64,000 nucleotides of DNA from Chiloscyllium plagiosum (taxonomy: Eukaryota). A model generated the notes under the pieces. The model saw only the letters and a program-made list of their open reading frames with translations. It was not told where the DNA came from and searched no databases. The stretch lies in contig NC_057749.1 in NCBI RefSeq assembly GCF_004010195.1, forward strand, positions 9,832,728 through 9,896,727, read 5' to 3'. Below, in pieces: positions 1-64,000 of the stretch (its first letter is position 1; each line of letters begins with the position of its first letter). Position numbers and translations under genes: made by a program.

Positions 1-519
1 AGTGCTCAAAAATAGTCAAAGATGTGTACATCTAGGTGCAATGAAAGGAAGTTTTGCAATGATTTCTTGTACTGATAAGTTGAAATCTGCTTTCAGACTG
101 TTAAAATACATCAGCTTTAAAGTGGAATTTCAAATATTGCAGCATGAGAGTGGCTTGAAATGTCCACACTTGAACTAGTTTAAAGTATCAAAGAACGGAA
201 GGTATTTGGATTCTGACTCAAATATGCTCCAGAAATGGTCTGCTAAAGGACAAGTGGAGGTCTGCTTGCTGGAACGTTGGCAAGAACCATGTCACATTCA
301 TTGGGGAAGGCCTGCCATGTTACATGCTGGCAATGATGAATCTTGTTTAACAGACTGGTATTCATATGTTGAATTCAGCAATGAAAGACTTTGAGATTTG
401 CAAGAATGTTAATCAATGGTTAAGCACAACCGCCAGTTTGCACCTTTCCCTGTCCAGAAGGTAACTTCCCCAGGGAAGAATCCTGTTTTTCTGTAAAACC
501 ACCCTATTCAGACATGTCA

Positions 520-1060
520 TGACACATGTTTGGAGCAGATGGTTCTTGAACCCAATCTTCCTGGCACAGAGGTAAGGACACAACTGCTACACCATGACAA
601 GGCCTAACAGCTGTTGTATATTTTAATCAATCTATTCAAGCAGTTAAGATTCTGAACTTTTTTTTAAATCAGTCTGTTCAGGTGGGACTTGAACCCAGGA
701 TTTCTGTCTCAGAAGCAGAGTTGCTATCTCTGCACCAGAAAAACTCCTAAATCCCCAGCCTGTTATAAAAGTTCAATGAATATCACCTGCTCTTAATCAA
801 CTCTGGAGCTTTCCTAGCTGCTTTTATAGGGGAGTTTTTGTGGCACAGTGGTAGTGTCTCTATCTCTGGACCAGGGGAGATCCACATTCAAGTCATACCT
901 GCTCCGGAAGTGTGCAATAACAAGTGAAAAGGTGGATGAGAAAATACTTTCTGCTTGACTTTTGGGATTTTTGTGGTCCAATGGCATTGGAGCTACTGCT
1001 GAAGTAGGAGGCCTGGGTTCAAGTTCCCCATGCCCCACTGAACAGGTTAATTAGAAAATA
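520..1060. mobile_element. Cluster of four short tRNA-derived SINE-like fragments (two minus, then two plus)
   Basis: A/B-box-like heads (gtggcacagtggtagtg...ttcaagtc; reverse gggacttgaacccagg). Related copies near 43730 and 46270. Confidence 0.5.
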
Positions 1061-4000
1061 TGTTCTGATTTGACCTTTAAAGGGACCTGCGATTCTAATA
1101 GGCTTTCCTCAGGACCACGTGTCCCCACTGGCAGAGGGCCTAATCACCTAGAGATGCCAACTAATCAGAAGCTGGTAGGTCTTCTCTGATTTGAGGTGCC
1201 ACCAGGGAGGTAATTGCTGCTGCCTGTAATATAACCACCCAAGACCTTGGATCATGACGAGCCAAGGCTGGAGGTGAGCAATGGTGGGAGAGTGGATGGA
1301 GAAGAGCATTATGGGATGCAGCTAGCTCATTCTTCCGGAAGTCTGGTCTTGAATCTTTGAAAGTGAATAATTGATAGCACAGTATGAAGTCAGTCCATGA
1401 ACCTTTCCTCCAATAGGTCCCTGGTAGGAGTGATAGGAAGGCAGTAGGATCCTTCCCCTCCCACTGTCACCAATTCTATGATGGTACAGTGTGAAATGTA
1501 ATTGTCTTTTTTCCCCAATACAGATGCTGCGAGATTTGAATATCTTCAGCATCTTGTTTCTGATTTTCCAGTATCTGGAGTACTGTCATTTTTGTGGAAA
1601 ACTCAAGCTTTTGTCTTCTGTAAAAATATTAGTTACAGTTGTATTAAAATGAATTATTTCTATTCCGTCAATGAATGAATTTTTTTAAAAGAAGCTATAG
1701 TTTCATTATTAATGCAGAACAGATGTGTAGATATACTTATACCAAGTCAGAATGCTGCCTGTCCATTTAGAGGAAATAAGAAGAATGTTTTTCTTGGTGA
1801 AACTGTAGTTGAATGCTACTGCTTTTTATTTGATAAGTTGGGGTTTTTATTGTGATATTAGTCAGTGAGTTCAGAGTTGAATGGCTTTTTGTCCCTGAGG
1901 ACAGCATTTAGTTAAATGCTGAACCAATGCTTTAAAAGTATAAAACATTTAAGGGGCATTGCATTGCATATCCTCTTGTTATAGTGCTCCATTTCATAAC
2001 TGAATCTGAAGTGTGTATAAAAAAAAAAGCAACTGCACCTTTAAAGTTGTATGGCTGTACTGAAAGCACCAATGAACAACATTTTTGACTTTTGCAAGCC
2101 ATGGTTCAGTCCATGTTCAGATTAGTCTTTAAGGGTTTGTGGTCTACAGGCTGTGACTTTTTACGAGTTCAGGGCTCCATTAAATAACATGGAAAGAAAC
2201 CTGTGATAGTTTATGGATTAGTATCACAAGGCCAGTAGCAATTAGCCGTCTTGGAGGGATCTGACTATTGCTATTCCACAGTACTTTTTTTGCATTAGCA
2301 ATTGTTATCTTTGACTTTACAGATTGCATTTAATTTTTTTTTCTTCTTGGGAATTAGTTATGATGTAACAATATGATTAACGTCTTTAAGAAAATTATAA
2401 GCTAAGATTCCCTTTGAAGCTGAGACTTTATAGGCTGAATAGCAAGTTTAAAATAAATGGAAAGCTCTTAATTTCACAGTTTGGTAACCTTACTGGGAGA
2501 ATGGTCAAATGAAGATGCTGACAGTTTGAGTACGAAAACTTCTGAAAAGAACACGGAATTTTTCGAGCAGTAATGCAAATATCTAATTCGGGAAACCGTG
2601 GCTTTACACTCCCTTCTTGGCAGCAAAATCATAGCTCTTGTTGTCATGCTTTTATGAAGTTGGTATGCTCTGTCACACATGTTGAGGTGTCTATTTACCA
2701 TAAAAAAAACTTCTGTGGAACTTCAGAGTTTATAATACCCTAGTACCCAGTGTTGCCTGAAAGAGCTCCTCAGATGCTGCCTGACCACCTGCGCTTTTCC
2801 AGTGCCACACTTTTCTGCCAGTGGTTGCAACCAGAGTACTTTAGCTATGCACTACTGAACTACCTTTTCAGCCTCCCTGACAGGAGGGCCTTGAACCTCC
2901 AACCAAGTCCTCTTTAGTGGTGCGATTTTTAATTTTATTACCAAATCCAGAAAAATCTAGAACTTCAAAAATCGGTGGCTTTACACCTGAACACTAAGCT
3001 TCAGTCATCCCTGGCCTCGTGCTGTGCTTGACCTGAAGGGAGATATTTTTGACTTTTGAGGGCAAACTGCCAGAGGATGCTGACTATTGCTTATTCACTG
3101 ATCCCTTGGATGTAGTGGCACCTTGGTTCTAAAATGGCTTACGAACAGAATATTTTGAGAATACTTGCAGCTATTCTCTCATTGTCAGACACAGGAACAA
3201 GTTTAAGTGCAGCACAAGGAGTTTGTCTCTCATCACTATCTCCGCACCATACGTGAGGCTGTCCTGTTTGCTTTTGCACTTTGCCAGTAACATGACAGCA
3301 ATTTTCAGAGCTAATAGTTTGAATAACCTTGCTATAATATTCTTTGTGTATAGTCTGAGAACCATGAATAAAGACTTTTTGTATTTTTGTTTTTTGGCGC
3401 AAACATGACAAATTGATTTCTTGGTATTGAAGCACTATAGAAATTCAAATGCAACAGCCCTTTGAGGATATCAATAACCAAGGTCTGCTTTCTCTGCAGA
3501 GAAAATTGATACCACCAAGATGATTCGCTTTAATCTCCTCTTTCAAGTTATTTAGCTTTGATGTGCACTAGTTGGTGCTTCTGCATCCTCTGGTTAGCTG
3601 CATCTGACATTTGTAACAATTTGCTATAAGTGCACTGATGTTGAGAAGATTGTGAATTTTACCAGTTCATGGGCATGTGCATTACAGGCCACAGAGAGTT
3701 TAAATTGTGAACCTTCTGCATTAGATTTCTCAATTGACACTGTTGTTTAGCCCCTGCAAAAGCTAAATATTTTGAGTACTTGAGTTTGAAGGATTGGGGA
3801 GGTGCCATTATTTTCTTTAGGTTCAATGAAAAGACATTGCAGTTTTTCCACCCTTGGAACTCATATGACTTGATAGTTGCTGCCCTTTGGGACAAACCAC
3901 TGACTGTTGTACAGTGTTTTATGGCTGTCCTGTTTGAAGGATGCTTGTAGACTTGAAGACACTTTACAATTAGTTGGGACAAACCTTTGAAGTAAAAGCT

Positions 4001-4924
4001 GCCCAGCTTGTCACATGTTTCTGAAACATCATTGTGGTGAATTTGATGTGTAGCCTGATGGTTCTAAAGGAAAAGAGTGACTGAAAGAAACTTCTCAATG
4101 TTGTGTTTCCTGAGCAAGCTGTGTCTACCAAAACCACAGACAACTGTGCATAATTAGTGACTTCACTATACGTACAAGACCACGAGACTACAGATCGTTC
4201 TGGACCTTATAATTTTTGCCTTTGAGAATATCTACCTTTGGCCATAATTGCTTTCTCTTTTTTTGAAGTGAATTGCTGTGGAGAGAGGAACATTTTTTTC
4301 TGATCAGTTGAAGTTAGTGTATGTTTTGGATTGTTTAAAGAGGAAAAATGAAATTATATTTATGCATTACAAATGATAATGAATTCTGCATCTTCATTCA
4401 ATGGGTTTTGTTTTATAATAAATTGAGAATTGTTTTATTACACCTGGAGTGAAAAGGTCTATCAAGCAGGATTTCTTTAGTGTAGTTGAAACAAACAATT
4501 TGCCATATTGCGACTTGTTTAAAAAAATTGTCAAATTTATGTTGTGACTCATTGCATAGAGGGACGAGAGAAAGACTGTCATAATGCTCATTTGGAGCAT
4601 GACAGCTTCACTATAAGTAATTTTATAAATTGCACAGCATTTGAGCAAGCTATAGCTGGAGGTATATCAACTTTGACTATTGAATACAAGTTCATTTGAA
4701 ACTATTTTCAAATTGCCTCACTAAACTAAGGCTACAAATTGACGTACATGTGCACTTGGAAAATAATGTTGCTCAAAATGAGCATATGGAGGAGAACATC
4801 CAAGCATTGCATATGCACTGAATCAGAAAGAAAGTGAGGCACAAGACATGGTGGTGAAAATGAGTTAGACAATTACAAATTAGGCTGGGGGTCAGGTAGT
4901 CTGCCAAAGAAAGGAGCAGAAGGA

Positions 4925-6080
4925 AGGCGATGGTCTGGTGGTATTATCACCGTGCTGTTAATCTGGAGACCGAGGTAACAATCTGGAGAGCTGGTTTTGG
5001 ATCTCTTTATCACAGATGGTGGAACTTGAATTCAAGAAAAATTTGGAATTAAGAGTCTAATGATGACCACAAGACTATTGTTGATGCCTCAGATGGAAGG
5101 AAATTGCCAGTTTTACCTGGTCTAGCCTACAGAAGACTCAGTCCTACATCTGTTACTCGTCTGGGCAGTTCAAAGTGGACAATAAATGCTGCCTAGTCAG
5201 TGACGCCCTCATCCTGTGAATGAACTTGGAAAAAAAGTGATAGCATAATATTTCCTTTCTTGTGGTGTGCCCTGGTACCAGTTTGGTTTGTTTGTGTTCT
5301 TTAGAATGCAATAAGTTTTTAACTATATAGGCTTATCTTTTGCTATTTCAGAATGCAATTGAAAAAAAGAAACAGCCCATGTTTTTCTTTTATGGAATGT
5401 GGGTATACTAGTAAAATGAATATTTGTTGCCCATCCCTAATTGCTCTTGAGAAACTAGATAGTTCAAGCTGCCTTGAACTGCCCTAGTTCTTAAAGTATA
5501 GATACATTCATAAACTGGTAAACAGGTTATTCCAAGCTTTTGGCAGGCAATCTGCTGTTAACACTAGGTAAAAGGACACAATTTCAAGGTTTTGCAGTAT
5601 TTGACTGCTTTCAGTCTTTGCTTAACAGCATTGTACATGGTACAGTCCTTGTATCTTGCAGATACAGTTTTGAAACTTGCTGTTGAATTACTTAGCTTCA
5701 CTCCATTTAAATAGGAGAGGATGTGGTGCCTGAGTCGTAATGTTATTGGATTAGTAATCCAAAATCCTGAGCAGTTGTTCTGGGAACATTTTGAATCTCA
5801 CCGTGGCAGATAGTGAAATTTGAATTCAATGAAATTAAAATAATAGCTAGTTTAATGGTGATCATATAACCAGTATTGATTGTTGTAAAATCCCAGCTGC
5901 TTCACTAACTATCTTATGGGAAGACAATTTGCCATTTTTACTTGGTCTGGTGCATGTTTCTCCAGTTTCACAACAATATGTTTGACTGTTAAACACCTGA
6001 AGTACCCAAGCGAGTCATCCAGTTCCAGGGCAATTAGGGATGAGCAATAAATGTTGGCCTATCATCCCATGAATGATTTT
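4925..6080. mobile_element. Old SINE copies with tail gggcaattagggatg..caataaatg (about 4925-5230 +, 5385-5520 -, 5720-6080 +)
   Basis: Shared blocks (ggaaggaaattgcc..ttacctggtct). Related pieces near 33560-34230, 59480-59790 and 62760-62900. Family name not certain. Confidence 0.5.
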
Positions 6081-6711
6081 ATTTTTCTAGTAATCATTGT
6101 CAATTGGTCATCATTTGATGCCTTTCCCGGTTGGCTGGAGAGGAGTTTTGTCTGGATGTGAAGCTAAGTGCTTGTTCTTCTTATGTTGCAGTGTTCATTG
6201 AGAAATGTAGTGCTTTACTTGATCCATGTCTCAAATGTCATTTGGAGATGTACGTAAACAGTATTTGCATCGAAAAGGGATGTTTAAATCGAATTCCGTT
6301 TTCGCCATCTTGAATATCAACTGACTAGTTTCTAAATAGGAATGCTGTATTTGCACTAATGTTTGGTCTGTACAGAATGGTTCAGGAATGTGTTTACATA
6401 TCATCGAATGAGGTCACTTCAATCTTCGTGTTATTTCCAGTGCAAAAAGTAATATGCTTCCAATAAAAGACTTTGAGCATGCATTTCAGCATCTTGGTTC
6501 AATAAGACTTAATTGCTCTGTACGGTATGGCTGAGGAAAACATTTGAATGTATATTTGGGGAGTAAAAAAATTGATAGAGAATGAAATGACCATGAATCC
6601 TATTTCTGTGATATTTTGCAGATATGTGAGCACAGTGAACTCAAAAGTATCTCAGTCAAATATTGTGGTGCTGCAAAAGCACAGCCGGTCAGGCAGCATC
6701 TGAGGAACAGG

Positions 6712-8235
6712 AGAGTCATAGATATGTATAGCATGGAAACAGACCCTTCGGGCCAACCCGTCCATGCCAACCAGATATCCCAACCCCATGCAGCCCCACC
6801 TGCCAGCACCCAGCCCATATCCCTCCAAACTCTTCCTATTCATATACCAGCCTCCACCACATCCTCTGGCAACTCATTCCATACATGTACCACCCTCCGT
6901 GAAAAAGTTGCCCCTTGGGTCTCTTTTATATCTTTCCTCTCTCACCCTAAATCTATGCCCTCTAGTTCTGGACTCCCTGACCGCAGGGAAAAGACTTTGT
7001 CTATTTATCCTATCCATGCCCCTCATAACTTTGTAAACCTCTATAATGTCGCTCCTCAGCCTCCGACGCTGCAGGGAATACAGCCCCAGCCTGTTCAGCC
7101 TGTAGCTCAGATCCTCCAACCCTGGCAACATCCTTGTAAATCTTTTCTGAACCCTTTCAAGTTTCACAACATCTTTCCAATAGGNNNNNNNNNNNNNNNN
7201 NNNNNNNNNNNNNNNNNNNNNNNNNCACCTCCAATTTTGGTGTCATCTGCAAACTTAGTAACAGTTGTTGAAAAGTGTGGTGCTGGAAAAGCGCAGCAGG
7301 CCAGGCAGCATCAGAGGAACAGGAGAAACAACGTTTCAGATTTTGGTGTCATCTGCAAACTTACTAACTGTACCTCTTATGCTCGCATCCAAATCATTTA
7401 TGTAAATGACAAAAAGTAGAGGGCCCAGCACCGATCCTTGTGGCACTCCACTGGTCACAGGCCTCCAGTCTGAAAAACAACCCTCCACCACCACCCTCTG
7501 TCTTCTACCTTTGAGCCAGTTCTGTATCCAAATGGCTAGTTCTCCCTGTATTCCATGAGATCTAACCTTGCTAATCAGTCTCTCATGGGGAAACCTTGTC
7601 GAGCGCCTTACTGAAGTCCACATAAATCACATCTACTGCTCTGCCCTCATCAATCTTCTTTGTTACTTCAAAAAAACTCAATCAAGTTTGTGAGACATGA
7701 TTTCCCCACACACAAAGCCATGTTGACTATCCCGAATCAGTCAGAAATGTACATCCTATCCCTCAGGATTCCATCCAACAACTTGCCCACCACAGAGGTC
7801 AGGCTCACCGGTCTATAGTTCCCTGGCTTGTCTTTACTGCCCTTCTTAAACAGTGGCACCACGTTTGCCAACCTCCAGTCTTCTGGCATCTCACCTGTGA
7901 CTACCGCTGATACAAATATCTCAGCAAGAGGCCCAGCAATCACTTCTCTAGCTTCCCGCAGAGTTCTCGGGTACACCTGATCAGGTCCTGAGAATTTATC
8001 CATCTTTAACCGTTTCAAAGCATCCAGCACTTCCTCCTGTGTAATCTGGACAGTTTGTAAGATGTCACCATCTATTTCCCTACAGTCTATATCTTCCATA
8101 TCCTTTTCCACAGTAAATACTGATGCAAAATATTCATTTAGTATCTCCCCCATTTTCTGAGGCTCCACACAAAGGCCGCCTTGCTGATCTTTGAGGGGCC
8201 CTATTCTCTCCCCAGTTACCCTTTTGTCCTTGAAT
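6712..8235 (-). mobile_element. CR1-type LINE, 5'-truncated ORF2 (RT) remnant spanning a gap
   Basis: Minus-strand ORFs [38 protein letters not shown] and LERVQKRFTRMLPG; typical ctatgactct tail. Confidence 0.92.
7185..7225. other. Assembly gap (N run)
   Basis: 41 Ns. Confidence 1.
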
Positions 8236-8244
8236 GTCTGACTC

Positions 8245-8272
8245 CTGATGAAGAGCTTATGCTTGAAACATC
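8245..8272 (+). ncRNA. Minimal hammerhead ribozyme motif, family A (partly degenerate)
   Basis: CTGATGA A GAGC-TTAT-GCTT GAAA CATC. Confidence 0.55.
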
Positions 8273-8477
8273 TACTCTCCTGCTCCTCAGATGCTGCCTG
8301 ATTGGCTGTGCTTTTCCAGCATCACCATATTTGACTCTGATCTCCAGCATCTGCAGTCCTCACTTTCTCTTCAAAAGTATCTCAATCAATATTATAAATT
8401 TTTGACAACTTTTTCAGTCACCTTATTCATGATTTTTGGTTTTCATCTTTGCCACTTAGTGAATGTCAATCCAAATC

Positions 8478-8748
8478 GATCATAGTATCCCTACAGTGCA
8501 GATGGAGGCCATTAAGCCCATTTAGTTGATACTGACCCTCCAAATAGCACCCCAATGGGACACCACCACCACCCCCCTCCAAATCCCTATGACCCCTACA
8601 CATCTTCAAACTCTCGGAGGAAGCCAGAGCATCCAGAGGAAACCCACACAAATATGGGAGAACATGCAAACTGCACAGTCTGGTAAAATCAAACCCAAGT
8701 CCCTGGTACGATAAGGCAATAGTGCTAACCACTGTGGCCATGCTACCC
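8478..8748 (-). mobile_element. V-SINE/HE1-like tRNA-derived SINE
   Basis: Reverse complement of the cagtggttagcact head and the central tttgcatgttctccc..gggtttcc domain. Confidence 0.75.
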
Positions 8749-10379
8749 TAAATGATTTATGTTCAAAAGCATCATTAATTCATTAAACTAATTTTCAAAA
8801 GTGACGATTGATGTACAATGATTAGGAAACTCGGTATAACTGATATTTCAGTTGTATTGAGGTTTTTAATCTTTTATCAGTTCATATATCTGTCTCTATA
8901 ATATCAAACGTTTAAATTATTTTCAAATACATTAAAAATTCAAGCTTCTTTCCTTTACTTTCAAACTATTTATTTCCTTTTGATATTTAAAGTGGAAACT
9001 TACTATACTAGTTTAATATGCAAATTTACAGTCTTTTACAACCACGGTTGTAAGAATCCAATGTTATCTCGTGTCACTACTTCCCAGGTCACAAAATAAG
9101 AATTGTACTTCCAGTTACTGAGACGGTCAGTTAAATGCCTAATTTTTAATCAATTATTAAATAAAAACATGAATTAACCAGGGTTCTTAATAAACACAGT
9201 TAATGATTTATTATTGAAGCAAGACTTAGATTCAGTAAAAATGTATTAATCATTTCACATTCACAGTTGGTCATGTCGAAAAATAAGTGCTTATCCCTCC
9301 AAATATTCCAAAAAAGATGCAAGCACATAGTTCAGGCTGAGAAAAAAGGATTTCTCTGCAGAGGTTGACTTCTGGTGGAAAAATCCAGTTTGGCCAATGG
9401 GTTATTCTTGAAGGCAAAAAGATGAAGACTAGTGCTCCTGATCTGTCACTCTGATGTTCTGGCCATGTGGTCAAATCTGTTGCCTGTAGCATATTTTCAG
9501 AGACAGCTTCCTCAGGAACTACAATAACAAGATGTTCCTTCAGTCTCTCTTTCATGAGAACAAATCGCTTTTGCCCTGAGCTTAGACAGTTACTTGCAGA
9601 AGTAAGAGAGATTAGCTGCTCTGCCTTTCTTGAAGGCTTATTGTCCCTGAACTGAAAATTAAATAAAGCAAACTCTCAAAACTAGTCAACAAAGCAAGCA
9701 GTTATCACTAGTTGTATGACTTCAGGGAAGTCTTTGTGTTATAGTCAGTGTCATACAGCATGGAAACAGACCCTTTGGTCCAACTCATCCATGTCAAATG
9801 GATTTCCCAAAGAAAAATTTGTCCTGCACTGCGACTGTTCTCTTTCCCCTCCCCCCCCCCCCCCCAATCACAAAAATGTTATGTCATTTTGTTTTCTTCA
9901 ACCCAGGTGGTCCCCTTCATAAAGCTTCACTCCCATTTACCAATACTAAAAAGTATTGCTTGTTGTTGAAAGTGGTGCAAGAAGGCCATTCTTCAACTGA
10001 GGATGGTGAAATTCAGCATCTCTAAGTTCTTTTTTTAAATCCTGACTTCTACTCTTGTGTATCTTTTTTCCTTTCTGTGAACTAGTACTTTTATAAGGAG
10101 CAGACAATGGAGCATTAGTTTAAATCAGAAGGGAGATAACATTGCTTCATTGCTCAAGGAAAGGACAACTATTACTCCAAAGGGAATAAAATTTGTAGCA
10201 AGCAGTCACTGGATTATTGATGTCTGATTTGCATCTGCAACCTTAAGCAATATACAGCACAGTGAATAAGTCAGGTGCAGTATGACACAAGGAGTCTGGC
10301 ATGTTTTAAATTCTGCTGGATTGATGACAATATCTTTACCTTCTGTCCATTTTTATTGTTTGTTTGTTCCCATGTTTAG

Positions 10380-10473
10380 CATTACACCATGGATGCTGAT
10401 GGGTTGTGCACGCGTCTCATCACTCCGAAGCTTATGGAAGGGACGGTGGCAGCCCAGGATGAGTTCTCCAGAA
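10380..10473 (+). CDS. CSK: CSK coding exon (end of SH2 / SH2-kinase linker): [31 protein letters not shown](S)
   Basis: tttag acceptor at 10375-10379 and gtgagt donor at 10474; 94 bp. Translation matches the CSK linker (human [32 protein letters not shown], recalled). Upstream SH3/SH2 exons were not found in the window. Confidence 0.95.
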
Positions 10474-10812
10474 GTGAGTGGCAAGTTTGAAACCTGAAAA
10501 TGCTGATTTATTTTGGGCTCCTTAACCCCCATCCTGTACACGTGCACACAGGCAAAAGCACATGTGTCTACTGACAGATGCGCACAGGCACAGATGTTCA
10601 CACAAACTCTGTAATGCACTCCATGGAATGGCGTTTGATGGCATGGACTTCATTGTGACAGCATGATGTTAACACATGTTCTCCTCCTGAAATGAATTGA
10701 TGATTGAAGAGCCATACTCATTGTGAATGCCACCACTGGATGTGCACATATGCTGTGTCGTGACCTCGTGCATGAAATGACACAAAGAAATCGTGCTTGG
10801 GAGTATGAATCA

Positions 10813-11754
10813 TTGGATGTAAGTTTGCTCATTGAGCTGCAAGGTTCATTTCCAGACATTTCATTACCCTACTAGGTAACATTTTCAGTGGGCCTCAAGC
10901 AAAGCAATGCTGAGAATTCCTGCTTTCTGTTTATAAAGTTGGTTCTTCTTTGAGTTGGCGATGTAATTTCCTGTGGTGAAGCGACACTTCCTATTCCTTT
11001 TTTCAGGGGGTGGTAGATGTGGTCTAACTCGATGTGTTTGTTGAGAGAGTTCCGGTTGGAATGCCATGCTTCTAGGAATTATCGTGCATGTCTTTGTTTG
11101 GTTCGTCCTTGGATGTGTTGCTCCAGTCGAAGTGGTGTCCTCCCTCATCTGTATGTGAGGATACTAGTGAGAGAGGGTCATGTCTTTTTGTGGCTAGTTG
11201 GTGTTCATGTATCCTGGTGGCTAGTTTTCTGCCTGTTTGTCCATTGTAGTGTTTGTTATAGTCCTTTGTATTTTGTAAATGACATTAGTTTTGCTCATTG
11301 TCTGTATAGGGTCTTTCAAGTTCATTAGCTGCTGTTTTAGTGTGTTGGTGGATTTGTGGGTTACCATGATGTCAAGGGGTCTGAGTAGTCTGGCAGTCAT
11401 TTCCGAGATGTCTTTGATGCGGGGAGAGTGGCTAGGGTTTCTGGACGTGCTTTGTCTGCTTGTTTGGGTTTGTTGCTGAGAAATCGGTGGACTGTGTTCA
11501 TTGGGTACCAGTTCTTTTTTTAAGTACACTGTATAGGTGATTTTTCTTTGCTCTGCGTGGTTTCTCTGTGCTGCAGTGTGTGTTGGCTCATTGAAATAAT
11601 GTTCTGATGCAGCTTCGTTTGTGGGTGTTGGGATGATTGCTTTTGTAGTTCAGTATTTGGTCAGTATGTGTTGTTTTCCTGTAGATGCTGGTTTGAAATT
11701 CCCCATTGGCTGATCGCTCTACTGTGACATCTAGGAATGGCAGTTTGTTGTTGT
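10813..11754 (-). mobile_element. Penelope-like element remnant (left arm of an inverted pair)
   Basis: Minus-strand LPFLDV..YRKTTHTDQILNY..HP and GIY-YIG-region NVIYKI; 3' HHR. Confidence 0.9.
10855..10888 (-). ncRNA. Hammerhead motif, family C (core mutated to CTGAAAA)
   Basis: Reverse complement: cca CTGAAAA T GTTACC-TAGTAG-GGTAAT GAAA TGTC tgg. Confidence 0.45.
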
Positions 11755-12915
11755 ATCCGATATCAGGGTTCTTAGCACAGGCAGTAATGCAGGGACTCGA
11801 ACAAACAGCTCTGCCAACCATCCAACCCAAACTTTGGGTCTGCTACGTGGATGACACCTTCGTCATCACTAAACGAAACAAATTAGAGGAAACCTTAAAG
11901 ACCATCAATAATACCCTCCCTAGCATAAAATTCACGAAAGAGGAGGAAAACAACAACAACAAACTGCCATTCCTAGATGTCACAGTAGAGCGAACAGCCA
12001 ATGGGGAATTTCAAACCAGCATCTACAGGAAAATAACACATACATACTGACCAAATATTGAACTACAGAAGCAATCAACCCAACACCCACAAACCAAGCT
12101 GCATCAGAACATTGTTTCAACGAGCCAACACACATTGCAGCACCAAGGAACTACTCCGAGCAGAGGAAAATCACCTATACAGTGTGTTCAAAAAGAACTG
12201 GTACCCAATGAACACAGTCCGCCGATTTCTCAGCAACAAACCCAAACAAGCAGACAAAACACGTACAGCAACCCTAGCCACTCTCCCCTGCATTAAAGAC
12301 ATTTCGGAAATGACTGCCAGACTACTCAGACCCCTTGGCATCATGGTAGCCCACAAACCCACCAACACACTAAAACAGCAGCTAATGAACTTGAAAAACC
12401 CTATACAGACAATGAGCAAAACTAACGTCATTTACAAAATACCGTTCTCGGACTGTGACAAACAGGCAGAAAACTAGCCACCAGGATACATGAACACCAA
12501 CTAGCCACAAAAAGACATGACCCCCTCTCACTAGTATCCTCACATACAGGTGAGGAAGAACACCACTTTGACTGGGACAACACATCCATTTTAGGACAAG
12601 CCAAATAAAGACATGCACGAGAATTCCTAGAAGCATGGCATTTCAATCTATCAACAAACACATAGTTAAACCCCTCTACCACCCCCTGAGAAAAGGAACA
12701 GGAAGTGTGACTTCACCACAGGAAGTGACATCACCAACCCAAAGAAACCCAAACATATAAATAGAAAGCAGGAATTCTCAGCATTGCTTTGCCTGAGGTC
12801 CACTGAAGATGTCACCTAATAGCACAATGAAACGTCTGGAAATGAACCTTGCAGCACAGTGAGCAAACCTACGCCCAAAATCTCAATATGAACTACAAAT
12901 CTTCTCAAAACTCGC
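11755..12915 (+). mobile_element. Penelope-like element remnant (right arm): RT motifs plus GIY-YIG region
   Basis: PISGFLA, YVDDTF, LPFLDV, YRK and NVIYKIP motifs; frameshifts and stops; 3' HHR. Confidence 0.92.
12803..12836 (+). ncRNA. Hammerhead motif, family C, in the PLE 3' region (stem II decayed)
   Basis: tcca CTGAAGA T gtcacctaatagcacaat GAAA CGTC tgga; stem I tcca/tgga is intact. Confidence 0.5.
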
Positions 12916-13095
12916 TAAGTTAGAATCGTGTCCCTATATTTAGGCTGATGGCAGCATCTTGTGTATAGACACTTTGAATGGCCTGTTCTGCTGCATGTGC
13001 ATAGTGGCAATATTGTATTTGGTTCAGTCATTTCATTATTAAAATTATTCACTGTCTTCAAAAATCTAGGTATATTGAAAGCCTTCAAAAGCTGA

Positions 13096-13260
<165 letters not shown>

Positions 13261-13774
13261 TGACTTGACATTACTATGCATGGGATTCAGCTGTTTCCTA
13301 TCTTTGTACATTTGTTCTGTTAGTAACTACTGTTTTGTACTTGAGAGAATTTGCTTTGATTTTGAAATATTAGTTATAAATTCATTAAGAATATGTATTT
13401 TGCCGTTTTGTTGAGGGTGATCAGATGGAAATTGCCCTCAGTTTTTAAACATTATCAATATGGCAAACATTTGATATATCTACCCAGCAAATACAGCATG
13501 ACTTTGGGGCTTCCAGTAAAGTTGTGTGATATCAAGAGTTTGAAACGTCTGCCCATCGAGGTCCTGCAGTTAGCAATGAATTTGGTGCTTGAGGGATGAA
13601 TATCAGGCTGAATATCAGAAGAAATCCTCTGCAACTACTGTCATGCAATTTTTTGCAGCTATTCTGAGAAGGTGGATAAGCTCTCACTCCTGTCCGAAAG
13701 GCACTAAAGTATCAGCCTTGGCTGTGATCAATTCCTGGGAGTAGCGTTTGAATGTATAACTGGCTGATATTGTA

Positions 13775-14240
13775 TCTGTTGCTCCCGATGCGGTCTCCTC
13801 TACATTGGGGAGATTGGATGCCTCCTAGCAGAATGCTTTATGGAACATCTCTGGGACACCTGCACCAATCAACCACACCGCCCTGTGCCCCAACATTTCA
13901 ACTCCCCCTCCCACTCTGCCAAGGGCCTCCTTCACCGCCGGTCCCTCACCACCCGACGCCTGGAGGAAGAACGCCTCATCTTCCGCCTCGGAACATTTCA
14001 ACCTCAGGGCATCAATGTGGACTTCAACAGTTTCCTCATTTCCCCTTCCCCCACCTCACCCCAATTCCAAACTTCCAGCTCTATTTCTCCACCCTTCAGG
14101 CACTCTGCTTGTATTCCTGATGAAGGGCTTTTGCTCGAAACGTCGATTTTACTGCTCCTCGGATGCTGCCTGAACTGCTGTGCTCTTCCAGCACCACTAA
14201 TCCAGAATCTGGTTTCCAGCATCTGCAGTCATTGTTTTTA
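13775..14240 (+). mobile_element. Penelope-like element 3' remnant (GIY-YIG, family A terminus)
   Basis: YCICCSRCGLLYIGE..EHL..QHFNSPSHS..LIFRLGTFQPQGIN, followed by an HHR-bearing terminal repeat. Confidence 0.88.
14117..14144 (+). ncRNA. Minimal hammerhead ribozyme motif, family A
   Basis: CTGATGA A GGGC-TTTT-GCTC GAAA CGTC, downstream of a GIY-YIG coding remnant. Confidence 0.75.
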
Positions 14241-14305
14241 CCTGATTCAGAGGCGTGTGATGCTACTATAGGTGACAGCTCTTGGGTCATCTGGATTGGG
14301 ATCAG

Positions 14306-15031
14306 GTTAAAAATCACACAACACCAGGTTATAGCCCAACAGGTTATCTGGAAGTACTAGCTTTAAGAGCACTGTTCCTTCATCAAGTAACTCGTGGGGC
14401 AGGATCATAAGACACAGACTTTATTGCAAAAGATCACAATGTCATGCAATTAAAATGATATTTTGAATGAACCTAGATTGCTGTTAAGTCTTTCATCTTA
14501 TAGAATGGGTTGCAGGTTTCGGTTCATTAATATGTAAATCACAGAACTATTTTTAAGTCACGTTGTTGAGGTAACTTAAGGTTTTATTTTTAAAAAGTGA
14601 CATCTCAGCTCAGACAATTTTTTAAAGGTGTGAGGTTAGAGTCTGTCTGTATTTCAATCTTGAGTCAGACTGAGTCTGTTTCCAAAGTAAACATTTATAA
14701 AATGTTATGTGGATTGACTGCATGTAAGTTGTGTGCTCTTTGAACAAAAATAGAATGTATCTGCAAATGTAAATTCACCTCACTACAACCCATTCTAAAA
14801 GATGAAAGACTTAACTGCAATCTAAGTTTGTTCAATATATCGTTTTAATTGAATGTCACTGTGATCTTTTGCTATAAATTCTGTGTCTTATGATCCTGCC
14901 CCACTCGTTACCTGATGAAGGAGCAGTGCTCTGAAAGCTAGTGCTTCCAAATATACCTGTTGGACTGTAACCTGGTGCTCAGAGTTTTTACTTTGTCCAC
15001 CCCAGCCCAACACCGGCACCTCCCCATTATA
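14306..15031. mobile_element. Fold-back non-coding PLE derivative, family B
   Basis: About 200-bp inverted arms; flanked by gattgggatcag (14294-14305) and gattggaatcag (15032-15043). Confidence 0.8.
14912..14940 (+). ncRNA. Minimal hammerhead ribozyme motif, family B
   Basis: tac CTGATGA A GGAGC-AGT-GCTCT GAAA GCTA gtg. Confidence 0.72.
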
Positions 15032-15470
15032 GATTGGAATCAGCATTCCCTCAAAAGAAGCAATGGCAACACGAAAAAATATTTTCATTTCAGTTCATGC
15101 TTATGATCGGGAATATGCTGCCTCCATGTAGTGGAGGTAGTATCACTTGAAGCTTTGATAGGGGAATTGGATCATTATCTGAAAGGGCACAATGTGCAGG
15201 GCCATTCTTTATGTCAGGGGAGTGCCATTTGGTGAAGTTCTTCAGAGAATCAGCACAGATATGCAAGACCATTCTGGAACTATTCAGCAATTCAGATTAT
15301 GATTCTAAGTGTCCTCCAGTGGTTTGTTATGCTTAACCATCTGTCTTGTTTTCTTGTGACTGTCTTGCCTTATTTGTTGTTGATCTATTATGAGTCTTGA
15401 TTACTTAACCGTGGTTTCTAGTTCAAAAATTAAACTCTATTTTGCATGTCCAAGATTTTGGTGTGTATGA

Positions 15471-15608
<138 letters not shown>

Positions 15609-15713
15609 TAAGTTCTACATTTAACTCTCTAATCTCTTGTATTTCAAAATAAAAGATTTTTGAAATGGTGATTCTTCGTGTCAAACATTTGAAATGAAAG
15701 TCGTATTGATTTA

Positions 15714-16170
15714 TAGAATCATAGAGAGATACAGCACAGAAACAGACCCTTCGGTCCAACCTGTCCACGCCGACCAGCTATCCCAACCCAATCTCGTCCC
15801 ACCTGCCAGCACCTGGTCCATATCCCTCCAAAACCTTCCTACTCATATACCCTTCCAAATGCCTCTTAAATGTTGCAATTGTACCGGCCTCTACCACATC
15901 CTCTGGCAGCTCATTCCATTCACATACCATCCTCTGCGTGAAAAAAGTTGCCCCTTCGGTCTCTTTTATATCTTTCCCCCTCTCACCCTAAAGCTATGCC
16001 CTCTAGTTCTGGACTCCCCAACCCCAGGGAAAAGACTTTACCTATTTTTCCTATCTATGCCCCTCATAAATTTGTAAACCTCTATAAGGTCACCCCTCAG
16101 CCTCCAACACTCCAGCGAAAACAGTCCCAGCCTGTTCAGCCTCTCCCTGTAGCTCAGATCCTCCAACCCT
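15714..16170 (-). mobile_element. CR1 LINE 3' end
   Basis: GLEDLSYRERLNRLGLFSLE..RGDLIEVYK on the minus strand, plus tail. Confidence 0.9.
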
Positions 16171-16967
16171 CGCATTTCTTTTTGAAAAAGGCAGATTTTG
16201 GTCTGAGTTCTGAACCATTGTGGCAAAATTAAATTCTTCAGGTGCCTGCTGCCTTTTATTCCATAGCCTCTTTCACTGTATCCCTGCCAGTTCACTTTGT
16301 GTACTTGGATCAACATTTATCAATTATTCTGTCATGTTTACTTCCATGAAATTTCATGGATGAATTTCTCCAATTTAAGCGTATTGCTCAAATGACAAAA
16401 TTGAAGGAACCATATCTTGTTATTTTGTATTGTGTGGAAGATCTTTAACTGTGGATTGACCAAATTGTTTACTTTGTGCTTTGTCACAAGTGCATATCAG
16501 CTTTTATTTTTACATTGGAATCTTGATTTCCTTTGCATGGTAGTGTAGGTTAAGGAACTGGATGAGCAAGTCCAAGGTTATGTTCTGAAAGTAAATTCAA
16601 CAAACTAAAAACTGTGGGCTGACGCCATGGGGGGAGAAAAAGCAGCAAGGTTAGATGTTTAAAGGTTCATTAATGGCCTGCAGGGAAGAGAGTTTGCTGT
16701 CTGGTAATTGTCAGTTCTACACAAGAAAATTGACTTGGTTCCCTTTGACTTCTTGGGTCATGTCAATCAGTTTCCATGACGATTATTGTGAAATCCCACT
16801 CAGCATCAAATCTCAGTAGTTTGAGAGGTCATTAAATAAAGTGTGCTCAGTGTTGCTGACTTAGAATCAAGCTGAAATGCTAACATTTTGGTTTTCTGAG
16901 GTACTGTAGTGTGTTTTTATTAAAATCGTCTTGACTAGAGTATTTGTAAGTTTTTAAAAAGTGTTAA

Positions 16968-17132
<165 letters not shown>

Positions 17133-19405
17133 TGACATGTTCGTATTCATTTTTAATCTGAGAATTCTGCAGTTCTATATGTGACACTTCATGAAGTCCA
17201 AGGCTTTCAGTGTGGATCTCTACAGCATCAATTTGTTTCCCTTTTACCAAACCATTTATAGGAATGTAGAATTCACTTCCAGGGTTATTGTCTGCCAAAG
17301 GAACTATATCAACATTTGAAGTTAGATTTGCAGATGGATGAAATGTGCTAGAAAGGCTGTGGAGACTAATTGTGTAGAAGTGATTTCAAACTTCTGTTTT
17401 GTCGAGGGCAGATATCAGCACAGACATTTGGGTAAAAATTCTTACTTCGTTTCAGTTCTTTTACCCAAAAACTGTGTATTTGATGCAAGTTTTGATTAAT
17501 TCCACAGGGCAAATTTACAGTTTAAATTTTTCTTTTGATTGTATTCCTGAACAAAATTGTCAACAAAGTTTCAGCAGTCGTAAGCAGGACATATATTTAT
17601 CGAAATTCTGCATTTTGAATGGTACAGAAATGTCTTATAATGCAAGGTCTATCTTGTTTTGAGAATACCATTTTTACTGAGTAGCCTTTTGAATTTATTG
17701 TAGTTTATGCAGCTGCTTGGTAATGTGATTTGTACTTCAAATTAACTGCACTCCTTAATGCTAGATCACTTTAGTAGATCTGCCAATTTTAAAATTCGGA
17801 TCAAGTGCACTAATCAATATTGCTTTTAATTCACTTTTGTGAACTAGAAAAAGCACTTCGATTTAATCTTTTTAAGCTGTGTTTTTCTGCGTTTTTGGGG
17901 TTTTACTATTGACCCCAATTTTGTCGACGATGTCCAAGTGACCAAGCTCGCGTGAAGTTAGAGTTGCTCCCAAAGATCACACCATGTCTGTAGCGTGGAT
18001 TTTCCCTTTTCCACCTTTGGTTTACGTCAGGCACCGAATCGGAAATTTCCAAGTTTGCAGAAAGTGATGCTATTAAGCAGGATAAAGGACCAACCATGTT
18101 GAAGCACTTGCAGCCTGCAAGCCAGTAAAATGCAATAAATAATCTTCACGTAAAGTATATAATTAGTGCATATACATAGGATGTAGAAACTGAAATATAA
18201 TTTTAAGAATAGATCTTGCCTCAATGTTTAGTCAGTTGGAGAATTTGAAAAATTTAATATTAAGTTTTCAGGACCAGGAAGTTTTAAAATCTAATTATTA
18301 ACCCAGTCTGCTATCGAAATACCCAGTTGCATCTTGTTCAAAAATGGAAACTTTTAACAGCAATCTTTACTGCAAGACTAATATTGTGAAAGGGAAAATT
18401 CTTGACAATTTAGTGATTTTTTTTTGTTTGCAGACTTGAGATACTTCCGCAATGCACCCAGTGGAGAAACACTGGATAATTTACAGCATCCTCTGGATTT
18501 TTGTATTTATCTGTCTGTACAGACTTGAAAATTGTTATGAATTTCAAAGGAGATGGTGTACACTGACAGTTTTTCTACCGTTAGTAATAGAAAGATTTTG
18601 TCTTGGGCCAATATACACAGTTAACTACTTGTAGGTGGAAGTTATGTCATAAAGAAGTAGAAAACCCTCGAAAGGGGGTGAATTTGCAGAGAGGAAAGCC
18701 ACACTAATTCTGTGGGTGTAGACCCACTGACATTTTTTCAAGTTGTGATTTTTTCTTTAAAACGTTGGGTTGCGATGTTAAACATATAAGTGCTTGCTGA
18801 TACTAACACTGAAAAAAATCAAGTTGTTTGCCTGCTCTTTTTTAAACAAATTAACTGGTCTCTAGTCAGTTAATTTGATGTTTGGCGTGTCACCCTTTTT
18901 GCTGTAGTCAGATTTATCTGTGAGAAATTTGTCCTGCTTCAAACAGCTGGCTTTGAAAAACTTTGAAATGTCCTGAAGCAGTTTTCTTTCAATCATGTGC
19001 CTTTTGCCTGAAGGCAAGCCCATGGCTCATTGTTTATTGATGCCTTACTTGGAGCCATTTGTTAACCTGCTGTGTTTTGCCACAGCCTTCCACTATTGGC
19101 CAGAACTAAACACACTTTGCAAGTCTCCCTTGGCCAGAATGGGAATCAACCCACACTATTACATTATTCTCAACCTTGCATTAACCATCCAGCTAACTGG
19201 ACATAATGTATTTCTTCAGTTTGTTTCACCAGCTTCACATACAAATTGACCAAGTCATTTTGTGGAACATTGCTGGTACAGAATTTGACCCCCATAAATC
19301 TTCACTGCTCCCCAAAGCTCATCACATGTGAAATGTTTAGGAATGTTGTGAATACAGGGTGCTTGGATCAATACAGATGTTTCAAACGACAGTGATAAGA
19401 ATTAA

Positions 19406-19498
<93 letters not shown>

Positions 19499-19695
19499 TG
19501 AGTATTATTATCATGTGATCATGATCTGTATGCAATTTTCAGAATCGAAGAAAAGGGTACACCTGAAATGAACAAATGGATGGAGAATTTACACCACCGC
19601 TCCTGGGAGTAGTAACCGATTATAGTTTTCCGTCTGTTCCATTTGGTTGCCAGTGCTTGCAAGTTTTTGTTAAATGCATCTTACTTTCTGTATGA

Positions 19696-19858
19696 GAGAA
19701 AGTGAGGGCTGCAGATGCTGGAGATCAGAGCTGAAAATGTGTTGCTGGAAAAGCGCAGCAGGTCAGCATTCCTGAAGAAGGGCTTATGCCCGAAACGTCG
19801 ATTCTCCTGTTCCTTGGATGCTGCCTGACCTGCGCTTTTCCAGCAACACATTTTCAGC
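19696..19858. mobile_element. 163-bp fold-back HHR element, family A, with a 14-bp TSD
   Basis: TSD tactttctgtatga at 19682-19695 and 19859-19872; arms agctgaaaatgtgttgctggaaaagcgcag / ctgcgcttttccagcaacacattttcagct. Confidence 0.85.
19772..19799 (+). ncRNA. Minimal hammerhead ribozyme motif, family A (intact core)
   Basis: CTGAAGA A GGGC-TTAT-GCCC GAAA CGTC. Confidence 0.78.
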
Positions 19859-20513
19859 TACTTTCTGTATGACCACTGTAAATGTCAACATCCAATGTAC
19901 AAAACATTCTTTAAGATTGTTGCGCCTTTCATTCATTTTGTTTCCTCATGGTTCCCTCTTACTGTTCTTTTGACTAGTTCTGGGGACAAGCTCGTTTATG
20001 TTTTCAGTCAATGTCTGTCAGTGTCGTTATGTCATGACTTCAGGTAGTTATTTAGCCTATTTTTGGACCTAACCCATACCTGTTCACTTGCCCTTGATTT
20101 GGTCCTTTTGTCTTGTTAATTAAATAACTAGCAGCTGGAACTACAGAACTGATAGCATTTATAAATTATTTGACAATGGTTTTCTAATTTCTGCATTTTT
20201 CTCTTATAAACATTACTGACCCAAAATGACCCAAAGGAAACTAATGTCATTATAGAAATATTTGTTTAGATATGGCAATAAGTTTAGAATTTCTTCTGAA
20301 AGCGTCAGGAATTTCCTCATTCATCTTAAGAGATTACCAAGCCCAAGTTTGAAAACATGCTGAAATAAGATAAATTTCCTCATTAGAGGAATGAAAGATA
20401 TTAATATAGAATTAGCAACTGTTTGGTTTCCACCACAGTGAATTCAGCATAAGTGATGCAGTATTTTATGTTTTATTCAAAATAATTCTGCCTGTATCTG
20501 CCATGTTTAATAA

Positions 20514-20747
<234 letters not shown>

Positions 20748-21806
20748 TAATAGGTATAGCAAGACATTTTAAGTACTTTTTTGACTTGTGTCCTGCTGAG
20801 GCATGTGGCTGATTTATGGAAGATATAATATTCTTTCCAAAAATATGGATCTTGAGATGTTGCAAAAAGGTGACTTGCAGCAGGGCCTGGCAGCTGCACT
20901 TCAACTGCCATGCTATTTTGGGTATTATACAGATAATCTGTCGTCTTCTAAGGAATGCATGGTTGTTGAGCAATGCAATGTTCTGTGTACTATGGGGGTA
21001 ACTACTTCAGTTTTCTCCATTGTTCTTCTCTGTTTTCCACATCACATCAAGTAGAGACAAGCTGTCACAAGTGTACAACAGACATACATGAGTCAAACTG
21101 AAATTGCTAATGGCAACGTGACATGGTAAGATAGCCTTGTGCACTGTAATCTTAGAAAATGAAGTATAGCTATTCAGCAACATCTTTCCAGGTGGTATAG
21201 ACCTTTAGTGATAGGCTGAAATAAGAGATCCATCATTTACTTTGGTTTAATCTAAAGCCTGAACTCAAACGTTTGCCTACTTTTTTCTTGCTATGATATT
21301 TGGCACTCATCATTGAAATGTTGTGGGCTGTTTCTACTTCCTTGACAAAATATACTTGTCTTTTATTTCTGCCAGGATTTGCATGAGTGCAGCTGTGACT
21401 TAAACCATTCTATCCGTTCAAGATAACCAAATAAAATGCCAGAGATAAAAATATTTCTGATTGTGGGGAACCGCTTCCTAGACCAAGTTTGCCTGAAACT
21501 CTGCCCCGATGCAGATATTCATAAATTTGAGTTGGCTAATGCTTATTTCACCTGTTGTTAGGACAGGTGTTAGGCCATGGAATGTAGCTCTCCCACCTTC
21601 CACACCAGTCTAACAAAATAATGCATCTTGACTTCCTGGTCCAGTTATTCCAAACCCCCTAAGAAGAACCAGGTTTGGATTAAAGAAAATACGTGTCTTC
21701 TATTGTAATTGTCTATCTGTTATTCTTTGGACATTATTTGCTAACTTGACACACAAGTTCATGCAATGGATACAACCAGTAATTATGAACTAGATTAGAA
21801 GAATAA

Positions 21807-21995
<189 letters not shown>

Positions 21996-22004
21996 TGAGT
22001 CTTA

Positions 22005-23610
22005 AGAGTCATTGAACTATCCAGCAAGGAAACAGACCCTTCAGTCCAACAGTCCACGCTGAACATAATCCCAAACTAACCAAGTCCCACCTGCCTGTTC
22101 CTGACCCATTTCCCTCCGAACCTTTCCTAATCATGCACTTAAAATTACAATGTTTAGAAGACATTTGGGTATCAACATCCACCACTCCTTCAGGAAGTTC
22201 ATTCCATTCGCGAATCACCCTCTGTAAAAAGAAATTGCCCATCATGTCTTTTTTCAATCTCTCTCGTCTCACTTTTATAAACATGTCCCCTAGTCTTAAA
22301 ATCCCCCAACATATGCAAAAGACTACATTAACCCTATCCATATCTATCATGCTTTTATAAACTTCTGTGAGGTCATCTCTCGACCTCCTATGCTTTGGTG
22401 ATAGAAGTCTCAGCCTATCCAGTCTGTCTTCTTAACTCAAATCTTCCATACCCAGCAACATCCTGGTAAAGCTGTTCTGAGCCCACTCCAGCTTAATAAT
22501 ATCCTTCCTATAACTGGTATCAAAAGAGAAAAGTTGGACGCATTTATAGACCTAAGGGGCAGCTTTTTCGCACAGAGGGTGGTGCATGTAAGGAATGAGC
22601 TGCCAGAGGAAGTGATGGAGCCTGGTACAATTACAGCATTTAAAAGGTATCTGGATGGGTATATGAATAGGAATGTTTTAGTAGGATATGGGCCAGGTGT
22701 TGGCAAGTGGGACTAGATTAGGTTGGGATATCTGGTCGGCATGGACGAGTTGGACCGAACAGTCTGTTTCTGTGATGTACATCTCTATGACTTTATGATT
22801 AAACTACAAGCACAACAGATAAAAGGATAAGGGATAGATCCTTTTCTTCTTTGAACCTGGTCCACCATTCGATATGATCATGACAGATGATCTAACTCCA
22901 TATCTTGTTCCCGCTTTCTCTGAAAACCCTTTAGCCCTGAGGACTATATTTAACTCCTTGAGAACATTCAATGTTTGGCCTCAAGCACTTTCTATGGTAG
23001 AGAATTCTGTGGGCTCACCAGTCTGTGGTCCCCAGTATATCTGGGGACTTTTAGAAGGCTTGTGATGTTCCACGTAAAGTTCAAGTGTACGGGATTGGGA
23101 TTAATGCACTGACTTGGATAGTGAACTGATTGGCAGATACTAAACAAAGATTGGAATAAATGGATCATTTTCTGAATGGCAGGCAGTAAGTTGTGAAGTA
23201 CCACATGGGTCAGTGCTTGGAACCCAGCTATTCACAATATTAAATGAAGGAACTAAATGTATCTCTTCAGTTTGCACATGAGACAAAGCAGGGTGAATTG
23301 TGAGGAGGAATTTGTACAAATTGAGAGGATAAATGCAAGGCAGATAAATGCATGAAGTATAATGTGGATGAATGTGAGGTTATCCGCTTTGGCAGCAAAA
23401 ACAAATAAGTCATATGTGTTGTCTCCTCTTTATCAATTCTTCTAGTCACATCCTCGCAATGTTCCAGTAGATTTGTCAAGCATGATTTCCCTTTCGTAAA
23501 TCCATGCTAACTCTGTCCAATTCTGGCACTGCTTTTCAAGTACCCTGCTGTTAAATCTTTTATAATAGACATTGGCATTTTCCTACTGCCCATATTAGGC
23601 TAACTCTATT
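22005..23610. mobile_element. Cluster of CR1 fragments in both orientations
   Basis: About 22005-22520 (-), 22525-22795 (+), 22815-23030 (-), and 23060-23610 RT fragments (gggtcagtgcttgg). Confidence 0.75.
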
Positions 23611-23693
23611 TTGTCTCCACATGATATTTATGCATCAAAATAGTAAGTACCTTCGCTTATTTGAAATTCAGTGGCTTTACTATTTTTCCTAAC

Positions 23694-24560
23694 CTTACAA
23701 GGATGTTGCCAGGGTTGGAGGAACTGAGCTACAGGGAGAAGCTGAATAGGCTGGGGCTGTTTTCCCTGGAGCGTTGGAGGCTGAGGGGTGACCTTATAGA
23801 GGTTTACAAAATTATGAGGGGCATGGATAGGATAAATAGGCAAGTCTTCTCCCTGGGGTCAGGGAGTCCAGAACTAGAGGGCATAGGTTTAGGGTGAGAG
23901 GGGAAAGATATAAAAGAGACCTAAGGGGCAACTTTTTCACGCAGAAGGTGGTACGTGTATGGAATGAGCTGCCAGAGGATGTGGTGGAGGCTGGTACAAT
24001 TGCAACATTTAAGAGGCATTTGGATGGGTATATGAATAGGAAGATGTTGTGAAACTTGAAAGGCTTCAAAAAAGATTTACAAGGATGTTGTCAGGGTTGG
24101 AGGATTTGAGCTATAGGGAGACTTTGAAGAAGGGGTGACCATATAGAGGTTTATAAAATCATGAGGGGCATGGATAGGATAAATAGACAAAGTCTTTTCC
24201 CTGGGGTTAGGGAGTCCAGAACTAGAGGGCATCGGTTTAGGGTGAGATGGGAAAGATATAAAAGAGATCTGAGGGGAAACTTTTTCATGCAGAGGATGGT
24301 ACGTGTATGGAATGAGCTGCCATAGAATGTGGTGGAGGCTGGTACAATTGCAACATTTAAAAGGCATCTTGATGGATATATGAATAGGAAGGGTTTGGAG
24401 GGATATGGGCCATGTGCTGGCAGGTGGGACTAGATTGGGTTGGGATATGATGTGGGCCAGGTGCTGGCAGGTGGGACTAGATTGCGTCGGAATATCTGGT
24501 CGGCATGGATGGGTTGGACTGAAGGGTCTGTTTCCATGCTGTACATCTCTATGACTCTAA
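23694..24560 (+). mobile_element. Tandem CR1 3' ends (two head-to-tail partial copies)
   Basis: acaaggatgttg..agggttggagg occurs near 23697 and 24079; single tail at about 24550. Confidence 0.88.
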
Positions 24561-27500
24561 GTAAATAACAAGAGAAAGAAAACAAAATATTAATTTGTTT
24601 TAAACATTGGTTTACATTGGGTCCAGAAATCCTGCTGAAAAACGCAATACACTTTTTCTTGAGTCTCTTGAAGCAATAAAGCATTTAGTCTGGCTCTGTT
24701 CAAAGATTGTGTCCATTTGATCTGATCCTGTTCTACAGAAGTCTACAGCCTGTTGCAATAACAAAACAACAGCTGAAATGTGTGTTCAGTCTTGGGCTCA
24801 TTTACTTGATCTCTGATATGTGCTGTCTTAATGTAATTTGAGCCAGTTCATTCAGACCAGCAATTTGTTTTAATTATCGTTTCACAGTGCTGCGAGTCTT
24901 ATTCATGGAGCTCTAATAACTATTCTGTTTGATCTAGACTTCTATTTTTCTTTTGTTCATGTAACATTACACTATTTGTGTTTGTCAAAAACCAGTGACA
25001 GAGTGGTTATGCCCAAAAGACGCACTGGATCTTGGTTATCAGATTTTAAAGCCAACATTTATTAAAACACTTAGTTGCATTTACATTACATTTCCCGTGA
25101 CTCATTAATTACATTTTTTGGGGAAAAAAAACTTATCAGTGATTGTCAAATATTCCTATCTCAGTGGAGAGTGAACTGTTTCTGAATTTTTAACCCAACA
25201 GACTGGGTAGAGGGAATGATCTCCAGCTTCTGCAGTAATTACTTTTGCCTAGAGAGAATGGATTGTTTACTAATTTGTGTGAAAAATGCATTTGAATATA
25301 GAAACAGTTTTTCAAGCCATATGTTTGCAACTATTTTTTAATTCAAGCAGCAGAACATATACTTCCTGATAATTGTTCAATTGTCCACTGTTAACTTTTG
25401 CGTCTTTACTTTTGCACTGAATCTATGCTGAAACTTAACGTGGAAAGCCTGCTTCATGTAGAATAGCTTCTAAAGCAAAATATTTGTGATGGTGCAGTCA
25501 GTTTATCTTTTCAGGCTGAGACATATTTTTGGGAAGTGTGTCAGAAGAACTTTTAATTTATTTATCAATTCAAGGTGACATCTGGGTGTGTTTTTAATTC
25601 CAAACACACCCTGATAATGTTAATTCTCATGGCTTAATTTAAATTGCTGAAGGTCTGGTCAAATCTGTTCCACAACTTTGAAATAAGAAATGGAAATCTA
25701 CTGATTGCAAACCACCTCACCATCTGAAAGTTTCATTTTCCTCTAACATTGAGAGTCTTTCCTCTCCCACCTCATAAATTCAATTCTAAGTTATACTGAG
25801 ACTTAGTTCAGAATAAATTAAATTTCTACTTCTGTAGAACTATCACCTCCCTCAGTGCATTTAAATTCAAACTATCAAACAGGAAAACAAACATGTAGAA
25901 GTTTCTTTACCCCCTTAGTGAAATGAGAATGTTCACTTCATTTTGGCTGCTTTTTATCCCTCTTTGCTTGCATCATTGATGTGTAGGCAGATGTATAATT
26001 ACAAGCTTGTGCTTCTGGCTGGTGCACTACTCTTAGACATAGAAACATAGAACACAAGAGTAGGAGTAGGCCATGCAGCCACTTGAGCCTGCTCCACCAT
26101 TCGATACAATCATTTATTGTTCCCTGTTCCTACGTTCTCCCCAAATCCTTTGATACCTTTAGCCCTAAGAAGTGTATACATATCTCCTTCTTGAAAATGT
26201 TCAATGTTTGGCCTCAACTGCTTTCTGGTGCAGAGAATTCCATAGGCTCACCATTGTGCACGTTCAGCATCAGCTCTGCACATGCATAAGCTGCCATAGC
26301 TTGCTTTATACTCTTCTTCATAAAATGTTTTCTCTGGTATGTATATGTGAACAGGTATCCCGATTACTTAAGGTGATTTACATTTTTGTCAAATCAGTTA
26401 TACATTGACTAGGCAGAAATTAAATCCATGGTGAGTATGCTTTCTCTTCAGTACTGGAAAGTGTTTCACAAATTGAAATCTGGCTTCACGTTTTAAGAGT
26501 TAACTTCCTTGTGAGCAGTGCTCATTTAACTTTCTTTTCTTCCTTGGACACAAGCTAATTGTAATTTCTCTATGCTTATTGGGCTACTTTCTGTCAATAG
26601 TGAGGAAAGTTACTTGATTGCATGAGAAATAATGGCAAAAGGTTCACTCAAAATTATAGCAGTAAGAGCGAATGAACTTGAACTTGTACATTATCTTATT
26701 GTTAACAATTAGCCTTCTGACCTATAAATGTATGGGAAGAGATTCTGTATCTCAAGGTTATCTGTGCCATTCCACTCTGCCTTGTTAAAATTGTGCAAAT
26801 TTATTCTGGGATATTTTCTTATTGTCCTCAGAGCTCCATGCATTTTGTGTAATTATTTGGCATTGCTCCTGAAGCATGTACAAGTCTGGGCGACTTTAAT
26901 GCAGGACACTTGTAGTATTCATGCCTGGCATCTCTCAAAATTGCTGCAGAAACTTATGAATCATGTGTATTCATATGCTGTGTGATTAAGTACAATAGTA
27001 CCCTCTGTAGGAGGAAAAATGAGCTGCATGCTTTGCATGTTTGTGGTGTTGATGGTTTAATTGTAGGGCAGTAGAAAAACAACGTAAAAAATGGTTGTTA
27101 TTTTGCAGATTAAAGGTGGGCATTCTACTTATGGTCAATGTTCTCTTCACTTGCTGACACAATAATTATAGAATAAATGGTAAAATATTTGAATACTTTT
27201 TATAAGAGGTAGGGATGTGAGAAAGCCCTGTGTAAGGGGATGGATGGATATGCACTTTGCTCATCTGATCCTTTTGATTACTTAATTTACTTGGACTGGA
27301 AATACCTCACTCATTTGCATCTCCTGTCAGTTAATTGTGTTTTCCGTGTTCCTCCTCCTCCTTTCTTATGCCCCGGTGATTTATTTCGAAAGTAAATTAG
27401 CATGATCTTTAGTGCTGTATACTTCCAACTCAGATATCTATTTATGCAGTTCCATATCAATAATTTGCATGAGACCTAAAACATTTTGCAGATCTGTTGC

Positions 27501-27949
27501 AGATTTGCTGCCTTTTTTTTTCTTGGCATGCTTCTTGGCAACATTTTAGAATATAATTTCTCATACAAAGCCGATCTTGGTATTTTTTTTAAGGCAGAGA
27601 GATACTTGTTAAGCAAGGGGATTACTGGGGTTGGTAGGAATGCAGATTTGAGATTATAATCAGGTCAGCCAACTTGGCAGGGTAGGCTTGAAGGACTGAA
27701 TGGCCTACTAATTCGTACACAACTTCAAATACCCTTACAAATCTACCACGTTGCAATGGCACCTGCTCAGAGTTCCTGCTGCCTAACAGTTAAAGGTTTA
27801 TTTACAGCATGGTACGTTTATATAGGAAGCTTATATTTTGAACTATTGACATGAATTTGTCAGCAAATATGACTGCAGACAAGTGTTGATTCATTTGGGG
27901 AAGTTAATAAAAAGAAAAGTGTCAAATTGCCCCCATTTTGTAACCTGCG

Positions 27950-29035
27950 TATGGATTGGGAGCTGGAGTCCAACCCCTTGAGCTTGCTCCACCTTTCAGT
28001 AAGATTGTGGCTGATTTGATAACTACGCATTTGCCCTTACCACCAATAATGTTTCACTCCCTTGCTTGTCAAGACTCTATCTACCGCTGTCTTAAAAATA
28101 TTCAGAGGCTATGCTTCTATGACCTCTTGAGGAAGAGTATTCCAAAGACACATGGCCCTCAGAGTAAAAATTTGCCATAACCTCTATTATATTGGTGACC
28201 CCTTATTTTTTAAACATTACTGCTAATTCTAGATTTCCCCACAGTGGGAATCTTGCTTTCTGTATGCAACCTTTCAAGAAACCTCAAGATCTGTATATGC
28301 TTCAGTCAAGTCACCTGTTATTCTTGTAACTACAGTGGATACAAGGCTAGTGGGTCTAACCATTTGTCTCAAGCAACCTGCACACTATAGGTGCTAGTCT
28401 AGTATACCTTGTCTGACCTGCTTTCAACACACTTTCATTCATGTTTAAATAACATTCTCCCCGTGCCTACAGGGTTTCCTCCGGGTGCTCCGTTTTCCTC
28501 CCACAGTCCAAAAATGTACAGGTTCAGTGAATTGGCCGTGCTACGTTGCCCATAGTATTAGGTGCATTAGTCAGAGGGAAGCTGGTCTGGGTGGGTTACT
28601 CTTCGGAGGTTCGGTGTGGACTGGTTGGGCCGAAGGGCCTGTTCCCGCACTGTAGGGAATCTAGTCTGAACACAAATAATGCTATACACAGTACTCCAAA
28701 TATGGTCTCACCAATGCAGAACCGTCCTATTTTTGTATTTAATTCCCCTTGCAATATGCAATAACATTCTATTGGCATTCCTATTTACTGCTGTACCTGC
28801 ATACTAATCTTTTGTGCTTTATGCTCTAGGGCACCCAGATCCCTCTGCATCTGAGCTCTGCACTCCCTGTCCCTTTAGACAGTATGTTTCTCTTTTATTC
28901 TTCCTACTAAAATGGACAGTTTTCACATTTTCCAGAGCTCTGCCTACTCACGTAACCTATCAATATCTTTTTATAGCCTCCTTATGTCCTCTTCCCAACT
29001 TACATTTCCAGCTATCATTGTGTCACCTGGTTTCC
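27950..29035 (-). mobile_element. Older CR1-like LINE remnant interrupted by a 5'-truncated V-SINE (about 28454-28666, +)
   Basis: Decayed 3' UTR/ORF2 similarity; SINE central domain ttctccccgtg..gggtttcctccgggtgctccg. Confidence 0.65.
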
Positions 29036-30335
29036 TACCTATCTTGAAAAATATTTTCTTCGCGAGTGTTCATGCAACTTCATCTTATGCTGGAGTGCAT
29101 TCATGTCTGGTATAGGTAGATTTTTGATCTCTTTGGGAATCAAGGAATTTGGGAAGCAGGTGGAAAAGTAAAGTTGAGGCAGAGTAACCATGATTATACT
29201 GAATGGAGGAGCAGGTTCACTTTATATGGTCCCACCTTCCCTGCCTTGTTAAATGAGCCACACAATTGTGCTAGGTTTCAAAGTGGGGTTGTGTTATGAT
29301 CCCAGCTGATGTTAATACTGAACAAGTCAAACTTCACAGTGAAACCCAGTTTTATAAAGCAACCTTCTATTGAAACAAAGATCCTGAAGGTCGTGTTCGC
29401 AAAACTCTGCCAGTATGCTTTTACAACAGAATAAAACATTGATTAAGCAAGAAAAATATGAACTAAATTGCACCAGAAAAAAGGTTTGGAAAGATATTTT
29501 AGGCATCAGAAAAAGATTCTAATTCCATTTATTCCAGCAATATCCTTGTTACCGACAACTGAAACGCCAATGAAGAATCATCACTATCTTGACACCAATG
29601 TTACTTGCTGTGACTGCTAGAAATGCAGTCAGTTCCCTTCTGGCAATTTCTGCCTGTTCACTAGATGCTTTTTCCTTCAGCTGGTATCCCTCCCACAGAT
29701 ATCTAAAAAAGTAAAGCTAAACTCATTTTTATATTAAGTTTAAAACACATGAATTCCCAAAACTCAGATTCCAGCAGTTTTTCCCTGATTGTCACTCACT
29801 GACTTTTTTAGATTTCTCTGTCTCCGTGTTTTGCTGGGCCCCTGTTACTAGACAACAGTGTGGTTTCCTTCCTTTATTTTTTAAATGCACTCAATCATTT
29901 TATTTCAACCTTATTTAGATGCCAGTTTTAAAAAATGCTTGCAGACTATGCAGCATCAAGCTCCCAAGAACACTCAAACTGTGTCCTCCTTAACTCACAA
30001 ATATAAACATAAATTGCCATTAGAAATAATGCATAACTGAGTAAAATATTGCTTGAAAAAGTATTCTTTCTGTTAATCAAACTCCATTTAAATACCGCTT
30101 TAAACGGTTTTAATATCTTCACCGCCTCCCTCCACCCCAAAAGCAAGTTGTCAGAATTGTCTGTTCTGATGAAATATTACAGAGCTGAAACATTAACTGT
30201 TTCTCACACCACAGATGTTGTTGGACCTGCTGAATCAATCCAGCATTTTCTGTTCTTTAATTATAAATGACCTGCCCTTTATTTAAGAAACAGCATCAAC
30301 CAATGGGGCACCTAAACATTGTGATTAAACAGTGA

Positions 30336-30548
<213 letters not shown>

Positions 30549-31140
30549 CACCAGAATGCCATGGAACTTCCTTTTTTCTTAAAGACTGCTCGACATTAAA
30601 CCAAGAGTGCTGAGACTTTTACAAAGCAATCTTCTTAAGAAAAGAAATTGAACTCTGCATATCATGGCCTTGTGTTTCATTTCCCCCTCAGTTATGTGTG
30701 CTGCAACACAATATCCCTCTATCCCCATTAAAGAAGCATGCTTGAACACCTTTGTCGAGTCCTTTGGTCCTTGTGGTAATTGTTTTGTGCCAAGTGCCTC
30801 CAGCCACAAAGACGGTGCTTACTTTGCAATGTGTTTATTTCGACCAAAACGAGATTTCACAAAGAGGATTGGTGAAGAGACGGTTTTCTTTAACCAGCAT
30901 AACACAGTTTTGTGTTTTTTTTTGCTTTCCCATCTAAATTTGCTTAGCCAGGTTTTTTTAATACTTAAATTGTAATTTTTTTATAAAATAAAAAGGGTGT
31001 TTTTTTTTAAATGTTCTGTAATGTTCCACAGATTTGACAAACTCATTGCATGTAGTGTGGGAGGCATTCATTTCTGTCAGTGCGTTACATCATTTTAGCT
31101 GCCAAGGATGAGATTAAATAAACCATTCCATATGATCAGT
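30549..31140 (+). other. CSK: Probable CSK 3' UTR with candidate polyadenylation signals
   Basis: Repeat-free AT-rich sequence after the stop. AATAAA at 30987-30992; ATTAAA/AATAAA at 31113-31122 followed by a GT/T-rich tract. Confidence 0.6.
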
Positions 31141-31426
31141 TCTAAATGGCTGTTATGTTTTGATTTTACTTTGGCAGAATATATTGGGCTGCTGTCTTTG
31201 TCTTCAGCCCTCTGTCATAGAAATGTAGAAAATAGGGACAGAAATAGGACAATCAGTCCATCAGGCCCGCTCCACCATTTGTTATGATTATGGTCGATCC
31301 ACTATCTCAGTACCATATGTCTATACTCTCCCCACGCCCCTTGACAACTCGGGTCTGTAGAGATCTGTCCATCCTCCTCAAATATATTCAGTGTCTTGGC
31401 CTCCACAGTCTTCTATGACAGAGAAG

Positions 31427-31725
31427 GGGCAGCACTGTGGCGCAGTGGTTAGCACTGCTGCCTCACAACACCAGTGTCCCAGGATCTATTCCAGCCTCGG
31501 GCGACTGTCTGTGTGGAGTTTGCATTTCCTCCCCGTGTCTGCGTGTATTTCCTCCCACAGGCCAAAGATGTGCATGTTAGGTGAATTGGCCATGGTAAAT
31601 TGCCCATAGTGTTAGGTGCATTAGTCAAAGGGAAATGAGTTTGGGAGGGTTACTCTTCGGAGGGTCAGTGTGGACTGGTTGGGCCGAGGGGCCTGTTTCC
31701 ACACTGTACAGAATCTAAATCTAAA
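31427..31725 (+). mobile_element. V-SINE/HE1-like SINE inserted in an old CR1 remnant (about 31215-32290, -)
   Basis: gtggcgcagtggttagcactgctgcctcac head; gtgtggagtttgca central domain. Confidence 0.85.
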
Positions 31726-34227
31726 ACTCCACAGGTTCACAACTCTCCAAGTCAAGAAATGTTGACTCGGTCTGAAATGGTCCACAGTATAATATTAAAC
31801 ACCTGTCTCCTTGTTCGGGACCCCAGACCAGGGGAAACCTTGTCCCTTAATCCAGTTTGCACAGCTCTGTTAGAATTTTAAATGAATGAGATTCCCCTCA
31901 TTCTTTTTAACGGCAGTGAATAAAGGCCCAGTCAAACCATCTGTCATCCCAAGAGTCGATCTGATGGGTTTTCACTGCACTCCCTCAATGGCAAGTTATC
32001 CTCTTTTTAAGTAAAGGATACTAGAGATGTGGTCTCAACAAGGCCCTGTACAGATGCAGGAAGACTTGTGCCTTTGTACTCAAATCTACACTCATTGTCA
32101 CCATGAAGGTCCTACCTTCTCAACCTTGACTGAGGCATGGTGTCCCTTAGGCTGAAATCACCGTCAGTTATCTGTCTCATCAGAGGACAGTGCTCTGGGA
32201 CTGTGGTGGCTGTACCTTTTCTTTTATTCTAACCTTTTGCAATGAAGGTGGCCGTATCACTTGTCTTCCTGATAGTTTGCTGTATCTGTGTACTTTCTTT
32301 CAGTTCTGTTGTCTCACTGAACTCACCTGAGTGGGGACTGGATGGCCTTCAGTGGACACCACCAGCCTCAGCAGACAGCTCATATCAAGAGCTCAAGTAC
32401 AGCCAGGGGTTGAATTATTAATAGAGTGTTTATACCAACCGTATCAGTCTGTAGATGGCCAAAGTTTGCATAGTTGTGCTCAGAAATGCATTCATCACAT
32501 TGAGAATAACAGTGGTACTCCTGGCTCTTATGATAATTTGAAACTTGATCTGCAAAGTTCTGGAAAGATCCCAGGTCTGATGTAATTTGAAATTGTTATT
32601 TTCATTTTAAGATGCCCAGTTTTCTATTTAATCATTCGAGGTGTCTTGGCTTAAAGCAAGATGTGGTGTGGACTCTAAATGCTGTAGACTTGAGATGCTT
32701 GTTACCTTCCTGCCTCATGAAAAGAGGTTTATAAGTAACTTTTGAGAATACATTCAGAACAAACTTTCAAAGTAGTCTTCTGGCCACATACTAAATTGAA
32801 AAGAGAACAAAACAAAACCTGAAACAACCGCAGATGCTGGAAATCAGAAACAAAGACCGAAATTGCTGGAAAATCTTCGAGTCTGGCAGCATCATCTGTG
32901 GAGAGAAGTCAGAATTAACATTTCAGGTCCAGTGACCCTTCAGAAAAGGTGTGAAACGAAAACTACTCAATACTGTCAAATGATTAATGTGATTGGGCTA
33001 AGAGGGATTGATTCTTTTAAGCCAGAGTTTCTTTCGGCTGGTCTCTGATAAACCTGTGCAGTTTGTCAAAGATGACCTGTTAGACTCTCCCAATTCCCTT
33101 TCGCCTGCTGCTGTTTATTCTCCAGGCTTCGTGTGAAGCTTCTATGAGTTACTGGAGTTCATGCTGGCAATCAAATGATGTTTGCTTCGAAGAGAGGAAG
33201 AAAGGGACAAAAAAATAAAATATGGATTGTAACAATTACTGAAGATGATTTTGTTGGAAAATTAACATGTTTGCAGTTAGTTATCTTGGAGCTTTTAAGG
33301 ATGAAGTTGAGGTAAATATCGAAAGTCTGAACTTTAAATATTAAAGTGGTGAAGCAATTGGTTGGGTGGTCTAATGTTTAATGAACCAAAGAGTATAAAC
33401 TCTGCTGTGATGTTTACATTTTTAATCTGTTGAGAGCTTTATTTACTTCAGTGGTTAAAGTTTGCTTTCTAGTTTGGAAATGAATTTTACACCTTTTGTT
33501 TACATTTACTAATTTTAGTAGTCATATTGGGGTATCTCCATTGCAGGTCATGAAGTCACTGGGCTGGTAATCCAGTGGACTGGACTAATGATCTGGAGAC
33601 ATGAGTTCAAATCTGACACATTTTAGATTGAATTATTTTTCAAAAGGCAGCACTTATTGCAACATCACCGCTTGGTAGAGTGTGGCAATCTGAAGTGCAA
33701 AATGTTGAAAGCGTTGCATCCAACTCGTTAAAAAAACATCAAGTCTATTGCACTGGAATTCATTCCAGGCAGCAATCTAGGAACCAGACCTGAAAAAAAT
33801 GCAGCAACAGTTATAATCGGTCTGAGATTTCCTTTGCAAATGGAGACCCTGGATTCAAAAGAAAGCTAGTTAATTGTCTTGACAATGTCACTGCATCTCT
33901 GCCAGGACCAGGAGCAAATAAACCATGAAAAGTACGCATGTTCAGATTGATTCTGGTGACCTTTTTTGCATTGGGAACAGGTATTCTTCACAAAAACCTG
34001 GAATAAAAGGCTTGCATCAGTAATGATAATCATGAAATTAACAGATTGTAACATGAAAGGCTTTTAGTGAAGGAAATCTGCCAACACCTTGTCTGGCCCA
34101 CATGGCTCCAGAACCTAATAATGTGGTTGACTCTAAACTGCCTTCTCAAGCAGCATAGCAAGCCACTCAGCCCTCTCTATTGAGAGGTGCGCAAGATAAC
34201 TGAGGGGTGAGCAATAAATGAAATGAA

Positions 34228-34540
34228 TGACAAGGGTCTTTTCCCTAGGGTGGGTGGGTTCAAAACCTGGGAGTATATTAAGATGAGAGGACAAAGATTT
34301 AAAAAGGATGTGAGGGGCAACCTTTTTCTTAAACAGTAGTTCACACTTGGAATTAACGGCCAGAGAAAGTGGTGAATGCAGGTATAGTTGCAACCTTTAA
34401 AAGACATTTGGATAAAGTCATGAATAGGAAAGGTTTGAAGTGATATGTGCCAAGAGCAGGCAGGTGGGACTAGTTTAGCTTGAGAACATGGTTGGCTTGG
34501 ACTGGTAGGAATGAAGGGTCTGTTTCCGTGCTGAATGACT
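34228..34540 (+). mobile_element. CR1 3' end (decayed)
   Basis: gaggggcaacctttt..gaataggaaaggtttg..gaagggtctgtttcc. Confidence 0.75.
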
Positions 34541-35282
34541 GAGGGAAGATGATGTCCTGGGACTTAACTTTTTTATATATATACATATAAGAAAAAGCTC
34601 TGGTGTCTTCAGTTGCAAACTACCAGGATGTACTAAAGAGTTGACGGTTATTGGACTTGGACAAGTTAGGTTACTGTCCACCAGATCAGCCATGATCTAG
34701 TTGAATAGCATAGCAGGCTAAATGGGCTTCTCCTGATCCCATTGTAACCAGGTTTCATGCTGTCAGATTTAGAGTTGCAGTCATAATGATAACCTATTCC
34801 TCAACAACACCTTAGTTAATTCCTGTGCTGTTTGAGACAATGCCGTCAGGTATATGTACCATAAAAGCCTGTATGTTTATTTTTAAAGATGCTCCTTAAA
34901 ACCTACCCAATAATCAAACTTTTATTTTGAGCTTGTCAGCCGTCCTAAAATCTTCCTGGGTGGCTTGGATGTAAAATTACATTGTCCCCTAACACTCGTG
35001 TGAAATGCCTTAGGATGTTTTAAGACATTATAGGTGTTTTGTAACAATTTTTTTCATTCATTATATTTTTAGTTCAGTTTTACTTAAAATGAATTCTATT
35101 CCTATCAAACACTCGTAGACTCGTAACATAAACAGTACATTCCTATATCTCATTGGAGATACTATTAAACCAATTAAGGCCTGGTCATGCTGTAAAAAAC
35201 AAGTGAGAAAGTTACGGATGTTTTGATATTTTTGTCTTGACATTGCCCCAAAGTTTTGATTATTGATGCTTTATTAAAATGA

Positions 35283-35487
35283 TTTGGAGGTGCCGGTGTT
35301 GGACTGGGGTGAGCAAAGTTTAAAAATCACACAATACTAGGTTATAGTCCAACAGGTGTATTCGGAGCACTAGCTTGCAGAGCACTGCTTCAGGACAACT
35401 ACCTGATGAAGGAGCAGCGCTCCGAAAGCTAGTGCTTCCAGATAACCGAGGTGAACTATAACCTGGTGTTGTGTGATCTTAAATTAG
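35283..35487. mobile_element. Fold-back HHR element, family B, with a 9-bp TSD
   Basis: TSD ttaaaatga at 35274-35282 and 35488-35496; inverted arms atcacacaatactaggttatag / ctataacctggtgttgtgtgat. Confidence 0.82.
35403..35431 (+). ncRNA. Minimal hammerhead ribozyme motif, family B (intact)
   Basis: tac CTGATGA A GGAGC-AGC-GCTCC GAAA GCTA gtg. Confidence 0.8.
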
Positions 35488-36153
35488 TTAAAATGACATT
35501 ACAATCGAGAACACAGTGCTGACAAAAAAGAAACCATTTCACTGTACATTTGTGTGAAAGCAGAGTTGAATTTTATAGTTAAAACACCAAGCAACCCAAT
35601 GTAAATTATGCCTCAGAAGGATCACTGGGAATGGTAACTTCTGACCCATTTTCTGCCACTTATCTAGTTGTCAGTTTCCTTTCATGTCACTGCTCTGAAT
35701 TGAAATTTGAAGGTACTTTGATTCAAATATTGTCAGTCATAAAAACAGTAGTTTGTAAGTTTTAAGTTGGTTTCAATTGCATAGAAAATTTTATCTGAAA
35801 AATAATTTGCGTAGATTCAAATATAGTCACTCACCTGGACTCAGTAAGGAGCATTTTCTTTCATTGATGCTATGCTTTAAGATTCCTGACTGGATACACA
35901 GGTTTATGGAGAACTAATGCACTGAGCAATGTCAAGGGAGCCTTTCTTTCTCCCAGTGTTAACCATGCCCCAATTTCTTTTTATTCTGCTGGGGTGGGCA
36001 TCACATCTCCCAGTCACTGCTGTTACTAATTTACAAGAGAAATTAAGTATTTAGACATATTTATTCATCCTTGCAGGCCCAGATGAGCCTTTTTGTATCT
36101 TAACCCTTATTTTCTTCTAATGCTTTATTGCTAGAAATATTGCAGAATTGAAA

Positions 36154-36508
36154 TAGAATCCTTGCAACATGGAATTAGGCCATTTGGCGCATCAAATGGT
36201 CAACATTGACCCTCAGAAAGACAGCCCACCTACACTATCCCCACCCAACCCTGTAACCCTGCACTTCCCATGGTTAATCCACCTAGCCTGCACATCCCTG
36301 GATGCTATGGGGCAATTTAGCATAGCCAATTCACCAAACCTGCATGTCTTTGGTCTGTACGAGGTAACCAGAGCACCGAGAGGAAACCTATGCAGTCACA
36401 GGGAGAATGTGTGGAGTTTGCACAGACACTCGCTTGAGGGTGGAACCAAGCCCAGGTCCTCAGCGCTGTGAGGCAGCAGTGCTAACCACTGAGGCACCAT
36501 GCTGCCCC
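36154..36508 (-). mobile_element. V-SINE/HE1-like SINE
   Basis: Reverse-complement head gtgaggcagcagtgctaaccactg. Confidence 0.82.
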
Positions 36509-36929
36509 AAATCTCAGGCTTTAGTTGCTTCCCAAGACCAACATTTATTTTCTTTTAATCTGAACTGATCATGATTTGGCTGTGCTTTGGGTACTAACAT
36601 ACCTGGCTATGAGGATGTTGAAGTTTACAAAGGTTCACATTTATTGCTTGAACGATAACATTTTTGGGGAAAGAAATCCTGTAGGTTGTGGGGACTGGTT
36701 AAATTTGGCTGTGTTGTTCCTCTCAATCAAATAATTTCTCGACAACACAGAACCTTACTAAAAGGAGAGGGAAAACGTTGAAACTCTTTAACCTTAAATT
36801 ATCAGGACAAGGATGCCAGTATCACAGAATTGTTACGGCACAGGAGGAGGCCAGTTGACCTGTGCCAAGAAACCAGATTGAGAAAGGAACAGCAATTTAC
36901 ATTGCACGAGATGATGTGGGTGAGACAGT

Positions 36930-37482
36930 GTTGGACCTTCCTTACGCCTCCACTTCTCACCTTTAAACAACTGCCAAACCTTCAACAGACGATTGTTCGC
37001 AGCAAACTACCCAGTCTTCAGGACAACATTGACCACAACACTGTCCAACCCTGTGATATCAACCACTGCAAGACGTGTCAGTGTCGACACAGGTACCACC
37101 ATTAACAATAGGGACACCACCCACCGTGTACGCGGCAGGTACTCGTGTGACTTGGCCAACATTGTCTATCGCATACGCTACAGACAAGAATGCCGTCAGG
37201 CATGGTACATTGACAAGACCAAGCAAAGCTACGTCAACAGATGAATGGACACGACAACAATCAACCGAAAAGGGTGTTCCCTCCTAGTTGGGGAGCACTT
37301 CAGCAGTCAGACATTCAGCCTCGGATCTTTGAGTGACCGTCCTTCAAGGTGGACTTTGGGACAGGCAACAACGCAAAGTGGCCGAGCAGAGGCTGATAGC
37401 CAAGTTCGGTACCCATGAGGATGGCCTCAATCGGGATCTTGGGTTCATGTCATAATACAGGTGATCCCACTGCACTATACAT

Positions 37483-37520
<38 letters not shown>

Positions 37521-38335
37521 GCGCACACACACACATATGCTGTCTATCTCTCAAACGGCACGCACACATAGACCCTCTCTCGAACGCACACGCGTACACA
37601 CACAGACCCTCTCTCGAATGTACACACCCCACACTCACGAAGACCCTCTCTTAAACGCATGCACACACTCACGCAGACCATCTCTCAAACGCGCACACCC
37701 CACACACGCCCTCTCACAGGCTTATACTCCCGTCAACACCCCCACACATGCTTTACCAAGCTTTCACACGCAAACACACACTCACATGTGCACTCGCACA
37801 TGCACTTGTGCGCACACACTCTCTCTCTTTCTCCCCCCCCCCCCCCCCCCCATGCACTCGTGCACACAAGTCTGAGATGAATTTGTATTTGCAGGCATAT
37901 TTTCAGATACATTCTATTTTGCCCAAAAAAATACACAGTCTGCAGACAGTCAACCAATGTAATATTTTGTAAATTCCACTTTGAAAATAGAACCAGTCTG
38001 ATTCAAGATTGGAATACAGACAGACTCTGACCGCACACCTTTTAATGCATCGTCTGAGCTGAGATGTCACGTTTTGTTATAAAACCTTAAGTTACCTTGA
38101 GAAGATGACTTGAAATAGTGGGATTTACATATTAATAAACCGAAACCTGCAACCCATTCTAAAATATGAAAGACTTAACAATCCAGGTTCGTTCAATATA
38201 TCATTTCAGTTGCATGACTCTGTAGACATTGTAATTTTGCTATAAAGTCTGTGTCTTATGATCTTATACTCCACAACCACCTGATGAAGGTGCTTCCAAG
38301 CCTATAACCTAGTGTTCTGTGATTTTAACTTATGT
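36930..38335 (+). mobile_element. Penelope-like element 3' remnant (Cys-rich linker plus GIY-YIG), parent of family B termini
   Basis: QPCDINHCKTCQ..YSCDLANIVYRIRY..WYI; 3' region matches the family B fold-back arms. Its HHR at 38281 has lost stem II and GAAA. Confidence 0.85.
37485..37870. repeat. (CT)n/(CA)n-rich low-complexity tract with repeated cacagaccctctctc units inside the PLE 3' region
   Basis: Directly visible in the sequence. Confidence 0.9.
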
Positions 38336-38546
38336 ATGAGAAGATGAAGCTAATTGGTTGGGCCATTGTTGGAATGGCGATGCAGCAAAAACAGTGACAA
38401 ATAACTTACATATATGGAAAATAATGAATAACTCTCAAAAAATTGCACAAGGTAAAAATAAAATCTATTCTTCACATTGTTATAATGCAAAAAGGCCTAT
38501 ATTCTTACAATCCAAGGTTATTATGATCATTCCATTACTTTTACAA

Positions 38547-38803
38547 TAGAATCACTACAGTAAGGCCCTTTGATCCAATTGAGTCTACACCGACCCTCCA
38601 AAGAGCATCCCACCCAGACCCAACCCTATTGCATTTCCCATGGCTAAATCTAGTCTGCACATCCTTGGACTGTGGGAGGAAATCCATGCAGACCTGGGAA
38701 GAATGTGCAAAGTCCACACAGACAGTCGCCCGAGGCCAGAATCGAACCCAGATACCTGGTTCTGTGAGGTAGCCGTGCTAACCAATGAGATATCGTGCCA
38801 CCC
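38547..38803 (-). mobile_element. V-SINE/HE1-like SINE
   Basis: Reverse-complement central domain gaatgtgcaaagtccacacagacagtcgccc. Confidence 0.8.
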
Positions 38804-39589
38804 TATTTGTTTTCTAAAAATGAAACTTGGCCTGTGGAGCAACAACTTTGCCTAGAGTGGTTTAAGTATAGTAGGGTGGGAACTTCGACACTCTATTAAA
38901 GTGTATTATCAAGCACAGGGTCGTAGTTCTAGAGTCCTACAGCGTAGAGACAGGCCCTTTGGCCCAAACTGGTCCATGCTGACCAAACTGTCTGTCTATA
39001 CTAACCCTACTTCCCCGCACTTAGCCCTTATCTTTCTAATCCTACCCAATCCATGTTCTTGTTCCGATACAGTAACTTATTCATGTGTACACACTGTATC
39101 ATGGTACGTTGTACAAAGTACGCTGAATAACTTCAAGACATTGTAATATATTCCTGCTTGAGTTTCCCATATTCTTCCTTCCATGATCTTGAGTTTGTCC
39201 AAAATTGCTACTTGTGTCAATGTCCACACCAAGATGCAGTGTTGGTGTTCACACATCGACTCTGTTCTCACAGGGTAAAAACAAGGACTGCAGATGATGG
39301 AAACCAGATTCTAGATTAGAGTGGTGCTGGAAAAGAGCAGGACAGCCTGATGTTAGTACAACTGGCACCTTGACTTTTATACTCTCATTTATTCTTCAAA
39401 TCCTCCATGGCCTCACCCATTCCTATCTCTGTAACCTCCTCTAGCCCCAGAGCCTTGAGGGATTTGCGCTCATCTAATTCCTGCGTTGAGCATCCCTGAT
39501 TTTAATTTTTAAATTGGTAGCACTGAACCTTCAGCTCCCAAATTTCATTCAACTAATTCCTTTCTGAAAGCTCTTCCTTTAAAGCATGC

Positions 39590-40100
39590 ATGTACGGAAA
39601 GAGCTGTCAGAGGGAAGTGGTAGAGGCTGGTACAATTGCAACACTTAAAAGGCATCTGGCTGGGTATATGAGGGATATGGGCCAAATGCTGGCAAATGGG
39701 ACAAGATTAATTTAGGATATCTGGTAGCACAGATGAGTTGGACCAAAGAATCTGCTTCCGTGCTGCACATCTCCATGACTTTCTGCATATCCACCTATTT
39801 GAGGTCTTTTAACCCATTGTAGGGGAGTCCAAAACTAGAGGCATAGATTTAAGGTGAGAGGGGAAGGATTTAAAAGAAAAGTGAGGGGCAATTCTTTCCA
39901 CACACACGGTGGTGCGTATGTGGAACTAACTGCCAGAGGAAGTGATCGATACAGGTACAGTTACAATATCTAAAAGAAACATGAACAAGAAAGGTTTAGA
40001 GAAAATGAGCCAAATGCAGACAAATGAGGCTAGTTTAGTTTTGATTACCTTGTTGGCATGGACAAGTTGAATTGAAGGGTCTGGTTCTGTGACTCTATAA
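39590..40100 (+). mobile_element. Two CR1 3'-end fragments
   Basis: gaggctggtacaattgcaacacttaaaaggcatc; ggggagtccaaaactagaggg. Confidence 0.78.
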
Positions 40101-41019
40101 ACTTACCTCTTCAACTTAGCTTCTGGCTCCCAACAATTGCCTTGTAGGTCAAATTTGTTTAATACTTATACAAAGCACTTTTTGCTGTATTAAAATCAGT
40201 ATATGAATTAAAGTGTGACTGAGACATCTGTCATCTGAAGTTACCAAAGAAGCAGATTTGCAGTGAAGATAGCATCCATCCCAATCCTTGCCCACACTAC
40301 ATCCTTCATCTCATGGCGATGAGTAATATTTAGTGCTGTACTAATATTGCTCCTGTCCCAGTAATTAATAGTGAACAAAAAGTAATTAAAATGTCACATG
40401 TAGTCCCTTCTATAGCCATAATTATTTTAAATGGTGAAAATAATTGGCATCTCTAAGATCAAATAGAGATTTCAGGGACAAGTGTGTTGTCAGGAAATAT
40501 GAATCCTTTTCTTACCTGAATAATGACAGAAGGTTTTTGCTAAAATGACTCTGAAGTTGCTGGCAAGCTATGTGCAACATATGCTGTACAGATTAGATCA
40601 ACCATTGTGTTGTTGCTAATAGGATTTACACTGAATGCAGGTTTTGTACTTCAAGCCAGAACATCTATTGAAAAATATTCTGTTGTTTATTTATGCAGTT
40701 CAGGCTGTTTCTAGTTGATCATTTTTAATAACAGTTGGAATTATTGCTTCATCACAGAGCATTAGCGTGCATGTTGTGGCTGTGAATTCAGAGGTTTGAT
40801 GGCAAAATCCTATCACCTTCCCAGGCCCACTTACTTTCTCGGTTGAGTATTATCAGGACAAAGGCCAATTAGCATTGAGCACATCCATCCACCACTTAAA
40901 ATAATTAGAAAAGTTAACCGATTGGTATAAAACTCCCAAGTAATTGCTTAATATACTTAGGTCTTCTGGCTACCTTTAAATAAAAGCCAAAATTGTTGGC
41001 AGCATCTGGAGAGAATCAG

Positions 41020-41288
41020 GGTGGCACTGCTGCCTCACAGCACCAGGACCCAGGTTTGATTCCAGCCTCAGGTGACTGTCTGTGTGGAATTTGCACATTC
41101 TCCCCATGTCTGTGTGGGTTTCCTCCCACAGTCCAAACATATGCAGGTTAGGTGAATTGGCCATGGGAAATGCGGGGTTACAGAGATAGGGTAGGGGGAA
41201 ATGAGTCTGGGTGGGATGCTGTTTGGAGGGTCAGTGTAGACTCGAAGGGCTGAATGGCCTGTGTCCACACTGCGAGGTTTCTATGATT
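41020..41288 (+). mobile_element. V-SINE/HE1-like SINE
   Basis: cactgctgcctcacagcaccagg..gtgtggaatttgcacattctcccc. Confidence 0.82.
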
Positions 41289-42579
41289 CAAATCCAGTGT
41301 GACTTCTTAAAAACTTCAAGGAGAGTTATTCTGGACTTGAAACATGAACTCTGTTTCCATTTCTACCGATCCTGTTAGACCTGCTCAGTTTCTCCAGCAC
41401 TTTAGTTTAATTTCAAAATGTTGAGCATTTGGAATACCTGCTTTCATTCCTCTTGGCTACCCTTTCCAACTTGAGTCCCACAGAGATAGCTGGCCAATGG
41501 AAACAGCTTAGTAATCTGCTTATTTCCAAGCTGTTGCCCAATGTTGGGAGCGTTTTTATTAATGGGGAAGGAAATCATATACAGAATATAGTTCAAGTTG
41601 GTTTTATGTATTTCTAATGTATTTTTACATTAGTACCTCTACAATTGCAGGGTAAAAGGAGTCTGAACTTCTAAAGAGGAGTGGGTAATAAAACTACTTC
41701 ACAAATTACCAAAACTGCCATTTTAACTTGAAAAAAATGTTTTTTAGTTCCATCTAATTACTAAATGTTTGAATTTGTACAGTAGGATTTGGGTATAGAC
41801 ACACTTAGCATTTATGGACAGTGAAATTAAATTATTGAAGTTAATGAGGCAACTCCAAATTTTGAAGTGAAACTAGTCTGAATACTCCAGCCATTTCTCT
41901 TTCTGGAAAACCAAAACTATAGTTTGACAAAGTTCAAAATGTTGGATTTCACTAAAAATTGTATATCTGAGTCTCTGCGCCTGCTATTACAAAGGCACAT
42001 CTTCAGCTCTGTTTATACAAACACAGAAGACAGGAGCAGTCGGAGGCTATTCGGCCCTTTGAGTCTACTCTGCCATTCATCCCAATCATGGCTGATGGAT
42101 GCTGCCTGAACTGCTGTGCTCTTCCAGCACCACTGATCCCATCCAACCTAATAGCCTAATCCTGCTTTCTCCCCATAATCATTGACCTTGTTCACCCCAA
42201 GTGCTATATCTAGCTGCCTCTTGAATACGTTCAATGTTTTGGCATCAACTATTTCCTGTGGTAAAAATTCCACAGGCTCACCACTCTTTGGGTGAAGAAA
42301 TGTCTCCTCATCTCCATTCTAAATGGTCCACCCTGAATCCTCAGACTGTGATCTCTGGTTTTGGACACACCCACCATCGAGAACATCCTCCCTGTCTAGT
42401 CCTGTTGGAATTTTATAAGTGTCTAGGAGAATCCCCCCCTCATTTGTCTGAACTCCAGCAAAAACAGTCCTAACCTTGTCAATCTCACGTCAACGTCAGT
42501 CCACCATCCCCGGAATCACTCTGGAAAATCTTTGCTTCGCTCCCTCGAGAGCAAGAGCATCCTTCCTCAGAAAAGGAGA

Positions 42580-43160
42580 AGTTTCAGAAATGACAGCCAG
42601 ACTACTAAGACCCCTCGGCATCCTAGTAGCGCACAAACCCACCAACACTCTCAAACAAAAACTAACAAACTTAAAAGACCCAGTACAACCCACGGACAAA
42701 ACCAACGTCATCTACAAAATTCCATGCAAGGACTGCCACAAACACTACGTAGGACAAACAGGATACACCAACACCAGCTCGCCACAAAAAGACACGATCC
42801 TCTCTCCCTCGTAACACTACTCACGGATGAAAAAAAACACCATTTCGACTGGGACAACACATCTATCCTGGGACAGGCTAAGCAAAGACATGCCAGAGAA
42901 TTCCTAGAGGCCTGGCACTCCAACCACAACGCCATAAACAAACACACAGATTTAGATGCCATCTATCAACCCCTCAAAAAAACTAACAGGAAATGACATC
43001 ACCACAAACCCCAGGAACCCCATCCAGGACAAACATATAAATAGAAAGCAGGAGACAACAGCTTTGCTTCACTTGGAGGTCGCCACTGATGATGTTACCT
43101 AGCCAGGTAATGAAACGTTTGGATATCAAACCTACAGCTCAGCGAGCAAACCTACACCCT
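42580..43160 (+). mobile_element. Penelope-like element 3' remnant (family C) inserted into a CR1 remnant (about 42020-43262, -)
   Basis: NVIYKIPCKDCHKHYVGQTG GIY-YIG; HHR at 43086; TSD aaaggaga at 42572-42579 and 43161-43168. Confidence 0.9.
43086..43119 (+). ncRNA. Minimal hammerhead ribozyme motif, family C (intact)
   Basis: cca CTGATGA T GTTACCT-AGCC-AGGTAAT GAAA CGTT tgg. Confidence 0.78.
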
Positions 43161-44327
43161 AAAGGAGATCAAAACTGCACACACTATTCTCGATGTGCCT
43201 TCACCAAGGTCCTGTTTAACTGCAACAACACATCCCTGCTCCTGTACTCAACCCCTCGCAATGATGCAGGGATGGTGTTGGAGTTAAACTGTTTACTGTA
43301 TTATGACAGTGATGTTCGCATTGAAAAGATGGGTTGGTCAGCTTTGCCTGTGCAAGTCAAGACAAGAAAAAAAAAATCTTTTGTAATTTTCCTTATCTAT
43401 GATGTTGAGAGTGCATTGCTGAGATCTGAAGCTTATTAAGCCTCATCCAGCGGTAGATGTTTCAAATTGGAGACACGGCTAGACAGGATATTGCGAAAGA
43501 AAGTGACTGTAGCATGCGTAATAAACTTTATACAGCCAATTGTTTTGCAACATTTCCTGGACTCAACTTCCAGGAGGTTTGTCTCTTCTCTGTCATTGTT
43601 TAGTTGTGCTATTTTAACTTGTTACCCTTATAAGGAATATTTTGATAATTTAAGTTGTTTCAGGCCAGATTTCAAATGGATTTCATCACAAGTCTTGATA
43701 TTTGCTCAAGCAACTTGTTCAGAGACGTTATTTCAGGCCCCTGGGCCTCCTGGCTCAGAGGGCGGGGCTTACCACTGCACCACAAGAGCCTCAATTGATC
43801 ACCCGTCCTAAGTAACTTGAGAATTGGTTTTAATTGCTTAAGTACTTGAGCTGATTGGAACACCCAGATAGTGGCAACTGTTCATAGTCAGAATAGATTG
43901 TAGTCATCAAGCCTACAGATCTTGACTATACACCCTATCCATGCCCCTCATGATTTTCTTCATCTCAGCTTCTAGGGCAAATAGCCCCAATCTATTCAGT
44001 CTCTGCCGATAGCTCATGCCCTCAAACCCGGGCAAAAATTAAAGCTGACGCTGTTGCTGCCTTCAATCAGAAAATGATTTAGTTTGAAGACGATACTCAA
44101 CAAAAATAGCATGTACCAATTTTTTTTCTGATGTTCCTGAGGAATTGAATAGCCATCAAGGCACAGCATGGTGATTTACTGTTAAAAAGGACAGAGTTCA
44201 AATGCCTTGGTGATTGCCCCTGTTAAATGAGTATAAGTGTCATGTGTTTTATCAAATTAAGTGGCTTTTTCTCCCATCTGTTCTGTTCAGGTCCCCATGG
44301 TTTTCCTTTACAACACAGATGATAATT

Positions 44328-45995
44328 AGAGTCATAGAGTTGTACAGCAAGGAAACAGAATCCAACTCTGTCTCTGCTGACCAGATATCTTAGATTTATC
44401 TAGTCCCATTTGCCAGCATTTGGCCCATATCCCTCTAAACTCTTCCTATTCATGTACCCATCCAGATTCCTTTTAAAATGTTGTAATTGTACCAGCCTCC
44501 ATCACTTCCGTACAAGCACCACCCTCTGCGTGAAAAAGTTGCCCCTTTGGTCCCTTTTAAGTCTTTCCCCTCTCACCTTAAACCTATGCCCTCTAGTTTT
44601 GGACTCCCCCGTCCCTGGGGAAAAGATCTTGACTATACACCCTATCCATGCCCCTCATGATTTTCTTCATCTCAGCTACTAGGGCAAATAGCCCCAATCT
44701 ATTCAGTCTCTGCCGATAGCTCATGCCCTCCAACCCGGGCAACATTCTTGAAAAATTTTTCTGAACCTTTGCAAGTTTACCATCATCTTTCCTACAGCAG
44801 GAATGCCAGAATTGAATGTAGTATGCCACAAATGCCCTACGCAATATCCTATACAGCTGCAACATGACCTCCCGACTCCTAATCTCAATGCACTGACCAA
44901 TAAAGGCGAGCGTACCAAACACCACCTTCACCACCCTGTCTACCTGCATCTCCACTTTCAAGGAAATCTGAACCCACACTCCAAGGTTTTTTTGTTTGGC
45001 ACACCCCCCAGGACCTTGCCATTAAGTGTGAAAGTCTTGTCCTGATTTGCCCGACCAAAATATAGCACCTCACATTTATCTAAATTGAACCTGCATTTGC
45101 CACTCTCAGCCCATTGGCCCATCTGATCAAGATGCTGTTGTACTCTGAGATAACCTTTGCTGTCCACTACACCTCCAATTATCTGCAAACTTCCTAACCA
45201 TACCTTAGATGTTCATATCCAAATCATTTATATAAATGACGAAAAGCAGTGGACCCAGCACCAATCCCTGCAGCACGCTGCTGGTCATTAGCCTCCAGTC
45301 TGAAAAGCAGCCTCTACCACTTCCCTATCTCTTTCCTCCCTTTGAGCAAATTTTGTATCTTAAAGCTAGTTCTCCTTGTACTCCATGTGATCATACTCCA
45401 TGTGATCTAACCTTTTTAACCAGTCTACCATGTGGACCTTTGTAGAGTGCCTCACTGAAGTTCATATAGACAACATCCACTGCTCTGCCCTCATCAATCC
45501 ACTTCGCCACTTTAAAAAACTTACTTAAATTTCTGAGACATTGTTTCCCATGCACAAAACCATGTTGACTGTCCTTGCCTTCCCAAATACATGTAAATTC
45601 TATCCTTCAGAATCCCCTCCAACAACTTACCAACCACTGATGTTATGTTCACCAGTCTATAGTTCCCTGGCTTTTCCTTACCATCTTTCTTGAGTAATGG
45701 CACCCCCTCCCGTGGTTATCGATGGTGCAAATATCTCAGCAAGGGATCCAGTAATCATTTCCCTATCTTCCCTCAAAATTCCAGGGTACGCCTGATAAGG
45801 TCCTACGGATTTATCCACCTTTGTGCATTTTAAGACATCCACCACTGTAATATGGACACTTTTCAAGATATCACAATTTATTTCCCCAAGTTCACTATTA
45901 TCCATATCCTTCACCTTCCATATCCTTCTCCACATTGAATATTGATGCAAAATACTTGTTTAGTATCTCCCCCATCTCGTGCGGTTACACACATG
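44328..45995 (-). mobile_element. CR1 LINE ORF2 remnant
   Basis: KPGNYRLVNITSVVGKLLE and FNLDKCEVLYFG motifs; 3' tail. Confidence 0.9.
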
Positions 45996-46554
45996 GCATG
46001 TATTTTGAAAATGGGGAGTGACCAAACTCTTGATTAAAAAAAGACTAAAGTGTTAAAATATCAATTAAGTTGGGAGAAATGATTGCAAATAGAATGTACT
46101 ATGTGCAGCATTTCAGTAAGTGCCAAGAAAGGGATAAAAGCAATTGTGGGGACCTTGGAGGGTAACCAAACACTGGTGACAGAGATGGGAAGACTTTTTG
46201 AATCTTAAGAATTCGAGAAAGAAACTATGTAAGTACAGGGACGAAGATGGTTTGTGGATGGAGAATGAATAAGGATCCTACCTCTGAGCCAGGATGCCTG
46301 GGTTCAAGACCCACCTGCCCCAGAAGCGTATAATTACATCTCTGAACAGGTTCTTTGGCAAATACCTACAATGGAACAGGGCTGCCTATTTCTTGTTGTC
46401 ATAGAGACAATTTATAAGGCAGAATACATATATCACGAGGACACCTAAAGAAAGTCGTACCCATTTTAGGATAAACGAAAGGGTTGAGTTCTGATAGAAT
46501 TTCCCTTCTGAACAGTTGATATGAAGAAATCACACTGGATTGGAGGTATAACTT

Positions 46555-46790
46555 CATAGAACATCGAATGTTACAGCGCAGTACGGCCCTTCGGCCTTCA
46601 ATGTTGCGTCGACCTGTGAAAATAACCTGATGCCCATCTAACCTACAGTGTTCCATTATTATCCATATGTATGTCCAATGTCCATTTAAATGCCCTTAAT
46701 ATCAGCAAGTCTACCGCTGTTGCAGGCAGGCCATTCCTACTCCTCTGAGTAAAGAAACTACCCCGATGTCACTTCCTTTAAATCTATTTG
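46555..46790 (-). mobile_element. CR1 3' end, second subfamily (also at 57992-58568 and 63380-63710)
   Basis: catagaacat..acggcccttcggc tail shared with the other copies. Confidence 0.75.
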
Positions 46791-47094
46791 ATTTCATGTC
46801 CAATTACCATTTTCTAAGGTCAGTTTTAATGTTTTAGAATTAGATTTTATTGTCACGTACTCAGGTACAGGGAGTATAGTGAAAACTGTACAATGTCACA
46901 CTCCTGGCACCATCTTGGGTACAAAGGTACCTATGTACAAAATCTTAGGTATAAAGTAGAAAAATAAGAAAATATAGTTAAAAGTTCAACATTAAAGTCT
47001 TCCTTATAAAGTAGAGAAGTAAAAAAAAAGTTTATACTAAGAAAGACTTTAGTGTTGAACTTTTAACTATATTTCTTTATTTTTCTACTTTATA

Positions 47095-47540
47095 GAGTCA
47101 TAGAGATGTACAGCACAGAAACAGATCCTTCGGTCCAACCCGTCCATGCCAATCAGATATACCAACCCAATCTAATCCCACCTGCTAGCACCTGGCCCAT
47201 ATCCCTCCAAACCCTTCCTATTCATATACCCATCCAAACGCCTTTTAAATGTTGCAATTGTACCATTCTCCACCACTTCCTCTGGCAGCTCATTCCATAC
47301 ACATACCACCCTCTGCATGAAAACGTTGCCCCTTAGTACTCTTTTCTATCTTTCCCCTCTCACTCTAAACCTATGCCTGGACTCCACCACCCCCAGGAAA
47401 AAACACTTTGTCTATTTATCCAATACCTGCCCCTCATGATTTTGTAAACCTCTATGAGGTCAACCCTCAGCTTCCGACGCTCCAGGGAAAACAGCCCCAG
47501 CCTATTCAACCTCTCCCTATAGCTCAAATCCTCCAACCCT
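47095..47540 (-). mobile_element. CR1 3' end inserted in a palindromic element
   Basis: GLEDLSYRERLNRLGLFSLERRKLR on the minus strand. Confidence 0.9.
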
Positions 47541-49724
47541 ACCAAAGATTTTTTAACCTAGGTACCTTTGTACCTATGATGGCACAGACACTGTGACATT
47601 ATGGAAAAGTCAAGAAATAAAGTTAGAAGTTTGACATTGTAACTCTCAAGTGCTGAGCTCCGACTCCCCACAAGGGTTCAATGTCCTCCGCATTGGGCTC
47701 CATCTCCCCATGCTCGATGCCGGGGGACCTCTATCATCACCGCCTTGGGCTCACTCTCTCGCTCTTCCCCGCCCTCTCTCACCGTCCCCTGCGCTGGCTC
47801 GATCTCTCCATAGAAGGTACATAGATTAAAATAAGACAAACAAAAAACTGTGAAGCAAGAAAAAGGAAAAGTGGGTGATTGGATCTGTGCAGGAGCTTAC
47901 AGGTTGTGTTGCTACTTCACTGCTATCTTGGATATCAAAAAAAAATCATTGTGTATAAAGTTAAAGAACAATAGTTATAATTATATTTGATTGTCTATAA
48001 TTCAGAATTGATTCTTGCAATATTGTTAAGTATAAAATAGTTGTTGTTTCCCACTTAAATTCTCATGAGGCCATGTCCACACATCAACATTGAGAAGTTA
48101 GAATTGTCAGTGCTGATAATTGAGAAACTTAAAAAAAACAATTGTTTCTGCTACAATGTACTTAATTACGTTCCACCCTGAGATAACTGTTCTGGTTTTA
48201 AAACTGCTTAAGGGAACAAAGATTTCATTATTGGACCCCAGTCTATAGCCATTAAATCTAAGTCAGGCAGCTTTAAAGGACTGCAAAGGCTGGAAATCTG
48301 AATCAAAAGCAGAAATTGCTGGAGAAACTCAGCAAGTCTGGCAGCGTCGTTAGAGAGAGAGAAACAGAGTTAACATTTTGAGTTCAGTGACCTTTCTTCA
48401 GAACCCTTAACCTCTGCGTTTTGCTCACTTTTTAAGACAATCCTAAAAGTCTAGCTCTTTCTCCAACCAAATATTTCATCTGAATATCTCTCTGCAGCTA
48501 AAAAAAAGTGGTTATTGATTCTTATAAAATCTTTTGGGACATTTTATGATTGTAATCATGCTATGTAAATGCAAGTTAATTTGCTATCTACTCTGGTTAA
48601 CCCAACAAGTGTTCAAAGTCTTGAATTGCTGTAAGATTCCCTTACGTACATGCTAGAGGAGATGAATTAGTTAATGACTTGTTGTGGGTAATGCTGGAGG
48701 AGATAGACTAATTAAAATCTTCCTGTTGGTAACATTGTTGCGCTGAACACTGAAATTCATGAAAAAAAGTGATTCGTTGCTTATCCTGTTGCAACTTAAA
48801 AAAAAAGCATTTCCTGCGGTAGATCTTGAGCAAGGTCACAGCAGATTCATTTGTGCTCTGGGATTGTACATGATGAAAAAGCGCTGAATGATAAATGTGG
48901 GCAAACCATGAGGCTGCTACATGGTGAGCATTCAGGCTCAATGCAATATGGCACAGATGTGTGGACTTGTGTATATTTTCTCTGCCTGCTCCATTCTGTT
49001 CTGCTTTGCCAAAGTTCCCTGTTTGCATTTTCCCTGTATCTTCGATGGTGTTCTACGCTTCCATGTTGATTTCTGACTTCATCATTGTAATGCAATTTAG
49101 AATTGATTCTTGCAAGAAAGTATAAAATATTTGTCCACCACCTAAATCCTCATCTACAATTCATAACGGCACAGCAATATTCTAAAATTCTTATGTCAGG
49201 ATTCTCAGTGCTGATATTGATAAACTTAAAGAATGTTGTTTCTGCTACAGTATATTATAGATATATTCAATCCTTAGATAACTCATGGTTTGACAACCGC
49301 TTGGGTGGTAAAGACATTTCATTATGGGACTCAGTCTATAATTGCTAAAACTAACCCAGTCAGCTGTGAATGTAGAAATTGCTGGAGAAACTCAGCAGGT
49401 CTGGCAGCATCTGTGGAGAGAGAAAGCAGAATTATTGTTGAAGAATCCAGTGACCCTCCTTCAGAACGCTAAATCTCTGCCTTTTGCTCCCTTTTTTAAA
49501 AAAAGATAATCCTTAAAATCCAGCTCTTTCTCCAACTAAACCTGTTCATTCTAATGTCTCTCTGTGGCTGAAAAAAAGTGGTAATTGATTCCTATAGTGT
49601 GCTTTGGGAAAATTTGTTAGTGTGACTTGTTATGGACCAGACTAAACTCCCTCAAAATATATTCTGGATTAGTGGTGCTGGAAGAGCACAGCAGTTCAGG
49701 TAGCATCCAAGGAGCTTCGAAATT

Positions 49725-49752
49725 GATGTTTCGAGCAAAAGCTCTTCATCAG
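49725..49752 (-). ncRNA. Hammerhead motif, family A, at the 3' end of an RT-coding PLE
   Basis: Reverse complement: CTGATGA A GAGC-TTTT-GCTC GAAA CATC. Confidence 0.68.
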
Positions 49753-50097
49753 GAATAAAGGCAGTGAGCCTGAAGCGTGGAGAGATAAGCTAGAGGAGGG
49801 TGGGGGTGGGGAGAAAGTAGCATAGAGTACAATGGGTGAGTGGGGGAGGGGATGAAGGTGATAGGTCAGGGAGGAGAGGGTGGAGTGGATAGGTGGAAAA
49901 GGAGATAGGCAGGTAGGACAAGTCCGGACAAGTCATGGGGACAGTGCTGAGCTGGAAGTTTAGAACTAGGGTGAGGTGGGGGAAGGGGAAATGAGGAAAC
50001 TGTTGAAGTCCACATTGATGCCCTGGGGTTGAAGTGTTCCGAGGCGGAAGATGAGGCATTCTTCCTCCAGGCGTCTGGTGGTGAGGGAGCGGAGGTG

Positions 50098-51081
50098 NNN
50101 NNNNNNNNNNNNNNNNNNNNNNNNNNNNNNNNNNNNNNNNNNNNNNNNNNNNNNNNNNNNNNNNNNNNNNNNNNNNNNNNNNNNNNNNNNNNNNNNNNNN
50201 NNNNNNNNNNNNNNNNNNNNNNNNNNNNNNNNNNNNNNNNNNNNNNNNNNNNNNNNNNNNNNNNNNNNNNNNNNNNNNNNNNNNNNNNNNNNNNNNNNNN
50301 NNNNNNNNNNNNNNNNNNNNNNNNNNNNNNNNNNNNNNNNNNNNNNNNNNNNNNNNNNNNNNNNNNNNNNNNNNNNNNNNNNNNNNNNNNNNNNNNNNNN
50401 NNNNNNNNNNNNNNNNNNNNNNNNNNNNNNNNNNNNNNNNNNNNNNNNNNNNNNNNNNNNNNNNNNNNNNNNNNNNNNNNNNNNNNNNNNNNNNNNNNNN
50501 NNNNNNNNNNNNNNNNNNNNNNNNNNNNNNNNNNNNNNNNNNNNNNNNNNNNNNNNNNNNNNNNNNNNNNNNNNNNNNNNNNNNNNNNNNNNNNNNNNNN
50601 NNNNNNNNNNNNNNNNNNNNNNNNNNNNNNNNNNNNNNNNNNNNNNNNNNNNNNNNNNNNNNNNNNNNNNNNNNNNNNNNNNNNNNNNNNNNNNNNNNNN
50701 NNNNNNNNNNNNNNNNNNNNNNNNNNNNNNNNNNNNNNNNNNNNNNNNNNNNNNNNNNNNNNNNNNNNNNNNNNNNNNNNNNNNNNNNNNNNNNNNNNNN
50801 NNNNNNNNNNNNNNNNNNNNNNNNNNNNNNNNNNNNNNNNNNNNNNNNNNNNNNNNNNNNNNNNNNNNNNNNNNNNNNNNNNNNNNNNNNNNNNNNNNNN
50901 NNNNNNNNNNNNNNNNNNNNNNNNNNNNNNNNNNNNNNNNNNNNNNNNNNNNNNNNNNNNNNNNNNNNNNNNNNNNNNNNNNNNNNNNNNNNNNNNNNNN
51001 NNNNNNNNNNNNNNNNNNNNNNNNNNNNNNNNNNNNNNNNNNNNNNNNNNNNNNNNNNNNNNNNNNNNNNNNNNNNNNNNN
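50098..51081. other. Assembly gap (N run)
   Basis: 984 Ns. Confidence 1.
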
Positions 51082-51513
51082 TATGTGGGGGGTTCCTGGA
51101 CTAGGGGGGATAGGACAGTGTCGAGGTAGGTAGGGGTGAGTTCAGTGGGGCAGGAGCATGCTGAGACAATGGGTCGGCCAGGGTGGTCAGGCTTGTGGAT
51201 CTTGGGAAGGAGGTAGAACCGGGCTGTGCGGGGTTCCTGGACTATGAGGTTGGAAGCAGTGGGTGGGAGATCTCCTGAGGTGATGAGGTTCTCTATGGTC
51301 TGGGAGGTGATGGTTTGGTGATGGGGGGTGGGGTCATGGTCGAGGGGGCAGTAGGAAGAGGTGTCCTCGAGTTGGCGTTTGGCTTCAGCGGTGTAGAGGT
51401 CAGTGCGCCAGACTACCACTGCGCCCCCCTTTATCTGCTGGCTTGATGGTGAGGTTGGGAGCCTCGACCCAACTTTTTCTTATTTTAGGCTAGTTGCAGG
51501 CATTTCATTCTGG

Positions 51514-51645
51514 CTGGCGAAAGTGGGTACTGCAGATGCTGGAGATTAGAGTCAAGATCAGAGTGGTGCTGGAAAAGCACAGCAGGTCAGGCAGCATTTG
51601 AGGAGCAGAAAAATCGACGTTTCGGGCAAAAGCCCTTCATCAAGA
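51514..51645 (-). mobile_element. Solo family A HHR terminal unit with a 12-bp TSD
   Basis: TSD atttcattctgg at 51502-51513 and 51646-51657. Confidence 0.82.
51616..51643 (-). ncRNA. Hammerhead motif, family A (first core C mutated to T)
   Basis: Reverse complement: TTGATGA A GGGC-TTTT-GCCC GAAA CGTC. Confidence 0.55.
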
Positions 51646-51904
51646 ATTTCATTCTGGATGCAATTTGATTGGCCAAACAACCAGTCTTAAAGCAAAACAT
51701 ACTTTGTTCGTGCATAATAGTTAAAAATACAAAAAAAGAAAGGACTGGAATAACTTTAATGGAAAACTTAATGGAATAATAAATCACTTAACCATTAAAC
51801 AGTAACTTTCAATATCCCTTAAACACACCCAAATTCAGTAAAATAGATGGTCTCACATGCAATTCTTCAGTCCAGAAGGAAAAACATGAAGAGAAAACTC
51901 TGAG

Positions 51905-52092
51905 AAAGAGTTAAAAATCACACAACACCAGGTTATAGTCCAACAGGTTTAGTTGGATGTACTAACTTTTCAAAGACTGCTTTTGATGAGAGAGAAGCGC
52001 TCCCTCCTGCTTCCACCATGATGGACTATGACCTGGTGTTGTGTGATTTTTAACTTTGATCATCCCAGTCCAACACCGGCTCCTCCAAGTCC
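51905..52092. mobile_element. Decayed family B fold-back element
   Basis: Arms agttaaaaatcacacaacaccagg / cctggtgttgtgtgatttttaact; HHR core destroyed. Confidence 0.72.
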
Positions 52093-52288
52093 TGAGAGAG
52101 AGAGAGAGTAGTGGGGAGACATGTACTGCAGCTACTAGACCCAGCAACTGCTGTTAAAATATTAAAAGTCCTGGCTCTGTGAGAGCTTGACACTCCCCTT
52201 CAGGCTGCTTCTATTGTTCCAACTTTAAAAACCCAAGGCCTCTCAAAAATGTTTACTTTCTTCGTTCTGACTGGACCAGTTGGTACCT

Positions 52289-52430
52289 CTTTCTGATTCC
52301 TGATGAAGGGCTTTTGCCCGAAACGTCGATTTTCCTGCTCCTCGGATACTGCCTGACCTGCTGTGCTTTTCCAGCACCACTCTAATCTAGACTCTGATTT
52401 CCAGCATCTGCAGTACCCACTTTTGCCCAA
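52289..52430 (+). mobile_element. Solo family A HHR terminal unit with a 9-bp TSD
   Basis: TSD ttggtacct at 52280-52288 and 52431-52439. Confidence 0.82.
52300..52327 (+). ncRNA. Minimal hammerhead ribozyme motif, family A (consensus-perfect)
   Basis: CTGATGA A GGGC-TTTT-GCCC GAAA CGTC. Confidence 0.8.
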
Positions 52431-52769
52431 TTGGTACCTGTTTAAATTTCATTTAAACCACATTATAATTCATTCTGCTACTGGAATAAATAAATCCTTT
52501 GATTTGCACTACAGACTCTCCACCAGTTCTCGACCTAATTAGGGGTTAGTTGATTGTTGGATGACCCTGCAGATGCTAACGAAGTGCTTAGGGCAATTTA
52601 TATTTTCATTTCACGATCTGAAAGACCTTTAAGCCCGGGTCCAGCTTGTCCGTTGAATAAATGCAAATTAGATCATTGGGGGAAGAAGCAACTTTTATGA
52701 AAAGACCTAAGCAAATTTATAATCTTCGACTATCCTAGTATATTTTAATATCCCCGATGCAATTTGTCT

Positions 52770-53260
52770 CGTCCTATTTGCCACGTTATTTCAAAGAGTT
52801 ATATTTAGAAAATGTGTGTGTGTTGGGGGGGGGATTGTTTTAAAAATAACTTCAAGTTTGAACCTTTTGTAGAGGAGGTTCTAGGTAACGATGTATTTTG
52901 GTACAGCTGGATGTAGCCTATGTTAGTGCAAGGGACCCTGAGCAATGAACTAACTTGGGAGCTTGTTGGCTCTTGAGCCAAGCAGCGGCAGCCAATGGCT
53001 TGCTGCCGAGTAGCTCTCCCATGTGGGACCGGTGGCGCTTGCGGCGCAGTGGAGGGCGAGCGAGCGAACGATGGTTGTGTGTGTGTTGCTCCTGTTGGCC
53101 TGGCTCCCTGCTCCCATCCTCAGCCTGAAGCCAGTGAGCGCCCACCGCCGCTTCGAATACAAGCACAGCTTCAAAGGTCCGCACCTGGTGCTGCAAGATG
53201 GTACCATCCCTTTTTGGACCCACCACGGCAGTAAGTTCTACAAACCTTTCCCGGGGGAAG
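52770..53260 (+). promoter_or_regulatory. Promoter and small CpG-rich island of the LMAN1L gene
   Basis: Local CpG enrichment at about 52960-53260; CCAAT at 52992-52996; TGCCACGTTA at 52779-52788. Confidence 0.55.
53071..53230 (+). CDS. LMAN1L: LMAN1-like (ERGIC-53 family) lectin exon 1: signal peptide plus start of the lectin domain, MVVCVLLLLAWLPAPILSLKPVSAHRRFEYKHSFKGPHLVLQDGTIPFWTHHG
   Basis: ATG in strong Kozak context (acgATGg), hydrophobic leader, HRRFEYKxSFKGPHL motif, gtaagt donor at 53231. Lies downstream of CSK on the same strand, as human LMAN1L does. Confidence 0.88.
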
Positions 53261-53757
53261 GGCAAATTCCAAACTTTGCAAGCTCATTTACAAACTACTT
53301 CTCCAGTGTCTCTCTGCAGCCACTTGTGCTGGTGTGTGCAGTAAAACTAGCAAAACAATGTTTGAGGGTCGGACATACGGTGGGTTGTTTGTTTTAAATT
53401 TTCTGAGCTCTTGCTGTGAGTTTTCTGCAGTGACACTGCTGGCCAGGAAGTTTCCTCATGAAATCTTCCTCCTTTTCAATATTAGCTGCTGCTTAAAACC
53501 TGGTGTCTCTTTTACACGTGCACCGCACACCTCTGTGGGGGCTATCAGTTACACATTGTTTCTGTACAAAAGTTCTCATTCTGTAGTGTGGGGCATTCTA
53601 TCTTTTAGAAAATTGCTGTTACCATACTGAATAAAATTACACGGCCCGGATATGAACCTGGCCTTAAAATGATGTGAATTCAGATAAATATTAGTGGACT
53701 ACCAAACATAGGTACAGAAGTCTGATGGTATTCAGCCTCTGCAGTTTACATTCTGGA

Positions 53758-53967
53758 TTTGGAGGTGGACTGGGGTGTACAAAGTTAAAAATCACAAACA
53801 CCAGGTTATAGTCCAATGGGTTTAATTGGAAGCACTAGCTTTCGGAGCGCTGCTCCTTCATCAGGTGGTTGGGGATGAAGGGTGATGAAGGAGCGTCGCT
53901 CCGAAAGCTAGTGCTTCCAATTAAACCTGTTGGACTATAACCTGGTGTTGTGTGATTTTTAACTTTG
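53758..53967. mobile_element. Fold-back family B element with an HHR on each strand and an 11-bp TSD
   Basis: TSD tacattctgga at 53747-53757 and 53968-53978; near-perfect inverted arms of about 85 bp. Confidence 0.86.
53836..53864 (-). ncRNA. Minimal hammerhead ribozyme motif, family B (intact); a second copy with a mutated core is on + at 53882-53910
   Basis: Reverse complement: cac CTGATGA A GGAGC-AGC-GCTCC GAAA GCTA gtg. Confidence 0.8.
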
Positions 53968-54098
53968 TACATTCTGGAGGTTGATCTGTTTTTAACATTT
54001 TATTCTCAGAATGTGGGGGTGTCACCATCTGGGGTTTAGATCAGAGTGGTGCTGGAAAAGCACAGCAGGTCAGGCAGCATCCGAGGAGCAGGAAAATC

Positions 54099-54126
54099 GA
54101 TGTTTCGGGCAAAAGCCCTTCATCAG
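54099..54126 (-). ncRNA. Hammerhead motif, family A
   Basis: Reverse complement: CTGATGA A GGGC-TTTT-GCCC GAAA CATC. Confidence 0.68.
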
Positions 54127-54254
54127 GAATAGATGTCTGGGTTTATTGCCCATCTCTAGTTGCCCTTTAGAAGGTGCTCATGAGCTGCCTTCTTGAACTG
54201 CTGCCGTCCCTGTGGTGTATGGACATCTACAGGGGTACAGTGCTGTTCGAGACC

Positions 54255-54970
54255 TGGGGGCATACCTCAAAATGAGGGGGAGCAGGTTTTGGACTGAGTT
54301 GAGGAGGAACTTCCTCACCCAGAGGGTTGTGAATCTGTGGAATTCCCTGCCCAGTGAAGCAGTTGAGGCCACCTCATTGAGTGTTTTTTAAGGCAAACGT
54401 AGATTTTTGAACAGTTAAGGGTTATGGTGACCGGGCTGGTAAGTGGAGCTGAGTCCATGAAAAGATCAGATTTACAGGGATGTAGCCAGGATTGGAGGAT
54501 TTGAGCTATAGGGAGAGGCTGAATAGGCTGGATCTGTTTTCCCTGGAGCATCGGAGGATGAGGGGTGACCTTATAGAGGTTTACAAATTTATGAGGGGCA
54601 TGGATAGGATAAATAGGCAAAGTCTTTTCCCTGGGGTTGGGGAGTCCAGAACTAGAGGGGATAGATTTATGGTGAGAGGGGAAAGAGACCTATGGGGCAA
54701 TGTTTTCATGCAGAGGGTGGTACGTGTATGGAATGGGCTGCCAGAGGAAGTGGTCGAGGCTGGTACAATTGCAACATTTAAGAGGCATTTGGATGGGTAT
54801 ATGAATAGGAAGGGTTTGGAGGGATATGGGCCGGGTACTGGCAGGTGGGACTAGATTGGGTTTGGATATCTGGTCGGCATGGACAGGTTGGACCGAAGGG
54901 TCTGTTTCCATGCTGTACATTTCTATGACTCTATTAAATGGTGGAGCAGGCTCGAGGGGCCAGATGGCCT
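54255..54970 (+). mobile_element. Nested CR1 3' ends
   Basis: ORF 54492-54854 EDLSYRERLNRLDLFSLEHRRMRGDLIEVYK, inside an older CR1 tail. Confidence 0.85.
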
Positions 54971-55574
54971 TACTCCTGTTTCTTATTGAGAGAGGCAACT
55001 GGTGGTAGTTTAACCTGAAGGTCAACACCCCTCAGGCGATTGGAGAAGTTGGGAAGGGGAGTCTCTCACGGAAACCTCAGCTTGTTCAGGAATTGAAATC
55101 ACGCTATTATGGGTCACTCTGCATCACAACCAGCCAACTGAACTAGCTGACCCCCTTGAACTTGTGGTGTGGTGGAGGCTGTAATTTTTGGCAGATGCTG
55201 TAAGAGAACCCTTGGTGAGGTGCTGCAGTGCCCCTAGTGGATGGTGTGTGTTGATTGTAGAGGGATAGGATGTTTAATTTGGTGGATGGTGTGTCAATCC
55301 AGCAGTCTGCTTTACTCTTGGTGTTCAGCTCCTTGAGTGTTAATGGAGCTATGTCCATCCAGGCAAGTGGTAAGTATTCTATCACACTCCTGACTCGTAC
55401 CTTGTAGCTGATGATTAGGCTTTGGGGAGTCAGGAGCTCAGTTACTTGCTGCAGGATTCCTGCTCATGTAGGTATGACATTTATATGGCAGGTCCAGTTC
55501 AGTTTCTGGTCAATGGCAACTCCCCAAAATAATGCAGGTTTCAATTATGGCAATGATAGTCAAGAGAGATGGTT

Positions 55575-56815
55575 AGAATATGAAAACAAAAAACACAGTG
55601 TGTCAGGCAGCATCCATGGGGAGAGAACAAGCTAATGTTTTGAGTCTAGGTGACTCTTCATCAGAGCTGATGTGAAGTTAGAGGGGGCAGCATTGATGCG
55701 ATTAGTGCGGGGGTGGTGGAGCTCTGGGGGAGAAAGGATGTTAATAGTGCAGATTAAGTGATTGCATTGTGAGAATGGAAGAACAATGGTGTGTCTAACT
55801 GCCAGACTGGCAGGAACAGACAGTCCCACTGGGGTGGGGGGAGGGGAGAGAGGACATGGTGACAGAGAATGTAACAAGGTTAGCTAAAAGAAAGCAAAAG
55901 AATGGGGGTGGGTTCACAAGGTGAAGGTGTTGAACTCTATATTAAGCCCAAAAGCTGTGAAGTGACTCGTCTGAAGATGAGGTGTTGTTCCTCCAATTGG
56001 TGCTGTGATTCACTGGAACACTGCAGCATGCTGAGGACAGACACATGGGCAGGGCGCTGTTAAGATGACCGGCTATGGGAAGGTGTTCTGTAAAGCGGTC
56101 ACCCAGTCTGTGTTTGGTTTCTCCAGTGTAGAGTAGGCCACATTGGGTGCAGCAAATACAATACATAAGATTGGAGGAGGTACCGGTGAAATATTGCTTC
56201 ACCTGGAAAGACTGTTTAGGCCCTTGGATGGTGAGTAGGGAGGAGGTGAAGGGGCAGGTGTTGCATCTTCGGTGGGAAGGGGTTGGTGTAGGTAGTGAAG
56301 GAATAGACTACGGTGTCCCAGAGGAAACAATCCTTACAAAATACAGATGGGGAGTGAGGGAATGATGTGATTGGTGGTGATGTTCAGCTGGAATTGTCCG
56401 AAATGGTGGAGAGTGATCCTTTTCAATGCGGTAGCTGGTGGGATGAAAAGTCAGGACCATGGGAACCCGATCATACTGTCGTGACTGATGGGAAGGGGCA
56501 AGGATGGAAGCACGGGTGATAGGTCAGATTTGGTTGAGGGCCCTGTTTTAGAAAGTAGCATCATCCGAATATGTATGCTGTTGGTGAAGGAATTGGGGGA
56601 ATGGGATAGAGTCCTTGGAGGTCGCGGGGTGTGACGAGGTATAGTGAGCCTAGATATGGGAGTCAGTGGCTTTGTAGCGGTTGGCACTGGACAGTTTATC
56701 TCCAAAATGGAGAGGGGATGATGGGGAGTGAAGGTGCAGAGGGACTGGACATCCATGGCGAACAGGAGGCAGTTAGGGCTGAGGTATTGGAAATTGTCAA
56801 TATGGTGGACGGCAT
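55575..56815 (-). mobile_element. Decayed Penelope-like element inserted in an old LINE remnant (about 55190-57060)
   Basis: SSNLMYCICCTQCGLLYTGETKHRLGDRFTEHL; degenerate HHR at 55634-55664 (GAAA changed to AAAA). Confidence 0.82.
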
Positions 56816-57261
56816 CAGATGGTTAGATTCTGCCGTCTTGCAGATTGTCATTGCTTACTGCTTTTGTGCTGCAACTTTCCACTTTGCAATTCAGGCCTGA
56901 ATGCCTCCATGACTTGCTGGAGATGGCCATGGACTGTTTCAGTATCTGAGGAGTCGCAAATGCTACTGAACGTTGTGCAGTTGTCAGTGAATACTCCCAC
57001 TTCTGACCTTATGGTGGAAGGCAGGTCATTGATGAAGCAGCTGATGATGGCTGGGCTAACTCATTAACTCACTTATTTACTACATCTTAAAACCAGTTTA
57101 CTCCCATTGGGGAAAGTTTCAAAGATTCTCTGTCAGCGTTGAGTCCTGAGCTTTTGCTTTTAGGAGCAAATTCTACCTGGGTGTTAGCAGTGGCATTGTT
57201 CTTGCAAGTTATAAAATCATCGTTGCTTTTATATCAGAGTTTCTGCCTTTCTGTTAAATAA

Positions 57262-57440
57262 AGAGTCAATAAAGTGTGGAGCTGGAAAAAGCACAGCAGG
57301 TCAAGTGGCATCAGAGGAGCAGCAGAGTCAATGTTTCAGGGCCAGGACACCGGTCCTTTGCTGCTTGACCTGTTGCGCTTTTTCCAGCTCCACACTTTAT
57401 CGACTCTGACTTACCAGAATCTGCAGTCCTCACTAGCTCC
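57262..57440. mobile_element. Fold-back family A-like element (HHR core lost)
   Basis: Arms agagtcaataaagtgtggagctggaaaaagc / gctttttccagctccacactttatcgactct. Confidence 0.72.
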
Positions 57441-57991
57441 GTGACAAATGAACTGACTTTACTTTGGGGATAAAACATCTTGTACCATTATTTTGAAGAA
57501 TAGCAGAGTGAGAGGGGCAGCTGTGGTTGGGGATGGGGGAGGTGGTTGTGTTGATGGTTCTCTTGTGAGTCCTGATCAACATTTATCTTTCATCTTGACG
57601 TTGATTGTCACTGTTAACAGAGGCTGTTCGAGGCCTTGCTGTGTCAACATTGGCTGCTCGGTTTACTGTAGCCCAGCGATCATGGTTCAGAAGTACGTCA
57701 CTGTGTGTTAAGTACATTGAGATATCATGAGAGGTGCTGTAGAAATAGATGCCTATTTTCTTCACTGCTGCTACTGAAGTAAACTTTTATACAAGCACAA
57801 TTGTGCCATTTATATGTCATCATTGTTCTCATTTGACAAACCAACTTTTTTAAAAATTAAAAATGAATGGGAAGTAATCTTCCAACACCATTACCAGTCA
57901 AGCAACGATGCTGGTGTTGCCTAAGGAAGAGATGTTGGGTAACTTTCTGACAGTAGTGCTTATATCATTAGTGCTCTTCGCAGCAGGATAG

Positions 57992-58568
57992 TTAGAACAT
58001 TACATTGCAATACAGGCCCTTCGGCGCTCAATATTGTGCTGACCTGTGAAACCAATCTGAAGCCAATATAACCTGCACTATTCCATTTTCATCCATATTT
58101 TTATCCAATGACCATTTAAATGCCCTTAAAGTTGGCGAGTCTACTATTATTGCAGGCAGGGCATTGCACACCTCTCCTACTCTGAGTAAAGAAATGACCT
58201 TTGCCATCAGTCCTATAACTATCACCCTTCAATTTAAAGCTATGTTCCCTCATGCAAGCCATCACCATCCGAAGAAAAAGGCTCTCACTGTCCACCCTAC
58301 CTAACCCTCTGATTATCTTGTATGTCTCATTTAAGTCACCTCTCAACCTTCTTCTCTCTAATGACAACAGCCTCAAGTCCCTCTGCCTTTCCTCATAAGA
58401 TCTTCCTTCCATACCAGGCAACATCCTAGTAAATCTCCTCTGAATCTTTTCCAAAGCTTCCACATTCTTCCTATAATGCGGTGACCAGAACTGTACACAA
58501 TACTCCAAGTGCGGCCACACCAGAGTTTTGTACAGCTGCAACATGACCTTGTGGCTCCGAAACTCAGG
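57992..58568 (-). mobile_element. CR1 LINE 3' remnant
   Basis: LYKTLVWPHLEYCVQFWSPHYRKNVEALEKIQRRFTRMLPG. Confidence 0.92.
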
Positions 58569-59194
58569 TTGGTATACATGGAGTCACAGAATTATCATGG
58601 TAGAATAGGAGGCCTTTCGATCCATTGTGCGTGCACCGGATCTCTGCTTTCGTTTCTCTGGCATCTCTTAGTTGTCATCTTCTGTGTGTTCATGTGTGTT
58701 TGAGTGACATGCCCGAAGTGTATGTTTTAACCTGCCAAAGGCTCATCAATTTTACTGTTTTCATCTTTCCATCTATCGCGGTGATAGACAAGCCAAATTG
58801 TAGACTCTATAATTGGTGACCTGGAACTTTTCTTTCAAAAGAGCTACTTGACAGTGAGTGGAAAGTTTTTATTTTGCCAAAATACCTGCTCTGTTGTCTT
58901 AATGAAACCTTGTGTGCTGTGAAATGCAGCCTGATTGCAGACTGAGCCTGGGGTAAGTGATAAGATTATAGCCTCAAGGTCCATTTAAAAGCAGGCTGAT
59001 CCATTGTGTCGCCATGGCAATATTGATGTAACATCTTAGTTCAAGATACCAGTAACTACAAAGGGCCTTATCAGGGATTGAACTAGTAAACTACATTTTC
59101 ATTCTTCAATAGAATTTATGTCTCAGCAGGCAAGCCAGCATTTAATGCCTGCCCCTAATTATCCTTAAGAAGGTCAATGTAAATAAAAATTGAG

Positions 59195-59403
59195 AGAACT
59201 GCAGATGCTGTAAATTGGGGACAAAAACAGAAATTGCTGGAAAAACTCAGCAGGTTTGGCAGCATCTGTGGAGAGAAATCAGAGTTAACTTTTCAGGTCC
59301 AGGGACCCTTCCTGAACTGCACTTGACTCAAAATGTTGACTCTGATTTCTCTCCACTGATGCTGCCGGACCTGCTGAGCTTTTCCGGCAATTTCTGTTTT
59401 TGT
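59195..59403. mobile_element. Fold-back element of a related PLE terminal family
   Basis: Arms acaaaaacagaaattgctggaaaaactcagcagg / cctgctgagcttttccggcaatttctgtttttgt. Solo relatives near 32825, 48290 and 49375. Confidence 0.72.
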
Positions 59404-59937
59404 CTCTGAAGGTAATAGCGAATTGATTTCTCGAACTGCAACCCATGCAGTTTGACATTCCTGTATCAGTTTGATACCAATGACTGAGTTGCCTGCTGGA
59501 CCTTTCCAGAGGGTGGTTAAGAGATGACCATGTTGCTTCGGGTCTGGAGTCACATGTAGGCCGGACGACTTAAGAATGGCAGATTTCCTTCCCCAAAGGA
59601 TATCAGTGAACAGGATGGATTTTTGCGACCACCCAATATAGTCACGATTCTTAAGACTGACTTTCAATTCAGATTTATTTATTACTTTTGATTTTGAATT
59701 CTGTCAGTTGTCATGACGGGATTTGACTCCTTGTCCAAGATCATTAGCCTGGCCTCCTGAGTTATTGGTACTGTGATGTTACAACTATGCCACTATATTT
59801 ATGTTCACTGCATCAAGTTGCATTCTAAACTATTAAATTTTGAACCAGTTAGGCAAATGTCACCAGTCACCCTTCTTTGTATAACGTATTAGTTTTAAGG
59901 TAAGGAGCAGTGACCATTTGCTTTTATTCCTTTTCAG

Positions 59938-60092
59938 ATGCCCTTCCCAGCTCTGAACGCATTCGAGTTGTTCCCTCAATGAAAAGCCAAAGTGGATCAG
60001 TTTGGACCAAGAGTAATGCAGCGTTTGAGAACTGGGAAATAGAAGTTTCATTTCGGATAAGTGGCAGGAACAGAATTGGAGCTGATGGATTG
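59938..60092 (+). CDS. LMAN1L: LMAN1L exon 2: (N)ALPSSERIRVVPSMKSQSGSVWTKSNAAFENWEIEVSFRISGRNRIGADGL
   Basis: ttttcag acceptor and gtgtgt donor; 155 bp; in phase with exon 1; GADG lectin motif. Confidence 0.92.
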
Positions 60093-61870
60093 GTGTGTTT
60101 TTCCTTTATTACCAAACATAATCTCTGTAAGAGTTTCCTCGATGTCCATGAGATACAAACAACTTATTGTCACCTGATGCAAAGGGAGTCCGTGACTAGA
60201 CTTAAACAATTGCTCAAAACATTCTCAATTTTGAATTGAATTGGCTTTATTGTCACGTACGCAAATGAGTACAGTGAAAGGTTTTTATAAGCCACTACTA
60301 CCGTGCCATCATATTGTACCTGGGTACCTTTGTACCTGCTCTGTGACAAAATAGAGGAATGAAGAAAAACAAAGTTAGATTGAGCTATGCACAGTATAAC
60401 CATCGGCCAGAAAAACAAGCCAAGTTACAAGATAAACATCTCAGTGCCTCTCTGCAGCAAACCAACACAGGGGGCCTCCACCTGGTCTGATTGCTGTCTG
60501 CTGTCATGCTCCACTCCAGGCCACTGGTTGCCACACTCCGCACAGGGCACTGCCCGTTGGCGCCAATGTTCCAGAGGCCGGGTGGCTGGGGTTGATGGAG
60601 GAAAGAGGCAGAACAGAAGGAAACAAATGGGCAGAGCAGAGGAGCATCTTATTTTGCTGCTGTCTTACTGGGAGATTTGGTGTCTACGAATTCTCTGAAT
60701 AGTTGGTGTTTTTACTCCCCCACACCCATGACTTTGTTTGCATTGTATTACGGAACACGGCTCTCCTAAAATGGGTTAAGCACTTGACTGTGGATGGTGT
60801 ATTATACAAAAGTAAAACAAACACTTTAATTCATACCCTTTGCTAATGTCACAGGAACCGGGTTGAGAAGCAGTTTAAGGTAACTTACTTTCTGCACGCA
60901 CAAATGCATTCCTGAATGAGTGGATGATTGAGCACTCCTCCTACCCAATCAAATGTTGAGCTGAAAAGGATTCAAGATGGTGATGAAATCTTGAAATCTA
61001 TCGCGGTGAACTATGAGTAAGGGACACGCAGTGAATCCCTCTCTCTCTTGAGGGATCTTATGCCATCTTTCTATCAACCTTTTGCCCATCATTCATGTTT
61101 CATCTGGTTCTAAGGGTGTCGGCTGTTTAGCCTATTACTTCAGATTTTGACTCCAGTTTGTGTCTTTTATGAATTTACAGTTTTGAGTTATATCTCCAAT
61201 TGTTTCACATAATTGTAAGAAGTATGCAGTTGTGATGGTGAATATACTTCAACTCACAATAAATCCTGTCAGTTTAAGTTTGCCATCGTTCTACATACAA
61301 TGCTTAGGAGAACGCACCTAAATCAGTTTTCCAAATGACCCTTGTTTTAACAAAAGCAAAGTTCATTGTGTTTTTAAAATGCCATTGACAGTAATTGATT
61401 CAACTCTTTAATAAGTAAACATAACTCCAAAGTATTATCATTGAAAATAAGATGCTTTAATATTGACAACTGTTTGTGTGATGACCTTATTTAATATTGT
61501 GCGTAATCCAATCTTCAGAACCCTGCGAACTTTGTACATTTTATTGCACCTTGAATAAATTAAAGTGGTGCCACATCCTTTAGAGTTTGTTTGCTCATGC
61601 TCACGATGTGAACTAGCATTAGCGGAAGAGGCAATCTCATCTCCAACCTCTGTGTCTGCTCTCTGTGCCCCAGTGGATAGACTAAGGCGACTTTTTATTC
61701 TCCTCCCTTAGTATCCCCCCCATGCTTGTTGGGAGAGAGTGCTGAACATGCAAGGTTCCACAATACAAATGGTGTGAACCTGCTTTATCAGCAAAGGCAG
61801 ACACAAATTGTGATGTATAATGTGAATCCACCTATATGGGCAGATGCTCAATCCTTTCCTGTTATCACAG

Positions 61871-61978
61871 GCCATATGGTATACCAGAGAAAAGGGACCG
61901 ACAGGGCCGGTTTATGGCGCAGTTGATCACTGGGATGGAGTTGGCATCTTCCTTGACACATACGACAATGACGGCAAG
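61871..61978 (+). CDS. LMAN1L: LMAN1L exon 3: AIWYTREKGPTGPVYGAVDHWDGVGIFLDTYDNDGK
   Basis: cacag acceptor and gtaagt donor; 108 bp; Ca2+-binding D-x-x-D-N-D loop. The gene continues beyond the window. Confidence 0.92.
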
Positions 61979-62279
61979 GTAAGTCAGAAAGGTGGTGCTG
62001 CTTGAGTAAAGTGCGTACGTGAAAGTTTGAAGTTAATGACAATCATTGTTTTGCTTTAAATCAGAATGACTGCTACAATAGGGTCATCTTGAATAATGTC
62101 TGCAATCTTTGCAGCCCTATATGCATTCAAGTTGTTTTTGATTATCCTGTCAAAATTAGAATTCAGTGTTCCCATTCTGTTTTTAAAAAAATATTCTTAT
62201 GTGATTATTGCTGTTAAGGCTGGCATTTATTTCCTATTGCTAATTGTCCATGAACTGAGTGGTTTGCCAGGCCATTTCA

Positions 62280-62760
62280 GAGTAGACAAGCAGGAGGCTG
62301 GAAGAACACAGCAAGCCAGGCAGCGTCAGGAGGTGAAATCAATGTTTCGGGTATAACCCTTCTTCAGGAATGGAGGTGGGGATAGGGATATAAAGGAGGG
62401 GTGCTGTTATGCGTGGGGAGAGGGTCAGCATGGTGAGGTAGTGATAGGTGAATAGGGGTGGTTGGTATGTCCTGGTTGGTCAATAGGAGGAATGAATCCA
62501 ATTGGTGGCTGGAAGGAAGGGTCAGTCAGAGGAATGGAAGGGAGGAGGGGGTGGGGGATGGGTGGGAAGGTTATTTGACATTGGAAAACTCAACTTTGAG
62601 TCCTCCAGACTGTAGGCTGCCCAGGCAGAAGATGAGGTGTTGTACCTCCAATTTGTGGTCTGATTCACTGTGGCAGTGGAGGAAGCCGAGGATGGGCATG
62701 TCGGAAAGGGAGTGGGAAGGGGAATTAAAATGGGTGGTGACTGGGAAGTTAGGTTGGCCA
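62280..62760 (-). mobile_element. Decayed PLE 3' remnant
   Basis: Similar to the endonuclease C-terminus at 55575-56200; HHR at 62341. Confidence 0.7.
62341..62367 (-). ncRNA. Hammerhead motif (family A variant with a different stem II)
   Basis: Reverse complement: CTGAAGA A GGGT-TAT-ACCC GAAA CATT, at the end of a PLE remnant. Confidence 0.6.
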
Positions 62761-63269
62761 TTTCAGAGGGCATTTAAAACTCAGCCACTTACCTGTGGAT
62801 CTAGAATCACCTATAGGCCAGACTGGGTAAGGATGGCAGATATTTTTCCCTAAAGGACATTAATGAACCGGATGGGTCTTTACAACAACTGATGGTTGTT
62901 TCAGGATTCCCATTACTGCAGCTCAGGTTTGCTTTGACATCAACTTTGATAATGGATGACATTGCCTTGATGATATTACGAAAAGTGCTACAACCCCCTA
63001 GGGTTTCAGCAATGATGGATTTTCAGCACTACTTGTTAGTGGTGTGTTCCGATCGTAAGATTGCACAATGGTGCTGTTGCCTCTGTAATTGAGTTGAAGA
63101 GTGTGTCTTTACAGCTGCTAATCAGCCTCTGGTGGGCTCTTTCTCACCTGAGATACGGAGACAACAAAAAGTCACTTTCATCAATTCTCTGATGAATCCA
63201 CAGCGTTTAGAATCCTGCTGTAATTTTGGTGCAAACTCCAATTGAATCCTGGCAAATCCGAAAGATTGA

Positions 63270-63710
63270 AGGTCATTGGTGAGGCCTCTTCTGGAGAACT
63301 GTGCCCAGGTCTGGTCACCCAGTTATAAGAAGGATATTGTTAAGCTGAAGTGGGTTTTCAGAAGAGCTTCTCCAGGATAGAACATAGAACATAGAAGAAT
63401 ACAGCGCAGTACAGGCCCTTCGGCCCTCAATGTTGCGCCGATCCAAGCCCACCTAACCTACACTAGCCCACTATCCTCCATATGCCTATCCAATGCCCGC
63501 TTAAATGTCCATAATGAGGGAGAGTCCACCACTGCTACTGGCAGGGCATTCCATGAACTCACGACTCGCTGAGTAAAGAACCTACCCCTAACATCTGTCC
63601 TATACTTACCCCCCCTTAATTTAAATCTATGCCCCCTTGTAATAGCTGACTCCATACATGGAAAAAGATTCTCACAGTCAACCCTATCTAAACCCCTAAT
63701 CATTTTGTAC
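63270..63710. mobile_element. CR1 fragments (+ 63270-63380; - 63380-63710)
   Basis: VYKMIRGLDRVDCENLFP..RFFTQRVVSSWNALP on the minus strand. Confidence 0.82.
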
Positions 63711-63715
63711 ACTGT

Positions 63716-64000
63716 GGGGCGGCACGGTGGCACAGTGGTTAGCACTGCTGCTTCACAGCGCCAGAGACCCGAGTTCAATTCCCGCCTCAGGCGACTGACT
63801 GTGTGGAGTTTGCACATTCTCCCCGTGTCTGCATGGGTTTCCTCCGGGTGCTCTGGTTACCTCCCACAGTCCAAAGATGTGCAGGTCAGGTGAATTGGCC
63901 ATGCTAAATTGCCCGTAGTGTTAGGTAAAAAGGGGTACATGTAGGGGTATGGGTAGGTTGCGCTTCGGCGGGTCGGTGTGGACTTGTTGGGCTGAAGGGC
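63716..64000 (+). mobile_element. Young V-SINE/HE1-like tRNA-derived SINE (runs off the window)
   Basis: ggggcggcacggtggcacagtggttagcactgctg (A box), gagttcaattcc (B box), central gtgtggagtttgcacattctccccgtg. Confidence 0.9.

Follow-up and report, generated by a model that had tools for sequence, protein, structure and literature searches.

Minimal hammerhead ribozyme motifs of Penelope-like elements in a 64-kb stretch of the Chiloscyllium plagiosum genome

The window analysed here, a 64,000-nucleotide stretch of the Chiloscyllium plagiosum genome, carries dispersed motifs that are very probably minimal type I hammerheads without helix III, derived from the 3' non-coding region (pseudo-LTR) of endonuclease-containing (EN+) Penelope-like elements (PLEs) and from short non-coding derivatives of them. 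A sequence-only reading of the same DNA had described a dispersed system of three Penelope-linked families. We found at least five families in the window, as D and E are present in addition to A, B and C, and most genomic copies are decaying, inert relics, with decay being fastest at two CpGs within the motif. The type has been known since 2014 as PLE minimal hammerheads, and the host lineage is the new addition.

Number and anatomy of the motifs

The pattern CTGANGA-N8-30-GAAA was matched 17 times in the window, compared with a mean of 5.73 (sd 2.44, maximum 13) in 100 dinucleotide shuffles, none of which reached at least 17 matches. Reading of the flanks assigned 11 matches to family A (8245+, 14117+, 19772+, 49729-, 52300+, 54103- and 62345-), family B (14912+, 35403+ and 53840-) or family C (43086+). 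Two more were decayed relatives, one of family C (12803+) and one D-like (30166+), and the remaining four (1510-, 6700+, 9495- and 33239+) belonged to no family. The claim of at least 13 motifs does not hold for the pattern matches alone; that number is reached only once relics identified by homology are counted as well (51616-51643- with C3 changed to U, 53882-53910+ with G3, 14358-14387- and 10855-10888-). A strict descriptor search of the window returned seven fully intact family members, at 14117, 14912, 19772, 35403, 43086, 52300 and 53836-64.

To widen the sample, a 264-kb test region was used, consisting of the window and 200 kb of flanks. It contained 47 core-box matches; its reversed sequence gave 6, and 20 shuffles averaged 7.65. 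A stem II of at least 4 bp was present in 27 of the 47 in the +1 register, i.e. with one unpaired base after A9, whereas register 0 yielded 1 of 47 and the shuffles 0.1. A-NN'-U-H was also present in 27 of 47, and the complete set of three helices in 20 of 47, with none in the reversed and shuffled controls. The full form, CTGANGA-N-stem II-GAAA-ACGU/AGCU-H, is therefore far above chance. That four of the 17 window matches lack a family, a number in line with the roughly 5.7 expected, is what random hits of a loosely defined pattern within AT-rich repeats would produce; nevertheless, such an origin of the motifs as a whole has practically no probability and is ruled out by the 20 full motifs against none in the controls and by a genome-wide excess of about 110-fold over the reversed pattern.

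The conserved boxes C3-A9 (CUGANGA) and G12-A14 with A15.1 (GAAA), as well as U16.1 and the H17 triplet, were all found. The cleavage-site triplet is GUC in family A, CUA in family B and GUU or GUC in families C, D and E. Between A9 and 10.1, the single unpaired base is U in family C and A in the other four families; the closing pair 10.1-11.1 is G-C, with G.U in family C. Helix III has no hairpin, and its palindromic 15.1-16.1 (ACGU, AGCU) would permit a shared intermolecular helix.

Minimal hammerheads in the pseudo-LTRs of metazoan PLEs were described by Cervera and de la Pena (2014, PMC4209133). The four sequence hallmarks given in that paper are all present here, in agreement with the earlier reading of the motifs as minimal loop-less type I PLE hammerheads. 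Our motifs share with those described there the CUGANGA and GAAA boxes, the unpaired base between A9 and 10.1, the G10.1-C11.1 pair, a palindromic 15.2-16.2 without a helix III loop and a helix I that is short (about 4-5 bp in the known type) and formed by the flanks. Also shared are the occurrence of numerous consensus families within one genome, the association with RT/GIY-YIG ORFs and the largely solitary arrangement, in which some motifs lie on opposite strands at a distance of 100-700 bp. The Rfam hammerhead models (types I, II, III, HH9 and HH10) had no match in the window, at the gathering score or at E<=10, and likewise none on an 81-nt stretch around 52300. These models expect a helix III hairpin.

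Families and their elements

The features of family A in the window are as follows.

13768..14091, + strand: remnant of the GIY-YIG endonuclease from a family A PLE (YCICCSRCGLLYIGE...)
14117..14144, + strand: intact hammerhead (G.U at 10.2-11.2), 26 nt downstream of the EN remnant 13768-14091
52296..52425, + strand: short unit with an intact hammerhead at 52300-52327; starts with ATTC, TTGGTACCT direct repeat on each side
19772..19799, + strand: intact hammerhead of family A2 with N7=A and a UUAU loop; a partial arm in inverted orientation, 19699-19766, precedes it
8245..8272, + strand: GAGC/GCU(U)-subfamily hammerhead in which helix III has decayed and reads ACAU
49725..49752, - strand: hammerhead with compensated stem II GAGC/GCUC, helix III broken (ACAU), downstream of the EN remnant 50097-49880
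51516..51647, - strand: short unit with CCAGAATGA(A) target-site duplication on both sides; hammerhead 51616-51643 with C3 changed to U
54099..54126, - strand: hammerhead, helix III CpG decayed (ACAU)
62341..62367, - strand: variant with stem II GGGU/ACCC, helix III decayed, downstream of the EN remnant 62777-62574

The other families are represented by the following features.

14912..14940, + strand: intact family B hammerhead (GGAGC/GCUCU, AGCU, A17), head to head with the decayed B copy 14358-14387 (-)
35403..35431, + strand: intact family B hammerhead, decayed inverted arm at about 35320-35400
53766..53971, unstranded: family B palindrome; intact hammerhead 53836-53864 (-), opposite arm 53882-53910 (+) with G for C3
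36938..37454, + strand: PLE EN remnant ending ...GLNRDLGFMS*, followed by a (CT)n/CA-rich repeat
43086..43119, + strand: family C hammerhead (GUUACCU/AGGUAAU, GUU site), 92 nt past the ORF remnant 42427-42993
11697..12836, + strand: remnant of a family C PLE that retains ORF pieces from the RT C-terminus and the start of the EN; decayed hammerhead 12803-12836
10815-11406: inverted family C fragment with the relic 10855-10888 (-)
55634..55664, - strand: family E hammerhead relic (GAGUC/GACUC), both CpGs decayed
55943..56703, - strand: RT C-terminal and GIY-YIG remnant, upstream of the family E hammerhead
59286..59351, unstranded: inverted pair of decayed family D hammerheads
32916-32943, 48371-48401 and 49433-49464, - strand: other family D relics

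The three stem II types claimed for A, B and C were recovered by reading the flanks, as was the compensatory GAGC/GCTC stem of the copy at 49725; family D in the window has the stem II GGGUC/GACCC and a GUU site. The loop-less ACGT/AGCT helix III likewise stood at the family level, but not for this 49725-52 copy, in which it reads ACAU.

Every family of the initial three had been traced to a PLE remnant in the window. For family A the link is direct, to the remnants at 13768-14091 (57-70% identity with shark RT/GIY-YIG proteins in tblastn), 50097-49880 and 62777-62574, and for family C it runs via homologues with RVT_1 followed by GIY-YIG. For family B, about 45 nt of similarity between long B copies and the EN remnant 36938-37454, spanning the ORF end and the 3'-UTR, weakly suggests a link to that remnant; in the sequence downstream of it a microsatellite was found and no hammerhead.

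All PLE coding regions of the window are remnants, and motifs of families A and E are immediately preceded by EN remnants. Homologues of the A and C ORFs, the closest to the remnants being P0005, P0008, P0018 and P0021, carry RVT_1 followed by GIY-YIG, the domain order of the single ORF of EN+ PLEs. Some GIY-YIG scores lie just under the Pfam cut-off. The motif is located about 100 nt after the stop of the GIY-YIG ORF and about 95-135 nt before the element 3' end; in all 8 fetched A1 loci the element ended about 100 nt past the cleavage site. We observed heavy 5' truncation, head-to-head inverted pairs, mini-tandems and a variable 3' tail, as is characteristic of EN+ PLEs, and Craig et al. (2021) describe the same truncation, inverted copies and partial tandems for PLEs. 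Because the motif is near the ORF end and about 100 nt from the 3' end, 5'-truncated, inverted and short copies all keep it. Reverse transcription would start at the element 3' end, near the motif, which would explain why nearly every copy keeps it, and this retention in 5'-truncated copies, inverted pairs and short units would in turn explain why the motif is so dense.

Pairing, proposed catalysis and genome-wide population

Pairing was quantified in a table of 46 distinct core-box matches, with slid partners as the control. Helix I was paired in 29 of 46 at I.1 and 37 of 46 at I.2 (slid partner 3-8), and 15.2-16.2 of helix III were complementary in 32 of 46 (slid partner 5-18). Several pair types occurred at each position: CG 18, UA 5 and AU 4 at I.1; GC 23, GU 8 and AU 3 at II.1; CG 19, UA 7, GC 5 and AU 3 at II.4, with 3-6 types per position across II.2-II.4; and CG 19, AU 4 and GC 4 in helix III. 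Helix I covaries between families; it is weak in the A1/A2 forms, which in their commonest versions have no more than 2-4 bp (C-G, U-A, U.U, A-U, with the U.U at position 3). The table bears out the proposal that stems differ between families while pairing and core are kept.

The compensated stem II GAGC/GCUC has 1,865 genomic copies, compared with about 55 expected under independent changes, given 2,826 and 2,486 copies with the single changes and 126,899 with the unchanged stem. The excess is mostly one amplified subfamily and therefore counts as about one evolutionary event.

By analogy, catalysis would take place in dimers. Two motifs in the RNA of a source element would pair via the palindromic ACGU or AGCU into one shared helix III and form two intermolecular helices I, and each paired RNA would be cut after GUC, CUA or GUU, as published work suggests; a protein of the element may assist cleavage, which likely would serve the processing of tandem or read-through transcripts. 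In ViennaRNA folds, dimers were favoured by 3-7 kcal/mol, mostly without hammerhead pairing, and single-cell RNA reads, which are 3'-biased, showed no end pile-ups. In RNA Biol in 2017, Lunse, Weinberg and Breaker reportedly described small hammerhead variants without stem III that cleave as dimers; our motifs resemble those variants in the loop-less helix III, the PLE association and the predicted dimer mechanism. Some published findings weigh against the hammerhead reading: PLE minimal hammerheads cleave poorly in vitro (PMC4209133), the PAc hammerhead of Anolis requires protein while its catalysis is dispensable for insertion in vitro (PMC11167929), and Naiad PLEs thrive without hammerheads (Craig et al. 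2021).

The very large genome-wide population predicted from the window was confirmed: 168,302 core-intact ACGU-type motifs were counted, compared with 1,533 for the reversed-pattern control (about 110-fold), at a density of about 47 per Mb. Both boxes are kept in 287,935 motifs, so that the core with the helix III CpG survives in 58%. Exact copies number 18,175 for family A, 2,601 for B and 35 for C. The hammerhead population is unusually large and young, and a genome with more than 10^5 copies may be the densest natural hammerhead population known. Copy numbers are far above the approximately 4,000 of coelacanth and 9,000 of Xenopus given in PMC4209133, although descriptors differ and the values are not strictly comparable; up to 120,000 copies are stated for axolotl in PMC7229834.

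Short units and known systems

Short copies flanked by target-site duplications begin 3-4 nt before C3, i.e. exactly at helix I. Among 18 scanned A-type 5' ends, 9 had a direct repeat of at least 7 nt (control: 1) and 4 one of at least 8 nt (control: 0). We consider it possible, albeit tentatively, that these units of about 95-135 bp are a distinct and enormously successful class of non-autonomous retroposons, whose RNA would run from the first helix I nucleotide to the PLE tail and whose 5' end would be set, in several families, by a ribozyme-coupled start site or processing event.

The common start could also indicate that the block is conserved for a non-catalytic reason, as a pseudo-LTR core promoter with transcription start or as a fold recognised by the RT, with the hammerhead likeness being a passenger or fossil. 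The units start with TCATTCC or TTATTCC, which may be initiator-like. The low in vitro activity and the dispensability for insertion in the published work cited above would fit as well. We nevertheless regard this explanation as unlikely: at least five families with unrelated stems and tails retain every nucleotide of the catalytic core, the NUH site and three helices that covary, a combination specific to a hammerhead, not a promoter; moreover, the starts of family B depart from the initiator pattern.

A spread of the short units as retrozyme-like non-autonomous elements, via small self-cleaved, circularised RNAs copied by the PLE RT, is very improbable. Mini-tandem arrays do occur, their periods being about 44-54 nt and 103 nt, and a 2026 preprint derives animal retrozymes from PLE pseudo-LTRs. 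However, tandems are rare, since stem II...GUC-N55-85-next core has 102 genome matches compared with 126,899 family A cores, single units start before the hammerhead and not at the cleavage site, and canonical retrozyme hammerheads have a helix III and loop contacts that are absent from the motifs. Membership of the non-LTR retrozymes was rejected on the minimal motifs and the rarity of the 55-85-nt spacing. Like the non-LTR retrozymes and the newt and axolotl satellite hammerheads described in PMC7229834, the units are of type I, non-autonomous and PLE-linked, and newt/axolotl-type hammerheads work better as dimers; but those systems form tandem arrays of 150-450-bp repeats, have a canonical helix III and loop-loop contacts, and give rise to circular RNAs, whereas the units here are dispersed and seldom in tandem, measure 95-135 bp and carry minimal motifs.

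The hammerhead-bearing PLEs of the window share with Poseidon PAc of Anolis carolinensis (Mob DNA 2024, PMC11167929) the vertebrate EN+ type, the pseudo-LTR hammerhead and a 3' 'tail' that results from reverse transcription initiating internally. In PAc the ORF starts inside stem II, whereas here about 100 nt separate the ORF stop from the motif and about 100 nt the motif from the end of the element, and the copies seen had no ORF downstream of the motif.

Short dispersed non-coding retroposons with a hammerhead are also known from schistosomes, as the SINE-like Sm-alpha and Sj-alpha. In those, a canonical hammerhead follows a tRNA-like pol III promoter, whereas the present units have the ribozyme as their first module and end in a PLE-type tail.

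Compared with the hosts in PMC4209133 the lineage is different, the nearest proteins being annotated from carpet sharks, and in the literature collection searched no paper meaningfully joined Penelope, shark and hammerhead ribozyme. Cartilaginous fish are added to the hosts of PLE minimal hammerheads. Genome annotation should mask the motifs as repeats of PLE origin instead of listing them as ribozyme genes. The population constitutes a natural mutation series for a ribozyme of unsettled cellular role, and the common 5' end at helix I offers a handle on what the ribozyme does for the element. If the short units are indeed a distinct retroposon class, the ribozyme would be an obligatory 5' module of the transposition template.

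Hammerhead motifs in the window and its flanks

The pattern CTGANGA-N8-30-GAAA was found 17 times in the window, compared to a mean of 5.73 in 100 dinucleotide-preserving shuffles (sd 2.44, maximum 13), none of which reached 17. After inspection of the flanks, 11 of the 17 matches were assigned to families A, B and C, which differ in stem II, and two more (12803+, 30166+) were decayed relatives. The other four (1510-, 6700+, 9495-, 33239+) fitted no family, in line with chance expectation. Seven family members in the window were intact under a strict descriptor. Further relics, including members of two additional families (D and E), were detected by homology using blastn-short:

51616-51643, minus strand: hammerhead relic, C3 changed to U
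53882-53910, plus strand: hammerhead relic, C3 replaced by G
14358-14387 and 10855-10888, minus strand: hammerhead relics
32916-32943, 48371-48401 and 49433-49464 (all minus strand) and 59286-59351: family D relics
55634-55664, minus strand: family E relic

The window and its 200 kb flanks (264 kb) were scanned with the two core boxes as the only anchors. This yielded 47 matches, versus 6 in the reversed sequence and a mean of 7.65 in 20 shuffles. A stem II of at least 4 bp with one unpaired base after A9 was present in 27 of the 47 (shuffles, 0.1), and in register 0 in only one; A-NN'-U-H was present in 27. All three helices were found in 20 matches, and in none from the reversed sequence or the shuffles. 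These results showed that the hammerhead motifs noticed in the sequence-only reading are real and well above chance. A covariance model trained on 16 family A motifs (R1) recovered 8 copies of A in the window; its sequence specificity was too high for it to detect families B to E there. None of the Rfam hammerhead families matched the window or the stretch around 52300, whether at gathering score or with E values of up to 10; apart from a miRNA-like score on the family B palindrome, Rfam gave nothing notable.

Minimal hammerheads of Penelope-like elements (PLEs) have been known since 2014 (Cervera and de la Pena 2014, PMC4209133), and the shark hammerheads belong to this already described class. 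PLEs as such were also already known in sharks. In the literature collection searched, Penelope, shark and hammerhead ribozyme came together only in a review where 'shark' describes how the motif is shaped.

Stem variation and a compensated stem II

Because an all-family MAFFT alignment misplaced B and C, pairs were counted by script over 46 distinct matches from the 264 kb, background matches included, with registers set by the core boxes alone. The slid controls of stem II were partly high because of GGG/CCC runs.

Pairing among 46 distinct matches (position; paired; paired after sliding the partner; pair types)
Helix I.1; 29/46; 3-7/46; CG 18, UA 5, AU 4
Helix I.2; 37/46; 6-8/46; UA 22, CG 7, AU 4
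Stem II.1-II.4; 33-37/46; partly high; at II.4 CG 19, UA 7, GC 5, AU 3
15.2-16.2; 32/46; 5-18/46; CG 19, GC 4, AU 4

Stem II by family
A: GGGC/GCCC
B: GGAGC/GCUCC
C: GUUACCU/AGGUAAU
D: GGGUC/GACCC
E: GAGUC/GACUC

The earlier claim that stem sequences vary between families while pairing is kept was borne out, with 29-37 of 46 matches paired and several pair types per position. The claimed number of families was too low: A, B and C were recovered, and D and E are present as well.

The copy at 49725 had been described as compensatory, and its stem II is indeed compensated. Genome-wide, the double change is far more common than the approximately 55 copies expected under independence, an excess of about 34-fold.

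Family A stem II variants genome-wide
GGGC/GCCC (unchanged): 126,899 copies
GAGC/GCCC (A.C): 2,826 copies
GGGC/GCUC (G.U): 2,486 copies
GAGC/GCUC (both changed): 1,865 copies

Among the first 100 doubles listed, most had U at N7, the variable base of CTGANGA, together with the loop UUAU. Therefore, the set is largely one amplified lineage carrying both changes. It follows that a source element whose stem II had been repaired did spread, and the doubles count as roughly one event.

Carrier elements and insertion architecture

GIY-YIG-type sequence was found in translations upstream of hammerhead motifs. For the window's own ORF pieces, Pfam yielded only weak RVT_1 (reverse transcriptase) matches. 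The piece upstream of a family A motif (P0002) was 54-70% identical to shark proteins scoring RVT_1 and then GIY-YIG, and the piece upstream of family C (P0003) had relatives with up to 85% identity, the longer of which carry RVT_1 and then GIY-YIG. Remnants of the GIY-YIG endonuclease (EN) were mapped by local tblastn with shark proteins:

13768-14091, plus strand: EN remnant, then family A hammerhead at 14117
50097-49880, minus strand: EN remnant, then family A hammerhead at 49752
56703-55943, minus strand: EN remnant, then family E hammerhead at 55664
62777-62574, minus strand: EN remnant, then family A hammerhead at 62367
36938-37334, plus strand: EN remnant, extending to 37454 and ending ...GLNRDLGFMS*

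For four of the five, a hammerhead followed on the same strand within 30-300 nt downstream. Families A and C are thus traceable to PLEs as proposed, A by its position beside EN remnants and C via its RVT_1/GIY-YIG relatives. The proposed tie of family B to the remnant at 36930 is plausible but weak: the ORF end and 3' UTR of 36938-37454 align with the upstream region of long B copies (25 invariant columns), whereas the family B hammerhead sought after this remnant was absent and a (CT)n/CA-rich repeat was found there. At 37480-37860, a (CT)n tract ends the EN remnant; beyond it, degenerate CA/CTCTC-rich repeats (about 350 nt) and a C19 run occupy exactly the spot expected for the hammerhead. 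Microsatellite targets are reportedly favoured by PLEs (Craig et al. 2021).

The window contains two N runs, 7185-7225 (41 bases) and 50098-51081 (984 bases); the latter interrupts a PLE copy of family A directly upstream of the EN remnant in that copy. An RVT_1 match at 7339-7626 (minus strand, E 2.2e-12) adjoins no hammerhead and may stem from another retroelement class, e.g. a LINE.

At all 8 loci fetched for the exact core of the family A form A1, homology stopped about 100 nt past the cleavage site, which places the motif within the last ~130 nt of the element. The 3' end of an element is copied first during target-primed reverse transcription, and truncated copies therefore keep the hammerhead. 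The architecture was derived from BLAST of family seeds against the 264 kb, which also served as the sample for the wider context of B and C. Copies truncated at the 5' end were numerous, and head-to-head inverted pairs were frequent, being the usual form for families B and D. Families A, D and E share the tail GGATGCTGCC[T/A]GACCTGCTG...TTTTCCAGCA; that of B is different. Family A tandems were rare (102 places with the next core 55-85 nt after the motif end) and included mini-arrays whose period is about 44-54 nt or 103 nt. Craig et al. 2021 describe PLE insertions as 5'-truncated and arranged in partial tandems, with an inverted, truncated copy located at the 5' end, a tail that varies and hammerheads close to the 3' ends; the shark copies agree with this description.

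Mini-satellites of whole hammerhead units were observed at C39596:298-517, C6:10710400-10710611 and C10:64121052-64121459, repeating about every 45, 54 and 103 nt. Their unit runs from just past the GUC site through a short tail piece to the next core, and their appearance suggests either serial template jumps or rolling-circle copying of very small RNAs.

In many family A copies the truncation point is non-random, the copy starting at (A)TTCC, 3-4 nt upstream of C3. Direct repeats of at least 7 nt shared by the upstream flank and the 3' side were found for 9 of 18 A-type 5' ends (shifted control, 1), and repeats of at least 8 nt for 4 of 18 (shifted control, 0). Clear target-site duplications abutted the start at four places:

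51648, minus strand: CCAGAATGA(A)
57.5 kb left of the window: CACAAATGC(C)
3.4 kb left of the window: CACTGCCA
40 kb right of the window: ACACATGG, identified by eye

Inverted pairs were often joined at this start point as well, and family B arms begin within about 8 nt of C3. Since a hammerhead cuts 3' of its own core, its own cleavage is unable to create this 5' end. One possibility is that (A)TTCC marks a transcription start; the TCATTCC/TTATTCC at the family A start is presumably initiator-like, and family B starts do not fit this pattern. Alternatively, processing or template switching linked to the folded motif may set the 5' end.

Dimer model, transcripts and genome-wide population

The helix III palindromes ACGU/AGCU are unable to close a hairpin, so that helix III would need two RNAs. 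These would pair via ACGU/AGCU into one shared 4-bp helix III, and helix I would be formed by the 5' flank of each RNA and the 3' flank of its partner. The palindromes and flanks are directly visible, and from them we infer the dimer mechanism. In ViennaRNA co-folds, dimers were favoured by 3-7 kcal/mol, with the hammerhead dimer not singled out. Dimer action of PLE minimal hammerheads was reportedly described again in 2017. The model itself was put forward earlier (Forster et al. 1988; Cervera and de la Pena 2014, PMC4209133), and weak in vitro cleavage was reported for PLE minimal hammerheads in the latter study. For the hammerhead of the Anolis carolinensis Poseidon element PAc, the element protein was reported to be required and catalysis to be dispensable for in vitro insertion (PMC11167929), and Naiad PLEs are described as proliferating without hammerheads (Craig et al. 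2021).

The RNA data comprised two raw single-cell poly(A) runs, from a 3'-biased library, and two contig sets. The repeats were covered by reads on both strands in one run (X20) and by none in the other (X21). Because 99% of the aligned reads run on into sequence unlike the locus, they derive from other copies. Molecule starts and ends did not pile up over the repeats in these 3'-biased poly(A) reads, a result that carries little weight for or against cleavage.

In one poly(A) single-cell run, A-runs directly followed 53937 (273 reads) and 53940 (334 reads). These sites (53921-53940, plus strand, in a family B arm tail) lie about 12-15 nt past ATTAAA. Transcripts seem to use family B tail copies for polyadenylation; other copies of the repeat are the source of most of these reads. 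Lectin_leg-like ORF pieces were found at 53014-53394 (plus strand) and 59904-60236 (plus strand, E 1.2e-13), and 53056-53230 was covered by single-cell reads and a 1,963-nt RNA-guess contig; the repeats thus lie within or beside introns of a lectin gene of the LMAN type that is expressed.

Genome-wide motif counts (pattern; copies; reversed pattern)
Exact A 28-mer; 18,175; 0
Exact B; 2,601; 0
Exact C; 35; 0
CTGANGA-N9-21-GAAACGTH; 168,302; 1,533
Same, decayed helix III CpG allowed (GAAAYRTH); 287,935; 4,963

The very large genome-wide population predicted from the window was confirmed, with about 47 CTGANGA-N9-21-GAAACGTH motifs per Mb. Published counts of minimal hammerheads are about 4,000 in coelacanth and 9,000 in Xenopus (Cervera and de la Pena 2014, PMC4209133), and 'up to 120,000' hammerheads were reported for the much larger axolotl genome (PMC7229834). 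The shark population is very large, and no ranking is claimed as the descriptors differ from those of the published counts.

Two CpGs lie within the motif, C11.1-G12 and C15.2-G16.2. The helix III CpG was intact in about 58% of the motifs keeping both boxes, suggesting recent bursts of activity. Decayed motif CpGs read CA or TG, as in GAAACATC at 8245, 49725 and 54099 and AAAACATT at 55634. Hammerhead copies should therefore be inactivated by methylation-driven decay faster than an average site is affected.
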